The translations under genes and the position numbers were made by a program. Of a stretch of 64,000 nucleotides of DNA, positions 1 to 64,000 are shown piece after piece; position 1 is the first letter of the stretch; each line of letters starts with the position of its first letter. This stretch comes from Acidobacteriota bacterium (GTDB lineage Bacteria > Acidobacteriota > UBA4820 > DSQY01). Location of the stretch: positions 22,430 through 86,429 of the forward strand of contig JBMFSH010000010.1 of the NCBI GenBank assembly GCA_049967655.1, in the 5' to 3' direction. The notes beneath the pieces are model-generated. The model searched no databases. It was not told the DNA's origin and saw nothing but the letters and a program-made list of their open reading frames with translations.

Positions 1-2
1 GG

Positions 3-422
3 ATCAAGGATCTGATCAAGACCTCGGGCGGAAAGTACGTGGCCCCCCAGGCCATCGAGGCGGCCCTGGGAAGCGACCCCTACGTGGAGCAGATCGCGGT
101 GATCGGCGACGGGCGCCGCTTCATCTCGGCCCTCGTCGTGCCCTCCTTCCCCAACCTGGAGGAGTGGGCCCGAGCCCACGGGATCGAGGCCTCCTCCCGC
201 GAGGAGCTCGTGGGCCACCCCGAGGTGGCGGCCTTCTACCGCGAGCGGATCGACCGCCACAACGCCGGCGTGGCCCGCTTCAAGCAGGTCAAGAAGTTCA
301 CGCTCCTGCCCAAGGAGTTCACGCTGGAGGCGGGCGAGATCACGCCCACCCTCAAGGTGCGGCGCAAGCAGGTGCTGGCGCGCTACGAGCGGGAGATCGA
401 GGCCATGTACGCCGAGCCCTAA
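3..422 (+). CDS. AMP-dependent (long-chain) acyl-CoA synthetase, C-terminal fragment; 5' end lies outside the window
   Basis: Frame is open from the window edge. IKDLIKTSGGKYVAPQAIE ... GEITPTLKVRRKQV is typical of the FadD-like AMP-binding C-terminal domain. Confidence 0.8.
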   Translation: MKDLIKTSGGKYVAPQAIEAALGSDPYVEQIAVIGDGRRFISALVVPSFPNLEEWARAHGIEASSREELVGHPEVAAFYRERIDRHNAGVARFKQVKKFTLLPKEFTLEAGEITPTLKVRRKQVLARYEREIEAMYAEP

Positions 423-515
423 TCCTGGCCAAAGGGGCCCCCCCCTAAATGCGTTACACTGTCGGCGCCGACCCAGGATCGCGTCAGGCGGCCGGGTTCA
501 TGGGAGGATGCGAAG

Positions 516-1265
516 ATGTTCAAGCTCGTGTTGCTTCGCCACGGCGAAAGCGCTTGGAACCGCGAGAACCGCTTTACGGGATGGACCGACGTGGACCTCA
601 CCAGCCAGGGGGTGGCGGAGGCCGTCGAGGCCGGCCGGCTCTTGAAGGCGGAGGGCCTGAGCTTCGACGAGGCGTACACCTCCGTCCTCAAGCGCGCCAT
701 CCGCACGCTCTGGCTGGTTCTGGACGAGATGGATCTCATGTGGATTCCGGTGGTCCCCGACTGGAGGCTGAACGAGCGGCACTACGGCGCCCTGCAGGGG
801 TTGAATAAGGCGGAGATGGCCGAGCGGTTCGGCGAGGAGCAGGTGAAGATCTGGAGGCGGAGCTACGACGTGCGTCCCCCGGCCCTAGAGCCATCCGATG
901 AGAGGTTCCCGGGCAGAGACCCCCGCTATGCGGGGCTGGCCCAGAGCCAGATCCCCCTCACCGAGTGCCTGAAGGACACCGTGGCGAGGGTCGTCCCTTG
1001 CTGGGAACAGCGCATCGCCCCGCGCGTGCGGGAGGGACGGAGGCTCCTCGTGGTGGCCCACGGCAACAGCCTGAGGGCGCTCATCAAGCACCTGGACGGT
1101 ATGGGCGACGAGGCCATCGTGAACCTCAACATCCCCACCGGAATGCCCATGGTCTACGAGCTCGACGACGCTCTTGTTCCCCTGCGGCGCTTCTACCTGG
1201 GAGACCCGGAGAAGGTCCGCCAGGCCACCGAGGCCGTCGCCAGCCAAGGCAAAGCCCGCCGCTGA
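516..1265 (+). CDS. gpmA: 2,3-bisphosphoglycerate-dependent phosphoglycerate mutase
   Basis: [23 protein letters not shown] (RHGE phosphohistidine motif). Full length 249 aa. GGGAGGA Shine-Dalgarno (SD) 7 nt upstream. Confidence 0.93.
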
Positions 1266-1432
1266 TGCCCCGGGCCAGCCAAGGGGCCGGGGTGCAGGAA
1301 CCCAACGGTGGGTTCAGCCGCCCCCTTTCGATATGAACAAAGAGAAAGCCTGGGCGACTTTTCCACCGAGAGAGATGGGGTGAGTCCCGCAGGGCCGCCG
1401 GTGGAGGGAGTGGGCGCAAAGGAGGCGCGAAG

Positions 1433-3607
1433 ATGGGGCGGCTGCTGATCGTATCCAACCGGCTCCCGGTGACCGTCAAGGCCGAAGAAGAGGAGTTTCA
1501 GATCATCCCCTCCGCCGGAGGCCTGGCTACCGGCATGCGGGGACCGCACGAAAGCGCCAATTCCCTATGGATCGGCTGGCCGGGCGAGTTGCCGCGGTTG
1601 AGCGAGGCCCGCCGCGAGCAGTTGGAGCAGAGGCTCGCCGAGTTCCGGACGGTCCCCGTCTACCTGAGCCAGGCGGAGGTCAACCGCTACTACGAGGGCT
1701 TCGCGAACGGCGTCCTCTGGCCCCTCTTCCACTACCTCACGGACCGTGTGCGCAGCGATGCCTGGAGAGATTGGCAGGCCTACTCCGAGGTGAACGAGCG
1801 GTTCGCCCAGCGGGTGGCCGCCGAATACCGGCCCGGAGATACGGTATGGGTTCACGACTACCAGCTCTGCCTGGTGCCGGTCCTCCTCCGGCAGCTCGTG
1901 CCTGAGGCCCGCATAGGCTTCTTCCTCCACATCCCCTTCCCTTCGTCCGACGTGTTCCGCATCGTGCCCTGGCGGACGGAGATCCTGGAGGGCATCTTGG
2001 GCAGCGACCTGGTGGGCTTCCATACCTACCCCTACCTTCGCCACTTCAGCCGCTCGCTCAACCTCTTGCTGGGGGTGGAGCCCGACGGCGAAAGGCTCGT
2101 GTACGCCAACCGGGAGGTGCGCCTCGGCGTATTTCCCATGGGCATCGACGCGGCCAGGTTCTCCGCCCTCGCCCAAAACGCCGAGGTGGCGGCCGAGGTC
2201 AAGTCCATCCGGGAGGAGCTGGGAAAGCGCAAGCTCCTGCTCGGCGTGGACCGCCTGGACTACACCAAGGGACTCCCCGAACGCATGCTGGCGATGGAAC
2301 GGCTTCTGGAGCGGGAACCTTCGTGGAGGGGCAAGATCCGCTTTATCCAGGTGGTCGTTCCCTCCAGGACCAAGGTGGAATCCTACAAGGCCTTCCGCCG
2401 GAACCTCGACGAGCTCGTGGGGCGGGTGAACGGACGGTACGCCACCATTGACTCGGTGCCCATTCACTACCTCTTCCAGTCCGTGTCGGAGCACCAGCTC
2501 GTGGCGCTCTACCGCGCGGCAGACGTCATGCTCGTGACGCCGCTGCGGGACGGCATGAACCTGGTTGCCAAGGAATTCGTGGCTTCGCGATCGGACGGGG
2601 ACGGCGTTCTTGTCCTGAGCGAGTTCGCCGGGGCCGCCGCCGAGCTCGCCGAGGCTCTCCAGGTCAATCCGTACGACGCGGACGCGGCGGCCAGGGCCAT
2701 GTACCGGGCTCTGACCATGCCCAGGGAGGAGCGCCGGACGCGGATGGAGGCGCTTCAGAGGAGGGTGTTCACCTACGACGCCTACCGGTGGGCGGACACC
2801 TTCTGGAAAAAGCTCCAGGAGCCCCCCGCGGCCGAGGTGGACCGCATGCTCTCTCCCCCAGGCCTCATGCAGGAACTGGCCGCCCGCTTGCGCGCGGCGA
2901 AACGCCTGGTGCTCATCCTGGACTACGACGGGACCCTCGCGCCCTATGCCAGCTCGCCCCAGCTCGCCGAACCAGACGCGGAGCTAAAGCGCCTGCTCAA
3001 GGCCCTCGGATCCCGCCCAGGCACCTCGGTTCACGTCGTGAGCGGACGCTCCCGCGAGCTCATGAGCCGATGGTTTGGCCGATTGACGCTGGGGCTCCAC
3101 GCGGAGCACGGGTTCTGGTCCAGGCTCCAACCGGGGGGCGAGTGGAGGCCCCTGAAGGTGCGTGCTCTCGATTGGAAACGCCGGATCCTCCCGCTGATCG
3201 AGCTGGCGGCAACGCGGACGCCAGGCTCGCTGATCGAAGAGAAGACGGCGGCCATCACCTGGTACTACAGGATGTCCGATCCGGAGCTGGGGGCCCGCCG
3301 GTTCGAGGAGCTCAGGCTCCTGCTGGAGAAAGAGGCCAGCGGCCTGCCCCTGGAGGTGATGACCGGTCCCAAGTCTCTGGAAATCCGCGTGCGTGGCGTC
3401 CACAAGGGGGCGATCCTGGACCGCCTCGGGGCCAAGCAGGGGATCACACTGCTGGCCATGGGGGACGACGCGACCGACGAGGATCTCTTCGGAGCGCTCC
3501 CCCCGGGCGGTACCGCCGTGCACGTGGGCAGAGGGCCGAGCAGCGCGGCTTACCGGGTGGCCGACCCTGCCGCCGCACGGAGTTTTCTCGCCTCCCTCCT
3601 GGGGTGA
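1433..3607 (+). CDS. otsA: Bifunctional trehalose-6-phosphate synthase / trehalose-6-phosphatase (OtsA-OtsB fusion)
   Basis: N-terminal GT20 motifs ([31 protein letters not shown]). C-terminal HAD phosphatase motifs ([21 protein letters not shown]). AAGGAGG SD upstream. Confidence 0.9.
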
Positions 3608-3716
3608 TGGGGGATGATGGATGACAGATGATCGATGAAGGATGGGCGGCGGTTGCAGCCCTTCACTTTTAATTTTCTTATTCCCGTTCCGCCATCTGCC
3701 TGCCATTCGCTCACCG
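3603..3716 (+). repeat. Heptamer array (GATGNNN)x6 followed by a pyrimidine-rich 7-nt periodic arm
   Basis: GATG recurs at 3606, 3613, 3620, 3627, 3634 and 3641, exact period 7. From about 3662 the + strand turns pyrimidine-rich (TTCACTT TTAATTT TCTTATT ...). The array starts at the otsA stop codon. Confidence 0.75.
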
Positions 3717-3758
3717 GCACCGGAGGGGGCCCTGGGCACTGGAATTTCCTCCAGATTG

Positions 3759-3767
3759 TGTTATAAC
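3759..3767 (+). promoter_or_regulatory. Possible extended -10 promoter (TGtTATAAC) for the RRM-protein gene
   Basis: TG-n-TATAAC lies in a locally AT-richer patch about 230 nt upstream of the CDS. No good -35. By-eye match to the sigma-70 consensus only. Confidence 0.3.
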
Positions 3768-3995
3768 TATCCAAGGCCATGGGTGCCGAAGGATGTCTGT
3801 GGATGAAGCTTAGTGGTGCAAGTGGATCTCCGGCTCCCGTGCCTTTGGAGGCACGCCCCGATTCGTCCAGCGATTCATACGGTGTGGAAATGGTGCGGCG
3901 CCCCCCGCGGGTGCGGGGATGGGTGAAGCCGTGTTTGGCTTCGGCCGGTTCGGGACGGTCCGGTCGGAGAGAGCGGGTTTGAAAAGGGAGGTGTT

Positions 3996-4553
3996 ATGTC
4001 CGTCCGGCTGTTTGTAGGGAACCTCTCCTACGATGCGACTGAAGAGGAATTGAAGGCGCTGTTTGCCGCTGCGGGTCCCGTGGCCCACGTCCATCTTCCT
4101 AAGGACCGTGAAACGGGGAGGCCGAGAGGCTTTGCTTTCGTGGAGTTCCTTGAGAAATCGCAGGCGGAGGAGGCCATCAGGCGCTTCAATAACCAGGATT
4201 TCAAGGGCCGGCCCATGGTGGTCAACGAAGCCAGGGCCCGGGAGGCGGGCGCGGCTCCGCGCCCCTACGCGCCCAGACCCTTCTCGCCGCGTCCCTCGTC
4301 GCCGCGCCCCGACTGGAGCCCCGCTCCCGTGGGCGAGGAGGAGGAGGGGAAGCCCCGCGGCATCCGCAGGACCTTCGGCGGAGCGGAGAACGGCCCCCAC
4401 AAGAAGAAGCGCTACGATAAGGGCGAACGGGTTCCCAAGGGGCCCATCCGGGAACGCCACAGCGGCCGTTTGTACGACATCGACGACGCCGAGGATGACG
4501 TCGAGTGGGAAGGCGACGACATCGCCAGGCGCGCCGACGACGAGGAGGAATAG
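3996..4553 (+). CDS. RRM-domain RNA-binding protein with a long Pro/Arg-rich then acidic C-terminal tail
   Basis: RNP2 LFVGNL and RNP1 RGFAFVEF motifs. Strong SD GGGAGGTG. 185 aa. Confidence 0.88.
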   Translation: MSVRLFVGNLSYDATEEELKALFAAAGPVAHVHLPKDRETGRPRGFAFVEFLEKSQAEEAIRRFNNQDFKGRPMVVNEARAREAGAAPRPYAPRPFSPRPSSPRPDWSPAPVGEEEEGKPRGIRRTFGGAENGPHKKKRYDKGERVPKGPIRERHSGRLYDIDDAEDDVEWEGDDIARRADDEEE

Positions 4554-4557
4554 GCCC

Positions 4558-4911
4558 TCACTCGTCCTCGTCCCCCTCCTCCGGCTGGAGGAGGAAATCC
4601 TCGATGAGCTCGATCAGGGCATCCAGCCGCTGGATTCTCGTGGGGTCCGTCGCGCGGTTGGCCTGCACGGACAGGTAGCCGGCGATCTCCTCCCAGTCCT
4701 CTTCGGAGAAGGCCACCAGCAGCTTCCCGCCGCGCACCGCGACGGCCCTCAGCTCATCGGCGATTCCCAACTCCTCCCCGGCCTCCCTCAGCAGCGTGTC
4801 GCGCTCGCGGGGCGTCAACTCCATCTCGAGCTTCGGCGGCTCCTGGGGCACTTCGGTCTCGTCCACGGCTTCCGCACCTCCCGACGGGCCCCGGGTGGCA
4901 CCCCGAGGCAT
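4558..4911 (-). CDS. Hypothetical acidic protein (start codon uncertain)
   Basis: GC3-rich open frame convergent with the RRM gene, with stop codons 4 nt apart. No recognisable motif. An internal Met (MELTPRER...) is an alternative start. Confidence 0.5.
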   Translation of the reverse strand: MPRGATRGPSGGAEAVDETEVPQEPPKLEMELTPRERDTLLREAGEELGIADELRAVAVRGGKLLVAFSEEDWEEIAGYLSVQANRATDPTRIQRLDALIELIEDFLLQPEEGDEDE

Positions 4912-5106
4912 TCCGGTGTCATCTTATCTCCGGTAAGAATGGACCGTCCAGGATTCGCGCTGGCGCCGCGCCGGGGGAGTGAAAGGGTCCGTGGGCTCGC
5001 GAATCCTCGCCAGGGGGGCGGAATCGGGGAGGGAGCGTGCAGCTCGTAACGAATCTCTTCTCGGACGTTTCGCTGGCCCAGCTCGCTGGCCGCTCCTTTC
5101 ATCGAG

Positions 5107-5185
5107 GCTGGAGCTGAGCCGCGCAAGCAAGTGGCAGCAGCTCAAGGAGACGCAGGACGCGAGATGCAAGACGCAAAGGCGCGCT
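5107..5185 (+). repeat. 8-nt periodic purine-rich tract (CAAGGAGA CGCAGGAC GCGAGATG CAAGACGC AAAGGCGC)
   Basis: In-phase octamers upstream of tex, followed by CCCCAGT CCCCCAGT. More degenerate than the other arrays. Confidence 0.45.
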
Positions 5186-5309
5186 CCCTTCCCGGTCCCA
5201 TAGTGCCCCAGTCCCCCAGTCACACGCCTGCGAAATTCCCCTTCCGCCGTCCCTCTGCTATCCTATCGCGCGGCTCGCGTGGGCGGGCCGCCCTCTGGGA
5301 GCCGACGCC

Positions 5310-7586
<2,277 letters not shown>

Positions 7587-7683
7587 GCGCCCCCATGCAC
7601 CACGGCGCCGGGATGCGCCCTCCTCCGCTCCGCCCCGGAAGAGGTCCGCTCAAGAGCGGGCCGAACCCGTATTGGACCCAGGT

Positions 7684-7760
7684 GATAATGGATGATGGAT
7701 GATCGATTAGCAGCGACCATCCTTTCACTTTTTACTTTTCACTTCTATCCCCTCCCTTCC
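7684..7760 (+). repeat. Heptamer array GATAATG GATGATG GATGATC GATTAGC followed by a pyrimidine 7-nt periodic arm (TCACTTT TTACTTT TCACTTC TATCCCC TCCCTTC)
   Basis: GAT recurs at 7684, 7691, 7698 and 7705. The mirrored pyrimidine arm spans 7724-7758. Lies between tex and era. Confidence 0.7.
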
Positions 7761-7816
7761 AGCGCCCATTGTGCATCGAGCCCCATGCGAGGATACTGCA
7801 ACCATTGGAGGGACGC

Positions 7817-8704
7817 ATGCGCAGCGGCTTCGTGGCGGTGGTGGGGCGGACTAACGTGGGCAAGTCCACCCTGGTGAACGGCCTGGTGGGTGAGAAGGTG
7901 GCCATCGTGACCCCCAAGCCCCAGACCACGCGAAACGTCATTCGCGGCATACTGAACGAGGCGCGGGGACAGGTGGTCTTCCTCGACACCCCGGGGCTCC
8001 ACAAGCCTCGCACGAGGATGAACCAGACCATGGTGCGGCAAGCGCTGGAATCGGTGGAGGGGGTGGACGCCGTCCTCTGGATGGTTGATGCCTTGCATCC
8101 CTGGCAGGCCGAGGAGGAGCGGCTGGCCGCCCACCTGGGCGAGGCCGGCCGGCCGACGGTCGTGGCCGTGAACAAGATCGACACCCTCGGCTCGAGAGAA
8201 TCCGTGCTCCCCGTCCTGTCGGACCTGGCCGCGCGCCTGCCGGGATGCACGCTCTATCCGCTGAGCGCGCTGGATCCCTCGCACTTCCCCGGCTTGCTGG
8301 ATCTCCTCTTTCCGCTGCTGCCCGAAGGGGAGCCGCTCTTCCCCTCCGAGCTCTACACCGACCAGCCGGAGAGGCAGCTCGTGGCGGAGGTGGTCCGGGA
8401 GCACGTCTTCTCCCACACCTTCCAGGAGGTGCCCCACTGCGTGGGGGTGCTGGTGGAGAGCTTCGAGGAGGCGGCCCAAGAGGGGGGCAAGGTGACCCTC
8501 CACTGCGCCATTCTGGTGGAGCGAGAGAGCCAGAAGCCCATCCTCATCGGCAAGGGGGGACAGAACCTCAAGGCCATCGGCATGGGTGCGCGCAAGGAGC
8601 TCCAGCGCATCCTTGGCTGCGGCGTGGAGCTGAGGCTCTTCGTGAAGGTCAGGCCCGACTGGCGGGAGGACGCCTCCATCCTCCGCGAAATGGGACTGGC
8701 GTGA
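7817..8704 (+). CDS. era: GTPase Era
   Basis: SGFVAVVGRTNVGKSTLVN (G1), DTPG (G3), NKID (G4) and a C-terminal KH domain. GGAGGG SD lies 4 nt before the ATG at 7817. The ORF-track start at 7769 looks like an extension. Confidence 0.92.
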   Translation: MRSGFVAVVGRTNVGKSTLVNGLVGEKVAIVTPKPQTTRNVIRGILNEARGQVVFLDTPGLHKPRTRMNQTMVRQALESVEGVDAVLWMVDALHPWQAEEERLAAHLGEAGRPTVVAVNKIDTLGSRESVLPVLSDLAARLPGCTLYPLSALDPSHFPGLLDLLFPLLPEGEPLFPSELYTDQPERQLVAEVVREHVFSHTFQEVPHCVGVLVESFEEAAQEGGKVTLHCAILVERESQKPILIGKGGQNLKAIGMGARKELQRILGCGVELRLFVKVRPDWREDASILREMGLA

Positions 8705-8766
8705 GAATGGACGCTGGGAGACGACGAAGCAGGGAAGCAGGGCGAAGAGAACCGAAGGCACGGCGG
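8703..8766 (+). repeat. 8-nt periodic purine tract (… AAGCAGGG AAGCAGGG CGAAGAGA ACCGAAGG CACGGCGG)
   Basis: In-phase octamers directly after the era stop. The GAAGAG..GAAGGCACGG string resembles the arrays at 24177-24200 and 26345-26400. Confidence 0.5.
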
Positions 8767-8800
8767 GCTGCCCTCGAAGACGAGGCAGGCCCACCGTGCC
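8757..8800. terminator. Long imperfect GC hairpin between convergent era and cytochrome c genes (possible bidirectional terminator)
   Basis: GGCACGGCGGGCTGCCCTCG-AAGA-CGAGGCAGGCCCACCGTGCC. No U-tract on either side. Confidence 0.35.
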
Positions 8801-8832
8801 GTTGAGCGGTTGCGGCTTTCCGCTTAGTGGCC

Positions 8833-9267
8833 CTATTTTTCCTGACCCAACTTGCGGATGATGTCCTTGAGGGCCACCACCACCCCGGGCTTGTCCTTCA
8901 GGTCAGGGTTGGGGGCCATGGCCGCGCTCTTGCCCACGGCCGTACCGCCCTCCACGATGGCCTTCTCGATGGTTGCGTCCGAGGTGGCCTTCTGCCAGGC
9001 CTGGTTGTGGTAGTCCTGGGGCTTGGGGTTCAGGGCCACCGAGGCGGGTCCGTTCCCGCGTCCCTCCTGCCCGTGACAGACCGCGCAACGCGTCTTGAAG
9101 ATCTGGAGGGCCTCCGTGCGGTCCGCCGCCGTCACCGCCGCGCCGGAGGACGATCCACGGGCGGGGGAGGCCGATGCCCGGGAGCCTCCGCAGATGATCA
9201 GCACGAAAAGAGAGATGGCGGCAGCCACCGCCGCCGTTGTGATCCTCGCGCTGGAAGATGTTCGCAT
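8833..9267 (-). CDS. Class I c-type cytochrome, probably a lipoprotein or secreted
   Basis: Single CAVCH haem motif. N-terminal signal with a LIIC lipobox-like site. AAGGAGG SD upstream. Confidence 0.85.
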   Translation of the reverse strand: MRTSSSARITTAAVAAAISLFVLIICGGSRASASPARGSSSGAAVTAADRTEALQIFKTRCAVCHGQEGRGNGPASVALNPKPQDYHNQAWQKATSDATIEKAIVEGGTAVGKSAAMAPNPDLKDKPGVVVALKDIIRKLGQEK

Positions 9268-9500
9268 TCAAGTCCTCCTTAAACAGTCGTCAGAACTCGG
9301 ATGGCCGCCTGAACCAGGAACAAACGGGCGGCGGAACTCGGGAAGCTCACCGGCACCGCCTTTCGGAAGCGATGGCTGGAGCAGGTCCGCGTTGCCCTTG
9401 GGGGCGCAACGCCTATTCTCACTCAGAGAACAACCCTCTTAGGGGCACGATTATGCCCGCCGCGCTTGCCAAGGCGGCGGGAGGCCGTCCCGCCGCCGCC

Positions 9501-10757
9501 CTACGGAATCTCCACGGCCACCGGGCAGTACCGCTCCGGAGGCTGATCCGGGGTGATGAGCGGCGTGGCGCTGAGCCGAGGGAGGAAGCCGGCCAGGCGG
9601 CCCAACAGCACGAATTCGCCGACCTGGAGGTAGGAACATCCCTGGCGATCGCGGTGGGAGGATTCGGGACGCAGATAGGCCTGAACCACGGTATCGCCCC
9701 TGAGCAGGCCGTTCTGGACCGCCTCTAGCCACCGCTCGGGCGGAGTGAACCCTCCGGCCAGGACGCCCGAGCCCTCGTAGCCGCGGGCGGGCTTCAGGAT
9801 GAACTCCTCGGGCCGCCCGAGGACGAGGCTCTCCATCTCCGCCACCTTGCCGTTGAACTCCGTCTCCCCCCTCGCCAGCAGGCGCGTCCAAGGAACGGTG
9901 GCGGCCAGGCTGGCGCGCACCCTGTCCGGATAGAGATGAGCGAAGGCCGGGTCCGAGAGCAGCACGAAGAGGGTCTTGCTCCAGGCGGGGTCGGTGCGGA
10001 ACCCGCCCACGAAGCAGGCGGCGTCGCCGAGGTAGGCGTCAAGGAAGGGTCGCACCTGGTCCGCGCGGGCGAAGAGCTCCTCGCTCACGACGCGCCGGTA
10101 GACCAAGTCGATGGAGCCCGAGCGGCCCGCCAGCCGTCCATCCCTGACGCTCAGGCCCCGTGGGTCTTCGAGGGCGGCGGTAAAACCGCTCTCCGTGAAG
10201 AAGGCGGCCAGGGCCTCCTGCTCGGGGCGGGTCCCCACCTCCTCCCAGTCCACGATGGCGATGCGCGGCTTTTCGATGCCGCGCCGGTCCCACTGCCGGA
10301 AGCAGGAGAGGAGGGTCCGCAGCAGCTTCTCCTGAAGCGGCGCCTGTTCCGGGCTCCGGCCCGTCTCCCTGCGCCAGAGGGCGGAGAGGGCGGCGGCGTA
10401 GTGCCAGCCCGCCGTGCCGTCGGTGTTGAACTCCATGAAGTGGGGACCGTCCGGGAAGAGAAAGGAGTCCATGCGGCCGAGCGGAATGGCCGGCTGGTAG
10501 CCGGGCTCCTTGAGAATGCACTCCGTTTGCAGCGAGCCGTAGCCGAACAGCTCCCGGAGACTGGCGGTTTGGACAAAGGCCTCGGAGACGATCTCCGCCG
10601 CCCGCCAGAGCTGTTTCACGGCCTCGGTCAGGGTTCCCAGCGCCTCGCCGTCGATGTCAAAGGGAGCGCGGCTCACGGGCAGAGGACGGCCGCGGAAGGC
10701 GATCCCATTCTCTATCAGGAGTTCATCAGACCAGGGGTTGTCGAAGGATGAGGCCAT
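9501..10757 (-). CDS. ATP-grasp superfamily ligase (glutathionylspermidine-synthase-like or circularly permuted ATP-grasp-like)
   Basis: RMDSFLFPDGPHFMEFNTDGTAG and IDLVYRRVVSEEL resemble the pre-ATP-grasp and ATP-grasp signatures. Family assignment is from memory of motifs only. Confidence 0.45.
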   Translation of the reverse strand: MASSFDNPWSDELLIENGIAFRGRPLPVSRAPFDIDGEALGTLTEAVKQLWRAAEIVSEAFVQTASLRELFGYGSLQTECILKEPGYQPAIPLGRMDSFLFPDGPHFMEFNTDGTAGWHYAAALSALWRRETGRSPEQAPLQEKLLRTLLSCFRQWDRRGIEKPRIAIVDWEEVGTRPEQEALAAFFTESGFTAALEDPRGLSVRDGRLAGRSGSIDLVYRRVVSEELFARADQVRPFLDAYLGDAACFVGGFRTDPAWSKTLFVLLSDPAFAHLYPDRVRASLAATVPWTRLLARGETEFNGKVAEMESLVLGRPEEFILKPARGYEGSGVLAGGFTPPERWLEAVQNGLLRGDTVVQAYLRPESSHRDRQGCSYLQVGEFVLLGRLAGFLPRLSATPLITPDQPPERYCPVAVEIP

Positions 10758-10885
10758 CGCGCCTCCGGAGGGCCGCTCGCGCCACGCAGCCGTATACCAC
10801 GTTTGCCCCGTTCGCGTCCACGTCGCCGCGGTGCCAGAGATAAGGTGACTCGGGCCGAGGCAGCTGGAGATCCGGCGGAACGCTG

Positions 10886-11050
10886 ATGGATGGGACGATC
10901 ACGAGCACAACGCGCGAGCTGCAGGTAGTGCGCCTGGGAATCCTCTCCTGGGCACACTTCATGAACGACGGCTGCATCAACTACCTGCCGGGCATCCTCC
11001 CGCTTCTCCTGGAGCATTTGAAGGCGCCGCTGTCGCTGGCCAGCGCGGCG
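10886..11050 (+). pseudogene. N-terminal stub of an MFS (Fsr-like) transporter
   Basis: LGILSWAHFMNDGCINYLPGILPLLLEHLKAPLSLASAAG matches the first about 1.5 TM helices of Fsr-type MFS proteins. The frame then degenerates and runs into the SDR gene 3' end. Confidence 0.45.
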
Positions 11051-11114
11051 GGTCGGGGACGGGAGGCTTCCCAAACCGGCCGCCTAGGGCGGGAGCCGGC
11101 TCAAGGGACCGGCG

Positions 11115-11834
11115 TCAGTTGGAGATGAGTTGGTACAGGCCGCCGGGGGTGACGGCCGAGAGGAGGGCCAGCAGCACCCAGCGGCGCGGTACATAGGCCA
11201 CCTTCTGCTTCCGCTGGATGGCCCGGTAAATGCCCCGTGCCGCGGCGTCCGGCTGCACCACCCAGAACATGCCCTTGGCTCCCTTCGTCATGGCCGTGTG
11301 GACCCAGCCCGGCCGCACGTCGGTGACGGGGATGCCGAAGCGTGACAGGTTGAACCGCAGCCCCTCCAGGTAGTGGGACACGAAGGCCTTGGAGGCGTTG
11401 TAGGCCGGTACGGCGGCGCTGCCCCTCAGGGCCGCGATGGAGGAGATGCCGACGATGTGGCCGTGCTTCTGCTGATAGAAGAGACGCGCCGCCCATGAGG
11501 CGCAGGCGGTGAAGCCCAGGACGTTGGTCATCACGGTCTGGCGGTCGGGCTCCCAGGCGAGCTTGCGGTTGTGGGGGCTCACGCCCGCGTTGATGACCAT
11601 GCAGTCCAGGCCGCCGAGCTCGGCGACGAGCGCGTCGAGGTGGGCCGGGAGGTTCTCTGAATCCGTCACGTCGGCCGCACGGACCTTCACGGTGGGGCCC
11701 AGCTCCTCGGCCAGGGCGTTCAGAGCCGCCTGGTTTCGGGCCAGGAGGCCCAGCGTCCAGCCGTCTTTCGCCATGAGCTTGGCCAACTCTCGGCCCAGAC
11801 CCGCGCTGGCTCCTGTGATGATCGCTTTGGGCAT
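11115..11834 (-). CDS. Short-chain dehydrogenase/reductase (SDR)
   Basis: TGASAGLG Rossmann motif and YNASK catalytic motif. 239 aa. Confidence 0.88.
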   Translation of the reverse strand: MPKAIITGASAGLGRELAKLMAKDGWTLGLLARNQAALNALAEELGPTVKVRAADVTDSENLPAHLDALVAELGGLDCMVINAGVSPHNRKLAWEPDRQTVMTNVLGFTACASWAARLFYQQKHGHIVGISSIAALRGSAAVPAYNASKAFVSHYLEGLRFNLSRFGIPVTDVRPGWVHTAMTKGAKGMFWVVQPDAAARGIYRAIQRKQKVAYVPRRWVLLALLSAVTPGGLYQLISN

Positions 11835-11852
11835 GGCTTCCTCCCTACGTGA

Positions 11853-12929
11853 TTACCCTACCCTTAACGGCATGCCCTGGACCATGGCTCGGCGGGCGGT
11901 GGCTTCGAGGACTCGGACGGCCTGGACCAGCGGCCCGAAGCGGGGGTCCTGGGTCTGGCCGTGGTAGAAGCGGTAGTAGATCTGCTGGGCGATGCCGGCG
12001 AGGCGGAAGAGGCCGTAGATGTAGTAGAAGGTGGCGTCCTCGACGGCCAGGCCCGCGCCGTCGAGGTAGAGGGCGACCACCTCGCGCCGGGTGAGGGCGC
12101 CGGGGAGCGTGGTGGGCTCGACCCGGATGGCGCGCAGCTCGGGGGGGTCGTCCGCCTGAACCCAATAGGCGAGGGAGGCGCCCAGGTCCATGAGGGGATC
12201 GCCGATGGCGGCCATCTCCCAGTCCAGCACGCCGATGATGCGCGTGGGGTCGAGGGGATCGAGGACCACGTTGTCCAGGCGGAAGTCGTTGTGGACCAGG
12301 GCGGCGCCCCGCTCGGGCGGTCTCCGGGCCTCCAGCCAGGCCATTACCTCCTCGAAATCGGGCGCATCGGGGGTGCGCGCGTCGCGGTAGCGGCGGCTCC
12401 AGCCGGCGATCTGCCGCTCCACGTAGCCCTGGGGCTTGCCGAACTCCTCCAAGCCGAGGGAGCGGTAGTCGAGGGCGTGCAGGGCCCGGTGGGCCTGCAC
12501 GAGGCGCTCGCAGAGGGTGCGCACGGCCCCGGCGGAGAGGCCCAGCCCCTCGGGCAGGTCGCGGCGGAGAATCAGGCCGCGGAGGCGCCGCATGATGAAG
12601 AAGGGCGCTCCCAGCACGGAGAGATCGTCGCAGTAGAGGAGGGGCTCGGGGGCGTAGGGATAATGTCCCGAAAGGGCGCTCAGGACGGTCCACTCGCGGT
12701 GCATGTCGTGGCCGGTCTTGGGGATCTTGCCGAAGGGCGGCCGGCGCAGGACAAACTCCTCGCCGCCCATCCGGAGGAGGTAGGTGAGGTTGGAGTGGCC
12801 GGAGGGGAACTGGGTGACCCCCAGCTCCCCCGTCAGCGCCGGAATCCGACCCCGAAGGTAGCCGGCCAGGCGGGCCGCGTCGAGCTCCTCGCCGGGCCTC
12901 GGCGGACGGGTGCTATCCTCGAAAGACAT
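11853..12929 (-). CDS. APH-type phosphotransferase (ACAD10/11 N-domain-like or LvaA-like kinase)
   Basis: HNDFRLDNVVL Brenner/catalytic loop and VLDWEMAAIGDPLMDL. Its start overlaps the upstream ACAD stop by 17 nt. Confidence 0.85.
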   Translation of the reverse strand: MSFEDSTRPPRPGEELDAARLAGYLRGRIPALTGELGVTQFPSGHSNLTYLLRMGGEEFVLRRPPFGKIPKTGHDMHREWTVLSALSGHYPYAPEPLLYCDDLSVLGAPFFIMRRLRGLILRRDLPEGLGLSAGAVRTLCERLVQAHRALHALDYRSLGLEEFGKPQGYVERQIAGWSRRYRDARTPDAPDFEEVMAWLEARRPPERGAALVHNDFRLDNVVLDPLDPTRIIGVLDWEMAAIGDPLMDLGASLAYWVQADDPPELRAIRVEPTTLPGALTRREVVALYLDGAGLAVEDATFYYIYGLFRLAGIAQQIYYRFYHGQTQDPRFGPLVQAVRVLEATARRAMVQGMPLRVG

Positions 12930-14148
12930 CCAACCCTCCTTCGCCGGCGCGGTGCGTCTCCCGGTACGGCTTCAGGATCCGGTGGGCCAGGGAGAGCTTG
13001 TGGACCTCGTCGGCGCCGTCGTAGATGCGGGCGGCCCGCTCGTGCCGGTAGAAAAAGGCGATGACCGTATCGTCCGTCATGCCCAGGCCGCCGAAGAGCT
13101 GGAGCGCCCGGTCCACGACGTGCTGCATCACGTTCGCCACGACGAACTTGACCATGGAGATCTCTTCCCGGGCCTCCTTCCAGCCCAGGCTCTCCACCTT
13201 CCAGGCGGTCTGGAGGGTGAGGGCACGGGCGGCTTCGATCTCCGCGGCGCTCTCGGCGATCCAGGCCTGCACGATCTCCTTGTCCGCGAGCACCTGCCCT
13301 GGGGCGATGGGGCGGGTCACGGCCCGCTTGCACATGAGGTCGAAGGCCCGCCGGCAAACCCCGAGCCAGCGCATGGCGTGGTGGATCCTCCCGGGGCCGA
13401 GGCGCTCCTGGGCGATGCGGAAGCCGTCGCCCTCGGGCCCCAGCAGGTTGGAGCGGGGCACGCGGCAGGAATGGTAGAGGATCTCGGCGTGGCTGAAGGG
13501 CCCCGAGCCGGAGTGGCCCATGACGGCGATGTTGCGCACCAAATCGAAGCCGGGGGTGTCGGTGGGCACGATGATCATGCTGGCCCGCCGGTAGGGAGCC
13601 GCCTCGGGATCGGTGACGGCCATGACGATGGCGAAGGCCGCCCCGTCAGCCGCCGTGGTGTACCACTTCTGGCCGTTGATGACGTAGTCCTCTCCCTCCT
13701 TCTGCGCCGTCGTATCCATCATGACGGGGTTGGAGCCAGGCAGCTCGACCTCGGTCATGGAGAAGCAGCTCCGGATCTCGCCCCGCACCAGGGGCCCCAG
13801 CCAGCGCTCCTTCTGTTCGGGGGTTCCGTGGTCGTGCAGGATCTCGATGTTGCCCGCGTCGGGTGCCTGACAGCCGAAGAGGTAGTGGCCGAGGGGACTC
13901 TGGCCGAGGACCTCGGAGACGAGGGCGAAGTCCGTCAGCGGCAGTTCCATCCCGCCGTACTCCTTGGGCTGGGCGGGCGCCCAGAGGCCCATCTGCCGCA
14001 CCTTCCGCCGGAGCCCCTCGGCCTCGCCCTCGATGGCCGGGAAGCCCCGGCTGAGGAAGGCGCGCTCCAGCGGGAAGACCTCCCGCTCCATGAACTGCTG
14101 CATGAGCTGGATCATGGCCCTGGTCTGCTCGCTCACCGTGAAATCCAT
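12913..14148 (-). CDS. Acyl-CoA dehydrogenase family protein (ACAD10/11-like or LvaC-like subgroup)
   Basis: MDFTVSEQTRAM... start with GGAGG SD. RLGPGRIHHAMRWLG and IYDGADEVH motifs. The 826-aa track ORF is an upstream extension. Confidence 0.88.
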   Translation of the reverse strand: MDFTVSEQTRAMIQLMQQFMEREVFPLERAFLSRGFPAIEGEAEGLRRKVRQMGLWAPAQPKEYGGMELPLTDFALVSEVLGQSPLGHYLFGCQAPDAGNIEILHDHGTPEQKERWLGPLVRGEIRSCFSMTEVELPGSNPVMMDTTAQKEGEDYVINGQKWYTTAADGAAFAIVMAVTDPEAAPYRRASMIIVPTDTPGFDLVRNIAVMGHSGSGPFSHAEILYHSCRVPRSNLLGPEGDGFRIAQERLGPGRIHHAMRWLGVCRRAFDLMCKRAVTRPIAPGQVLADKEIVQAWIAESAAEIEAARALTLQTAWKVESLGWKEAREEISMVKFVVANVMQHVVDRALQLFGGLGMTDDTVIAFFYRHERAARIYDGADEVHKLSLAHRILKPYRETHRAGEGGLDVFRG

Positions 14149-14255
14149 CCTCGCCTCCCCTCGCGTGAATCCGCGGTCCTTGGTGCGACTCCCATGGTAG
14201 GGCCTGAGGCGGCCCGGGTCAAAGGCAGCCGCGAGAGTATCGGCTGGCTGTCGGG

Positions 14256-15377
14256 TCAGGAGAGGCCGAATTCGCGGAGGACGGCGTCGGTGTGCTCGCC
14301 CAAGGCCGGAGCGGGGAAGGGGGGCGTGGCTCCCAGCGAGGCCAGCAGCGGTCCCGGCGTCCGAAGGCTGCCGCCGCCGGGGGCGGGCGTCGCCTCGAAG
14401 AAGGGGGCCAGAGGCGAGGCTCCCGAGGCGGCCTCGTCGAGGCCGTTCACGGCGGAGAGCGGGAGGGCCCGCTCGATGGCCTCCTCCAGCCAGTGGGCCG
14501 AGGGTTCCCGGTCCATGGCCTGCTGAATGCGCTCGGCGGCGGCCCGCCCCTCGGGGCCGGGGTCGAGCCCCGCGCCCGCCAGTTCGGGCAGCCCGACCAG
14601 GTCGAGGAAGCCGGTCCAGAATTTCGGTTCGAGCGCGCAGAGGGCGACGCTCCGCCCGTCGGCGCACCGGTAGCAGCGGTAGGCGGGGAGGGCTCCCTCC
14701 GACAGGTGCTCCCAGAGCCCGCCTCCGCCCGCCGCGGCCTCGGCCATGGGCCAGAGGAGAAAGGGGAGGGGAGCCAGGGCGAGGGGCTGGTCCAGGAAGG
14801 CTCCGCGGCCCGTCCTGGCCCTCCCGAGCAGGGCCGCCAGCACGGCCGAGGCGGCCAGCAGGCCTCCGCCCACGTCGGCGAGCGGGACCGGCAGGGGCCG
14901 CGTTTCGCCGGAGGAGGCGAGGGCCCCGGCTAGCGCCGCGAAGTTGAGGTCGTGGCCCACGCCACCCGAGTGCGGGCCGGAGGCGCCGAAGCTGCTCATG
15001 GAGCAGACCACGAGTGCGGGGTTGACCGAGGCGAGCCGGTCGTACCCCACGCCCCACCTCTCCATGGTGCCCGGCCGGAAGCTCTCCGCGAGCACGTCGG
15101 CGTGTTTGGCCAGGGCGCGGAGCCGGGCCGCATCGACCGGATCTTTCAGATTCAGGCAGATGGACTGGGCGCCGCGGTAGAGCGCCGCGAAGCCGGCCCC
15201 GACGCCGTTCACGAGCGGAGGGGTGGCGCGCAGAAGGTCGCCGCCGGCGGGCTCCTCCACCTTGATGACGCGCGCCCCGAGATCCAGCAGCATCCTCGCC
15301 AGGACGCCTCCCGGCAGCATGCGCGTGCAATCCAGCACCAGCGTTCCATCCAACGGCGGGGAAGGGGGGGTCTTCAC
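14256..15377 (-). CDS. Family III CoA-transferase (CaiB/BaiF or alpha-methylacyl-CoA racemase family)
   Basis: VLDCTRMLPGGVLARMLLDLGARVIKVEEPAGGD N-terminus is typical of the family. Confidence 0.85.
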   Translation of the reverse strand: MKTPPSPPLDGTLVLDCTRMLPGGVLARMLLDLGARVIKVEEPAGGDLLRATPPLVNGVGAGFAALYRGAQSICLNLKDPVDAARLRALAKHADVLAESFRPGTMERWGVGYDRLASVNPALVVCSMSSFGASGPHSGGVGHDLNFAALAGALASSGETRPLPVPLADVGGGLLAASAVLAALLGRARTGRGAFLDQPLALAPLPFLLWPMAEAAAGGGGLWEHLSEGALPAYRCYRCADGRSVALCALEPKFWTGFLDLVGLPELAGAGLDPGPEGRAAAERIQQAMDREPSAHWLEEAIERALPLSAVNGLDEAASGASPLAPFFEATPAPGGGSLRTPGPLLASLGATPPFPAPALGEHTDAVLREFGLS

Positions 15378-15443
15378 GGCTCCTCCTGGTCAACGGTCAA
15401 GGGCGGCGGCAGGCCCATCGCCCCGGCGCCCTCAAGCCGGTCC

Positions 15444-17084
15444 TCACCGGTTCCGAACGGGCCGGAAGGCCTGGATGAAGCGCATCATCTCAGCCAGGTT
15501 GCTCACCTTGACCTTACCCATCATGAATGCCGACTGGGGGTTCACCGCGCCCGTCTCGATGCCCAGATAGGTGGCCTCCTTCATCTCGACGCGGCAGTCG
15601 GGCTCGCCCTCCAATCCCTCCGAGACCGAAACGGACTCGCCATCGATCCGGACCGTCCACTCGGGCGAGGCGGACCCCTGAATGCGGTAGTGGAAGAGCG
15701 AGCGCCAGCCGTCGGTCTTGCCCGGTCTCAGCCGGGCGGGCAGGGAGCGCATGAGCGCCTCCACGGTGCGGGGCGGCTCGGGCTGGGCCGGTGCGTCGCC
15801 GGCCGGTGGGCCGGAGGAAGAGGGCTCGGGCGGCGCCGGCACCGGCTGCCTGGGCTCGGCGGGCCGAGGCGGTCGTGTGTGTGCCGTCTGGCGGGGCGGC
15901 CGGGCCGAGGGCGCGGTCTTCTCCTCAGGCGAGCCCTGGTCCAGGGCCAAGCGGATGATGATTTCGCGCATGATCTCCGAGGTGCCCGCCGCCATGGTGG
16001 CCGCCCGGGCGTCCCGGAAGAATCGCGCCGCCGGGTACTCCTCCATGAAGCCGTAGCCGCCGAAGAACTGGAGGCACTCGTCAGCCACTTTCTTGCCAAG
16101 CTCGGTGGCCATGAGCTTGGCCATGGAGGATTCGAGCACCGCCGGCCGGCCCTCCCGCCGCAGCCACGCGGCGTGGTAGGTGAGCTGGCGCGCGGCCTCC
16201 AGCTCGGCGTACAGGTCGGCCATGCGGTGACGCAGGACCTGGAAGCGGTCCAGCGGCCGGCCGAAGGCCTTGCGCTGGGCCATGTAGCGGCGCGTGAAGT
16301 CCAGGGCCACGACGGAGCTTCCGATGGAGATGGCGGCGGCGCAGAGCCGCTCCAGGGCGAAGCCCTCCATGATCTGGTAGAAGCCGCTGTTCTCCTCGCC
16401 GATCAGGTGGCCGGCGGGGACGCGGACCTCCTCGAAGGAGAGCTCCGCCGTGTCCGAGCTGTGCCAGCCCAGCTTGCGCAAGCGGCGCGCCACGCGCACG
16501 CCGGGCGCGTCGGCGTCCACGGCCAGGAGGCTGATGCCCGCCGCTCCGTCCTCGGCGCTGCAGGTGCGCACGGCGAGGGTGAAGAAATCGCCCTCGGCAC
16601 CGTTGGTGATGAAGGTCTTGGCGCCGTTGACCACGAAGTGGTCGCCGTCACGCCGGGCGCGGGTGCGGATGGAGGCCACGTCCGAGCCCGTGTCGGGTTC
16701 GGTGATGGCGAGCGCCCCCACCTTGGCCCCGGCGATGGAGGGGGCGAGGTAGAGTCGCTTCAGTTCCTCCGAGCCGTTGGCGGCGATGTGGGCCGTGGCC
16801 ATGAACTGCTGCACCGAGACGGAGGCGCAGAAGCCACCCATGAGGGAGCGGGGAAGCTCCTCCAGGAAGGCGATGGCGAAGAAGAGGTCGGCCTCCTGGC
16901 CGCCGTAGGCCTCGGGATGGAGGATCCCGAGGAAGCCCAGCTCGCCCATGCGCTGAAAGATGCTCCGGGGGATGCGGCCCTCCTGCTCCCACGCCTCGGC
17001 GTGCGGGGCCACCTCCTCCGTCACGAACCGCCGGACGCTGCGGCGGAACGCTTCGTGCTCATCCGTGAAGTAGATGGACTTCAT
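15444..17084 (-). CDS. Acyl-CoA dehydrogenase fused through a Pro-rich linker to a C-terminal SCP2 sterol-carrier domain
   Basis: Complete ACAD core of about 380 aa, then about 70 aa of P/A/E-rich linker. The tail GAVNPQSAFMMGKVKVSNLAEMMRF is an SCP2 signature. Confidence 0.85.
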   Translation of the reverse strand: MKSIYFTDEHEAFRRSVRRFVTEEVAPHAEAWEQEGRIPRSIFQRMGELGFLGILHPEAYGGQEADLFFAIAFLEELPRSLMGGFCASVSVQQFMATAHIAANGSEELKRLYLAPSIAGAKVGALAITEPDTGSDVASIRTRARRDGDHFVVNGAKTFITNGAEGDFFTLAVRTCSAEDGAAGISLLAVDADAPGVRVARRLRKLGWHSSDTAELSFEEVRVPAGHLIGEENSGFYQIMEGFALERLCAAAISIGSSVVALDFTRRYMAQRKAFGRPLDRFQVLRHRMADLYAELEAARQLTYHAAWLRREGRPAVLESSMAKLMATELGKKVADECLQFFGGYGFMEEYPAARFFRDARAATMAAGTSEIMREIIIRLALDQGSPEEKTAPSARPPRQTAHTRPPRPAEPRQPVPAPPEPSSSGPPAGDAPAQPEPPRTVEALMRSLPARLRPGKTDGWRSLFHYRIQGSASPEWTVRIDGESVSVSEGLEGEPDCRVEMKEATYLGIETGAVNPQSAFMMGKVKVSNLAEMMRFIQAFRPVRNR

Positions 17085-17108
17085 GGCCCGCTCCCGTTCA
17101 GCCAGACG

Positions 17109-17193
17109 CCTAATCGCTTAATCGCCTAATCGCTTAATCGCTTAATCGCCTAATCGCTTAATCGCCCAGTTACCTCGTCACCGAGCCCCCTCA
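17109..17193 (-). repeat. Octamer array (TAATCGCY)x7 on + strand (GCGATTAR on the coding strand), plus a GATGATGAGGGGG-type tail
   Basis: Units start at 17111, 17119, 17127, 17135, 17143, 17151 and 17159. Lies in the 109-bp spacer between the fadB stop (17194) and the ACAD-SCP2 start (17084). Confidence 0.9.
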
Positions 17194-19317
17194 TCATCCC
17201 TCGTAAAACTTCTTCCCGCTCTTGGCCATCTCGACGAGGAGCGGTGCGGGGTTGAAGCGCTGGCCGTGCAGCTTGGCGAGCGCCTCATACTGGTCCACGG
17301 CCTGGCGGGCGCCCAGGGCATCCAGGTACCGGAAGGGGCCGCCGCGGAAGGGAGGAAAGCCCAGGCCGAAGACGGCGCCCACGTCCCCGTCGCGGGGGCA
17401 GGAGAGCACCCCCTCCTGGAGGCAGTGGACGGCCTCGTTGGCCATGAGGAGGGCGAGGCGCTCGGCCATGGCCTTGCGGTCCATGGGGCGCCGCGGCACG
17501 CCGCCGAGCAGGCCGTAGACCTCCGCGTTGGGCCGCTTCCTTCCCTTCTTCCCGCGGGGAGGATAGACGTAAAAGCCCCGGCCGTTCTTCCTCCCCTGGT
17601 AGCCGGCCTCAAAGAGCCTGGGCAGGGCGTCGCTCGCCCCCAGACCGCGGTGGGCGTACACGGGCCCGAGCTCCTTGGCGACGTGGGCGCCCACGTCGAT
17701 GCCCACCTCGTCCAGGAGGGTGACCGGCCCCACGGGGTAGCCGAAATCCTTCAGTGCGCTGTCCAGATCCTCCATGCGCGCACCCTCCTCCAGGAGGAGC
17801 ACCGCCTCGTTCAGGAAGGGGGAGAGAATACGCGTCGTGTAGAATCCTGGACCATCCTCCACCACGATGGCGGTCTTGCCCTGCTTCACGGCGAAGGCGC
17901 GGGCCGTGGCCACGGCCCAGGGCGCCGTCTTCTCGGCGACGACCAGCTCCAGCAGGGGCATCTTGGGCACCGGGGAGAAGTAGTGCATGCCGAGAACGCG
18001 CTCGGGGTGGAGAGCCTTCTCGGCGATTGCGGCGATGGGCAGGGCGGAGGTGTTGGAGGCGAAGACGCACTCGGCCGACACCAGCGCCTCTACCTCGGCG
18101 AGCACCTTCCGCTTGAGGTCGAGATCCTCGAAGACCGCCTCGATCACGAGGTCGGCCCGCCGCAGGGCCTCCGCCTCCTGGGTGAGGTGCAGGCGGGCAA
18201 AGAGGCGGTCGCGCTCGAAGCGGGAGATGGCTCCCGATTTGACGCGCTTGGAGAGGCCCGAATAGACGCCCCGCGCGCAGCCCTCCAGAGCCTTCTGCGA
18301 AAGGTCGCGGACCACCACGGGGGCCAGCTCCAGCGAGACGGCCGCGATGCCGCTGCCCATGAAGCCCGCCCCCAGCACGGCGAGCCGGCCGACGGGCCGC
18401 GGGGGCGTGGTGTCCAGCGGCTTCTTGAGTTCGGTGGTGGCCTCGAAGAGGCCGATGAGGGCCTTGCACTCGGGCCCCGCCACGAGCTGCCCGAAGAGGA
18501 CCGATTCCCTGTCGTACCCGGCCTGCGGCCCCTTGGCGTAGCCCGTCCGGACGCAGTCCAGGATGGAGAGGGGCGAGGGATAGAGCCCGTGGGTTTTGGC
18601 GATCACGCTCTTGTGCGCCTGCCGGAAGAGGAGGACCCGGCCGGGGGCGGATTCGAGCAGTCTCTCCATCCAAGGGCGCCTCCTCCCGCTCCGCCGGATG
18701 GAGCCGTCGAGCAGCCCGAGGGCCGTGCGGATGGCCGTCTCCTCGATGCCGCCGGGGGAGGTGAGGGCGTCCACGAGCCCAATTTTGAGTGCCTTGCGGG
18801 CGCGCACGCGCTGGCCCGTGAGCATCATGGGCAGGGCCGCGGGCAGGCCCACGAGCCGCGGTAGGCGCACCGTGCCGCCGCCGGCGGGAAGCAGCCCCAA
18901 CTGGACCTCGGGCAACCCCAGCACCACCTTGGGATCGTCCGCCGCCAGCCGGTAGTGGCAAGCCAGGGCCACCTCCAGCCCGCCCCCCAGGGCGAGGCCC
19001 GCGATGGCGGCCACCGTGGGTTTGGAGGAGCCGGCCACCCGGTCGAGGAGGGTGTGGCCCTCGCGCGAGAAGCGCTCGCCCACCATGGGATCGCGGATGG
19101 AGAGGAAGAACTTGAGGTCGGCCCCCGCGATGAAGTTGTCGGGCTTCGCGCTGACGAGCACGCAGGCCTTGACCCCTGGGTCGCCCTCGACGTCGTCGAT
19201 GACGCCGCGGAACTCCTCCACCACCTCGGGGGAGAGGATGTTCACCTTGCCCTTGGGGTTGTCGAAGGTGAGAACGGCCACCCCGTCCGGTCGTTTGGTC
19301 ACGCGGATCGCGCCCAT
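17194..19317 (-). CDS. fadB: Multifunctional enoyl-CoA hydratase / 3-hydroxyacyl-CoA dehydrogenase (FadB/FadJ-like)
   Basis: N-terminal crotonase fold (AAIAGLALGGGLEVALACH). Central NAD-binding motif (VLGAGFMGSGIA). The start MGAIRV... lies 2 nt after the thiolase stop. Confidence 0.9.
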   Translation of the reverse strand: MGAIRVTKRPDGVAVLTFDNPKGKVNILSPEVVEEFRGVIDDVEGDPGVKACVLVSAKPDNFIAGADLKFFLSIRDPMVGERFSREGHTLLDRVAGSSKPTVAAIAGLALGGGLEVALACHYRLAADDPKVVLGLPEVQLGLLPAGGGTVRLPRLVGLPAALPMMLTGQRVRARKALKIGLVDALTSPGGIEETAIRTALGLLDGSIRRSGRRRPWMERLLESAPGRVLLFRQAHKSVIAKTHGLYPSPLSILDCVRTGYAKGPQAGYDRESVLFGQLVAGPECKALIGLFEATTELKKPLDTTPPRPVGRLAVLGAGFMGSGIAAVSLELAPVVVRDLSQKALEGCARGVYSGLSKRVKSGAISRFERDRLFARLHLTQEAEALRRADLVIEAVFEDLDLKRKVLAEVEALVSAECVFASNTSALPIAAIAEKALHPERVLGMHYFSPVPKMPLLELVVAEKTAPWAVATARAFAVKQGKTAIVVEDGPGFYTTRILSPFLNEAVLLLEEGARMEDLDSALKDFGYPVGPVTLLDEVGIDVGAHVAKELGPVYAHRGLGASDALPRLFEAGYQGRKNGRGFYVYPPRGKKGRKRPNAEVYGLLGGVPRRPMDRKAMAERLALLMANEAVHCLQEGVLSCPRDGDVGAVFGLGFPPFRGGPFRYLDALGARQAVDQYEALAKLHGQRFNPAPLLVEMAKSGKKFYEG

Positions 19318-19319
19318 GG

Positions 19320-20615
19320 TCACACCCTCTCCAAGACGATGGCGTTGCCCACCGCTCCAGCGGCGCAGGCCGCCACCACTCCGAACCGGGCCCCCTCCCG
19401 CTCCATGCGGCGGCAGCAGGTGGTCACGAGCCTCCCGCCGGTGGCGCCGAAGGGGTGGCCGATGGAGAGGGAGCCGCCCCACGCGTTGAGCTTCTCCGGG
19501 TCGATGGCGCCCACGGGCTTCTCCGCCCCCAGGCGCTCTCGCGCAAAGCGCTCGTCCTCCAGCAGCCTGAGCACGGCGAGCATCTGCGCCGCGAAGGCCT
19601 CGTGGATCTCCCATACCCCCACCTCGGCAGGGGAGATGCCGGCGCTCTCCAGAACGCCGGGGATGGCGAAGGCCGGCCCCAGCAGCAGCTCGTCCAGGGG
19701 GTCTTGGGCCGTGGTGCTCACGGCGCGAAGGACGGCCAGTGGCTTGATCCCCTTGGCCTTCGCGCGCTCCTCGCTCATAAGGAGGACCGCCGAGGCGCCG
19801 TCCGTGAGGTAGGAGCTGTTGGCCGCCGTGACCGTGCCGAAGCGCCGGTCGAAGGCCGGCTTGAGGGAGGCCATCTTCTCGTAGGTGGAGTCCCCCCGCA
19901 CGCCGTTGTCCGCCTGCACGACCTTGAAGGCGGGCGGCGCGTAGAGGGGCACGATCTGGTCCGCGAAGAGCCCCTTGCGGGCCGCCTCCGCCGCCCGCTG
20001 GTGGGAGCGCAGGGCGTAGGCGTCCTGGTCAGCCCGGGAGATGCCCAGGCGCTTGGCCAGGCGCTCGGCGTTCTGCCCCATGGAGAGGCCCGTGGAGAAG
20101 TCGGCGATGGCGGGCACCTCGGGTGCAAGGTCGTGGAACTTCAGCCCCTTGGCCATGCCGAGCAAGCCCTTCAGCCCGCGGCTCTTCTGGCTGGCCATGA
20201 GGCGCTTTCGGATGTTTCTGGAAACCCGGATGGGCGCGTCGGAGAGGGTGTCGGTCCCCCCGGCGATGGCCACCTCCGCCTGCCCCAGGGCGATAGCGTT
20301 GGCGGCGCTCAGGATGGCGAGGTTGGCCGAGACGCAGGCCACGGTCACGGTGAAGGCGGGGACCGACACCGGGAGGCCGCTCGCCAGGCCCACCTCGCGG
20401 GCCACGTTGCTCGTGGCGGGGTCCTGGAGGACCGTCCCCATTACCAGGAGCTCCACCTCGCCGGGCTCCACCGGAGCGTGGTGGAGCAGCCCGGCCACCG
20501 CGTGGCGGCCGAGGTCGTAGGCGGTCAACTCCGCGAAGGCGGTCCCCGAGCGGGCGAAGGGCGTGCGCCGGCCGTCCATCACGACGACGCGGCGCCCGTT
20601 CATGACGCTTTTCAT
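19320..20615 (-). CDS. fadA: Acetyl-CoA acyltransferase (3-ketoacyl-CoA thiolase, FadA/FadI-like)
   Basis: Thiolase active-site regions (VTVACVSANLAI; GGSLSIGHPFGATGGR; ACAAGAVGNA). Start taken at MKSVMNGRR. Confidence 0.9.
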   Translation of the reverse strand: MKSVMNGRRVVVMDGRRTPFARSGTAFAELTAYDLGRHAVAGLLHHAPVEPGEVELLVMGTVLQDPATSNVAREVGLASGLPVSVPAFTVTVACVSANLAILSAANAIALGQAEVAIAGGTDTLSDAPIRVSRNIRKRLMASQKSRGLKGLLGMAKGLKFHDLAPEVPAIADFSTGLSMGQNAERLAKRLGISRADQDAYALRSHQRAAEAARKGLFADQIVPLYAPPAFKVVQADNGVRGDSTYEKMASLKPAFDRRFGTVTAANSSYLTDGASAVLLMSEERAKAKGIKPLAVLRAVSTTAQDPLDELLLGPAFAIPGVLESAGISPAEVGVWEIHEAFAAQMLAVLRLLEDERFARERLGAEKPVGAIDPEKLNAWGGSLSIGHPFGATGGRLVTTCCRRMEREGARFGVVAACAAGAVGNAIVLERV

Positions 20616-20676
20616 TGCTATCCCCCATCCATAGGCAACCGGGCCAGCGTCCGAATCCGCGCGGAGCTGCCACTCT

Positions 20677-20705
20677 TTTGTATGCGCCCCGCGAGGGGGT
20701 GTCAA
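20677..20705 (-). promoter_or_regulatory. Predicted sigma-70-type promoter TTGACA-N17-TACAAA for the fadA operon
   Basis: Minus strand reads TTGACAccccctcgcggggcgcaTACAAA, about 60 nt upstream of the fadA ATG. By-eye consensus match. Confidence 0.5.
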
Positions 20706-20730
20706 GGCTGACGCGCGCTCTTCGCGCCCC

Positions 20731-20865
20731 CCCTCCCTCCATCGCCCAATCGCTCAATCGCTCAATCGCTCAATCGCTCAATCGCCTAATAGCTCAATCG
20801 CTCAATCGCCTATAGCTCAATCGCTCAATCGCCTAATAGCTCAATCGCTTCTTCGCTCCATCTCC
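20731..20865 (-). repeat. Octamer array, 13 core units (CAATCGCT / CAATCGCC / TAATAGCT) with a 24-nt higher-order repeat
   Basis: Units run in phase from 20747 to 20849. One 7-nt unit (TATAGCT at 20811) is the exception. The block CAATCGCT-CAATCGCC-TAATAGCT occurs three times. Degenerate in-phase flanks on both sides. Confidence 0.92.
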
Positions 20866-20980
20866 CAACCCCTATCCAGTGCTATCCTACCCACGGCCCG
20901 CCACCCGAAGATCTCCACGGTCACCCACGCGGGATGAAAGCGGGCCCGAGCGCCGTTGCGGGTTCTGGAGGAGAGAGGCC

Positions 20981-21490
20981 ATGGCAGACGATCGGAACGC
21001 CGAGGATCAGGGTCTGGTGACGATCCGCACCTACATGACCGTGCTGGAGGTGGAGTGGGCCCGCTCGGTGCTGGCCTCCGCCGGACTCTGCTGCTTCGTC
21101 CCGGACGCCGTGGGGGGGACTCTCTTTCCGATGCCCGGCGGCATTCGCCTCCAGGTGCCAGCCTCTGCGGCCGAGGAGTCCGAGCGCGTCCTCGCCGGCC
21201 AGGAGCTTGAAAGAGGGCTGGGATCGGAGACGCCCCACGGCGGGGAGGCCGCCGCGGAAACCGAGCCCGGCTCCCCGGACGAGGAGCCCGAGACCGTGGA
21301 GGCGGTAGAGCCACACGACCTCTGCCCGTCGCCGCCCTTCCTGTTCTGCCCAGCCTGCGGCTCCCTGGCCGTAAGGGAGACGCCCCCTCCGAAGTACGCC
21401 GCCGAAAGCGCCCTCAGCGGCGCCCTCTCGCGCTTTCTGGGCCGTGGCTGGCACCGTTGCGCCGACTGCGGCCACGAGTGGAAGGGCTGA
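20981..21490 (+). CDS. DUF2007-like small protein with a C-terminal zinc ribbon
   Basis: LVTIRTYMTVLEVEWARSVLASAGLCCFV resembles DUF2007. CPACGS ... CADCGHEW forms a four-Cys ribbon. Confidence 0.6.
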   Translation: MADDRNAEDQGLVTIRTYMTVLEVEWARSVLASAGLCCFVPDAVGGTLFPMPGGIRLQVPASAAEESERVLAGQELERGLGSETPHGGEAAAETEPGSPDEEPETVEAVEPHDLCPSPPFLFCPACGSLAVRETPPPKYAAESALSGALSRFLGRGWHRCADCGHEWKG

Positions 21491-21491
21491 G

Positions 21492-21511
21492 GACCGCCCC
21501 TTCGGTCTTTT
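21492..21511 (+). terminator. Weak intrinsic terminator candidate (GACCG-CCCCTT-CGGTC-TTTT)
   Basis: 5-bp stem followed by T4, immediately after the stop at 21490. Confidence 0.35.
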
Positions 21512-21517
21512 AGGCCA

Positions 21518-22636
21518 TCAGCGCCCGAACTCACTGAGGTTGCGCAGGAAGTGCAAGGTGTCCTCTCGGGTGAGCATGCCCACCATGCGCCCGCCGTCTA
21601 TCACGGGGAGCTGGTTGACCCCGTCCCGCTGCATCTCGTCTACGGCCCGCCAGAGTTCGGTGTCGGGGGCGAGGAGCTGGAGCTTCTCTACGGGGATCAT
21701 GGCCTGCTCGCACGTCGTCGTGGCCCACGAGGCCCTTGGGATCTCCCTCAGGCGGTGGAGCGTGAGGAGTCCGGCTAGGCTGTTGCCGCGCTCCACGACG
21801 AAGCAGCGCCGCCCGCTGCCCAGGATGTGCTCGTCCACCAGGCGCTGTAGCGTCAGGTCCGCGGGGACGGAGGCATACTCCTTGCTCATGGCCTCCGAGA
21901 CCCGATGGCCGGCCAGCACGTCGTGCGCGTCCTGGGTGTGGATCTGTCCGGCCGCGGCGCTGTCCAGGAACCATCCGATGAAGGCGATCCACACGCCGTC
22001 CATGAAATTGCCGGTGAGCACCTCCCAGACGCCGTAGAAGATGAAGAGGAGCGCCACGAAGCGCCCGACCCACGCGGCCATCAGCGTGGCCTTGCGGAAG
22101 CTGCCCGTGACCCCCCAGACCACGGCCCTCAAGACGCGTCCTCCGTCCAGCGGAAAGCCCGGGATGAGGTTGAACAGGACCAGCATGCCGTTGATGAGGG
22201 CCAGGTACTCGGCCAGAGCCAGGACGGGCCCGGCGGAGGTGAGACTCAGTCGCAGCAGGCCGAAGAGAAGGGCCAAGGCTAAGCTGACCGCCGGTCCCGC
22301 CACGGCGATCCAGAACTCCGCCAGGGCGCTGGGGGGCTCGGCACCGATCTGGGCCACACCCCCGAAGATGAAGAGCGTGATGCTGCGCACGGGGATTTTG
22401 TAGCGCATGGCTACCACCGAGTGCCCCAGCTCGTGCAGTAGAACGCTCGCGAAGAGCAGGATGGCCGTCAGGGCGCCCATCGCCCAGTAGAGCCCCGCCG
22501 GCCAGCCCGGGAACTCGTGGGGGTAGTAGCTCGCCGCGAGCGACCAGGTGATCAGGCCGAAGATCAGGAACCAGGTGTAGTCCAATCCGATGGGGATTCC
22601 CAGGATGCGTCCTAGGGGAATGGTATTGCGTCCCAT
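21518..22636 (-). CDS. Site-2 protease family (M50) metalloprotease with tandem CBS domains
   Basis: HELGH zinc motif in a polytopic N-terminal half. C-terminal CBS pair (…VSEAMSKEY…; …VNQLPVIDGGRMVGMLTRED). Confidence 0.88.
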   Translation of the reverse strand: MGRNTIPLGRILGIPIGLDYTWFLIFGLITWSLAASYYPHEFPGWPAGLYWAMGALTAILLFASVLLHELGHSVVAMRYKIPVRSITLFIFGGVAQIGAEPPSALAEFWIAVAGPAVSLALALLFGLLRLSLTSAGPVLALAEYLALINGMLVLFNLIPGFPLDGGRVLRAVVWGVTGSFRKATLMAAWVGRFVALLFIFYGVWEVLTGNFMDGVWIAFIGWFLDSAAAGQIHTQDAHDVLAGHRVSEAMSKEYASVPADLTLQRLVDEHILGSGRRCFVVERGNSLAGLLTLHRLREIPRASWATTTCEQAMIPVEKLQLLAPDTELWRAVDEMQRDGVNQLPVIDGGRMVGMLTREDTLHFLRNLSEFGR

Positions 22637-22716
22637 GGTTCATCTCCTAGACAGAACGTCAGCCGAGGCGACCGGCGGCCGGAAGGAACCGACGGCGGAG
22701 GGTTAGGCCTGGGCGC

Positions 22717-23574
22717 CTACTCAACCTTGGCCCCCTGGCGCGCGCTCCTGACCTCCCTGAAGGAGTATAGCAGCGCCGGCAGGGCTACGAAGAGCATGAA
22801 GAGACCCACGAGCACCTCCCCCGAATCGAGGAAGACGTACCGGTCCCACCCCAGGAGGGCCAGGATGCCGGCGAGGGCGAAGAGCAGCCCGCCGAAGAAG
22901 AGCGTGCGTCCGCCGGTCTGGGAGCCGATGCGGCGGATCTCCTGCTCGCTGAGGAGGTGCGTCCAGTGGAGGGAGGCGCCGAAGAGCGCCCCCACGGCGG
23001 CCAGGGTGAGCATGGTCCCCAAGCCGAAGAGGAGGCCGGGAAGGAAGCCCAGCCAGGCGCTTCCCATGGCCGGGGCCGCCACGGTGTTCACGAAAAGGGA
23101 GAAGGGGCCGAAGCCGAAGGCCGCGATGAAACCGTGTACTAGGGTCCAGCGCACGGGCGGCGCCTGTGGAGCCTGCGCCTTGTGGGTGTGGCGCATCTTC
23201 AGGACGTTGCTCGTGCACTCCATCCCGTTCCCCGCCTCGTGGTGGTGCCCCAGCAGGTGCAGGTGGAGGTAGCGGTTGCGCCGCAGCACGACGGTGCCCG
23301 CCGCCGTCATGACCGCTCCCACCGCCACGTAGACGATGCCGTCGAGCAGAGGGAGGCGCAGGAAGGGCGCCAGGGCCAGGTAGGCGAGCTCGGAGACGAT
23401 CATGCGCTGGAAGGTGAAGGCCGCCGAGAAGTACAGCCCCGCCCGCATGCCCTCCCATCCGCTGGCGCCGCCGATGGCGTAGCTGAAGGTGATGGGCCAG
23501 GTGTGCTCGTCGGGGAGGATCCCGTGCAGGAGTCCGAAGAGGAGCGAATAGGTCAGCGCCAGAATAGGGCTCAT
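22717..23574 (-). CDS. Polytopic membrane protein, putative Ni/Co-type metal transporter (UreH/NicO-like) with a His-rich loop
   Basis: LHGILPDEHTWPITF motif and the loop HLHLLGHHHEAGNGMECTSNVLKMRHTHK. Family assignment is tentative. Confidence 0.45.
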   Translation of the reverse strand: MSPILALTYSLLFGLLHGILPDEHTWPITFSYAIGGASGWEGMRAGLYFSAAFTFQRMIVSELAYLALAPFLRLPLLDGIVYVAVGAVMTAAGTVVLRRNRYLHLHLLGHHHEAGNGMECTSNVLKMRHTHKAQAPQAPPVRWTLVHGFIAAFGFGPFSLFVNTVAAPAMGSAWLGFLPGLLFGLGTMLTLAAVGALFGASLHWTHLLSEQEIRRIGSQTGGRTLFFGGLLFALAGILALLGWDRYVFLDSGEVLVGLFMLFVALPALLYSFREVRSARQGAKVE

Positions 23575-23680
23575 GGCCGTGCCTCCACCCTATGCTAACA
23601 CGACCGGCCGCACGCCCGCTTTCTCCCCCCCCGCGGCCCTCCTTGCGCTCCGACGTCTCTGGCCGGATGGTGGCGCTCTG

Positions 23681-24070
23681 CTACGGGGCCACCGTGGCCC
23701 CGTGCTCGCGGAGGAGCTCCCGAAGCACCGACCGGTGACAGTGGGATTCGTCTTCGCAGTAGCAGCCCACGGAGAGGTTCGTCTGGTGCGAGAGGGCGGC
23801 CAGCAGCGCGAGCAGGCGCTCGGCCTCCGGCCGCTTCATCTCGGCCCGGTAGCGCCGCTCGAAGGCCCGCCAGGCCCGCTCGTCGGTCGCCTGTTGCGCC
23901 TCCTTCACCAGCTTCTCCGAGGGGGCCAGCTCTGGCAGCCACGCGTCGTAGAAGTCCCGCGAGGCGTGCTCCGCCTTCGGCACCCCCCGCGGCGGCCGCC
24001 GCACCGTCCCCAGCCTCAGCCCCTCGCCCTCCGCCCTTGGGCTTCCTAGCCGCACCACCCGGATCGCCAT
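23681..24070 (-). CDS. DUF488 (YeaO-like) family protein
   Basis: MAIRVVRLGSPR…DAWLPELAPSEKL…CYCEDESHCHRSVL pattern. The track ORF start at 24196 is an extension. Confidence 0.7.
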   Translation of the reverse strand: MAIRVVRLGSPRAEGEGLRLGTVRRPPRGVPKAEHASRDFYDAWLPELAPSEKLVKEAQQATDERAWRAFERRYRAEMKRPEAERLLALLAALSHQTNLSVGCYCEDESHCHRSVLRELLREHGATVAP

Positions 24071-24146
24071 GGCAACCTCCTCCTCCCCGCCTCCGTCTGG
24101 CCACACTATAGCGCAGGAGGGGCGGGGAGCGAGACGCGCGCAAGGG

Positions 24147-24414
24147 TTCACCACGGAGGACGCGGAGAGCACGGAGGAAGAGGGGCGAGGAGGCACGGGG
24201 GCGATGAAGCGATTAGGCGATTAAGCGATTAAGCGATTAAGCGATGAAGCGATGAAGCGATGAAGCGATTAAGCGATGAAGCGATGAAGCGATTGGGCCA
24301 TGAGGCGATTGCGTGATGAGGTGATGAGGTGATGAGGTGATGAGGGCGCGGGGAGGCCTTCGAAGGCGGCACGCTGAACGGCTGCCTTCTTCGCTCCTTC
24401 ACTCCCTTCACCCC
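24147..24414 (+). repeat. Longest array: TTCACCAC head, 24 in-phase octamers (24153-24344), palindrome GCCTTCGAAGGC, then a mirrored pyrimidine arm
   Basis: Units drift from GCACGGAG to GCGAGGAG, GCGATGAA, GCGATTAA x3, GCGATGAA x3 and on to GTGATGAG x4. Palindrome at 24356-24367. Pyrimidine arm CCTTCTTCGCTCCTTCACTCCCTTCACCCC at 24385-24414. Confidence 0.92.
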
Positions 24415-24596
24415 GTGTAGGAACGCTCTCCGGAGCGCGATGGCTTCCAGCCGAGCAGGGGCGCACTTGGGAGCCGGCTGTAGGCGTCGGCCACGCCGGT
24501 CGCGGCCTGGCCCTTCTTCGGCGGACACGGCTTCGCCCGAGGCGCTGAAACCGGATCGCCCGCTCCTCCGTCCAAGGGACCTGAAGGAGGATTCCC

Positions 24597-24980
24597 ATGC
24601 CGGATTGGACTGCCATTGCGGCGATTACGACGGTCTTCGGGGCCGGCGTGATCATCGTTGCCATCGTCATGTGGGTTCATTACCGTAAGAGCATCATGCG
24701 CAACCAGGAGCGCTTGGCCGCCATCGAGAAGGGCATCCCTCTGCCGGACCTGGCCGAGCCCGGCGCCCCCGTGGGTCGGAACCACTTCCGCCATCCGTTG
24801 CGCCACGGTATCCGTTCCCTCTTTATCGGAGCGGGGCTGGCCTGGGCGCTCTACGTCAGCGTCGGGCCGACGGCGGCCGTGTGGGGCGGCTTCGTGGCCG
24901 TGATCGGCCTGGGCGACCTGGTCTACTGGGCGCTGGTGGGGCGGAAGGTGGAGAGCGCGCCCGGGGACGCTCCCCGCTGA
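24597..24980 (+). CDS. Small membrane protein (DUF6249-like), first gene of the ECF sigma cluster
   Basis: Two or three TM segments, AIEKGIPLP motif, GAAGGAGG SD. Confidence 0.65.
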   Translation: MPDWTAIAAITTVFGAGVIIVAIVMWVHYRKSIMRNQERLAAIEKGIPLPDLAEPGAPVGRNHFRHPLRHGIRSLFIGAGLAWALYVSVGPTAAVWGGFVAVIGLGDLVYWALVGRKVESAPGDAPR

Positions 24981-25026
24981 GCGGCCTCCGATCTTCTAAT
25001 ATTGGGAAAGGAAGAGGGAGCCGCGC

Positions 25027-25596
25027 ATGGAGCATCAGCCCGCCGAACAGCGCTGGATCGATGCCTTCAGGGCGGGTGACGCGGCGGCCTTCGCCAAAAT
25101 CATGGAACACTACGAGCCGTATGTTCTGGGGCTCATCTGGCGGATGACGGGCGATCGCGCCACGGCCGAGGACCTCTGTCAGGAGACCTTCCTGAAGGTC
25201 CTCAAGGGCCTCGGCTCCTTCCGGCGGGGCAGCAGCCTGAAGACGTGGATCTTCAGGATCGCCCACAACGCGGTGGTGGACCACGCGAGGGAGACGGGCC
25301 GCGCCGCCGAGCCGCTGGAGGAGTCCGGCGCCGATGCCTGCCCGCCCGATCCCGCGCCGACGCCCCTCGCGCAGGTGGAGGAGGGTCAGCTCCGCCGGGG
25401 GATCGAGGAGGCCATGGGGACCCTGGCGCCCCGCGAGAGGGAGATCCTGCACCTGCTCTACTGGGACGGCCTCAGCGTGGCGGAGATTGCCGCCGCCTGC
25501 ACCCTGCCCGAAGGGACGGTGAAGACGCTGCTCTTCCGCGCCCGCCGGGCGCTGAGAGACCGGGTGGCCCGAGATCTGATGGAGACTCGCCCATGA
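25027..25596 (+). CDS. ECF-family RNA polymerase sigma-70 factor
   Basis: Region 2 (DRATAEDLCQETFLKV) and region 4 (REREILHLLYWDGLSVAEIAAACTLPEGTVKTLLFRARRAL). Confidence 0.9.
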   Translation: MEHQPAEQRWIDAFRAGDAAAFAKIMEHYEPYVLGLIWRMTGDRATAEDLCQETFLKVLKGLGSFRRGSSLKTWIFRIAHNAVVDHARETGRAAEPLEESGADACPPDPAPTPLAQVEEGQLRRGIEEAMGTLAPREREILHLLYWDGLSVAEIAAACTLPEGTVKTLLFRARRALRDRVARDLMETRP

Positions 25597-26117
25597 CCTG
25601 CCGAGAATGCCTCGACCTGCTCGACGGCCTGGAGCCCGGTGCGCCGGTGCCGGAGGCCTGCCGGGAGCACGCGGCCTCCTGCCCCGCCTGCGCCCTGGCC
25701 CTGCGGATCGAGGGGAGCCTGCGGGAGGCGCCCGAGTGGGCCAAACAGCCGCACCTCGCCCTCGAAACGAGGGCCGACCTTCTGGGGCGGGCCCGCGTCG
25801 GCCGTCTGTTCTGGCGTCAGGCGGGGGGGCTCTTCGAGGAGGCCGCTGTCACGGCGCTGACCGTCCTCTCCGTGATCGCGGGGCTGGTGATCCTCTGGCC
25901 CAAGCTCTCGGCGGCGCTGGTGCCCGAGCCGGCGCGGCGGGCCGCGGCGGAGTACCTCGGGCCCGCGGCCAGATACCTCTCCGGCCTTCTCGCCCCGCTC
26001 GCTCCGCTCATCCGGGAGCCCTGGGGGCTGGCGCTCACCGCCGCCGCCCTCTTCTCCATCCTCATGGCCGTCGTCCTCAGCGCCAAAGTTCTCCTCCCCG
26101 CCCCGCACTTTCGGTAG
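25593..26117 (+). CDS. Anti-sigma factor (zf-HC2) with TM segments
   Basis: MTCRECLDLL…EHAASCPAC matches the H-x3-C-x2-C motif. ATGA start/stop overlap with the sigma gene. Confidence 0.8.
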   Translation: MTCRECLDLLDGLEPGAPVPEACREHAASCPACALALRIEGSLREAPEWAKQPHLALETRADLLGRARVGRLFWRQAGGLFEEAAVTALTVLSVIAGLVILWPKLSAALVPEPARRAAAEYLGPAARYLSGLLAPLAPLIREPWGLALTAAALFSILMAVVLSAKVLLPAPHFR

Positions 26118-26344
26118 CACAAGGCCGCGGGGGAAAGGGCGGTGAAGTGGTCTGTATGGTGAATCCCCAAACTGCTGAGCCGGCTGAATTCCCGCGTTCG
26201 CGGGAATGACGGGGAGAGGATACGGCCAGCCGCGAGGGGACCAACGCGGCGCCTTGTGCGGCCCATTTCCCCCTGCCCGGCAGTACCCTCGGCGCCGTGA
26301 AAGCGGGAGATCCGGTAAGCATTTAGGGCCGCGAAGATAGGGGT

Positions 26345-26426
26345 TTCATTCATCCCGCTTCGTGCCTCGGTGGTAATTCTTCTTTCCCCTCTTCTCTCCG
26401 TGCTCTCCGTGTGCTCCGTGGTGAAT
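26345..26426 (-). repeat. Copy of the TTCACCAC-CGGAG… array element (purine strand is minus)
   Basis: Minus strand reads TTCACCACGGAGCACACGGAGAGCACGGAGAGAAGAGGGGAAAGAAG…GAGGCACGAAGCGGGATGAA. The first about 40 nt match 24147-24185 with 2 substitutions and 1 indel. Lies just 3' of the aroF stop. Confidence 0.8.
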
Positions 26427-26440
26427 GCCCCTCTCTTCGC

Positions 26441-27520
26441 CTACCCCGCAGCGCCCCAGCCGAGGCCGCGGCGGCCCGAGCCGGTCCGGCGGAGGCCCTG
26501 GCGGGGGGCGGCGAGGCTGCGGCCGACGGCTTCGGCGACGGGGCCGATCTCGTCCATGAGCTGGCGGAACTCGGCGAGGGTGAGGGACTGGTCCCCGTCG
26601 GAGAGGGCGCGGTCGGGGTCGGGGTGCACCTCCACCATGAGGCCGTCGGCTCCGGCGGCGACGGCGGCTCGGGCCATGGGGATGACGGCGGCGCGGCGAC
26701 CGGTGCCGTGGGAGGGGTCCACGACGACCGGCAGGTGGGTGCGGGCCTTCAGGATGGGCACGGCGTTGAGGTCGAGGGTGTTGCGCGTGGCCGTCTCGAA
26801 GGTCTTGATGCCGCGCTCGCAGAGGATGACGTTGGGGTTGCCCTGGAGCAGGAGATACTCGGCGGCGAGGAGGAACTCGGCTATCCCGGCGGAGGGGCCG
26901 CGTTTCAAAAGGGCGGCCTTGCCCGTGCGTCCCACGGCCTTGAGGAGCGGGAAGTTCTGCATGGAGCGAGCGCCGAGCTGGAAGCAGTCCACGAAGGGGG
27001 CCATGGCCTCCACGTCGCCCGGGTCCATCACCTCGGAGACCACGGGCAGGCCGGCGGCGCGGCCCGCCTCCTGGAGCATCTCCAGGGCCTCGCGGCCGAA
27101 GCCCTGGAAGGAATAGGGAGAGGTCCTCGGCTTGTAGGCGCCGCCCCTGAGCACCGTGGCGCCGTAGGCGGAGACGAAGCGCGCGCAGGTCTGCACCTGC
27201 GTGGGGCCCTCCACGGAGCAGGGTCCGGCCATGACGGCGAGGGCCGGGCCGCCCACGAGGCAGGGGCCGATGGCGACGGTGGTCCTGCCCGGGTTGGCCT
27301 CCAGCGAGGCGAGGGCCGGCGTGCTCTCGCCCGGCTGGACCCACTCCACGCCGGCCATGGCGCGCAGGTTCCCGGCGAAGGCCACACCCGAGCCGAGTCC
27401 GGCAAGGAAGCTGCCGAAGGGCAGGGCCACGGGATGGACCTCGAAGCCGGCTTTGGCGAGGGTCTCGGCGACGGCGCCGCGTTCGGAGGGGGAGGCGGTG
27501 GGGCTCATCTTGACGATCAT
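26441..27520 (-). CDS. aroF: 3-deoxy-7-phosphoheptulonate (DAHP) synthase, type I-beta, with an N-terminal ferredoxin-like regulatory domain
   Basis: Catalytic core MAGPCSVEG…[11 protein letters not shown]…LSDG. About 70-aa N-terminal extension. ATGA overlap with the trpA stop. Confidence 0.88.
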
Positions 27521-28377
27521 GGGGTCTGCTCCTTCCCGGCGCGGGCAGGGGGACTTCCCGCGAGCTGCCGGATGAAATGCTGGGCGGCGCGGCGGGGGTC
27601 GCCGGCGCCGGCGGTTTCGAGGTGGCGGACGAAGGCCGAGCCGACCACGGCGGCCTCGCAGAGGGACCAGAGCCCCTCCACGTCGGCGTGGTCCTTCACG
27701 CCGAAGCCCACGGCCACGGGAAGGGCGGAGACGGCGCGCGCGGCGCCGACCCTTTCGGCCAGGTCCGAACCGGCGCTGCCGTGCGTGCCGGTCACACCCT
27801 CGCGGGCCACCACGTAGAGGAAGCCTCCCCCGTGCGCCGCGATGCGCGCGGCCCGCTCGGGGGTGGTATTGGGGCTGAGGAGGACCACAGGGTCGAGCCC
27901 CCCGCGCCGGATCTCGCTGAACCAGGCGGGCTCCTCCTCGGGCGCGCAATCCAAAAGGAGCAGGCCGTCCGCCCCGGCGTCGCGGGCCCTCCCGAGGAAG
28001 CGGTCGAGGCCGAAGGCGAGGACGGGGTTGGCATAGGTGAAGAGAACCACGGGGAGGTCATTCTCGGCGCGAAGCCGTTCGAGCAGGGAGAGGGTTCCCT
28101 CCACCGAGCCGCCCGAGGCCAGCGCGCGCTGGTGGGCCCGCTGGATCACGGGGCCGTCGGCCACCGGGTCGGAGCAGGGGATGCCGATCTCCAGCGCACG
28201 GGCGCCTCCCTCGGCGGCGCCGGCGGCGGCCTCCAGGAAGGCCTCGGGGGTGGGATCGAAGGCGGTGAGGTAGGGGATCAGGGCGCGGCCAGGAGCCAGC
28301 GCTTGCTCCAAGCGGCTGGTGTTCCTGGGGTGTCGAGACGGGCGCTGGTCGGCGTGGGTAGCGGTGTGCTCTCGCAT
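27517..28377 (-). CDS. trpA: Tryptophan synthase alpha chain
   Basis: [11 protein letters not shown]…[18 protein letters not shown] motifs. Start MREHTA is preceded by GGAG right after the trpB stop. Confidence 0.9.
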
Positions 28378-28387
28378 GGGTGGCTCC

Positions 28388-29623
28388 TCAGCAGAAGGGT
28401 CCATGGGCGTCGGGGCCCGCGGCGGCGGGGCCATCGGTGGAGGCGGCCGAGAGGTTGCCCATGTCCTTGTCCCCGCGGCCCGAGAGGTTCAGGAGCACCC
28501 GTGCTTTCGGTCCCAGCTCGGCGGCCCCGCGCTCCAGCAGGTAAGCCACGGCGTGGGCGCTTTCAAGGGCGGGGATGATGCCCTCCAGCTCGGCAAGCCT
28601 GTGGAAGGCGCGCAGAGCCGAGCCGTCGGGGACGCTCGTGTAGCGCGCCCGCCCCGTGCGGAAGAGGTCGCTGTGCTCGGGCCCAACGGCGGGGTAGTCC
28701 AGGCCCGCCGCCACCGACTCGGTGGACAGCACCTGGCCATCCGGATCCTGGAGGAGGTAGGTGAAGCAGCCGTGCAGGATGCCCGGCGAGCCCCCCGAGA
28801 AGCGGGCTGCGTGGTGGCCCGGCTCCGGCGAGGAGCCGCCCGCCTCCACCCCCACGAGGGCCACGGCCTCGTCCCCAAGGAAGGCGGAGAAGAGGCCGAT
28901 GGAGTTCGAGCCACCGCCGACGCAGGCCACGGCGGCGTCGGGCAGGCGCCCCTCGGCCTCCAGGAACTGTCCGCGGGCCTCTTCGCCGATGACCGATTGG
29001 AAGGTGCGCACGATGGCGGGAAAGGGGCGCGGGCCCAGGGCCGATCCCAGGAGGTAGTGGGTGTCGGAGGGGTGGGCAGCCCAGTCGCGCAGGGCCTCGT
29101 TGATGGCCTCCTTGAGAGTGGCCGCCCCCGACTCCACGGGCTCCACGCGGGCGCCGAGCATGCGCATCCGGGCGACGTTCGGTGCCTGGCGCTCCATGTC
29201 GGTGCGGCCCATGTAGACGGTGCAAGGGAGGCCCAGCAGAGCGCAGGCCGTGGCGGAGGCGACGCCGTGCTGGCCGGCGCCCGTCTCCGCAATGACGCGC
29301 CTCTTGCCCATGCGCTTGGCGAGCAGGGCCTGGCCGAGGGCGTTGTTGATCTTGTGGGAGCCCGTGTGACCGAGGTCCTCACGTTTGAGGTAGACCACGG
29401 CGAGCCGTGCCTCGGCGGCGAGGCGCCCGGCCTTGAAGAGGGGCGTGGGGCGGCCCGAGTAGTCGCGCAGGAGGCGCCGGAAGGAGTCGCGGAAGGGCTC
29501 GTCGGCCCACGCCGAGCAAAAGGCCTCCTCCAGTTCGAGCAGGGGAGCCATGAGGGTCTCCGGTACGAAGCGGCCGCCGAAGGGGCCGAAATCCCGCTGT
29601 TGGGTCGTCAGATCGAAGGGCAT
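28388..29623 (-). CDS. trpB: Tryptophan synthase beta chain
   Basis: [14 protein letters not shown], the PLP-lysine region HTGSHKINN, and GGGSNSIG. Confidence 0.95.
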
Positions 29624-30291
29624 GGGTCACTCCTGAGGGGAATGGTCGGAACGGAAAAGCCGGGCGCCGCAGCGGCCAGTGCGCGGCGAGCTGCCGCGCA
29701 GAAGGCCCGGACCCGGCCGGGGTCTTTCACGCCGGGCGAGGACTCCAGGCCCGTGGCGGCGTCCACGCCGGCGGGGGAGCAGGCTGCCACGGCGGACTCC
29801 ACGTTGTCCGGCCCGAGCCCGCCCGCGAGGAGGAAGGGGCGAGGGGCGGAGGCGGCGAGGCTCCAGTCGAAGCGGCGCCCGTTGCCGCCGGCGGCCGGGC
29901 CAGGCGCGTCGAGCAGGAGCAGGTGGCCCCAGGTAGGCGCCGGCAGGGAGCCCGGCAGGGCCCGCCGGGCTTCGAGCAGGCGCCAGCCGGTCCGGGCAAG
30001 CTCGCGCCGGAGGGATGGGGCCGGGGCGGCCGTGAGCTGGAGCCAGCCCGGCGCGAACCCCGCTAGCGACGCGAGGGACGCCGCGTTCAGGGGGGAGAGG
30101 ACGAGGACGGGCACCAACCCGAGGGAGCGGGCCGCGCCCTGAAGGCGGGCCATGGATTCGGGCGGAAGGAAGCGCGGACTTCGCTCCCAGCCGTTGAGGC
30201 CGGCGTGGGTCGCCCCCGCCAGCGCGCAGAATTCCAGTTCGCGCTCGGTGCGAATGCCGCAGACCTTGATCCAGGGCCGGCGAGGGCTCAT
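29608..30291 (-). CDS. trpF: Phosphoribosylanthranilate isomerase
   Basis: IKVCGIRT N-terminus and [11 protein letters not shown]. 16-nt overlap with trpB. Confidence 0.85.
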
Positions 30292-31094
30292 GCGAACCTC
30301 CGGGCCGGTTCGTCCCCGAGGGCCAGCCGGTAGGTGTGCAACAGCTCGTCGGGACGTTCGGAGCGCATGAGGGTCTCGCCGATGAGAAAGCCGTGGGCGC
30401 CGGCGGCCCTCAACTCCACGAGGTCCCGGTGGGTCCGGATGCCGCTCTCGGCGATGCAGGCGCAGGTCGAGGGACAGCGCGCCGCGAGGCGCTTCACCCG
30501 CTCCAGGTCCACCTCGAAGGTGTCGAGATCGCGCGCGTTGATTCCCACCAGCCGGGCGCCCGAGCCCGAGGCCTCCTCCAGCTCGCTCTCCGCGTGGACC
30601 TCCACCAGCGGCTCCAGACCCTGGCGAAGGCTCTCGGCCACGAAGGCCGCGAGCCGCCCCTCCAGCACCCGGGCGATGAGCAGGACCCAGCGGGCCCCCG
30701 CGGCGCGGGCCGTGAGGAGCTGGTAGGGGTCCACCACGAAATCCTTGTAGAGGACGGGGAGGGGCACGGCGGCCGCCGCGGCCCGCACGTCCGCGTCCGA
30801 TCCTCGGAAGAAGTCGGGCTCCGCGAGCACGCTCACGGCCCCGGCTCCGCCCTGAGCGTAGCGGCGCGCGCGGGCGGCCACGTCCACCTCGCCGGCGATG
30901 AGCCCCTTGCTCGGAGAGGCGCGCTTGATCTCGCCGATGAGGAAGCCGCGAGAGGAGCGCACGCCGGGGGCCGGATCGGGGGGAGGAACGGCCGGGCCGA
31001 GCCGGCGGTCGAGCTCGGCGGCGGGCAGGAGGGCCTCGGCTTCCTCCACGCGGCGCATGCGCTGGTTTAAGATCGTCTCAAGATACCTGTGCAC
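30288..31094 (-). CDS. trpC: Indole-3-glycerol-phosphate synthase
   Basis: LIGEIKRASPSKG, VLYKDFVVDPYQ, VGINARDL and ESGI motifs. 4-nt overlap with trpF. Confidence 0.92.
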   Translation of the reverse strand: MHRYLETILNQRMRRVEEAEALLPAAELDRRLGPAVPPPDPAPGVRSSRGFLIGEIKRASPSKGLIAGEVDVAARARRYAQGGAGAVSVLAEPDFFRGSDADVRAAAAAVPLPVLYKDFVVDPYQLLTARAAGARWVLLIARVLEGRLAAFVAESLRQGLEPLVEVHAESELEEASGSGARLVGINARDLDTFEVDLERVKRLAARCPSTCACIAESGIRTHRDLVELRAAGAHGFLIGETLMRSERPDELLHTYRLALGDEPARRFA

Positions 31095-32109
31095 GCCGGA
31101 CCTCCCCGTCGGACGACAGCAGCCGGTTCAAGAAGCGGGCCACCCGCCCGCCGCCCAGGGCCTCGCGGGCCAGGCCGGCGCCCTCGCGAAGGTCTTCGCA
31201 CCGGCCCGCCGCTCGGAGTGCGAGGGCCGCGTTGGCCGCTACCGCGTCCCGCAGGCCGGCTGGCCCCGAGCCCTTCAGGAGAGCGGTGAGCAGCTCGGCG
31301 TTGCCGCCCGCGTCTCCGCCCGCCAGCTCGGACTCGGCGCAAGGGGGCAGGCCGAAGTCGCTCGCGCCCAGCTCGTAGCTCTCCATGCGTCCGTCGCGGA
31401 TCTCCCGCACGGCCACGCGCCCGTGCAGGACGGCCTCGTCGTAGCCTCCCTCGCCGTGGATCACAAGGGCGCGCCTCGTGCCGAGGGCCATCAGCGTCCG
31501 CGCCATCAGCTCCATGGCCTCGGGGCGGAAGACGCCGACCACCTGGCGTCCCGCCAAGGCGGGGTTCAATGTGGGGCCGAGGAAATTGAAGGCGGTGCGA
31601 ACCCCCAGGGCCTTGCGCACCAGGGCCACGCGGGCCATGGCCGGGTGGTAGAGCGGCGCGAAGAGGAAGACGAAGCCGCAGCGCTCCATGCGGGCGAGGG
31701 CCTCCTCGGGCGGCTCCGAGATGGGGTAGCCCAGGTGTTCCAGGAGGTCCGCCGACCCGCAGCGGCTGGAGATGCTGCGGTTGCCGTGCTTGGCCACGGG
31801 GACGCCCAGGGAGGCCACCACCAGGGCCGCCGCCGTGCTGAGGTTGAAGCTGTGGCGGCCGTCGCCCCCCGTGCCGCAGGTGTCCACGGCCTCGGGGAAG
31901 GGCTGGAAGGGCGTGGCCTCGCGCCGGAAGGCGGAGGCGAGGCCGGAGAGCTCTTCCGCCGTCTCGCCGCGCGCGGCGAGGGCGCCGAGGAAGGCCGCCG
32001 TCTGGAGGGGCTCGGCGCGACCCTGCGCCAGGTCGGTTCCCACGGACTCGGCTTCCGAGGCGGTCAGGCGGCCGCCCCCCGTCACCTTGGCCAGAAGCTC
32101 CTTACGCAC
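31078..32109 (-). CDS. trpD: Anthranilate phosphoribosyltransferase
   Basis: VDTCGTGGDG, KHGNRSISSRCGSADLLE and GPTLNP motifs. Confidence 0.93.
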   Translation of the reverse strand: MRKELLAKVTGGGRLTASEAESVGTDLAQGRAEPLQTAAFLGALAARGETAEELSGLASAFRREATPFQPFPEAVDTCGTGGDGRHSFNLSTAAALVVASLGVPVAKHGNRSISSRCGSADLLEHLGYPISEPPEEALARMERCGFVFLFAPLYHPAMARVALVRKALGVRTAFNFLGPTLNPALAGRQVVGVFRPEAMELMARTLMALGTRRALVIHGEGGYDEAVLHGRVAVREIRDGRMESYELGASDFGLPPCAESELAGGDAGGNAELLTALLKGSGPAGLRDAVAANAALALRAAGRCEDLREGAGLAREALGGGRVARFLNRLLSSDGEVRRAQVS

Positions 32110-32686
32110 GGGCCACCTCCCTGCACAGCCCGGCGAAGCGGGCCAGGATCTGCATCCCCTCGGGCGTGAGCACCGACTCGGGGTGGAACTGCACGCCGTG
32201 GCAAGGGTAGCGGCGGTGCTGGACCGCCATGATTTCGCCCTCGGGCGTGGAGCCCTGGACGCGCAACTCTGCCGGGAAGCCCTCGCTGCTCGCGACCAGG
32301 GAGTGGTAGCGGCCCGCCGTGAGGGGGCTGGGCAGGCCGGAGAGCAGGCCGCTGCCGTCGTGGAGCACGGGCGAGGTCTTCCCGTGCATGGGGCGGGAGG
32401 CCCGCCCGACCCTTCCGCCGAAGGCCTCGACGATGACCTGGTGGCCCAGACAGACGCCCAGGATGGGGACCTCGGGGGCCAGCTCCGCGACCACCCGAGG
32501 GCAGATGCCCGCGTCGGCTGGGGCGCCGGGGCCGGGGGAGAGAACGATGCCCGAGGGCTTCAGCGCGCGGATCTCGTCGGTCGAGATGTCGTCATTGCGC
32601 ACCACGCGGAGGTCGGGCTCCAACGTCCCGATCATGGAGACGAGGTTGTAGGTGAAGGAATCGTAGTTATCGATGAAAAGGATCAT
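32102..32686 (-). CDS. trpG: Anthranilate synthase component II (glutamine amidotransferase)
   Basis: MILFIDNYDSFTYNLV, LGVCLGHQ and VQFHPES triad motifs. GAAGGAG SD 7 nt upstream of the ATG at 32686. Confidence 0.93.
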   Translation of the reverse strand: MILFIDNYDSFTYNLVSMIGTLEPDLRVVRNDDISTDEIRALKPSGIVLSPGPGAPADAGICPRVVAELAPEVPILGVCLGHQVIVEAFGGRVGRASRPMHGKTSPVLHDGSGLLSGLPSPLTAGRYHSLVASSEGFPAELRVQGSTPEGEIMAVQHRRYPCHGVQFHPESVLTPEGMQILARFAGLCREVARA

Positions 32687-32720
32687 GGGACTGCTCCTTC
32701 GCAACAGACGGCCGATGGGG

Positions 32721-32820
32721 CGAGATTCCGAGATGCCGAAATGAGGAGATGAGGTGATGAGGGGATGAGGAAAGACAGAGGCGCGGGCTGGCAGTATTCC
32801 CGCATCTCGGCATCTCGAAA
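32721..32820 (+). repeat. Octamer array (CGAGATTC CGAGATGC CGAAATGA GGAGATGA GGTGATGA GGGGATGA GGAAAGAC) bracketed by an 18-bp imperfect inverted repeat
   Basis: Left arm is ATTCCGAGATGCCGAAAT at 32724-32741. The right arm reverse complement is ATTTCGAGATGCCGAGAT, at about 32803-32820. Lies in the 139-bp trpE-trpG spacer. The purine strand is antisense to the operon. Confidence 0.85.
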
Positions 32821-32825
32821 TCCCG

Positions 32826-34253
32826 TCATCGCGCCTCTCCGCCCAGCGCGTCGAGCAGGGCGCCGGCCTTGTGGTGAATCTCCTTCCATTCGCTCTCGGG
32901 CTGGGAGTCGGCCACGATGCCGGCTCCCGCCCGGAAGCGGACCCGCCCTCCGGCGAATTCGAAGGTCCGGATGGCGATGCAGGTCTCCAGGTTGCCCGCC
33001 GTGTCGAGGATGCCCACGGCGCCTCCGTAGACGCCGCGGTCCTGCGCCTCCAGCCCGCTCAGGACCTCGACGGCTCTGATCTTGGGGGCGCCGCTCACGG
33101 TGCCCGCCGGGAAGGTGCTCCAGAGCGCGTCGAGCCCGCTTCTTCCCTCCGCCAGCGTCCCGTGGACCTCCGAGGTGATGTGCATGACGTGCGAGAATCG
33201 CTCCACGACGGCCTGGACGGGGACGCCCACGGAGCCGAACTCGCAGACGCGGCCCAGGTCGTTGCGGGCCAAGTCCACGAGCATGGCGTGCTCGGCCAGC
33301 TCCTTGGGGTCCTGGAGGAGCTCGCGTTCGAGGCGGCGGTCCTCCTCTGGAGTCCCGCCACGGGGCCGCGTGCCGGCGATGGGGATGGTGGTAGCCGAAC
33401 GTCCCTCCACGCGCAGGAGCATCTCGGGCGAGGCCCCCACCACCTGCCGCCCGCCGAGGGAGACGTAGAAGTGGTAGGGCGAGGGGTTGAGGCGCCTCAG
33501 ACGCCGGTAGACCTCGAAGGGGTCGCCCTCGAAGGGGCCGCCGAAGGGTTCGGAGACCACCACCTGGTAGGTGTCGCCCGCGAGGATGCGCTCCTTGACG
33601 GCGGCGATGTTCCGCGTGAAGCGCTCGCGGTCAGGCCTCTCCTCGGGCACCCAGCGCGGCGGCGGGGGGGGAGCGGGCAGGGGCCTCTCGAGCTTCTGCT
33701 GGATGGAGCGGAGCTGCGCGAGGGCCGCGCTCTCCTCCTCCTGGGGCGCCGGAAGGCGGTAGAGGTGGCACTCCTGGCGGAGGTGGTCGAAGATCACGCC
33801 GGTCGTGAAGAGGCCGAAGACGATGCGGGGATCCCTCGTGGGCGGCAGGGACCGCTCCAGCACGGGCTCGGCCATGGAGAAGGCGGAGAAGTCCACCCAG
33901 CCCACCGCGCCGCCCATGTAGGGGATGGGAGGCTCGGCCCACCGGGAGGAGAAGCCGCCGACCCAGCGGGCGAAAGCCTGGCGCGCCGAGCCGGCCAGGG
34001 GGATGCTCTCGGAGCCCCGGCGGAGCCTCGCTGAGCCGTCCGCCTCGAAGACCTCGGCCGGGTGAAGGCCCAGGAAGGAGTAACGCGCCTGCGTTTCGCC
34101 GCCCGCCACGGACTCCAGCAGGAACGCCTCCTCGCCGGGTCCGGTGAGGGCCAGGAAGGCGCGGACGGGGGTGAGCAGGTCCCCCGGAATCCGCAGGCGG
34201 ACGATCTGCCTGGGTTGCGCGGCCGGGCGCCGGTCGGTCTCCGATTGGGGCAT
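32826..34253 (-). CDS. trpE: Anthranilate synthase component I
   Basis: LLESVAGGE, the chorismate-binding core and GAVGILD…IAIRT. Start taken at MPQSETD (34253), downstream of the attenuator terminator. Confidence 0.92.
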   Translation of the reverse strand: MPQSETDRRPAAQPRQIVRLRIPGDLLTPVRAFLALTGPGEEAFLLESVAGGETQARYSFLGLHPAEVFEADGSARLRRGSESIPLAGSARQAFARWVGGFSSRWAEPPIPYMGGAVGWVDFSAFSMAEPVLERSLPPTRDPRIVFGLFTTGVIFDHLRQECHLYRLPAPQEEESAALAQLRSIQQKLERPLPAPPPPPRWVPEERPDRERFTRNIAAVKERILAGDTYQVVVSEPFGGPFEGDPFEVYRRLRRLNPSPYHFYVSLGGRQVVGASPEMLLRVEGRSATTIPIAGTRPRGGTPEEDRRLERELLQDPKELAEHAMLVDLARNDLGRVCEFGSVGVPVQAVVERFSHVMHITSEVHGTLAEGRSGLDALWSTFPAGTVSGAPKIRAVEVLSGLEAQDRGVYGGAVGILDTAGNLETCIAIRTFEFAGGRVRFRAGAGIVADSQPESEWKEIHHKAGALLDALGGEAR

Positions 34254-34283
34254 CTTCGCATCCTCCGCCCGCCCTCGCGGGCA

Positions 34284-34313
34284 CAAAAAAAGGCCCACCG
34301 TTTCCGGTGGGCC
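34284..34313 (-). terminator. Intrinsic terminator acting as the trp attenuator (GGCCCACCG-GAAA-CGGTGGGCC-TTTTTTT)
   Basis: Perfect 9-bp GC stem, GAAA tetraloop and U7 tract on the minus-strand transcript. Lies between the leader ORF stop (34337) and the trpE ATG (34253). Confidence 0.85.
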
Positions 34314-34336
34314 GGGTGTTTGGCGAATGGTGGCGC

Positions 34337-34423
34337 CTAGGCGGCCGCCATCCTCTCGCGCACACCCAGCCCGCCGTACCACCAATAGTTCATGTTGGTC
34401 GTCGCGATCTGGGTGTACGCCAC
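34337..34423 (-). CDS. trpL: trp operon leader peptide with tandem Trp codons
   Basis: GGAGGAAGG-N5-GTG, then AYTQIATTNMNYWWYGGLGVRERMAAA and a stop. TGG TGG at 34379-34384. An alternative ATG start at 34393 would give MNYWWYGG…. Confidence 0.7.
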   Translation of the reverse strand: MAYTQIATTNMNYWWYGGLGVRERMAAA

Positions 34424-34444
34424 TTCTGCCTTCCTCCAGGCGAG

Positions 34445-34473
34445 AGGATAGGCCAAAGTAGTGCTGCTGTCAA
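34445..34473 (-). promoter_or_regulatory. Predicted trp operon promoter TTGACA-N17-TATCCT
   Basis: Minus strand reads TTGACAgcagcactactttggccTATCCT, about 20 nt upstream of the leader GTG. Confidence 0.55.
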
Positions 34474-34486
34474 GAGGGGGAGCTTG

Positions 34487-34580
34487 AATTCGGAAGGTGG
34501 AAGGAGAAGATATAAACCACCAAGACACCAAGGCACTGAGGAATTGGGATTTGAGAATTGGGGAAACCCAGGCGAGGGCT
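34487..34580 (+). repeat. 8-nt periodic purine tract containing the 21-nt core ACCACCAAGACACCAAGGCAC
   Basis: GGAAGGTG GAAGGAGA AGATATAA ACCACCAA GACACCAA GGCACTGA GGAATTGG GATTTGAG AATTGGGG. The core at 34516-34536 is identical to the reverse complement of 59042-59062. Confidence 0.85.
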
Positions 34581-34672
34581 CCCACACCGGCGGGAAATCC
34601 ATCGCCGAATTTGGGCGTCCAGCATCTCGCGGCCCGCGACCAGCGACGCGGCAGCTGTTTTCAGGCCGGCGT

Positions 34673-37138
34673 TCAGTTTCGGGAGCCGCGCTCGCGGCTG
34701 AGGAGGGCGGCGGCGGCGTTGGGTTCGACGGGGCCGTGGAAGTAGAAGCCCTGGGCGAAGTCGCATTGGATGCCGCGCAGCAGCTCCGCCTCTTCCACGG
34801 TCTCCACGCCCTCGGCCACGACCACGAGTCCGAGGTTCTTGGCGAGCGCCACGATGGTCCGCACGATCTCCATGTTCTGGCTGCTGCGGCCGATGCCGGA
34901 GATGAAGGAGCGGTCTATCTTGAGGGCGTCGATGGGGAACTGGTGCAGGTAGCTGAGCGAGGAGTAGCCGGTCCCGAAGTCGTCGATCTGCACCCTCACG
35001 CTCAGCGCCCGGAGCGAGGAGAGCACCGCGATGGCCGCCTCGGAGTTCTCCACGATGGTTCCCTCGGTGATCTCGATGCCCAGCGATCCACCCTGGAGGC
35101 CCGCCTGGAAGAGGGCCCGGTTCACCTGCTCGATGAGGTCCGGCTGGGCCAGGTTCCGGCTGGAGAGGTTCACGCTCACGGTGATAGGGGAGGCGGAAGG
35201 GAAGCTGGACTGCCAGGCGCTGGTCTGTCGGCACGACTCGGCGAGCACCCATTTCGCGATGGGGACGATGAGGCCCGTCTCCTCTGCGACGGGGATGAAC
35301 TCCTCGGGGAGGACGAGCCCGCGCTTGGGATGCTGCCACCTCAGCAGGGCCTCGAAGCCCGCGATCTTGCCGGTGGCCATGGAGACGATGGGCTGGTAGT
35401 GGATGCGGAGCTCGCGCCGTTCGAGGGCCCTGCGCAGGTCGTTCTCGGTCTGGAGGACCTGAACGGCGCTCTCGTGCATGGAGGCGTCGAAGATCTCGTG
35501 CCTGGCCCGCCCGCGCGACTTGGCCTTGTACATGGCCGTGTCCGCGTCCCTCAGGAGCTGCTCGGGTGTGTCGTAGCCGCGGGTGCTGAAGGCGATGCCG
35601 ATGCTGCACGTGGCGTACACCTCGTGTCCGCACACGCTGAAGGCGGCCTCGAGCTCGTGGTGGATCCGGGAGGTGAAGCCATCCGTCTCTCGCTCGGTCC
35701 GGATGTTTTCGAGGAGAATCCCGAACTCGTCTCCGCCGAGGCGCGCCAGGATGTCGTCGGAACGGAGGCAGCCCTTGAGCCTCTTGGCCACGGCCACCAG
35801 AAGCTCGTCACCCGCCACGTGGCCCAGGCTGTCGTTCACGAACTGGAAGCGGTCCACGTCCAGGAACAGGAGGGCGAAGGCGTAGCTCGGGTCCAGGCGG
35901 GAGCGGAGGATGGCGGCCTGCAGCCGCTCCAGGAAGAGGAAGCGGTTGGCCAGCCCCGTGAGCCCGTCTATGGCGGCGTCGTGGCGGATCTGCTCCTCGC
36001 CCATCTTGCGGTCGTTGATGTCGACGAGGGTGCCCGTGAGGCGCAGGGGCGTACCGTCTTCGGAGCGGAAGGCCAGGCCGCGGCAGGCCACCCAGACGTA
36101 GCTGCCGTCCTTGTGCTTCAGGCGGTGCTCGCAGTCCACCATGGCGCTCCGGCCCTCCAGGTGGGCCTCGATGGCCGCCTGGAGGAGTTCGCGGTCGTCG
36201 GGATGCACGCGGCCGAGCCACTCCTGGACGCCGCTTCCCACCTCCGCCTCCGCGTGGCCGAGCATCTCCTTCCAGCGGGGCGAATAGTCGATCTCCTCGG
36301 TGCGCAGGTTCCAATCCCAGAAGCCCTCGATGGCGCCCCTGGCGGCGAGGGCGAAGCGGGCCTCGCTCTCCCTCAGGGCCTCCTGGGTGCGCTTGACCTG
36401 GGAGACGTCCTCTATCAGGCCGTCCATGACCAGTTGCCCGTTGTGGGATGATCCGATGCTCTCGGTGAGGAGCACCCAGATCACCTCGCCGTCCATGCGC
36501 CGGAGCTTGAGCTCGGTCCGGTGGATGTGGCCGTGGTGGCGCATCTGATCGAGCAGCCTCACCCGGTCGTCGGCTCCGACGAAGAGCTCCTGGAGCCTGA
36601 CTCCCTGCGCCTCCAGAAGGCTCTGGAACCCGAGCATCCGGAGAAAGGCGGGGTTGGCCTCGAGGATCTGGCCGTCCGCCGTGGAGCGGAAGATGCCCAC
36701 GTTGATGCGCTGGAGGAGGCCGTTCAGCCGGCGCTCCAGCCTGACGGACTGGGTCCTGGCCCGGGACCGGCCGATCAGGCCGAGGATAGTGGATTGGAGG
36801 CGGCGCAGGTAGCCCGGCGTTCGGAGGATGTAGTTGTCCAGCCCACGGCGCAGGGCCTCGACGGCTTCGCTCTCCCGGCTCGGGGTGGTCAAGAGGACCG
36901 TGGGGCATTCCGGGTGGAGGCCCCGGATCTCCTCCACGAGCCCGCGGACCTTGGCCCAGGGAACGGAGCCATCCAGGATCACGACGTCAAAGCCCGACTC
37001 AGCGAGGCGCTCGTGGAGTGCCTCCGGAGTCGCGGCAACCTTCAGATCAAGATCGGGGAAATCTTCAGAGAGGGCCTTTTTCAGCGGGAGGCGGGCGCCA
37101 GCTTCGTGCGTCACCAGCAGGACCGCCAATTTCTCCAC
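34673..37138 (-). CDS. Response-regulator receiver - PAS - PAS - GGDEF - EAL protein (c-di-GMP turnover)
   Basis: REC (DVVILD), two PAS regions, GGDEF (LARLGGDEFGILL) and EAL (FEALLRW…DDFGTGYSSL). GTG start at 37138 with GGAGG SD. The track ATG at 37207 looks like an extension. Confidence 0.9.
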   Translation of the reverse strand: MEKLAVLLVTHEAGARLPLKKALSEDFPDLDLKVAATPEALHERLAESGFDVVILDGSVPWAKVRGLVEEIRGLHPECPTVLLTTPSRESEAVEALRRGLDNYILRTPGYLRRLQSTILGLIGRSRARTQSVRLERRLNGLLQRINVGIFRSTADGQILEANPAFLRMLGFQSLLEAQGVRLQELFVGADDRVRLLDQMRHHGHIHRTELKLRRMDGEVIWVLLTESIGSSHNGQLVMDGLIEDVSQVKRTQEALRESEARFALAARGAIEGFWDWNLRTEEIDYSPRWKEMLGHAEAEVGSGVQEWLGRVHPDDRELLQAAIEAHLEGRSAMVDCEHRLKHKDGSYVWVACRGLAFRSEDGTPLRLTGTLVDINDRKMGEEQIRHDAAIDGLTGLANRFLFLERLQAAILRSRLDPSYAFALLFLDVDRFQFVNDSLGHVAGDELLVAVAKRLKGCLRSDDILARLGGDEFGILLENIRTERETDGFTSRIHHELEAAFSVCGHEVYATCSIGIAFSTRGYDTPEQLLRDADTAMYKAKSRGRARHEIFDASMHESAVQVLQTENDLRRALERRELRIHYQPIVSMATGKIAGFEALLRWQHPKRGLVLPEEFIPVAEETGLIVPIAKWVLAESCRQTSAWQSSFPSASPITVSVNLSSRNLAQPDLIEQVNRALFQAGLQGGSLGIEITEGTIVENSEAAIAVLSSLRALSVRVQIDDFGTGYSSLSYLHQFPIDALKIDRSFISGIGRSSQNMEIVRTIVALAKNLGLVVVAEGVETVEEAELLRGIQCDFAQGFYFHGPVEPNAAAALLSRERGSRN

Positions 37139-37301
37139 CCAACGCCTCCGTGGGACATGCCCGTGTCGGGCATCGCAGCAGGCCGATGACCGGCTACGCC
37201 CCCGCACGCCGCTGCGAGGAAGCTACCACAAACCCGGGGCGGCCACAACGGAGGTTTTGCCGCCGCAAAGGCGGCGGGGACCGGGGGCGAAAGGGAGGGG
37301 A

Positions 37302-37334
37302 AACAAAGAGGGCGGGCCGAGCGGCCCGCCCTCG
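37302..37334 (-). terminator. Intrinsic terminator after the RND permease gene (GAGGGCGGGCC-GCTC-GGCCCGCCCTC-TTTGTTT)
   Basis: Perfect 11-bp stem plus a U-rich tract on the minus transcript, 24 nt after the stop. Confidence 0.85.
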
Positions 37335-37357
37335 GATGCGCGGAGAAACCCTTCGGA

Positions 37358-40300
37358 CTACTTGACCTCTGGAATCGTGGACCCGTTCGCCGAACGCGAC
37401 AGGCGCCCGCTGAGGAGCGACTGGAGGCGGTCCATGTAGAGGTAGAAGACCGGCGTCACGAACAGGGTTAGGAACTGGGAGAAGAGCAGGCCGCCGACGA
37501 CGGCCAGGCCCAGGGGGCGGCGCGATTCGGCGCCGGCGCCCATGCCCAGGGCGATGGGGAGCGTGCCCATGAGGGCCGCCATGGTGGTCATCATGATGGG
37601 CCGGAAGCGAATGACGCAGGCTTCGTAGATGGCTTCGGCGGCGGGCTTGTTCTCTTTGCGCTGGGCCTCCAGGGCGAAGTCGATCATCATGATGCCGTTC
37701 TTCTTCACGAGGCCCACGAGCATGATGATGCCCACGAATGCGTAGATGGAGAGGTCCACGCGGAAGATGAGCAACGTAACCAAAGCGCCGAAACCGGCGA
37801 AGGGGAGAGCCGAGAGAATGGTCAGAGGGTGAATGAAACTCTCGTAGAGGATGCCCAGCACCAGGTAGATCACCAGGATTGCCAGCAGCAGGAGCCAGCC
37901 CAGGCCCTTGGTGCTCGCCTGGAAGGCCTGCGCCGTGCCCTGGAGGCTCATGGTGAGGGTGGGTGGGACGATGCCCCTGGCCAGCTTCTGGACAGCGTCC
38001 ACGGCGTTTCCGAGGGGGGTGCCGGGAGCGAGGTTGAAGGAGACCGTCACGGAGGGGATCTGGCCGGTGTGGTTGATGGAGAGGGGGCCGAGGTCGCGCG
38101 TGATCTTGGCCACCGCGTCGAGGGGCACCACTTTCCCCGAGGAGGAGGGAACGTACAGCATGGAGAGGGCCGACGGATCCGTCTGGAAACGGTCCTCCAG
38201 CTCGAGGATCACCTGGTAGGTGTTGTTGGGCGCGTATATGTAGGAGATCTGCCGGGAACCGTAGGCGTCGTAGAGCGTGTTTTCTATGGCCTCGGCCGTG
38301 ACACCGTAGGACGAGGCCTTGTCCCGCTCGATCTGGACCTCCACCTGGGGGTTCTTGATCTGCAGGTCGCTGGTGACGTCGATGAGGCCGGGCAGGGCCC
38401 TCATCTTGTTCTCCAGCTCGGTGGCCACGCTGTAGAGCTCCTGCGTGTCGGAGCCCTGGAGCGTCACCTGGTAGAGGCTCTTGGAGAGGCGCCCGCCGAT
38501 CTGGATGGGCGGCGGGTTCTGGATGAAGGCCATGATGCCCGGCACCGACATGAGCTGGGGCCGCATCCGGGCGATTTCTTGGTCCACGCTGAGCTTGCGC
38601 TCCGACAGGGGTTTGAAGCGGATGAAACAGATGCCTTGGTTGGGGGCCAGGAAGCCTCGGCTCCCCGCCGTGGAGAAGAAGGCGTCCACGTCCGGATTGG
38701 CCTGGATGATTCGGTTGATGGCCTGCTGATGGCGGATCATGGCGTCGTAGGAGATGCCCTCCTTGGCCTGGGTGAAGACCATGGCGCGGCTGGCGTCCTC
38801 GCTGGGCAGGAAGCCCTTGGGGATGACGACGAAGAGCCAGCCCGTGAGCACCAGCACGACGGCCGAGAAGATCATCACCAGCCGCCGGTGGCCGATGGAC
38901 CACTTGAGCCCGCGCTCGTACCAGCCGAGCATCCAGTTGAAGCCCCTTTCGGAGAGGTCGTAGATGCGGCCGTGGTGGACCTCCGACTGGTGTTTGAGAA
39001 AGCGGCTGGCGAGCATGGGCGTGAGGGTCAGCGAGACGAAGCCCGAGATGAGGATGGCCGATCCGATGGTGACGGCGAACTCGTGGAAGAGCCGCCCCAC
39101 GATGCCCCCCATGAAGAGGACGGGAATGAAGACGGCCACCAGGGAGAAGGTCATGGAGAGGATCGTGAAGCCGATCTCCTTGGACCCTTCCAGGGAGGCC
39201 TCCAGGATGCCCTTCCCCATCTCCATGTGCCGGACGATGTTCTCGAGCATGACGATGGCGTCGTCCACCACGAAACCGACCGCCAGGGTCAGGGCCATCA
39301 GCGAGAGGTTGTCCAGGCTGTAGCCCAGCAGGTACATGAGGGCGAAAGTTCCCACCAGCGACATGGGCAGGGCCAGGCTCGGGATGACCGTGGCGGACAC
39401 GTTCCGCAGGAAAAGGAAGATGACCAGGATGACCAGGATGAGGGTCAGCAGGAGGGTGAACTTCACGTCCGAGACGGACTGCTTGATGGAGGTCGAGCGG
39501 TCGTACAGGGTGTGAAGCGTCACGGAGGCGGGGATCTGCCGCTCGAAGGTGGGAATCAGATCCTTGACCGCCTGGGCCACAGCCACGGTGTTGGTCCCCG
39601 GCTGCCGCTGGATGGCCAGGACCACGGATCGCTGGTTGTGGGTGTGGTCGATGTACCAGGCGGAGGTCTTGTCGTTCTCCACGCTGTCGAGCACGTGGCC
39701 GAGGGCCTCGAGGCGCACGGGCTGGCCGTTCTGATAGGTCACGATGAGAGGCCGGAAGGCGGAGGCGTCCTCGAGCTGGCCGCTGGCCTGCACCGTGTAG
39801 GAGACGTGGGGCCCGTAGAGCGTTCCCGTGGGCAGGTTGACGTTCCCGCTGGAGATGGCGTTGGCCACCTGATCGAGGCTGATTCCCTTGTTGGCGAGCT
39901 TGTTGGGGTCCATCTGCACGCGGACGGCGTACTTCTGCGAACCGTAGACCTGCACCTGGGCCACGCCGCTCACCATGGAGATGCGCTGGGCCATGAGGGT
40001 CTCGCCGTAGTCGTCCACCTGGCTCATGGGGAGCGTGGGGGAGGTCAGGGCGAGGTAGAGGATGGGCTGGTCCGCGGGGTTCACCTTCTGGTAGGAGGGC
40101 GGCGTCGGCATGCCGGTGGGGAGCTGGCCCTGGGCCACCGAGATGGCCGACTGCACGTCCAGGGCTGCGCCGTCCAGGCTGCGATCGAGGGCGAACTGCA
40201 AGGTGATCGAGGTGGAGCCCTGGTAGCTCGTGGAGGTCATGGAGTCGATGCCCGCGATGGTGGAGAACTGCTTCTCCAGCGGCAGGGCCACGGCCGAGGC

Positions 40301-40477
40301 CATGGTCTCGGGGGTGGCGCCGGGGAGGGAGGCGCTCACCTGGATCGTGGGGAAGTCCACGTTGGGCAGGTCGTTGACGGGCAGGAGCCGGTACCCCGTG
40401 ATGCCGAAGAGGAGGATGGCCAGCATGACAAGCGTTGTCATGACCGGCCGCTTGATGAAGAGCGCGGAGATGTTCAT
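37358..40477 (-). CDS. RND efflux transporter permease (AcrB/MexB family)
   Basis: 1039 aa with the canonical N-terminus MNISALFIKRPVMTTLVMLAILLFG and a 12-TM / two-large-loop layout. Confidence 0.95.
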   Translation of the reverse strand: MNISALFIKRPVMTTLVMLAILLFGITGYRLLPVNDLPNVDFPTIQVSASLPGATPETMASAVALPLEKQFSTIAGIDSMTSTSYQGSTSITLQFALDRSLDGAALDVQSAISVAQGQLPTGMPTPPSYQKVNPADQPILYLALTSPTLPMSQVDDYGETLMAQRISMVSGVAQVQVYGSQKYAVRVQMDPNKLANKGISLDQVANAISSGNVNLPTGTLYGPHVSYTVQASGQLEDASAFRPLIVTYQNGQPVRLEALGHVLDSVENDKTSAWYIDHTHNQRSVVLAIQRQPGTNTVAVAQAVKDLIPTFERQIPASVTLHTLYDRSTSIKQSVSDVKFTLLLTLILVILVIFLFLRNVSATVIPSLALPMSLVGTFALMYLLGYSLDNLSLMALTLAVGFVVDDAIVMLENIVRHMEMGKGILEASLEGSKEIGFTILSMTFSLVAVFIPVLFMGGIVGRLFHEFAVTIGSAILISGFVSLTLTPMLASRFLKHQSEVHHGRIYDLSERGFNWMLGWYERGLKWSIGHRRLVMIFSAVVLVLTGWLFVVIPKGFLPSEDASRAMVFTQAKEGISYDAMIRHQQAINRIIQANPDVDAFFSTAGSRGFLAPNQGICFIRFKPLSERKLSVDQEIARMRPQLMSVPGIMAFIQNPPPIQIGGRLSKSLYQVTLQGSDTQELYSVATELENKMRALPGLIDVTSDLQIKNPQVEVQIERDKASSYGVTAEAIENTLYDAYGSRQISYIYAPNNTYQVILELEDRFQTDPSALSMLYVPSSSGKVVPLDAVAKITRDLGPLSINHTGQIPSVTVSFNLAPGTPLGNAVDAVQKLARGIVPPTLTMSLQGTAQAFQASTKGLGWLLLLAILVIYLVLGILYESFIHPLTILSALPFAGFGALVTLLIFRVDLSIYAFVGIIMLVGLVKKNGIMMIDFALEAQRKENKPAAEAIYEACVIRFRPIMMTTMAALMGTLPIALGMGAGAESRRPLGLAVVGGLLFSQFLTLFVTPVFYLYMDRLQSLLSGRLSRSANGSTIPEVK

Positions 40478-40607
40478 GGCGTCTCCTCTACGCGTAGGCC
40501 CTCAGGGAGCCGGGCGGATTGGGGGGTTGGGCGCCGGAGGTCCGCTCGTAGAGGCACTCTCCGGAGCGCGATTCTTGGGCTCCCAGGCGCGGCCGGTCTC
40601 CCGTTCA

Positions 40608-41792
40608 TCACTTCCCGCCTCCCGGCGCGGGCGAGCTTCCCGCGTCTTGCGTGGGGGCGGGGCCGCTCTTGATCTCGACCTTCGCCCCGGGGAAGAGCCG
40701 GAGCTGGCCGTCGGTGACGACCTCCTCGCCGGCCTGGAGTCCCTTTTCGATGATGGCTTCGTCGTTTCGCCGCTGGCCCACCGTGACGGGCCGCATCTCG
40801 ACGGTGCGATCGGGTTTGACCACGAAGAGGTAGGTGCCCTGCTGCCCTTCTTGGACGGCCTTGTCCGGCACCACGACGGCCCCCTTCTGCGTGCCGAGCG
40901 TCAGGGAGACCTGGACAAAGGAGCCCGGCCAGAGTGCCTTGTCCTCGTTGGGAAAGGTAGCCTTGAGCAGGATCATGCCGGTGTTGGGGTCGACCGTGTT
41001 GTTGATGAGGCTTAATTCGCCCTCGAAGGTGGCGCCGCCGGAGGGCAGCACAGCCGAGACCTTCAACGGCCCGCTGGCCTGCTGGCGGCGGATCTCGGGC
41101 AGTTCGGATTCGGGGACCGAGAAGTTCACGTAGATGGGGGTGATCTGATTGAGGACGAGAACGGGCACGTCGTTGGCCTTTATCACGTTGCCGAGCTGCA
41201 CGAGGAGGTTGCTCGTCCGTCCCGGAATGGGGGCGCGGACCGTGCAGTAGCCGAGGTTCAGCCGCGCCGCCTGCACGGCCGCCTCATCGGCCTGGGCGGA
41301 CGACCGGAGGGCGTCGGCGGCGGCCACCGCGTTATCGAAGTCCTGCTTGGTGATGTAATCCTTTTTCACCAGGTCCGCGTAGCGCTTGGCTTGGGCCTCG
41401 GCGCTCACCAACTGGGCCTTGTCCCTGGCCAGGATCCCCTGGGCCTGCTGGAGGGCGGCCTCGTAGGGACGCGGATCGATGACGAATAGAACATCGCCCT
41501 TCTTGACGTCCTGGCCCTCCTTGATGGCGATCCGGGTGATCTCGCCTCCTACGAGGGGCTTGATGCTGACGGAGTTGTAGGCCTGCACGGTGCCGATGGC
41601 GCTGAGGACGATGGGCACGTCCTTGTGCGCGGATTCGGCCACCGTGACGGGGGCCGGAGGCATGCCGCCCTTCTTTTGCGCGCGGCCGCAGGCGGAGAGG
41701 AGGGCGAAGGCGAGGAGGGTGGCGACGGCGGCCAGCCGGCGACTGCGCGTCGGGGAGGCGAGGAAACGAGGGTTGGCGACGGGGCGTCTCAT
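40608..41792 (-). CDS. RND efflux periplasmic adaptor (membrane fusion protein)
   Basis: Lipoprotein signal LLSAC. HlyD/biotinyl-lipoyl-like and beta-barrel segments. ATGA overlap with the upstream OMF stop. Confidence 0.9.
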   Translation of the reverse strand: MRRPVANPRFLASPTRSRRLAAVATLLAFALLSACGRAQKKGGMPPAPVTVAESAHKDVPIVLSAIGTVQAYNSVSIKPLVGGEITRIAIKEGQDVKKGDVLFVIDPRPYEAALQQAQGILARDKAQLVSAEAQAKRYADLVKKDYITKQDFDNAVAAADALRSSAQADEAAVQAARLNLGYCTVRAPIPGRTSNLLVQLGNVIKANDVPVLVLNQITPIYVNFSVPESELPEIRRQQASGPLKVSAVLPSGGATFEGELSLINNTVDPNTGMILLKATFPNEDKALWPGSFVQVSLTLGTQKGAVVVPDKAVQEGQQGTYLFVVKPDRTVEMRPVTVGQRRNDEAIIEKGLQAGEEVVTDGQLRLFPGAKVEIKSGPAPTQDAGSSPAPGGGK

Positions 41793-43273
41793 GGCTTCTT
41801 GTCCTTCTCCACCGCAACGGGGGCGGCCAATTCGCTGTGCTGGTCGGCAACGGTGAGGGTCCCGGTATCGTGCGCGAGCTGCGCGAGAGCCATGTACCAG
41901 TTCACGTCCGCCTGGACCCGCTGGGCCCTGGCGCTGGCGAGGGCGCTCTGGGCGGAGAGGAGGTCGAGGATGCTGCCCACGCCGGCCTTGTAACGTCCCA
42001 GGGCCACGTGTTGCGATTCGGTGGCGCTCTCGAGCAGGTCGTGGCTCGTCTTGACCTGCTGCCGAGCGGTGCGGAGCTGGTAGTAGCTCGACCACACCTG
42101 AAAGGTGACCTCCTGCTCGAGGCTCGAAAGGCTGGCGTTGGCCGCGTCTTCGTCGGCCTTGGCCTGGATGACGTTGTACTGCTGGGTGAAGCCGGTGAAG
42201 AGGGGGATGCTCAGCACGACGCCGAGGTTGTAAGTGTTCCCGTAAGCGTTCCGGCTGTCGTAGTAGATCCGGCCCAGGCTCGCGCTTCCGTTTAGGGAGG
42301 GGCGGCCCTCGGCCTTGACGGTACGGACGTGGGCCGCCGCCTTCTCCGCCAGTGCTCGCGCGGCGGAGAGGTCGGGGCGGTTGGCCTCCGCCTGGGAGAG
42401 GAACTTATCCACCGCCTGCAAGGCCTGGTCGGTGTTGGGCTCCTTGGATGGGATCCCCACGTCGTAGGGGGTGTTGGCGGGAAGCCCCATGGCCGTCGCC
42501 AGGGCGCCGCGGGTGGTCTGGATCTGCCCTTCGAGCCCGTCGAGCGTGAGCTGGGCCTGGGCCAGGCTCGTCTTGGCCTGGAGGACGTCGGCGATGGTGG
42601 CCACCCCCGCCTTGTGCATGGCCTGAGCGGCGTCGAGGTTGGTCTGGGCCTCCTTGACGCTCTCCTCTTGGGCGTTGTAGAGGGCCTTGGCGGCCACGTA
42701 CTGGTAGTAGGCCTGCTCCACGGCCAGGGTCACGTTCTGCAGCATGGCGTTGTGGCTGAAATCGGCGGAGATGAGGGCCTGCCGCTTCTCGTCCACGGCC
42801 GCCGCCTGGCCGCCGAAGTTGTAGAGGAGCCAATTGAGGGAGAGCTGGGGTTCGTAGCTGCGCTGGTAGTAGGAGATCTTGCCGTTCGCGAAGGCCCCCT
42901 CGGTGCGGTCGTAGTTGGCCTGGGCCGAAACTTGCGGGTAGTAGTTGCCCTTCTGGCTGCCGTAGGCCGCCGCGGCCGAGCGCGCCTGCGCCCACGCCTC
43001 GGCGGTCAGGGGGCTGTTGCGCAGGGCGATGTCCACCACGTCCAAAAGGGTGAGGTTCTGGCTCCTTTGGAGAAGGTCCTGCGGAATGGCCGGAGTGGGT
43101 GCGACGGCCGGAGTGGGTGCTTGCAGGACCTTGGCGGGCGGGCTCCAGGGTTTGTCGGGCGAGGGCGACGTGGCCGGAACCCCGTAGACCTTGGGGGGAT
43201 TGTGCACGCAGCCGGCCAGGACGGCCAGCCCCAGTGAAAGGAGCGCCCCGGTCAATCGGCTTGGCGAGGTCAT
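41789..43273 (-). CDS. Outer-membrane efflux factor (TolC/OprM family lipoprotein)
   Basis: Signal plus lipobox LAVLAGC. Duplicated OEP repeats. ATGA overlap with the TetR stop. Confidence 0.9.
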   Translation of the reverse strand: MTSPSRLTGALLSLGLAVLAGCVHNPPKVYGVPATSPSPDKPWSPPAKVLQAPTPAVAPTPAIPQDLLQRSQNLTLLDVVDIALRNSPLTAEAWAQARSAAAAYGSQKGNYYPQVSAQANYDRTEGAFANGKISYYQRSYEPQLSLNWLLYNFGGQAAAVDEKRQALISADFSHNAMLQNVTLAVEQAYYQYVAAKALYNAQEESVKEAQTNLDAAQAMHKAGVATIADVLQAKTSLAQAQLTLDGLEGQIQTTRGALATAMGLPANTPYDVGIPSKEPNTDQALQAVDKFLSQAEANRPDLSAARALAEKAAAHVRTVKAEGRPSLNGSASLGRIYYDSRNAYGNTYNLGVVLSIPLFTGFTQQYNVIQAKADEDAANASLSSLEQEVTFQVWSSYYQLRTARQQVKTSHDLLESATESQHVALGRYKAGVGSILDLLSAQSALASARAQRVQADVNWYMALAQLAHDTGTLTVADQHSELAAPVAVEKDKKP

Positions 43274-43935
43274 GGCCGGCTCCCCAGCGGTGTGCGGCTT
43301 CGCGGCTCGGCGGCCCCTGCCAAGAGGCCGTGGAAAAGGAGCTCGATGATCAACCGCGCGTCCTCCTCCAGGGGCCCCGGTCTTTCTTCCCACAATCGCT
43401 GTCCAATCATGGCGATATTGGCCTCCATCAGCATGGCCGCCACCTTCGTGGCGTCCAAAGGCTTGAAAAGGTTCTCCGCAATTCCGTCGCGGATGCAGTC
43501 GGCAATCTTGTCCACCATGACCCGATAGGGGTCGCTGCGCTGGCGGTTGAACCTGGACTTCGCCGACTGGCGCTGCCAGAGCAGGACCCTGTAGAACTCT
43601 CTGTGTTCGTCGAAGTAGCCGAGGTGCCTCTCCACGAGCCTCTTCAGCCTCTCGTAGGGCGGAAGCGGCCCCTGCAACAGAGCCAGCAGCTCCTTTCGGA
43701 GCGGTTCGAGGCTGGACTCCTTGACCGACTCGAGAAGGTCGCTCTTGTCCTTGAAGTAGGTGTAGAGGGTTCCCTTGGCCACGCCCGCCTCAGCGGCCAC
43801 GTTCTCCATCGTGAGGCCTGCGTCGCCCTTCTGGGCGAGGACGCGGATGACCCCCTCGTGGATGGCGTCGCGGGTCAGCTGCTCCCAGCGGCTGCGCCGC
43901 TCGCTCTTGGCGGGGGTGCACGGTTTCGATTTCAA
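43270..43935 (-). CDS. TetR/AcrR-family transcriptional regulator of the efflux operon
   Basis: N-terminal HTH (…GLTMENVAAEAGVAKGTLYTYFKDK). TTG start inferred. Confidence 0.88.
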   Translation of the reverse strand: MKSKPCTPAKSERRSRWEQLTRDAIHEGVIRVLAQKGDAGLTMENVAAEAGVAKGTLYTYFKDKSDLLESVKESSLEPLRKELLALLQGPLPPYERLKRLVERHLGYFDEHREFYRVLLWQRQSAKSRFNRQRSDPYRVMVDKIADCIRDGIAENLFKPLDATKVAAMLMEANIAMIGQRLWEERPGPLEEDARLIIELLFHGLLAGAAEPRSRTPLGSRP

Positions 43936-43967
43936 GGAGACTTACCTTGCCTTCCCCTGTCGACCTG

Positions 43968-44022
43968 TTGGTCACCAGTTGAACCAGCGGGTCATAATAC
44001 GTACTTTCCAGTCATGCGTCAA
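43968..44022 (-). promoter_or_regulatory. Predicted promoter TTGACG-N17-TATTAT with palindromic candidate TetR operator (TGGTCACCA / GTTGAAC)
   Basis: -35 at 44017-44022 and -10 at 43994-43999 on the minus strand. Palindromes at 43968-43990 lie between the -10 and the TetR start. Confidence 0.6.
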
Positions 44023-44071
44023 GGAGGTACAACAACGCGAGGGAGCTCCGTATTGCCTGTTCGCCGCGGGC

Positions 44072-45487
44072 TCAGAGGATGTACTTGCTCAGGTCCTGGT
44101 TACCCACCAGTTCCTTGAGGCAATCGTCGATGTAGGGTTTGTCGATGGTCACCTTGGTGCCGCTCAGATCGGGCGCGTTGAAGGAGATCTCGTCCATGAT
44201 TCGCTCCAGGACGGTGTGGAGCCGGCGCGCGCCGATGTTCTCAAGCTGATCGTTGATGGCGCTCGCGTACTCCGCCATGGCCACGACGGCGTCATCGGTG
44301 AAGACCACCTCCACCCCTTCCGTGGCAAGGAGCGCGGTGTACTGGAGGATGAGGGCGTTCTCCGGCTCGCGCAGGATCCGCACGAAGTCCTCCTTGCCCA
44401 GGGAGGTGAGCTCCACCCGGATGGGGAAGCGCCCCTGGAGTTCGGGCAGCAGATCGCTGGGTTTGGTCATGTGGAAGGCGCCGGCGGCGATGAAGAGAAT
44501 GTGGTCGGTGCGGACCAGACCGTAGCGGGTATTGACGCGCGTTCCCTCCACGATGGGCAGGAGGTCCCGCTGGACGCCTTCTCGGCTCACGTCGGGGCCG
44601 TGGCCGCCTGAGCTGCGGCCGGCCACCTTGTCGATCTCGTCCAGAAAGATGATGCCGTGCTGTTCCGCGCGCTCCACGGCCTCCCTCGCGATCTCGTCCT
44701 TGTCGATGAGCTTCTCCTCCTCCTCCCGGGCGAGCAGGTCGAGGGCCTCCAGCACCTTGACCTTGCGGGTTTTGCGCCGCCCACCCATGAGCCCGGGGAG
44801 GATGTCGTTGAGGTTGAAGCCCATCTCCTCCATGCCGGCCGGTGTGAAGACGCGCATGGAGGCGCCCCCCTCGGCCACCTCCACGTCCACCGTCTTGTCG
44901 TTCATGCGGCCGGCTCTCAACCATTCGCGCATGCGCTCCCGGGAGCTTGTGACATTCGCTGTCGCCGGGGGCGGTTCCCAGGCCTGGGAGCCTTCCTCCT
45001 GGGGGGACGCCTGACCGGGCGTGTAGACGGGCGCGGGCGGGAGGAGGAGATCCAACACCCGCTCTTCGGCGGCCTCGCGGGCCTTTTCCTGCACCGACGC
45101 CGCCTTCTCGGCCCGCACCAGGTTGTAGGCGATCTCCGCCAGGTCGCGGATCATGGACTCCACGTCCCGCCCGACGTAGCCCACCTCGGTGAACTTGCTG
45201 GCCTCGATTTTCAGGAACGGGGAGGCAGTGAGTCTGGCCAGGCGGCGGGCGATCTCGGTCTTCCCGACGCCCGTGGGCCCGATCATGATGATGTTCTTGG
45301 GCGCCACCTCGTCCTTCAGTTCGGGCGGAACCGACTGCCGGCGCACTCGGTTGCGCAGAGCCACGGCGACGGAGCGCTTGGCCTGCTTCTGGCCGATAAT
45401 GAACTTGTCCAGCTCCTCCACGATCCGCTTGGGGGTCAGCGGATCTTCGAGCCTGTTGTAGAGCGATCCTGGTTCTGTCTTGATCAT
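44072..45487 (-). CDS. hslU: ATP-dependent protease ATPase subunit HslU
   Basis: Walker A GPTGVGKTEIARRLA, the I-domain insert, and IIFLDEIDKV. Confidence 0.95.
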   Translation of the reverse strand: MIKTEPGSLYNRLEDPLTPKRIVEELDKFIIGQKQAKRSVAVALRNRVRRQSVPPELKDEVAPKNIIMIGPTGVGKTEIARRLARLTASPFLKIEASKFTEVGYVGRDVESMIRDLAEIAYNLVRAEKAASVQEKAREAAEERVLDLLLPPAPVYTPGQASPQEEGSQAWEPPPATANVTSSRERMREWLRAGRMNDKTVDVEVAEGGASMRVFTPAGMEEMGFNLNDILPGLMGGRRKTRKVKVLEALDLLAREEEEKLIDKDEIAREAVERAEQHGIIFLDEIDKVAGRSSGGHGPDVSREGVQRDLLPIVEGTRVNTRYGLVRTDHILFIAAGAFHMTKPSDLLPELQGRFPIRVELTSLGKEDFVRILREPENALILQYTALLATEGVEVVFTDDAVVAMAEYASAINDQLENIGARRLHTVLERIMDEISFNAPDLSGTKVTIDKPYIDDCLKELVGNQDLSKYIL

Positions 45488-45550
45488 GATTTCTCCAGCG
45501 AAGGGTTGGGCTTGAGGCGACGGGGCGGGGGATGGGGCGGATGGGCCCGG

Positions 45551-45720
45551 TAAGCGATTAAGCGATTAGGCTATTAGGCTATTAGGCTATTAGGCTATTA
45601 GGCTATTAGGCCATTAAGCGATTGGACTAGGGGGCTAGGAAAGGGGATGGGCGATTCGGCCATCCCCCGCCCGCTCGGTTCCCTCATCGCCTCATCACCT
45701 ATTCGCTCATCCTCCCTCGC
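45551..45720. repeat. Head-to-head array pair in the hslV-hslU spacer
   Basis: Left arm is 12 in-phase + strand octamers at 45551-45646: TAAGCGAT x2, TAGGCTAT x5, TAGGCCAT, TAAGCGAT and degenerate units. Central hairpin is GGGGATGG…CCATCCCC at 45643-45667. Right arm is a mirrored pyrimidine arm at 45681-45715 whose minus strand reads GAGGATGA GCGAATAG GTGATGAG GCGATGAG. The right arm overlaps the hslV stop at 45707. Confidence 0.9.
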
Positions 45721-46252
45721 CCAGCTCGAGCACCGTCACGTTCTGGTTCGTGTAGATGCAGATCTCGCCGGCCAACTTGAGGCACTCCTCGGCGATCTGC
45801 CTCGCACTCAAGCCGGTGTTGCGCAGGAGGGCCCTGGCCGCGGCCAGGGCGTAGGGACCTCCCGAGCCCGTGGCCAGCACGCCGTCGTCCGAGGCGATGA
45901 GCTCCCCGCTGCCCGAGAGGAGGAACTGGTGCTCCCGGTCGGCCACGATCAGGACCGCTTCGAGCCGCCGCAGGGCGCGGTCCATCCGCCACTCCTTGAC
46001 CAGCTCCACCGATGTCCTTTCCAGGTTGCCGTTGTACTCCTCGAGCTTGGCCTCGAAGCGGGCGAAGAGGGCGAAGGCGTCCGCCACGCCACCGGCGAAG
46101 CCCGCCAGGACCTGGTCGTGGTAGAGCTTTCGCACCTTCTTTGCCGTGTGTTTGATCACCGTCTGGCCGAGCGTGACCTGGCCGTCGGAGGCCATGGCCA
46201 CCGCCCCGTTTCGCGCCACGCAGATGATCGTCGTCGCATGAACCTGTTCCAC
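45707..46252 (-). CDS. hslV: ATP-dependent protease peptidase subunit HslV (CodW-like N-terminus)
   Basis: …[12 protein letters not shown]… with the GSGG motif. GTG start at 46252 with GGAGGTG SD. A 5-6 residue pro-sequence precedes TT, as in B. subtilis CodW. Confidence 0.88.
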
Positions 46253-46499
46253 ATTCACCTCCAGACAACTCCAACAATAGCCTATTTCGTCCGCGAAGGG
46301 GATATGGGAAGCGGTCCCTCCTTTCGGAGCCGTCCATCCGGTGGCGCCCCGCCGTGGCACGCGCGAGAGTTTCCCTCCGGCCTCCCGTACGCCTCCCGCA
46401 AGAACAAGGTTTCCGGGACCCGAGGCGGCCTGGACAAAACGGTGGCGCTTAGGCGTTAGAATAAGCCTAGTGGCCGTTCGGCCGACGGGAGCATCTTCG

Positions 46500-47507
46500 A
46501 TGGACAGACCCAGCGTGATCGTTACCTACAGGACGGATGAGGCGGAGAGGCGCCTCGTGGAGGAGCGTTTGGGCCGGCTCGCCCGCCTTGGTTTCCTGAA
46601 GGACTTCCCCAGGGAGGAGCGCGCCTCGCTCCTGGCCGGAGCCGAGGTCGCGATCGCCTGGTTTCCGCAGCGTGAGTTCCCCGAGGAGTCCTGGTCGAAT
46701 CTGGGCAGACTCCGCCTCTTGCAGCTCGTTTCGGCGGGCGTGGACCACCTCCCCTTCGCTCGGCTGCCCGCCGGCCTGCGCATCGCCGCCAACGTCGGCG
46801 CCTACGCGGAGCCCATGGCGGAGCATGTTTTCGCCATGATCCTGGGCGCCTACAAGAATCTCTGCTCCCGCCACGCGGCCCTGGCGAAGGGGAGCTTCGA
46901 GCAGCACCTGCCCAACCGCATGCTGAAGGGGAGCAGCTGCGGCATCTTAGGATATGGGGGCATCGGGCGCGCCACGGCCCGCCTGCTCAAGCCGTTCGGG
47001 GTGCGCATCCTGGCCGTCAACAGCACGGGCCGAGGCGATGAGATGACGGACTTCTGCGGAACCCTGGAGGATCTGGAGCGGGTGCTCACCGAATCGGACA
47101 TCGTGGTCGTCGCCCTGCCCCTGACCCGCACAACCGCGGGGCTCATCGGCCGGCGCGAGCTCTCGCTCATGAAGGGGGATGGCCTCCTGGTGAACGTGGC
47201 GAGGGGCGAGATCGTGGATCAGGGCGCCCTCTACGCTCACCTGATCGCACACCCGGCCTTCTGGGCGGCCATCGACGCCTGGTGGGTGGAGCCCCAGCGC
47301 CACGGCCGGTTCGAGCTGGAGCATCCCTTTTTCGATCTGCCCAACGTGCTGGGTTCCCCTCACAATTCGGGCATCGTGCCCGGAGCCCTGCTGGACGGGT
47401 TGCGCCGGGCCGTGGAGAACGTGGAGCGCTTCCTGAATGGTGAGGAGCCGCGCGGCGTGGTTCGTTGGGAGGAGTACCTGGAACCGGAAAGCCGACAGGG
47501 CGGATAG
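46500..47507 (+). CDS. D-isomer-specific 2-hydroxyacid dehydrogenase family protein
   Basis: NAD-binding motif [16 protein letters not shown] and the catalytic region …NVARGEIVD…SPHNSG. Confidence 0.85.
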
Positions 47508-47578
47508 CGACGAGGGCGGCCACGGTGCGCCCGTGACTTGCCCCTGGTGAGGCAAATGCCCATGAAAGGAGCATGACC

Positions 47579-48598
47579 ATGCGAGCTTTCGAGATCCAAT
47601 CCCAATTCGGCCTGGACAACCTGAGGCCGGCCGAGCGTCCCGACCCCTCGCCCGGCCCCGGGGAGGTGCTCGTCGGCGTGAGGGCCTGCTCTCTCAACTA
47701 CCGGGACCTGATGACCGTCCTCGGCACCTACAACCCCAAGCAGAAACTGCCGCTGGTGCCCTGTTCGGACGGGGCCGGCGAGGTGCTGGCGGTGGGGGCC
47801 GGGGTGCGCCGATTCAAACCCGGCGACCGCGTGGCGAGTATCTTCTCGCAGACGTGGCTGGCCGGTCCGCCTAGCGGGGCGGCCCGCAAGGGCACGCTGG
47901 GGGGACCGATGGACGGGATGCTGCGAGAGATGGCGGTGCTCTCCGAGGAGGGGCTCGTCGCGCTTCCGGGCCACCTCTCCTTCGAGGAGGGGGCCTGCCT
48001 GCCGTGCGCGGGCCTCACCGCGTGGAACGCCCTCTTCGGCGGCGAATCATCCCTCAAGCCGGGGGACACCGTCCTGGTGGAGGGGACGGGCGGGGTCTCC
48101 ATCTTCGCCCTCCAGTTCGCCCGGATGGCGGGCGCCCGGGTCATCGTGACCTCATCGAGCGACGAGAAGCTCGCACGCGCCAAGGCGCTCGGAGCCTGGG
48201 CCACCATCAACTACTCCTGGGAGCCCGAGTGGGACCGCGGCGTGCTGGAGCTGACGGGCGGCGAAGGGGTGGACCACGTGGTCGAGGTGGGCGGCGCCGG
48301 GACCTTTGAGAAGGCGCTCAAGGCGGTGCGCATCGGAGGGTCTGTCAGCGTCATCGGCGTTCTCTCGGGCGCCAAGACGGAGGTGGCCCTCACGTGGATC
48401 CTCATGAAGAGCGTGCACCTGCGCGGCCTCTTCGTGGGCAGCCGGGCCCTCTTCGAGGAGATGAACCGCGCCGTGGGCGAGCACAGCCTCAAACCCGTCG
48501 TGGACAAGGTCTTCCCCTTCGAGCAGGCGGGAGAGGCCTTCCGCCTCATGCAGAAGGGCGGACACTTCGGGAAGATCGTGGTGGGGGTGGGGAAGTAA
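47579..48598 (+). CDS. Medium-chain (zinc-type) alcohol dehydrogenase / NADPH:quinone oxidoreductase family protein
   Basis: GEVLVGVRACSLNYRD, GDTVLVEGTGGVSIFALQFA. AAAGGAG SD favours the second ATG at 47579 over 47573. Confidence 0.85.
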   Translation: MRAFEIQSQFGLDNLRPAERPDPSPGPGEVLVGVRACSLNYRDLMTVLGTYNPKQKLPLVPCSDGAGEVLAVGAGVRRFKPGDRVASIFSQTWLAGPPSGAARKGTLGGPMDGMLREMAVLSEEGLVALPGHLSFEEGACLPCAGLTAWNALFGGESSLKPGDTVLVEGTGGVSIFALQFARMAGARVIVTSSSDEKLARAKALGAWATINYSWEPEWDRGVLELTGGEGVDHVVEVGGAGTFEKALKAVRIGGSVSVIGVLSGAKTEVALTWILMKSVHLRGLFVGSRALFEEMNRAVGEHSLKPVVDKVFPFEQAGEAFRLMQKGGHFGKIVVGVGK

Positions 48599-48638
48599 GG
48601 AAGTGAGGAAGAAAGGAAGTGAGGAAGAAAGCGGAGAT
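48591..48638 (+). repeat. Octamer array GGAAGTAA GGAAGTGA GGAAGAAA GGAAGTGA GGAAGAAA GCGGAGAT
   Basis: The first unit contains the TAA stop of the dehydrogenase (48596-48598). The array ends 6 nt before the AKR ATG. Confidence 0.88.
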
Positions 48639-48644
48639 GATCCG

Positions 48645-49108
48645 ATGGGAACCCGGCGTCTCGGAACAAAGTGCCCCGTGGTCTTGGCCATGGAGCTGGG
48701 CTGCATGAGCATGTCGCAGGCCTACGGAACGCGGAACGATGAAGAGTCCAGGAAGACCTTGCAAAGGGCGCTCGATCTGGGCGTCACCTTTATGGACACG
48801 GCCTTCCCCGCTTCCAGGGGGAGAACCTGGATCGCAACGAGCGGCTGCGCAGGGCCCTCGCGGAGATCGCCGCGGGCAAGGGGCTGACGCCGGCCTCGCT
48901 GGCCCTGGCGTGGGTGCTGGCGCAGGGGGAGGACGTGGTCCCCATTCCCGGCACCAAGCGCGTGCGCTACCTCGCAGAGAACGCCGCGGCCGCGGCCTCC
49001 TCGCTGGAGGGCCAGACCCTAGCCGCCATCGAGGCCGCCCTCGCCGCCAACCCCCCGAGCGGCGAGCGCTATTCATCGGGCATGATGGCCTGGGTGGACC
49101 GGGGGTAG
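48645..49108 (+). pseudogene. Aldo/keto reductase with a large internal out-of-frame deletion
   Basis: N-terminal RRLGT…LGCMSMSQAYG…ALDLGVTFMDTA joins at about 48801-48809, in a different frame, to the AKR C-terminal part PRFQGENLDRN…LALAWVLAQGEDVVPIPGTKRVRYLAENA. About 165 central residues, including catalytic residues, are absent. Confidence 0.65.
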
Positions 49109-49110
49109 AT

Positions 49111-49150
49111 CGAAACGGCGAAACGCGGAAACGGAGAGATGGAGAAAGGG
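49111..49150 (+). repeat. Octamer array CGAAACGG CGAAACGC GGAAACGG AGAGATGG AGAAAGGG
   Basis: In-phase units beginning 3 nt after the AKR remnant stop. Confidence 0.75.
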
Positions 49151-49202
49151 AGCCTGCCTGGACGGGTAAATCCGCCCTCCCGAGCGGCGCCCCACGGGAT
49201 GA

Positions 49203-49952
49203 TCAGGCGGCGCCCAGCAGGAGCTTGATCGCGGTGGCCAGGACGGCCAGGGCGAAGGCGAACTTGATGACCCGCTCCCCCCCGCGCACGCTGACGGTGG
49301 CGCCGAGCCACGCCCCCGCGGCGTTGCCCGCGGCAAGGACGAGGCCCGCCACCCAGCGTACGTCTCCCAGGATGGCGAAGACGGCCAGCGAAGGGATCAT
49401 GTAGAGGCCGATGATGAAGACCTTGTGCATGTTCACTCGCACGAGGTCGAGCGCGAGCAGCCCCTGAAGCAGGGCCATGAGAATGAACCCCACGCCCGCC
49501 TGGACGAACCCGCCGTAGAAGCCCACCGCCACCATGCTCAGATGGGCTGCCGCTCGATGAGGGACGCGGTGTGCCGCCAGCCCCTTGCCGTCCCTCTTGG
49601 GGCGGAGGACCTCCACCAGCACCCCGATCATGACGAGAGCGAGCAGCCGCTTGAACCAGATGGGGCTGATGTCGGCGGCGGCCAAGGCCCCCAGGACGGC
49701 ACCGGGCAGCGTGCAAAGGCCTAGGGTGAGGCTGAGCTTGAAATCGGAGAAGCCCTTCCTGCGGAAGGAGGCGACCGCCGAGATGTTCTGACCGAGAAGC
49801 GCGATGCGGTTCGTTCCGTTGGCCACGGCCGGGCTCATGCCCATGAAGATCATGAAGGGGAGGGTCAGCAGGGAGCCCCCGCCGGCCAGGACGTTGAGAA
49901 CGCCCGTCAGAAGACCGAGTAGGGCCAGAAGCTCGTACTGCCACAGATGCAT
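49203..49952 (-). CDS. TauE/SafE-family anion (sulfite-type) exporter
   Basis: VLNVLAGGGSLLTLPFM…NGTNRI and 7-8 TM helices. Start at MHLWQYE with a GGAGAGAGGGGGG SD. Confidence 0.82.
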   Translation of the reverse strand: MHLWQYELLALLGLLTGVLNVLAGGGSLLTLPFMIFMGMSPAVANGTNRIALLGQNISAVASFRRKGFSDFKLSLTLGLCTLPGAVLGALAAADISPIWFKRLLALVMIGVLVEVLRPKRDGKGLAAHRVPHRAAAHLSMVAVGFYGGFVQAGVGFILMALLQGLLALDLVRVNMHKVFIIGLYMIPSLAVFAILGDVRWVAGLVLAAGNAAGAWLGATVSVRGGERVIKFAFALAVLATAIKLLLGAA

Positions 49953-49986
49953 GGCTCCCCCCTCTCTCCGTGTCCAAAGGCGCACC

Positions 49987-50012
49987 AAAAGGGAGGGGCT
50001 TCAGCCCCTCCC
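49987..50012 (-). terminator. Intrinsic terminator after the fumarase genes (GGGAGGGGC-TGAA-GCCCCTCCC-TTTT)
   Basis: Perfect 9-bp stem, tetraloop and U4 on the minus transcript, 57 nt after the stop at 50069. Confidence 0.75.
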
Positions 50013-50068
50013 TCGGAAGTGTAGCACCGAAGGCGCGAAGCCAACGCATCGCGCTCCGGAGAGAGCTC

Positions 50069-50623
50069 CTACCGGACCTCGTACTGCTTGCGGCCCTCGA
50101 TGTAGAGGTCGCCTCCGTGGCAATCGGTGACCACCACGAGGGGCATGTCCTCCACCTCGAGCCGGCGCACCGCCTCGGGGCCCAGGTCCTCGTAGGCGAT
50201 GACGTCGCACTTCTTGATGCACTTGGCGATGAGCGCCGCGGCGCCCCCCGTGGCGCCGAGGTAGACCACCTTGTACTTGGCCATGGCCTCCTTCACGGCG
50301 TCGCTGCGCTTGCCCTTGGCGATCATGCCCTTCATGCCGATCTCCATGAGGCGAGGGGCGTAGGGATCCATGCGGTAGGCCGTGGTGGGGCCCGCCGAGC
50401 CGATGACGTTGCCCGGCTTGGTGGGGCTGGGGCCCACGTAGTAGACGAGGCTCCCCTTGATGTCAAAGGGCAGGGGCTGGCCCTTGTCGAGGCCTTCGAC
50501 CATCCGTTTGTGGGCGGCGTCGCGCGCCGTGTAGATGGTACCCGAAAGGCGGACGCTGTCACCGATGCGGAGCTTCTGGACGTCGGCGTCGGTGAGGGGC
50601 GTCTTCAGAGTGTATTCAGCCAT
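50069..50623 (-). CDS. Class I (Fe-S) fumarate hydratase / tartrate dehydratase, beta subunit
   Basis: GDSVRLSGTIYTARDAAHKR and MIAKGKRS…VYLGATGGAAALI are typical of the FumA C-terminal-domain family. Confidence 0.88.
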   Translation of the reverse strand: MAEYTLKTPLTDADVQKLRIGDSVRLSGTIYTARDAAHKRMVEGLDKGQPLPFDIKGSLVYYVGPSPTKPGNVIGSAGPTTAYRMDPYAPRLMEIGMKGMIAKGKRSDAVKEAMAKYKVVYLGATGGAAALIAKCIKKCDVIAYEDLGPEAVRRLEVEDMPLVVVTDCHGGDLYIEGRKQYEVR

Positions 50624-50633
50624 GATCCCCTCC

Positions 50634-51473
50634 TCACAGTTCCACTTCGCCGTGGCGGTCGGCGTGGCAGTTTACGTTCACGGCGACCGGCAGAGCCACC
50701 AGGTGGCAGGGGTACACCTCGATGTTCACCCCCAGCACCGTCACCGTTCCGCCGTAGCCCATGGGGCCGATACCCAGCTTGTTGAGGCTCACCTTCAGTT
50801 CGTCCTCCAGGGCGGCGTAGAAGGGGTCCGGGTTCCGGTGGTAGGGCGAGCGCATGGCGGCTTTCTTGGAGAGGATGCAGGACTTCTCGAAGGTGCCACC
50901 CAGCCCCACGCCGATGACGAGCGGGGGGCAGGCGTTGGCCCCTCCGGCGGAGACCGTCTCCAGGACAAACTTCTTCACCCCCTCCAGGCCGTCTGCGGGT
51001 TTGAGCATGGCTTGCTTGGACATGTTCTCGCTGCCGCCGCCCTTGGCGCCAAAGGTGAGGCGGATCTTGTCCCCGGGCACCACCTCGTAGTGAATGACCG
51101 CCGGGGTGTTGTCCCCCGTGTTCTTGCGCTGGATGGGGTCGTTCAGGATGGACTTGCGCAGGTAGCCCTCGGAGTAGGCCTTGCGGATGCCGGCGTTGAT
51201 GGCGTCCGTGAGGTTGCCCTCCACGTGCACGTCCTGGCCCACCTCCGCGAAGACCACGGCGAAGCCCGTGTCCTGGCAGTAGGGGACGCACTCCTGTCGG
51301 GCGATACGGGCGTTCTCCTGGATTTGGCGGATGACCTCCCTGCCCGCTTCCGACCTCTCCGCCGCGAGGGCCTCGTCGAAGGCTCGCAGCATCTCCGGGC
51401 CGATGTCGTAGTTGGCGTTGATGGCCACCTTGGCCAGCGCCTCGGTGACCTCTTCGGCTTTGATTGTTCTCAT
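50634..51473 (-). CDS. Class I (Fe-S) fumarate hydratase / tartrate dehydratase, alpha subunit
   Basis: VPYCQDTG, GGGSENMS and CPPLVIGVGLGG cluster-ligand motifs. Confidence 0.88.
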   Translation of the reverse strand: MRTIKAEEVTEALAKVAINANYDIGPEMLRAFDEALAAERSEAGREVIRQIQENARIARQECVPYCQDTGFAVVFAEVGQDVHVEGNLTDAINAGIRKAYSEGYLRKSILNDPIQRKNTGDNTPAVIHYEVVPGDKIRLTFGAKGGGSENMSKQAMLKPADGLEGVKKFVLETVSAGGANACPPLVIGVGLGGTFEKSCILSKKAAMRSPYHRNPDPFYAALEDELKVSLNKLGIGPMGYGGTVTVLGVNIEVYPCHLVALPVAVNVNCHADRHGEVEL

Positions 51474-51525
51474 CTATTACCCCCGATAAGAAGGGAGTCC
51501 GATCCGTCAGGCCCCCAGGCGTTCG

Positions 51526-51554
51526 ATGATACCCCCCCGCCCGTGCGGTGGCAA
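51526..51554 (-). promoter_or_regulatory. Predicted fumarase promoter TTGCCA-N17-TATCAT
   Basis: Minus strand reads TTGCCAccgcacgggcgggggggTATCAT, about 50 nt upstream of the ATG at 51473. Confidence 0.5.
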
Positions 51555-51555
51555 G

Positions 51556-51656
51556 GCGCCCCAATCCCGCGTTGGAACGGGGGAAAGAACATGGAAAGCA
51601 AGCGGAACAAGCCGTTGAAGAAGAGGCCCTTGTCACCTATCAAGGGATTGGGGTGC
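51556..51656 (+). repeat. Purine-rich 8-nt periodic tract enclosed by a 13-nt inverted repeat (GCGCCCCAATCCC / GGGATTGGGGTGC)
   Basis: Arms at 51556-51568 and 51644-51656. The interior reads GGAACGGG GGAAAGAA CATGGAAA GCAAGCGG AACAAGCC GTTGAAGA AGAGGCCC. Confidence 0.7.
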
Positions 51657-51743
51657 CCTCGAGCCAAAGGCGAGAGGGCACCAAGGGTGGGGTGAGGCTC
51701 CACGGGCTTTGCCCGTGGAGCGGGGAGGGAATGGCCCTCCCCG
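51652..51743. other. Three consecutive perfect GC-rich hairpins (9, 10 and 9 bp stems)
   Basis: GGTGCCCTC…GAGGGCACC at 51652-51682. CTCCACGGGC-TTT-GCCCGTGGAG at 51698-51720. CGGGGAGGG-AATGG-CCCTCCCCG at 51721-51743. All lie in the fumarase/mdh divergent spacer. Confidence 0.7.
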
Positions 51744-51947
51744 TCCAGGAGACAACGCCTTTCCCCAGTGAACCCGAGCGGTAGCCGGAGGCTCCCGCGT
51801 TTCTATCGCGGAATTTGGGGGGCGCTGAGGTGTCCCCTCTTGCCCACGATCGTGGTATAGTAGCATCTCGGTTGGGCGAATTCTCGGCTCGGAGGCCGGC
51901 GGTCTCGCCCGGGGGCGGAACCACAAAGCACGAAAGGAGACATGCAC

Positions 51948-52958
51948 ATGCTGAAAAAGATCGGTCTCATCGGCGGTGGTTACATCGGCGGCGTTCTCGC
52001 TCAGGAGATAGCCCAGCGGAGGCTCGCGCGCGAGGTGGGGCTGGTGGACCCAGCGCCCATGCCGAACCCGAACGATCCCCCGGAGCGCCAGGAGGTCATC
52101 AAGAAGCAGTCCGTGTCGATCGGAAAGTGCCTGGACATCGCCGAGGGGCTGCCGACCATCCGCAAGGACGTCAAGCTCGTCGGCTCCAAGGACTACTCCG
52201 CCATCGAGGGTGCCGAGTTGATCATTAACACCGCGGGCGTTCCCCGCAAGGCTCGGCCTGACGGCACATTCCCCAGCCGCGAGGAGCTCCTCACCATCAA
52301 CCTCAAGGTTACCATCGAGGTGGCCAAGGGTATCCAGAAGTACTGCCCGAACGCCATGGTCATCTCCATCGCCAACCCGCTCGACGCCATCGTCTACACC
52401 CTCGACAAGCGCCTCAAGCCCAAGAAAAACATGCTCTTCGGCATGGCCGGCGTGCTCGATTCGGAGCGCTATTGCTACTTCGTCGCCGAGGCGGCCAAGG
52501 TGTCGGTGGAGAACGTCCACGCCATGGTCCTCGGTGGCCACGGCGACGACATGGTGCCGGTGCGCAGCTCCTGCCAGATCGCCGGCATCCCGGTCACCAA
52601 GTTCCTCGACACCGACACCCTGGCCAAGATCGAAACGCGCACCCGCAAGGCGGGCGGTGAGATCGTAGGCCTGCTGGGCTTCGGCTCCGCGTTCGTGTCG
52701 CCGGCCTGGTCGGCCCTCGAGATGGCCGAGGCGGTGATCTTCGACAAGCGCAAGATCCTGCCGGTCTGCGCCAAGCTGGAGGGCGAGTACGGCGTCAAGG
52801 GGCTGTTCGTCGGCGTGCCGGCGATCGTCGGCAGGAACGGCATCGAGAAGGTGATCGAGCTCGACCTCACCGAGGACGAGAAGGCGGCCCTCGTGAAGTC
52901 GGTCGCCGGGGTCAAGAAGACCTGCGACGAAGTCGACACCATGCTCAAGAACCTGTGA
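51948..52958 (+). CDS. mdh: Malate dehydrogenase (LDH-like family) with unusual insertions
   Basis: IGLIGGGYIGG Rossmann motif, NTAGVPRK, ISIANPLD, GGHGDDMVP. AAAGGAG SD favours the ATG at 51948 over 51942. Confidence 0.88.
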   Translation: MLKKIGLIGGGYIGGVLAQEIAQRRLAREVGLVDPAPMPNPNDPPERQEVIKKQSVSIGKCLDIAEGLPTIRKDVKLVGSKDYSAIEGAELIINTAGVPRKARPDGTFPSREELLTINLKVTIEVAKGIQKYCPNAMVISIANPLDAIVYTLDKRLKPKKNMLFGMAGVLDSERYCYFVAEAAKVSVENVHAMVLGGHGDDMVPVRSSCQIAGIPVTKFLDTDTLAKIETRTRKAGGEIVGLLGFGSAFVSPAWSALEMAEAVIFDKRKILPVCAKLEGEYGVKGLFVGVPAIVGRNGIEKVIELDLTEDEKAALVKSVAGVKKTCDEVDTMLKNL

Positions 52959-52985
52959 GCCGTCGCCTCGGAATCCGCGTATCCA

Positions 52986-53018
52986 GGGCTCCCCGCCGAG
53001 GCGGGGAGCCCTTTCCTT
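52986..53018 (+). terminator. Intrinsic terminator after mdh (GGGCTCCCCGC-CGAG-GCGGGGAGCCC-TTTCCTT)
   Basis: 11-bp perfect stem plus a T-rich tail, only about 15 nt before the SD of the next gene. Confidence 0.75.
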
Positions 53019-53032
53019 ACCCGGAGGGACCC

Positions 53033-55015
53033 ATGAGGAGGAGAAAGATCGCCGCGGCGCTCCTGGCCTGCCTGACCCTGACGCTCTGCGCGCTCGGGGC
53101 AAGGGCGCAGGAAGCCGCCCAGGTCGAGGAGCTACTCAAGCCCGTCACGGCGGCGAAGTATCCCGGCGCGGACGCGGTGGCGGTCCTCGACGAGACGCAC
53201 GTGGAGGTGGAGGAGTCGGGACTCAGCCACGTCAATCGGACGCAGCTCATCAAGGTCCTGACCGAGAAGGGGGCGGCCGAGTACGCCACCCTGCGCTTCG
53301 ACTACGATCCCGCCTCCTCCCTGGCCGAGATCAAGAAGCTGACGGTCTTCCGGGCGGACGGGAGCGTCCAGGAGGTGCCCCCCTCCAGGATCTACGATCT
53401 TCCCCAGCCCCAGTTCATGATCTACTGGGACCCTCGGATGAAGGTGGCCTCCATCCCCAAGCTCAACCCCGGCGACGCGGTGGAGATCGAGACCACCTCC
53501 AAGGGCTTCGTCATCGCCTACCTGAACGACCCGGCGCAGCCGGACGACGAGAAGTACATCCCGCCCATGCGGGGCCACTACTACGACGTGGTGCTCTTCC
53601 AGGGGAACCTGCCCATCGTGAGGAAAAGCTACACCATCGTGCTTCCGAAGGACAAGCCGATCCAGGCTGAGGTCTTTCACGGCGAGCTGGGAAGCGCGAC
53701 CTCCTTCGGCGAGAAGAGCCTGACCTACAGCTGGTGGAAGGAGAACGTGCCCGCCGCCAAGCGCGAGCCGCGCATGGTGGACGACCAAGACGCCTTCCCG
53801 AAGCTGGTCCTGGCAACGGTGAAGGACTGGCCCGAGAAGTCCCGCTGGTTCTACAAGGTGAACGAGGACGCCCACGCCTTCGCCTACGACGACGCCATCA
53901 AGGCCAAGGTGGAGGAGATCACGCGGGGCCTCAAGACCGACGACGAGAAGCGCTTCGCCATCCTCGCCTGGGTGGCGCGCCAGATCCGCTACAGCGGAAT
54001 CTCCATGGGCAAGGGGGAGGGCTACACCCTGCACCCGGGCATCATGACCTTCCACGACCGCTGCGGTGTCTGCAAGGACATCGCCGGCATGTGCATCACC
54101 ATGTTCCGCGCGGCCGGCTTCACCCACACCTACCCCGCCATGACCATGGTGGGAGCCAAGGTGGAGAAGATCGCGGCGGACCAGTTCGACCACTGCGTCG
54201 TCGCCACGGAGGTGGCGCCGAACCGGTACAAGCTCTACGACCCCACCTGGTGCCCCTTCAGCCGGGAGATCTGGTCCTCGGCAGAGAAGCCGCAGAACTA
54301 CCTCATCGGCTCTCCCCGGGGTGAGGAGCTCATGGAGACGCCGCCGGCACCGGCCAGCGACAACTTCATCCGGATCGAGTCGGAGGGCACCCTTGACGAG
54401 CGGGGGGACCTGGCGGGCACCCTGACCATCACGGGCGGCCACTACAGCGAGACCAACCTGGCCTGGGCCGTGGTCAACAGCCCCGCGAGCGAAGTGAGGA
54501 GCGTCTTCGAGGGGTGGATCGCCCGCATCTCGCCCAGGGCCCGACTCGCCGGCTACCGCACGACGGACCCGGTGGATGTGACCAGGCCCTTCTCGATCAC
54601 GCTCACCTACAAGGTTCCCGGCTACGCCACGGTGGCCGGCGGGCGCATGGTCTTCGTGCCGCCCATGGCCCACGGCATCCTCGACAGCCCGAGGATGACG
54701 GACTTCATGGGCGCGGTGAAGGGCGCCGAGCGGAGCTACGGCATCTACCTGCGGGCGACCCGCGACTTCGCTTTCCGGGAGACCCTGACGCTCCCGAAGG
54801 GGTACTCCCTCGCCGGCGCGCCCGCCTATGTGAAGGTGGACGGCCCGGCGGCCGGCTTTTCCGCGTCGGCCGCCATGCGTTCAGGCCGGCTTCAATTCGA
54901 CGAAAACCTGGTCATCAAGCAGAAGATCATCTCCGCCGACGAGTACGGAAATCTCAAGTCCGCGGTGGATGCTTTTCGGGCGGCCGAGCGGGCGCCGGTG
55001 GTGGTGGGGAAATGA
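53033..55015 (+). CDS. Secreted DUF3857-domain / transglutaminase-like cysteine protease-fold protein (catalytic triad intact)
   Basis: Signal peptide MRRRKIAAALLACLTLTLCALGARAQE. Core motifs CGVCKDIAGMCITMFRAAGF (Cys), FDHCVVATEV (His) and LYDPTW (Asp). Confidence 0.75.
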   Translation: MRRRKIAAALLACLTLTLCALGARAQEAAQVEELLKPVTAAKYPGADAVAVLDETHVEVEESGLSHVNRTQLIKVLTEKGAAEYATLRFDYDPASSLAEIKKLTVFRADGSVQEVPPSRIYDLPQPQFMIYWDPRMKVASIPKLNPGDAVEIETTSKGFVIAYLNDPAQPDDEKYIPPMRGHYYDVVLFQGNLPIVRKSYTIVLPKDKPIQAEVFHGELGSATSFGEKSLTYSWWKENVPAAKREPRMVDDQDAFPKLVLATVKDWPEKSRWFYKVNEDAHAFAYDDAIKAKVEEITRGLKTDDEKRFAILAWVARQIRYSGISMGKGEGYTLHPGIMTFHDRCGVCKDIAGMCITMFRAAGFTHTYPAMTMVGAKVEKIAADQFDHCVVATEVAPNRYKLYDPTWCPFSREIWSSAEKPQNYLIGSPRGEELMETPPAPASDNFIRIESEGTLDERGDLAGTLTITGGHYSETNLAWAVVNSPASEVRSVFEGWIARISPRARLAGYRTTDPVDVTRPFSITLTYKVPGYATVAGGRMVFVPPMAHGILDSPRMTDFMGAVKGAERSYGIYLRATRDFAFRETLTLPKGYSLAGAPAYVKVDGPAAGFSASAAMRSGRLQFDENLVIKQKIISADEYGNLKSAVDAFRAAERAPVVVGK

Positions 55016-56958
55016 CGGAGCCGAAGAGCTGGGGACCTCAAGAGCTGACGAGTGCCGTGAAAAAGGCGGCCAAGGGGATGGCGGGCCTCGTGCTGGCCGC
55101 GGCCGCGCTGCCCATCCTGGCGGCTGGCCTTCCGCCGCAATACGCCGGGAGCCCCACCGCCAAGGACTATCCGCACGCCGACGTGCTCGTCCTCTCGGAG
55201 AGCCGCGACTTCACCTTTCTGCCCGACGGGCGCCAGGTCGAGAAGGTCAGACGCGTGGAAAAGATCCTCACCTACCAAGGGATGGACGAGACGGGCGACC
55301 CGAAGGTCTCCTTTAACAAGAGGGAGCAGGAGCTCTCCATCGGCCGCTGCCGGACCTACACCGCCGACGGCCAAACCGTGGACGCCAAGGCCAACTCCTT
55401 CAACGAGATGACCCCCTTCGAGCTGGAGAGGGCTCCGGCCTACACCGACTGGCGGCAGATGGTCATCACCAAGGTGGGGCTGGACATCAACTGCGTCGTT
55501 GAGCTGGAGTACACCCTCACGGACAAGCGGCCGTGGCGCCGCTATCTGGAGGGGGTGGAGCGGTTCGAGGATCAGGACCCGGCCCTGGAGCGGAGCGTCT
55601 CCGTCACCGTGCCCGAGGGCACTGCGCTTCGCTACCGTCTCTTCAACGCCCAGGCGGAGCCCGTGGTGACCCGGACGGGCGGCGCCGTGACCACTACCTG
55701 GACCCTGCGCCGCGTCCCCCTTGCGCCTCCCGACGAGATGGGGTCTCAGGAGAGCGACTTCCTGCCCACGCTGGTGTTCACGACCTGTCCGGGCTGGGGA
55801 CAGGAGTCATCGGCCATCGGCGGGCTGGTGGCCAAGGCGGAGGCGGCCACCTCGCCCCAGCTCACGAAGAAGGAAGAATCTCTCCTGACGGGCGTCCGAA
55901 CCCCCTTCGAGAAGATTGTGGCGCTCAGCGCCTACGTGGCCGACGATATCAACACAGTACGCTGGCCGCTTCGGGACTTCGATTTCGCCCCCCGGGGTGC
56001 CGCCGAGGTCTACGACTCGGGTTACGGCAACGCGCTGGACAAGGCCGTCCTCCTCTGCGCCATGCTCAAGGGGGCGGGGATCGGCGCGGCGATTTGGGCG
56101 GGGCGGCGGAGTGTGCCGGGCGGGCTCGATCCCGAACCGGTTCCCTGCATGGCCCAGATGAACGCGGTGCTGGTCCGGGTGGAGGGCGCCGGAGGCCCTC
56201 TCTGGCTCGACCCCACGGCCAGCCTGTCTCAACGATCGCAGCGGGACTTCGCCGGGTTCAAAGGCCTGCTCCTCGGGGGCGGCTCGGACGATCTGCAACC
56301 CCTGCCCCCCGTAGGCGGGACAGACCGGCTCGAGGCCGACCTCGAAGCCACCGCCGCTGCCGACCTGTCCCTGGAGGGCAAAGGCCTGATCACCCTGTTG
56401 GGCCGCTACAGCCCCTTTTACGCGGTCCAGGGCGACGAGAAGGCTCAGCGGAGCTACCTTGCCGCCTTCGTGGAAGGTCTGCTTCCGGGGAGCGAACTGA
56501 CGGACTGCGCGGTGGTGAGGCTGGAGCCGCAACAGGGCGTCTTCCGGGTCCTCTTCAAGACGCCGGCCCCCAAGGCCGAGGCCGGCATCCGCGCGCTCTC
56601 CACGGGGCTGCCGGGCGAATCCCTCCTGGCCCGGTATCCGTCGAGTTACCTTGGTGAGAGGACGATTCCCCTGGTGCTGAGGGGCAGCGGAAAGGAGCAC
56701 TTCGTGCTGCGCATCACCCTCCCCGAGGGAGCCGGACCCCTCTACCTACCGAACCATGTCCAGGTCTCCAGCACGGCGGGAAACTTCACGCAGAGCTGGG
56801 GGGCCGACGGGAGGATTCTGACGATGGACGCTGCGGCGGAGATCCCTGGAAGGATCATCCAGCCCAAGGATTATGAGGCCTGGAGGGATCTCTTCGGGAT
56901 CGCCAACGCCCAGGCCGAGCGCTGGGTGCTGTTCGGGAGTGAGGAAGTGAGGAAGTGA
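55012..56958 (+). CDS. DUF3857 / transglutaminase-like paralogue lacking catalytic Cys and His
   Basis: ATGA overlap with the upstream gene and the same architecture. The Cys position reads GYGNALDKAVLLCAML and the His position reads QMNAVLVRVE, while LWLDPTA is retained. Confidence 0.7.
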   Translation: MTEPKSWGPQELTSAVKKAAKGMAGLVLAAAALPILAAGLPPQYAGSPTAKDYPHADVLVLSESRDFTFLPDGRQVEKVRRVEKILTYQGMDETGDPKVSFNKREQELSIGRCRTYTADGQTVDAKANSFNEMTPFELERAPAYTDWRQMVITKVGLDINCVVELEYTLTDKRPWRRYLEGVERFEDQDPALERSVSVTVPEGTALRYRLFNAQAEPVVTRTGGAVTTTWTLRRVPLAPPDEMGSQESDFLPTLVFTTCPGWGQESSAIGGLVAKAEAATSPQLTKKEESLLTGVRTPFEKIVALSAYVADDINTVRWPLRDFDFAPRGAAEVYDSGYGNALDKAVLLCAMLKGAGIGAAIWAGRRSVPGGLDPEPVPCMAQMNAVLVRVEGAGGPLWLDPTASLSQRSQRDFAGFKGLLLGGGSDDLQPLPPVGGTDRLEADLEATAAADLSLEGKGLITLLGRYSPFYAVQGDEKAQRSYLAAFVEGLLPGSELTDCAVVRLEPQQGVFRVLFKTPAPKAEAGIRALSTGLPGESLLARYPSSYLGERTIPLVLRGSGKEHFVLRITLPEGAGPLYLPNHVQVSSTAGNFTQSWGADGRILTMDAAAEIPGRIIQPKDYEAWRDLFGIANAQAERWVLFGSEEVRK

Positions 56959-56980
56959 GGAAGTGAGGAAGTTGAGGAAG
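56934..56980 (+). repeat. Octamer array (GAGGAAGT)x4 plus TGAGGAAG
   Basis: Units at 56941, 56949, 56957 and 56965. The last codons and the TGA stop (56956-56958) of the upstream CDS are made of array units. Confidence 0.9.
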
Positions 56981-57095
56981 ACGGCCTCGTGGGCCGCGTG
57001 CTTGCTCCCGCTGATCATCCCGCATCCGGGTGGCCTCAAGATGAGATGGCTGAGAAGGGCGGGACGGTGACCAGGGGACCCGGCGGGACGGCGGC

Positions 57096-57854
57096 GTGAG
57101 CGGACCCTGGCTCTATCCGCTCCTGTTCGGCGTGGGCCTCTTCGCGGGCATGGTGGATTCGGTGGCCGGCGGGGGTGGGCTCATCACCATCCCGGCCTTC
57201 CTGGCCATGGGCCTCTCGCCCCAGGACGCCCTCGGCACTAACAAGCTCCAGGCCTGCTTCGGCTCGGGCAGCGCCACTTTTCACTTCGCGAGGGCCAAGG
57301 AGGTGGATCTCAAAAGCTGCGGCCGGGCAATCCTTTTCACCGCCCTGGGCGCGGCGCTCGGGACGCTGACGGTCCAGTTGGCCAATCCCGGCTTCCTGAG
57401 GCAGCTCATTCCGGTGCTCCTGATCGCCATCGCCCTTTACACCTTGTTGACGCCCAGGCTGGGCCTGCAAGACGCCCGGCCCCGGATGGACACGGCCTCC
57501 TTCCACCTGCTCTTCGGCCTCGGGCTCGGCTTCTACGACGGCTTTTTCGGCCCCGGGGTGGGCTCCTTCTGGATCATCGCCTACGTCTCGCTGCTCGGCT
57601 TCAACATGAAGAAGGCCACGGCGAACACGAAGGTGATGAACTTCACCAGCAACCTCACCTCGCTCCTCTTTTTCTTCATCGGCGGCCACGTCCTCGTGGT
57701 GAAGGCGCTGGCCATGGCCGCGGGGCAGCTCGTGGGCGCCAGGATCGGCGTGGGGCTGGTCCTGCAGCGCGGAGCTCGCTTCGTGCGCCCCGTCTTCCTC
57801 GCCGTGGCCTTCGCCATGGCCCTCAAGCTGTTGGTTCAGGCCTTTCACCCCTGA
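57096..57854 (+). CDS. TauE/SafE-family anion exporter (second copy)
   Basis: GMVDSVAGGGGLITIPAFL…GTNKLQ and about 8 TM helices. GTG start per the ORF track. Confidence 0.8.
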   Translation: MSGPWLYPLLFGVGLFAGMVDSVAGGGGLITIPAFLAMGLSPQDALGTNKLQACFGSGSATFHFARAKEVDLKSCGRAILFTALGAALGTLTVQLANPGFLRQLIPVLLIAIALYTLLTPRLGLQDARPRMDTASFHLLFGLGLGFYDGFFGPGVGSFWIIAYVSLLGFNMKKATANTKVMNFTSNLTSLLFFFIGGHVLVVKALAMAAGQLVGARIGVGLVLQRGARFVRPVFLAVAFAMALKLLVQAFHP

Positions 57855-57917
57855 CGGCGCGGTGCGGCTGAGCGCCCTTGCCGGCAGGCCAGGGAACGTA
57901 AAGGAGCCGAGGGGGGC

Positions 57918-58415
57918 CTATCGCTTGAGTACCTCGACCACGGTGACCTGGCCGAAGAGCCACTTCCCGTGCCTCTTGTGGAGGGTACACTTCACCTCGT
58001 GGGTCTCGCTCACCGAGCCGCCGTCCGTGAGAGTCCCCGTGATACTGGCCGTAGCCGCCACCCGGGCCGTGTGCTCCTCGGGGAAGCGGATGTCCAGGTC
58101 GTAGAACTTCAGGGAGAGCTTGTTGAACCGGGCGCGGCCGGCGAAGTAGTAGCGGGTGATCTCCTGAGGCGTGACGGTGCCGCTGAGGTCGTACTTTGGA
58201 GCCTCCCAAGTGCACTCAGGAGCAAAGAACTCGTCGGCCTTGGTCGCCTCGTTCACCAGGGTCAGGTTGCCCTCGGGTCCGTCCTTGGAGACCCACTCCG
58301 AGAGGGAGCTGAACTGCCGTTTCACCTGCCGGGTGCGCGAGGGGAAAAGGGTCCAGACGGCCCAGGCCGCCAGAAGAACGGCCAGAGCGGCGAGGACCTT
58401 CTTGCGTGTTACCAT
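57918..58415 (-). CDS. Membrane-anchored hypothetical protein (possible NTF2/SnoaL-like fold)
   Basis: N-terminal TM KKVLAALAVLLAAWAVW followed by about 140 aa. Its start overlaps the lepB stop by 7 nt. Confidence 0.6.
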   Translation of the reverse strand: MVTRKKVLAALAVLLAAWAVWTLFPSRTRQVKRQFSSLSEWVSKDGPEGNLTLVNEATKADEFFAPECTWEAPKYDLSGTVTPQEITRYYFAGRARFNKLSLKFYDLDIRFPEEHTARVAATASITGTLTDGGSVSETHEVKCTLHKRHGKWLFGQVTVVEVLKR

Positions 58416-58903
58416 AGGGGAACTCCCACAATCCGCCGGAGCGACACCTGGCCGAAGTCGTGCTGCTCCATGGGCATGCTCCGGTTGTCGCCGACGACGT
58501 AGACGTGACCCGGCTCCACCGTTCGGGGTGGAAGGTTCCAATCGCAGGGCCCCTTCACGTAGGGCTCCGCCACGGGACGGCCGTCCACCAGGAGCACGCC
58601 CTCCTTGAATGCCACCGTCTGTCCCGCCAGCGCCACGATGCGCTTGAGGTAGACCACGTCCTCGCCCGCCAGGCGGATGGCCACCACGTCGCCGCACCGC
58701 GGTTTCGAGTAGAGGTAGTGGGGCTTCCAGAGGAAGTCGAACCCGCCGTCGCGATAGGTGTTTTCCATGCTCTTTCCCCGGATCACGAAAGGGGTGCAGA
58801 CGAAGCCGAAGAAGCCGTAGGCGCTGAGCGCCACCAGGACCACCCGGAGCAGGTAGGCGGGGGTGAGGGAGGGGAAGAGAAAGCGCCGCAGCCGTTCGTC
58901 CAT
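58409..58903 (-). CDS. lepB: Signal peptidase I
   Basis: RGKSMENTY (Ser box), VVYLKRIVALAGQ (Lys box) and VVGDNRSMPMEQHDFG. The start is ambiguous between 58903 and 58930. Confidence 0.85.
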   Translation of the reverse strand: MDERLRRFLFPSLTPAYLLRVVLVALSAYGFFGFVCTPFVIRGKSMENTYRDGGFDFLWKPHYLYSKPRCGDVVAIRLAGEDVVYLKRIVALAGQTVAFKEGVLLVDGRPVAEPYVKGPCDWNLPPRTVEPGHVYVVGDNRSMPMEQHDFGQVSLRRIVGVPLW

Positions 58904-58960
58904 CCGAATGGGCCAGCCTTCAGCTCCCATGGTAGTTGAGGGAGATCTACCGCGGCAAGG

Positions 58961-59068
58961 GGGGAGGATGATTGCGGGTGATGGATAGTTGCGGCATGAA
59001 TCCCAAACCACAAATCCAAAGCCGCAATCCTCAATTTCTTCGTGCCTTGGTGTCTTGGTGGTGAATCT
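58961..59068. repeat. Head-to-head array pair: + strand GGAGGATG ATTGCGGG TGATGGAT AGTTGCGG, then minus-strand TTCACCACCAAGACACCAAGGCACGAAGAAATTGAGGATTGCGGC…
   Basis: The two arms share GAGGAT..TTGCGG on opposite strands. 59042-59062 is the reverse complement of 34516-34536 (21/21). The patch is locally AT-richer. Confidence 0.85.
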
Positions 59069-59146
59069 TTGTTCTTACTGGTTCGGCTTTGCGAATACCG
59101 AAAAGCTCGCCGCTGTGCTATCCTTCTCACTTCGCGGAGGTTTCCC

Positions 59147-59920
59147 ATGACCGAAGACACCTTGGTGATCGCGGGACGACGGTTTTCGAGCCGGCTCTTT
59201 CTAGGGACCGGGAAATACAAGGACAACGAGACCATGGCGGCGGCCTTGGAGGCCTCGGGGGCCGAGGTGATCACCGTTGCCGTCAGACGCGTGGAGCTGG
59301 ACCGGAGCAAGGCCTCCATGCTCGATTTCATCGATCCCAAGCGCTACTTCCTGCTCCCCAACACGGCCGGCTGCACCACGGCCGACGAGGCCGTCCGGAC
59401 CGCCCGCCTGGGGCGCGAAGTGGGCCTCTCCAACTGGGTCAAGCTGGAGGTGATCGGCGACGAGAGGACCCTCTTCCCCGACAACGAGGGTCTGCTCGAA
59501 GCCACCCGGACCCTCGTGAAGGAGGGTTTCGTGGTGCTTCCCTACACCAACGACGACCTGGTGAACGCCAAGAAGCTGAGGGACGCGGGCGCCGCCGCCG
59601 TCATGCCCCTGGGCGCGCCGATCGGGTCGGGCATGGGCATCCAGAATCCCACCAACATCTCCATCATCAAGGAGTTCATGGACGTTCCCGTGATCGTGGA
59701 CGCCGGCGTGGGCACGGCCAGCGACGCCTGCCGCGCCATGGAGCTGGGCGTGGACGGGGTTCTCATGAACACGGGGGTGGCCGGCGCCAGGGACGCCGTC
59801 CTCATGGCCGCCGCCATGAACAAGGCCGTGCGGGCCGGGCGCGAAGCCTTCCTGGCGGGCCGCATCCCCATGAAGCGCTACGCCACCGCCTCCAGCCCCG
59901 CCGAGGGCCTGGTTCGCTGA
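59147..59920 (+). CDS. thiG: Thiazole synthase
   Basis: [42 protein letters not shown] upstream. Confidence 0.93.
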
Positions 59921-60028
59921 GGAGGCTTGACGGGGCTCCGAGGGGCCCCAATCCGGGATGGCCCCGGATCGGTACGGTTGTGCATCGCGGTCTGGCGACC
60001 GCTCCTACTCAAAGAAGGGGAGATGCCC

Positions 60029-61168
60029 ATGATCAGCTACGAACTCTCGAAGGAACAGCTGGCACTGGTGGAGAAGAGCAAGGACTTCGCCGACCGCGTC
60101 ATGCGCCCGGTGGCGCGGCAGTACGACGAGTCCTGCGAGTTTCCGTGGCCCGTCGTCCAGAAGGCCTACGAGGAGGGGATCGTCAACGGCGCCATCCCGA
60201 AGGAGTACGGCGGGGCGGGCCACAGCTCTCTGGAGGGATGCCTCGCGAGCGAGGAGCTGGGCGCGGCCTGCTCGGGCATCGGCATCTGCATCGACGCCAA
60301 CAACCTGGCCCTCACGCCGCTCCTGGTGGGCGGTAGCGACGAACTGAAGAAACGGATCTTCGGGCAGCTCGTGGAGAGCCGCGGATTGGCGGCCTTCTGC
60401 CTGACCGAACCCGAGGCCGGCTCCGATGCGGGGGCGGTGAAAACCACGGCCGTGCGACAGGGCGACAAGTACGTCATCAACGGCAAGAAGCGCTTCATCA
60501 CCAACGGCAAACAGGCCATGATCCACACGGTCTTCTGCAACACCGATCCGGGGCGCGGCGCCCGGGGCATGTCCGCCATCGTGGTGCCTACCGACACGCC
60601 CGGTGTGGTCATCGGCCGCGAGCTGCCCAAGATGGGCCAGCGCGCCTCCTGCCAGGTGGAGATCGAGTACCACGACGTGGCGGTCCCGGTGGAGAACGTG
60701 ATCGGCAAGGAGAACCAGGGCTTTATCATCGCCATGAAGACCTTCAACCGCACGAGGGCCGGCGTGGCGGCGGCGGCGGTGGGGATGGCGCGGGAGGCCT
60801 ACGACGTGGCGAAGGCGTGGGCGCTCAAGCGGCGGCAGTTCGACCAGCCCATCGTAGCCTTCCAGGGCATCTCCTTCATGTTTGCGGAGATGCTCACCAA
60901 GATCACGGCGAGCCGCTTCCTCGTCTGGAACGCGGCCATCCTGACGGACCAGGACAAGGAGGTCGGCACCTACAGCGCCATGGCCAAGTATTACGCCACC
61001 GACACGGCCATGGAGGTGGCCACCAACGCGGTCCAAATCATGGGCGGCGACGGCTACTCCAAGGACTTCATCGTCGAGAAGATCATGCGCGACGCCAAGC
61101 TCTCGCAGATCTACGAGGGGACCAACCAGGTCCAGCGCTTCGTCATCGCCAAAAACACTCTGAAGTAG
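60029..61168 (+). CDS. Acyl-CoA dehydrogenase (short/medium-chain, butyryl-CoA dehydrogenase-like)
   Basis: 379 aa. CLTEPEAGSDAG, QIMGGDGYSKDF and IYEGTNQVQ motifs. Confidence 0.9.
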   Translation: MISYELSKEQLALVEKSKDFADRVMRPVARQYDESCEFPWPVVQKAYEEGIVNGAIPKEYGGAGHSSLEGCLASEELGAACSGIGICIDANNLALTPLLVGGSDELKKRIFGQLVESRGLAAFCLTEPEAGSDAGAVKTTAVRQGDKYVINGKKRFITNGKQAMIHTVFCNTDPGRGARGMSAIVVPTDTPGVVIGRELPKMGQRASCQVEIEYHDVAVPVENVIGKENQGFIIAMKTFNRTRAGVAAAAVGMAREAYDVAKAWALKRRQFDQPIVAFQGISFMFAEMLTKITASRFLVWNAAILTDQDKEVGTYSAMAKYYATDTAMEVATNAVQIMGGDGYSKDFIVEKIMRDAKLSQIYEGTNQVQRFVIAKNTLK

Positions 61169-61173
61169 CCTTT

Positions 61174-61205
61174 GGAAGGACGAGATGAGGTGATGAGGTG
61201 ACGCA
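61174..61205 (+). repeat. Short octamer array GGAAGGAC GAGATGAG GTGATGAG GTGACGCA
   Basis: Starts 6 nt after the ACAD TAG stop. Same GTGATGAG unit as 24313-24344. Confidence 0.7.
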
Positions 61206-61304
61206 GAAAAGCTCCAGATGGCGGCCTTCGTCCCGGCCGATTGGGGCCGCTTTCCGTCCCTCATCCCCCGTCCCGGCCCTCAGCGACCCCCTTCGTGAGG
61301 TGAC

Positions 61305-62819
61305 ATGAACTATCCCGTTTGGTGGGTGCCCTTCGGCTCTCAGTGGCTGATCATCGTCGTCGGCGTGATCCACGTCTTCCTCGCCCAGTTCGCGGTGGGG
61401 GGAGGCTTCCTGCTGGTGGCGGCGGAGAGTTGGGCGCACCGGCACGAGGACCAGGCCCTCCTGGACTGGCTCATGCGCCAGACAAGGGTCTTCGCCTTCA
61501 TTACTCTCGTCTTCGGCGCCACCACCGGCGTGGGCATCTGGTTCACCATCGGCCTCATCAGCCCCCAGGCCACCAGCGATCTGATCCACCTCTTCGTCTG
61601 GGCCTGGGCGATTGAGTGGGTCTTCTTCGTGGTGGAGATCCTGTCGGTCATCGTCTACGCCCGCACCTGGGGCAGGCTTCCCCGGCGGACGCACCGCATC
61701 ATCGGCTGGATCTACTTCGCCTCCGCCTTCTTGAGCATGGTGGCCATCGACGGCATCCTGGCCTTCCAGCTCGCGCCGGGTGCCTGGCCGAAGAGTCGGT
61801 CGCTCGCCTCCGCCTTCTTCAACCCGAACCTGCTGCCCTCGCTCGCCGTCCGCTGCCTGCTCTGCCTTATGCTGGGAGGGCTGTGGGCTCTGGCCTCGGC
61901 CTCGTTCAGCAGGGACCGCATCCTCAGAGCCGAGGTGGCCCGCTTCGCTTCGGGCTGGGTCTGGATCCCCGCCCTGCTCATGGGGCCGGCCTGCTTCTGG
62001 TTCGCCCAGATGCTGCCGAGGGCGAACCGGAAGCTCTGGGACTTCACGCCGACCATGCAGAGCCAGACGTGGAGCCTGGCCGCCTGCCTCGGCTTTCTCG
62101 CCTTTCTGGGCTTCGCCGTGCTCTGGTTCAGGCCCAAGAACCTCTCCAAAGGCCTGGCTCTTCTCATGCTCCTGGTGGGGTTTGCCGTGGTGGGGCTCTT
62201 CGAGTGGCAGAGGGAGCAGTTGCGGGACCCCTACCTCGTGACAGGGCGGGTCTACTCCAACGGGATTTCGGTGGAGGACTACCCGCTCCTCAAGCAGCGG
62301 GGGCTGCTCGCTTCGGCGCGCTGGCTCCCGCCGCGCTTGGACGAGGCCAAAGGCGCGGTGGAGGAGGGGAGGGAGCTCTTCCGCGTGGCCTGCTCCTCCT
62401 GCCACGCCGTAAGGCGCGGGCTCAACGCGCTGGCGCCGGCGATCCGCGGGATGGATCAGCCCTACCTGGCGGCTCTGGTGCTGCGCACCGACCTCATCTG
62501 GCCGGGCATGCCGCCCTTCCCCGGCAAGGCCCCCGACGCCAGGGCCATCGCGGCCTACCTCGCGGCCCGGGCCGGCCAGGCGCCAGCCCCGAGTGGCGGT
62601 GCCGCCATCTGGCGCATGCGCTGCGGGGTCTGCCACACCCTCAACGGCGCCTTCCGCCCCGTTCTTCCGACGGTGAAAGGAATGGGGCCCAAAGACATCT
62701 CGGACCTCATCGCCTCCATCGAGGTCATGAATAGCGCCATGCCCCACTGGAGCGGGACGGACGCCGAGCGCGAGAGCCTGGCGAACTACTTGGCGGCGCA
62801 GGAAGGGGGCAAGCCATGA
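61305..62819 (+). CDS. Cytochrome bd oxidase subunit-I-like membrane domain fused to a C-terminal di-haem cytochrome c
   Basis: The N-terminus VIHVFLAQFAVGGGFLLVAAE and the region AWAIEWVFFVVEI resemble CydA helices 1 and 3. The C-terminal part carries CSSCH and CGVCH motifs. Confidence 0.6.
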   Translation: MNYPVWWVPFGSQWLIIVVGVIHVFLAQFAVGGGFLLVAAESWAHRHEDQALLDWLMRQTRVFAFITLVFGATTGVGIWFTIGLISPQATSDLIHLFVWAWAIEWVFFVVEILSVIVYARTWGRLPRRTHRIIGWIYFASAFLSMVAIDGILAFQLAPGAWPKSRSLASAFFNPNLLPSLAVRCLLCLMLGGLWALASASFSRDRILRAEVARFASGWVWIPALLMGPACFWFAQMLPRANRKLWDFTPTMQSQTWSLAACLGFLAFLGFAVLWFRPKNLSKGLALLMLLVGFAVVGLFEWQREQLRDPYLVTGRVYSNGISVEDYPLLKQRGLLASARWLPPRLDEAKGAVEEGRELFRVACSSCHAVRRGLNALAPAIRGMDQPYLAALVLRTDLIWPGMPPFPGKAPDARAIAAYLAARAGQAPAPSGGAAIWRMRCGVCHTLNGAFRPVLPTVKGMGPKDISDLIASIEVMNSAMPHWSGTDAERESLANYLAAQEGGKP

Positions 62820-64000
62820 CGCCCATGTTGCCCTTTTTCGGCACCCTGCCACTGCCCGCTCCGGTCTGGCTCCTGAAGGCGCTTCTACTCCTGACCTTCA
62901 TCGTGCACCTGCTCTTCATGAACCTCATGGCCGGCGGCAATTTGCTCGCGGCCATCTTCGCCTTCAAGGGCAAGCCACGGCACCTGGACGCCGCTCGGGG
63001 CCTCGTCCGCATCATGCCCTACGCCACGGCCTTCACCATCGTCTTCGGGGTGGCGCCGCTCCTCTTCATCCAAGTGCTTTACGGCCCGCTCTTTTACACC
63101 AGCGCGATCCTCATCGGAACCCCCTTTCTCCTGTCCATTCCCGTCATCATGTTGGCCTACGCCCTCATGTACCTGGCGGCCTACCGCTGGGACAGACTGA
63201 AGCGCTCGCGGCCGTGGCTGCCCCTCCTGAACTTCCTGCTGCTGGGCTACGTGGGTTTCATCATGACCAGCCTGAGCACGCTCATGCTCGCCCCGGACGG
63301 GTTCAAGGAGAAGTACCTCGCCCATCCCGGCGGCTGGCAGCTCAACATGGCCGAGCCCACGCTCGTTCCGCGCTTCCTCCACATGATGATAGGCGCGGTC
63401 GCGGTGGCGGGACTCTACATCGCCATCCGCGGAGCGCGTCGGCTGCGCCTGGAGCCCGAACAGGGCCGCTGGCAGTACCGGAGCGGTGCCACCTGGTTCG
63501 CCGGTGCCACACTCGTCAACATGGCCGTAGGAGTCTGGTGGCTTCTCGCCCTGCCCAAAGAGCAGATGATGACGCTCATGGGCGGCAACCTCACGGCCTC
63601 CATCTCCTTCGGCGTCGCGCTGCTGGGCGCGCTGCTCGCCCTCTGCGGGGCGCTCCTGGGCATCAACTCCGTCAAGCCCGGCCCCTACCTCTGGGGGACG
63701 GCCGCGTCGCTGGTAGCCGTTTTAGTCGGCATGGCTGTGATGCGGGACGCTCTCAGGGACGCCGCCCTCCGGTCCGACTACGTGGTGCAAGCGCTGCCCG
63801 TGGGCTCCCAGTGGGGTGCCATCCTTCTCTTTGCCCTCCTGCTGGTGGCGGGCGCATGGGTCTGCGGGTGGCTCCTCAAACAGCAGAAGATCGCCGGCGC
63901 CGAAAGCCAGCCCAGGCCGCCCGCCCCAGGCCTCACCGATTCCGGTATCCGGCGCCTAGGCCCCATGGACTCCCGGACCGGGATGCCCGCCGCAACGGAC
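62816..64000 (+). CDS. Polytopic membrane protein, partner of the CydA-like fusion (3' end outside the window)
   Basis: ATGA overlap with the upstream stop. I translated the first ~60 codons and the last ~14 and found no in-frame stop; openness of the intervening ~320 codons is inferred from the absence of competing + strand ORFs in the track. Hydrophobic, with FIVHLLFMNLMAGGNLL reminiscent of CydA helix 1. Absent from the ORF track because it lacks a stop. Confidence 0.7.
   Translation, partial: MTPMLPFFGTLPLPAPVWLLKALLLLTFIVHLLFMNLMAGGNLLAAIFAFKGKPRHLDAARGLVRIMPYATAFTIVFGVAPLLFIQVLYGPLFYTSAILIGTPFLLSIPVIMLAYALMYLAAYRWDRLKRSRPWLPLLNFLLLGYVGFIMTSLSTLMLAPDGFKEKYLAHPGGWQLNMAEPTLVPRFLHMMIGAVAVAGLYIAIRGARRLRLEPEQGRWQYRSGATWFAGATLVNMAVGVWWLLALPKEQMMTLMGGNLTASISFGVALLGALLALCGALLGINSVKPGPYLWGTAASLVAVLVGMAVMRDALRDAALRSDYVVQALPVGSQWGAILLFALLLVAGAWVCGWLLKQQKIAGAESQPRPPAPGLTDSGIRRLGPMDSRTGMPAATD

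Follow-up and report, generated by a model that had tools for sequence, protein, structure and literature searches.

Polar, convergently paired tandem arrays with 8-nt units in the intergenic DNA of an uncultured Acidobacteriota bacterium

Introduction

Phase-variable contingency loci carry 1- to 6-nt units inside ORFs or between promoter hexamers, where indels switch genes on or off. Longer units are exemplified by the GGGGA(T/C)T repeats of Nostoc, which we take to be of the STRR1 type. Together with GGGAATC of Xanthomonas, these G-rich intergenic heptamers were described by Rehm et al. in 2015 (PMC4692102). Tandem repeats of 5- to 11-nt units, octamers included, are termed LSSR(5-11) by Mrazek, Guo and Shah (2007), as summarized in PMC4679880. 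Among prokaryotic simple repeats, overrepresentation is reported for the "7n3" and "8n3" patterns (Huang and Mrazek 2014, PMC4060949), and the accounts of LSSR(5-11) in that paper and in the PMC4679880 summary give slippage as their proposed origin. TAACTGA heptamer direct repeats are found in marine Beggiatoaceae, cyanobacteria and Bacteroidetes, and their placement by start codons suggested translational control (MacGregor 2015, PMC4679880). Geobacter metallireducens has paired tandem octanucleotide sites (GTTGCTYN x4 and TWGTTGAY), which emerged from BLAST searches as a multicopy family and were interpreted as regulator-binding sites (PMC2700814).

Results

The window, the whole 64-kb stretch of DNA that was analyzed, was examined with Tandem Repeats Finder and lag-match scans, and both revealed strict period-8 arrays. 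In a lenient scan, 14 period-8 self-similarity segments were found in 7.8 kb of intergenic DNA, against a mean of 0.1 in shuffled spacers; the 56 kb of coding DNA held 1 further segment, classed as coding only through overlap with a stop codon. At period 7, there were 3 intergenic segments (mean of 0.075 in shuffled spacers), and periods 3, 6, 12 and 15 were seen only or mostly within coding DNA. A stringent scan of the whole window gave 7 period-8 segments versus 0 in 30 dinucleotide shuffles, and at periods 2 to 15 it gave no segment at a period other than 8, bar one at period 9. The claim of the first-pass annotation that 7- to 8-nt arrays recur in intergenic DNA is thus borne out: the period-8 signal was not reproduced by shuffling, and arrays were not equally present in coding DNA. 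The arrays and their contexts are as follows.

3602-3644, plus strand: period-7 array of some 5 degenerate GGATGAT-like copies, starting within the final codons and the stop of the otsA/otsB-fusion gene, with a T-rich pyrimidine tract 3' of it at 3661-3700
5148-5221, both strands: divergent spacer with a weak convergent pair, AGACGCA x4 (5148-5176, G-rich on plus) and CCCAGTCC x3-4 (5191-5221, G-rich on minus)
7684-7744, both strands: convergent period-7 pair in the tex-era spacer, GATGATG x3.4 (7684-7707, plus) and TTTCACT x3 (7723-7744, G-rich on minus)
8726-8742, plus strand: weak 2-copy octamer GAAGCAGG, 21 nt past the era stop codon
17107-17165, minus strand: clear period-8 array, (GCGATTAR) x7.4, located between the fadB and acyl-CoA dehydrogenase cistrons and showing a higher-order period of 24 nt
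20737-20849, minus strand: clear period-8 array, (GCGATTGA) x14, which also shows a higher-order period of 24 nt and immediately precedes the conserved thiolase-operon promoter, TTGACA-N17-TACAAA
24147-24180, plus strand: period-9 array, TCACCAC-GGAGGACGC-GGAGAGCAC-GGAGG, 5' of the DUF488 gene promoter
24201-24345, plus strand: clear period-8 array, the largest, about 18 octamers drifting through GCGATGAA / GCGATTAA / GTGATGAG
24389-24411, minus strand: opposed pyrimidine-rich arm, CTTCACTC-like, separated from the preceding array by a conserved GC-rich hairpin (24346-24388)
26394-26425, minus strand: period-9 array, CACGGAGAG x3 with a TTCACCAC head, 15 nt past the DAHP synthase stop and G-rich on that gene's coding strand; its unit, CACGGAGRR, is that of 24147-24180
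32721-32817, both strands: convergent pair in the trpE-trpG spacer, a clear period-8 arm of GAGATGAG-type x5-6 (32721-32771, plus) and GCATCTCG x2 (32802-32817, G-rich on minus)
34487-34536, both strands: weak pair, GGAAGGTGGAAGGAG and then CACCAAGA x2.4, situated directly upstream of a promoter-like site on minus, TTGACA-17-TATCCT
45551-45623, plus strand: clear period-8 array, (GCGATTAA)2-(TAGGCTAT)5-(GCGATTGG), in the hslV-hslU spacer, adjoining the hslU start
45682-45711, minus strand: opposed arm that runs over the hslV stop codon, reading CCTCATCG on plus and GCGATGAG-type on the coding strand
48587-48631, plus strand: clear period-8 array, (GGAAGTRA / GGAAGAAA) x5, containing the TAA stop of a zinc alcohol dehydrogenase gene
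49111-49152, plus strand: clear period-8 array, (CGAAACGG) x3-5, degenerate, in a convergent spacer, 3 nt past a stop codon
56938-56980, plus strand: clear period-8 array, (AGTGAGGA) x5.2, containing the TGA stop of a DUF3857/transglutaminase-like gene
59030-59066, minus strand: weak array in a divergent spacer, TTCACCAC-CAAGACAC-CAAGGCAC as written on minus, which repeats the 34512-34536 motif in inverted form; the G-rich strand is ambiguous because GC skew is near zero
61184-61201, plus strand: short array, (GATGAGGT) x2.2, 15 nt past a stop codon, with a hairpin and a pyrimidine-rich tract between it and the next start codon

About nine arrays are strong and six are weak. The strong ones occur about once per 9 kb, and strong period-8 arrays per kb are about 30 times as frequent in the window as in 819 kb of more distant relatives. 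Units are mostly 8 nt long, with some of 7 and 9 nt, and are present in 2 to 18 drifting copies; the G+C content of the arrays is 38-50%, against 68% for the genome. The gradual drift reported by the first-pass annotation is evident at 24201-24345 and 45551-45623. Most of the loci that it listed carry arrays, those near 5107, 8703, 34487 and 58961 being weak (2 to 4 degenerate copies) and 20 to 80 nt from the starts it gave, but 51556 had no tandem signal in any scan. The latter site is an R-rich, nonarray tract (51556-51606) that abuts a -35 hexamer at 51554. The first-pass statement that the period is never a multiple of three does not strictly hold, given the period-9 arrays at 24147-24180 and 26394-26425.

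The arrays share no common sequence family, with units that span GCGATTAA to GAGGAAGT and CGAAACGG, and Rfam gave no match in the window. An xGATKAx core is common to at least 8 window loci (e.g., GCGATTAA, GCGATTGA and GTGATGAG). Array contexts are mixed: some lie upstream of promoters, others within operons or 3' of stop codons, and none in the window lies between -35 and -10 hexamers.

The G-rich strand of the window arrays reads away from the nearest ORF. On the 3' side of a gene it is the coding strand, as had been proposed for most loci, but on the 5' side it is the noncoding strand. The complementary pyrimidine strands are C-rich and nearly G-free (e.g., CTCATCAC, ACTTCCTC and CTCAATCG), and paired arrays in the window are convergent in every case. 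In relatives, the G-rich strand points away from rather than toward the nearest ORF by 11 to 2, and at pattern-hit loci by 46 to 14 (p = 4e-5); independent loci gave 9 convergent and 0 divergent pairs. Both rules therefore replicate at independent loci from many phyla. Polarity is a property of the arrays, not of background spacer composition, and it persists for units that are stop-free on both strands (25:13). As the first-pass annotation maintained, the arrays are a genuine feature that is recurrent, intergenic and strand asymmetric.

Orthologous spacers were compared next to their flanking genes. Arrays are present at the same spacers in three relatives and differ by whole-unit indels, as the first-pass annotation had suggested checking, and by array-wide unit replacement. 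In relative L201, one tex-era heptamer arm exceeds its window counterpart by 14 nt (two 7-nt units) and the other does so by 41 nt (about six units), beside a 60-nt era leader that is 100% identical to that of the window. In L077, the 24201-24345 array aligns in register, a 24-nt (three-unit) indel apart, and the 24147-24180 period-9 array is kept. At the 17107-17165 spacer, GCGATTAR is replaced throughout by (GCAATTAR) in L201, next to an identical 26-nt leader, and L202 carries an unrelated octamer, (CGGCATCC) x5, which also occupies this spacer in L203. The thiolase-operon spacer of L201 has (GGGATKAA) x10 versus (GCGATTGA) x14 in the window; no array was found 5' of the thiolase gene in L202. 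The hslV-hslU spacer measures 219 nt in the window and about 158 nt in L121, but its median across 72 relatives is 16.5 nt, so the arrays inflate a normally tight junction. Thus, an array holds its place between two genes while whole units or three-unit blocks are gained and lost, and new unit variants sweep through it over time. Point substitutions accumulate about as fast as synonymous changes (array identity of 0.86, versus 0.88 at third codon positions of the neighboring gene), and unit sequence is therefore not under purifying selection. Reuse of a single unit family at separate sites also is seen in other genomes (e.g., L096 and L030).

Discussion

The arrays are long simple-sequence repeats with 7- to 9-nt units, an already described bacterial class, and on balance we consider them to be near-neutral products of slippage filtered by orientation-dependent selection. 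Replication slippage, or unequal exchange between units, would create them and drive their turnover in noncoding DNA, with unit sequence and copy number close to neutral. Mismatch repair is efficient on loops of 1 to 3 nt but poor on longer ones (PMC4060949), which would be why units of 7 to 9 nt are tolerated. Selection on position would keep arrays out of ORFs, short conserved leaders and promoter hexamers. Selection on orientation would demand that the strand reading into a neighboring ORF be C-rich and G-poor, with the result that G-rich strands point away from ORFs and pairs converge. At the 5' side of a gene, a sense strand carrying G-rich, purine-rich units would give rise to Shine-Dalgarno-like motifs and to ATG/GTG starts; at the 3' side, a stop-free pyrimidine-rich array over the stop codon would append a junk protein tail. 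These two translational effects are the most likely basis of the filter. We infer no dedicated function for the arrays, whose mixed contexts argue against a single regulatory role.

Some observations fit this near-neutral account less well. The recurrence of unrelated units at one spacer (window versus L202 and versus L121) means that array presence itself could be selected. Reuse of one xGATKAx core or unit family across loci is not expected from random seeding; it fits a sequence-specific factor or dispersal and counts against near neutrality. Since polarity holds at both gene ends and in stop-free units, translational filters explain only part of it. The preference for period 8 in this lineage, versus period 7 in its relatives and in most bacteria, lies outside the reach of the explanation.

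Function at the transcript level is unlikely but deserves weight. The arrays may be polar boundary elements whose C-rich, G-poor, unstructured strand is a Rho loading platform or, as a possible variant, a site for a different single-strand RNA-binding protein whose footprint is about 8 nt. Antisense and read-in transcription would then be silenced and leader transcription coupled to translation, and the G-rich strand reading out of an ORF would resist Rho. The strong polarity relative to ORF ends in many phyla, the nearly G-free pyrimidine strands, the predicted lack of RNA structure in the arrays themselves, their persistence at the same spacers despite unit change and the finding of no more than two convincing canonical intrinsic terminators across 60 kb of scanned sequence are consistent with this. 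However, some arrays lie upstream of a -35 hexamer and would go untranscribed from the adjacent promoter, C-rich arms before starts within operons (hslVU and trpEG) would cause unwanted polarity downstream, and unit sequence evolves at a neutral rate. That last point, with no constraint on the unit, also weighs against the view that the arrays are AT-rich upstream promoter elements or DNA platforms bound by a regulator or a nucleoid-associated protein, with copy number tuning neighboring genes like a contingency-locus rheostat. We regard such roles as rather improbable, even though the arrays are AT-rich for this genome, several lie directly 5' of promoter-like -35 hexamers (thiolase operon, DUF488 and 34473), as does the tract at 51556, and a single unit family is reused at many loci. 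The Geobacter sites are annotated as putative global-regulator sites (PMC2700814), and an 8-bp variable-number repeat is reported in the E. coli clbR region (PMC7364221). Many arrays, though, are intercistronic or 3' of genes, where promoter effects are unlikely; units differ widely among loci and can be replaced outright at one locus, and none sits between -35 and -10 hexamers.

Opposed arrays might instead be hairpin arms, forming bidirectional terminators, REP-like mRNA-stabilizing stem-loops or cruciforms. Convergent pairs are the rule, GC-rich hairpins lie between arms at 24346-24388, 45640 and 61220, and two spacers are predicted to fold significantly better than shuffles: trpE-trpG (z = -3.1), where the outer units form a stem of ~21 to 26 bp, and hslV-hslU (z = -3.2). 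Most array-bearing spacers fold no better than shuffles, however, and structure is not significantly greater in the 50 nt beyond arrays than in the 50 nt before them (p = 0.17). Folding and flank tests thus weaken this reading. Moreover, arm units often are unrelated or of different period, making pairing impossible, many arrays are single, and good canonical terminators are present elsewhere in the window; we hold it to be quite improbable. Least probable is that array pairs are small nonautonomous MITE-like elements inserting into intergenic DNA. This would account for units shared across loci and phyla, such as the same families at separate loci of one genome and the similar GGCGATTR octamers in Gemmatimonadota, Acidobacteriota, Chloroflexota, Bacteroidales and Burkholderiales, the latter from a scan biased by a pattern requiring GCGAT. 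Yet the copies lack conserved termini, target-site duplications and shared flanks, array length and unit vary continuously, and orthologous arrays evolve in place.

Comparison with known systems supports the class assignment. Like the contingency-locus repeats of host-adapted pathogens, the arrays are slippage prone and change copy number between relatives, but their units are 7 to 9 nt long, and ORFs and the gaps between promoter hexamers are free of them. The Geobacter sites likewise are intergenic octanucleotide tandems in opposite-strand pairs with many copies per genome, but they have four fixed units with a conserved consensus, whereas here copy number runs from 2 to 18 and units drift (PMC2700814). 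The TAACTGA repeats also are abundant, intergenic, of a period not divisible by three, patchy across phyla and in some cases just 5' of start codons. They differ in having one fixed unit in 2 to 6 copies, mostly a few nucleotides from starts in forward orientation, while the present arrays are longer, diverse and mixed in position (PMC4679880).

The first-pass annotation named the STRR heptamers as the nearest precedent, and this was sound. The Xanthomonas and Nostoc heptamers are about 90% intergenic, frequently form convergent pairs with one array per strand, are G-rich on the coding strand 0 to 50 nt past stops (stop overlap included) and on the noncoding strand just 5' of starts, keep their position between species while length and sequence vary, and were published without an assigned function (PMC4692102). 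Their period is 7 rather than 8 and one unit dominates, in contrast to the many different units per genome seen here, most of which (GCGATTAA, GTGATGAG and GAGGAAGT) lack a G-tract, making G-quadruplexes impossible. The further statement that the density and the 8-nt period could not be assigned to a known family does not stand: as summarized in PMC4679880, LSSR(5-11) takes in octamers. As described in PMC4679880 and PMC4060949, that class shares head-to-tail 7- to 9-nt units beyond chance length, an intergenic excess with only periods divisible by three in coding DNA, a scattered phylogenetic distribution and a proposed slippage origin. Those accounts make heptamers commonest in most genomes, against 14 period-8 and 3 period-7 segments here, and neither the very high density of about one strong array per 9 kb nor uncultured Acidobacteriota as hosts is among what they describe. 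Novelty at the level of the repeat class is therefore lost, and what still sets these arrays apart is their host lineage, the prevalence of 8-nt units, their density and the polarity in units unable to form G-quadruplexes.

Tandem arrays in the intergenic DNA of the window

Tandem Repeats Finder and lag-match scans were applied to the whole window, and a gene map was built from codon usage and checked with Pfam. Tandem Repeats Finder returned arrays with periods of 7, 8 and 9 nt and 2 to 18 copies, and the lag-match scans concurred. The arrays, whose unit types include GCGATTAA and TTAATCGC, have a G+C content of 38 to 50% in a window of about 68% G+C and are G-skewed on one strand.

Arrays reported by Tandem Repeats Finder (window coordinates)
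3612-3644, 7684-7707 and 7723-7744: period-7 arrays
17107-17165: period-8 array, unit CGCTTAAT, 7.4 copies
20737-20849: period-8 array, unit CTCAATCG, 14 copies
24201-24345: period-8 array, units GCGATGAA / GCGATTAA / GTGATGAG, about 18 copies
32721-32771: period-8 array, GAGATGAG-type, 4 to 5 copies
45557-45623: period-8 array, unit ATTAGGCT, 7.5 copies
48587-48631: period-8 array, GGAAGTAA-type, 5 copies
49112-49152: period-8 array, unit GAAACGGA, 5 copies
56938-56980: period-8 array, unit AGTGAGGA, 5.2 copies
61184-61201: period-8 array, unit GATGAGGT, 2.2 copies

A stringent lag-match scan of the window detected 7 strong period-8 segments, compared with 0 in 30 dinucleotide-preserving shuffles, and at all other periods from 2 to 15 only a single segment, at period 9. 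In a lenient scan of the 7.8 kb of intergenic DNA, 14 period-8 and 3 period-7 segments were found, against 0.1 and 0.075, respectively, in shuffled spacers. Coding DNA (56 kb, 88% of the window) contained one period-8 segment, which merely overlapped a stop codon, and the segments with periods of 3, 6, 12 and 15 in the lenient scan lay mostly or wholly within coding DNA. The first-pass annotation had claimed recurrent intergenic arrays with a strict 7- or 8-nt phase at 17 or more loci. This claim withstood composition-preserving shuffling, which gave almost no period-8 signal, and the comparison of intergenic with coding DNA. Most of the listed loci are real, but that at 51556 is not an array, and those at 5107, 8703, 34487 and 58961 are present but weak, with start positions off by 20 to 80 nt. 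The period is not strictly "never a multiple of three," as had been stated, because the period is 9 at 24147 and at 26394.

Four arrays (17107-17165, 20747-20849, 24201-24310 and 45557-45623) have a higher-order period of 24 nt, or three units. Directional growth from one end was considered and rejected, as the greatest homogeneity at 45551 is in the interior of the array and the pattern is mixed elsewhere. We also noted a subfamily of short arrays headed by TCACCAC, located at the following positions.

24148-24180 (+), TCACCAC-headed array in the window
26394-26424 (-), TCACCAC-headed array in the window
34512-34536 (+), TCACCAC-headed array in the window
59038-59066 (-), TCACCAC-headed array in the window
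6257-6287 of L077 (a contig from a relative), TCACCAC-headed array

The head is followed by 9-nt units (GGAGGACGC / GGAGAGCAC) or 8-nt units (CAAGACAC / CAAGGCAC), and each variant has two inverted copies in the window, tens of kilobases apart.

A single pattern search of genome contigs (GCGATNNN x4) identified at least 120 loci from many phyla. Among the other loci listed outside the window, 119 were intergenic and 16 coding. The pattern forces GCGAT, and therefore this search cannot show the GCGAT core to be special.

Polarity and pairing of the arrays

Comparison with the gene map revealed a polarity rule: the G-rich strand, read 5' to 3', points away from whichever ORF is nearest. A hand count found 19 of the window's 23 array segments in agreement. 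At gene 3' ends the G-rich strand is the coding strand, and four such arrays (3603, 45682, 48587 and 56938) contain the stop codon; at gene 5' ends the G-rich strand is the non-coding strand. The earlier suggestion that the purine strand equals the coding strand therefore holds at 3' ends but is reversed at 5' ends. The arrays' stop-free pyrimidine tracts can be misread by gene callers as ORF extensions in high-GC metagenome-assembled genomes. The same polarity was observed in relatives (11 away versus 2 toward the nearest ORF) and, among the matches listed, in the pattern-hit loci from many phyla (46 away versus 14 toward; p = 4e-5). Spacers with two arms have a G-rich arm followed by a C-rich arm on both strands in 8 of 8 cases in the window, weak arms included, and pairs in independent loci were convergent in 9 cases and divergent in none (p = 0.004). 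The paired arms frequently differ in unit and even in period.

Polarity is not a legacy of general spacer composition: array-free spacers lack such a skew, and the polarity therefore belongs to the arrays. A G-quadruplex role was rejected, as most units have no G-runs and the polarity persists in units without GGG (24:9). G-quadruplex formation, put forward for the Xanthomonas and Nostoc repeats, is thus insufficient as an explanation, and both rules, polarity and convergent pairing, also apply to octamers, to non-G-quadruplex units, and to Acidobacteriota and other phyla. We likewise rejected an "all-frame stop codon" insulator: stops on the G-rich strand go with a stronger polarity (31:4), but polarity remains where neither strand carries them (25:13); with stops on both strands the ratio was 11:1.

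RNA structure and terminators

As RNA, the arrays are predicted to lack structure. Two of 11 spacers, trpE-trpG and hslV-hslU, fold better than shuffles (z about -3), and any excess of structure beyond the arrays relative to the sequence before them was not significant. Terminator-like sites showed no enrichment and did not coincide with arrays. A known RNA family was also rejected: no Rfam 15 covariance model matched at gathering score anywhere in the window, so that the Rfam search proposed in the first-pass annotation yielded no family, and assignment came from the literature instead.

Inspection of individual spacers revealed the following structures.

32687-32825, trpE-trpG spacer: near-perfect stem of about 21 to 26 bp (z = -3.1), made of CGAGATGC-type units and enclosing a C-rich octamer array
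37308-37333 (-), intrinsic terminator after an acrB-like gene: GC-rich stem followed by a T-run
34292-34313 (-), intrinsic terminator of the same form in the 34254-34672 spacer

The organism therefore uses canonical terminators, and these two textbook examples are separate from the arrays.

Evolution of the arrays among relatives

Exact look-ups of two proteins from the window gave no record, and relatives were reached through homology. The nearest named record, L077 ("MAG: Acidobacteria bacterium BP9.bin43", JAJYCJ01), has 85% nucleotide identity to window positions 23681-24447. Synteny with the window is preserved in ENA contig L201, whose acyl-CoA dehydrogenase protein is 93% identical; for contigs L202 and L203 the figure is 82%. 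Contig L121 carries hslVU, with hslU 79% identical to that of the window. These graded distances, represented by three relatives, expose the mode of turnover directly: arrays gain or lose whole units, units are replaced across an entire array, and point substitutions accumulate at roughly the synonymous rate.

The 24201 array aligned in register with its L077 counterpart, with indels of 24 nt (exactly three units) and 17 nt, and at the heptamer pair between tex and era one L201 arm exceeds its window counterpart by 14 nt (two 7-nt units) and the other by 41 nt (about six units). The comparison of orthologous spacers proposed in the first-pass annotation thus brought out whole-unit length differences against both relatives. 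Turnover seems to occur in three-unit blocks, judging by the 24-nt higher-order period and the 24-nt indel. Point identity in the 24201 array was 0.86, compared with 0.88 at third codon positions of the gene next to it, and the unit sequence therefore changes about as fast as synonymous sites do.

The 60 nt before the era start codon (window 7757-7816) are 100% identical in L201, unlike third codon positions, about 10% of which differ between the two genomes. Because identity is complete despite this divergence, the sequence suggests a leader under strong constraint or a putative regulatory RNA, with no match in Rfam.

In the spacer between fadB and the dehydrogenase gene, the window has (GCGATTAR) x7 and L201 has (GCAATTAR) at the same site, and therefore one unit substitution has spread array-wide; the 26-nt leader is identical in both. 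L202 and L203 carry an unrelated octamer here, (CGGCATCC) x5. Upstream of the thiolase operon there are (GCGATTGA) x14 in the window and (GGGATKAA) x10 in L201, and no array upstream of the promoter in L202. The promoter of this thiolase-fadB-acyl-CoA dehydrogenase operon is of the sigma-70 type (TTGACA-N17-TACAAA/G) and is kept in all three relatives; the arrays, where present, lie upstream of it and end about 30 nt short of the -35 hexamer.

Window about 20675-20703 (-), thiolase operon promoter
L201 about 6380-6410, thiolase operon promoter
L202 about 5130-5160, thiolase operon promoter

The L201 orthologue of the GCGATTGA array (L201 6255-6338) has a unit that fits a G3-N5 G-quadruplex motif, and therefore one array can gain and lose G-quadruplex potential as it drifts. 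In L202, an 88-nt REP-like direct repeat with the palindrome GGGAGGGCCACCGTGCCCTCCC (4968-5129 and 8700-8800) fills spacers that bear octamer arrays in closer relatives.

Arrays lengthen operon junctions. The hslV-hslU spacer is 219 nt in the window (45488-45706) and about 158 nt in L121 (5005-5164), both array-filled with units that differ, versus a median of 16.5 nt in 72 more distant relatives. In 819 kb of more distant relatives we found 3 strong period-8 arrays, two of them in L121, and 8 strong period-7 arrays. Octamers are therefore about 30 times denser in the window lineage, and the preferred period is 8 nt in this lineage and 7 nt in more distant relatives.

Origin and maintenance of the arrays

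The turnover observed is that of slippage-type repeats that change in place by whole units or three-unit blocks and homogenize; the array sequence is not under purifying selection, and the neighboring leaders and promoters are. We consider it somewhat probable that the arrays are near-neutral slippage expansions filtered by selection on position and orientation. Such expansions would be tolerated because mismatch repair misses loops of more than 3 nt (PMC4060949). Selection would keep them outside ORFs and conserved control sequences and would favor a C-rich, G-poor strand entering the ORF. A translational basis for the orientation filter is plausible: on the 5' side, G-rich sense repeats would make Shine-Dalgarno-like motifs and start codons, and on the 3' side, stop-free pyrimidine arrays overlapping the stop codon would append junk protein tails. 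The polarity is only partly accounted for on this basis. Three points weigh against pure neutrality: a given spacer can hold arrays of unrelated units in different genomes, eight or more window loci draw on one unit family (xGATKAx), and the lineage-specific period of 8 nt is left unaccounted for.

The recurrence with unrelated units, together with the strict convergence of pairs even where the arms cannot base-pair, is compatible with a transcript-level polar boundary element, such as a site of Rho loading, which we nonetheless regard as unlikely. In its broadest form, which we advance with equal reserve, the arrays would be phylum-spanning polar gene-boundary elements, G-skewed with 7- to 9-nt units and the C-rich strand into the ORF, in which unit sequence is irrelevant if unstructured. 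They would act, for example, as a lattice on which Rho or some other periodic single-strand-binding protein loads, shielding genes from read-in and antisense transcription, and the register (8 nt here, 7 nt in Xanthomonas and cyanobacteria) would be the footprint of the lineage's binding factor or polymerase. A DNA-level binding site or promoter-upstream platform appears improbable to us. The arrays are found in mixed settings: some precede promoters, others lie within operons or follow stop codons. That the arrays serve as hairpin arms, or as terminators, is very doubtful: two-arm spacers might suggest pairing, but the arms often cannot base-pair, which argues against a hairpin, and most spacers fold no better than shuffles. 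A mobile element we judge highly improbable. REP/MITE-like elements need a conserved inverted repeat with a stable stem, in many copies with defined ends, whereas here only 2 of 11 spacers surpass shuffles in folding, the arrays are not generally flanked by a hairpin, and paired arms often differ in unit or period.

Relationship to known repeat systems

Heterocystous cyanobacteria carry STRR heptanucleotides with the units CCCCAGT, TTGGTCA and CAACAGT. The window arrays differ from STRR proper in unit and in host, which is an acidobacterium. STRR had been named as the nearest precedent, and this was apt given the Xanthomonas and Nostoc heptamers of matching architecture (PMC4692102). These repeats, GGGAATC in Xanthomonas and GGGGA(T/C)T in Nostoc (Rehm et al. 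2015), are 68 to 93% intergenic, with 70 to 75 convergent heptamer pairs in each Xanthomonas genome (PMC4692102). They lie on the coding strand within 0 to 50 bp after stops, including stop overlap, and, immediately before starts, on the non-coding strand; their position is kept between species while length and sequence vary, and their function is "still to be elucidated" (PMC4692102). The window arrays share this polarity and these convergent pairs, and hence the architecture. Unlike the heptamers, whose G3-4-tract units can form G-quadruplexes, they have a dominant period of 8, units without GGG runs (such as GCGATTAA, GTGATGAG and GAGGAAGT), many units per genome and a different host phylum. 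Phase-variable contingency repeats sit in an ORF or between -35 and -10, where unit indels switch expression; the window arrays, in contrast, lie outside ORFs or only overlap stops, and upstream of -35 where a promoter is recognizable.

The literature contained nothing specific that we could find on octamer repeats in Acidobacteria. The claim that no known family fits is nevertheless superseded, since the arrays belong to the LSSR(5-11) class (PMC4679880, PMC4060949). As cited in PMC4679880, Mrazek et al. (2007) catalogued these long simple repeats of bacteria, with 5- to 11-nt units, in free-living organisms or opportunists with large genomes; the "7n3" and "8n3" patterns are the corresponding simple-repeat classes (PMC4060949). 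Like LSSR(5-11), the window arrays iterate a 5- to 11-nt unit head to tail, exceed the expectation from composition in both scans, and confine periods that are not multiples of three to non-coding DNA, stop-codon overlap aside. The rules that such repeats follow (strictly intergenic position, convergent pairs, G-rich strand away from genes) still have no accepted explanation. The window arrays are a further case of this known, unexplained class and not a new category, and they add a lineage in which octamers outnumber heptamers, at very high density.
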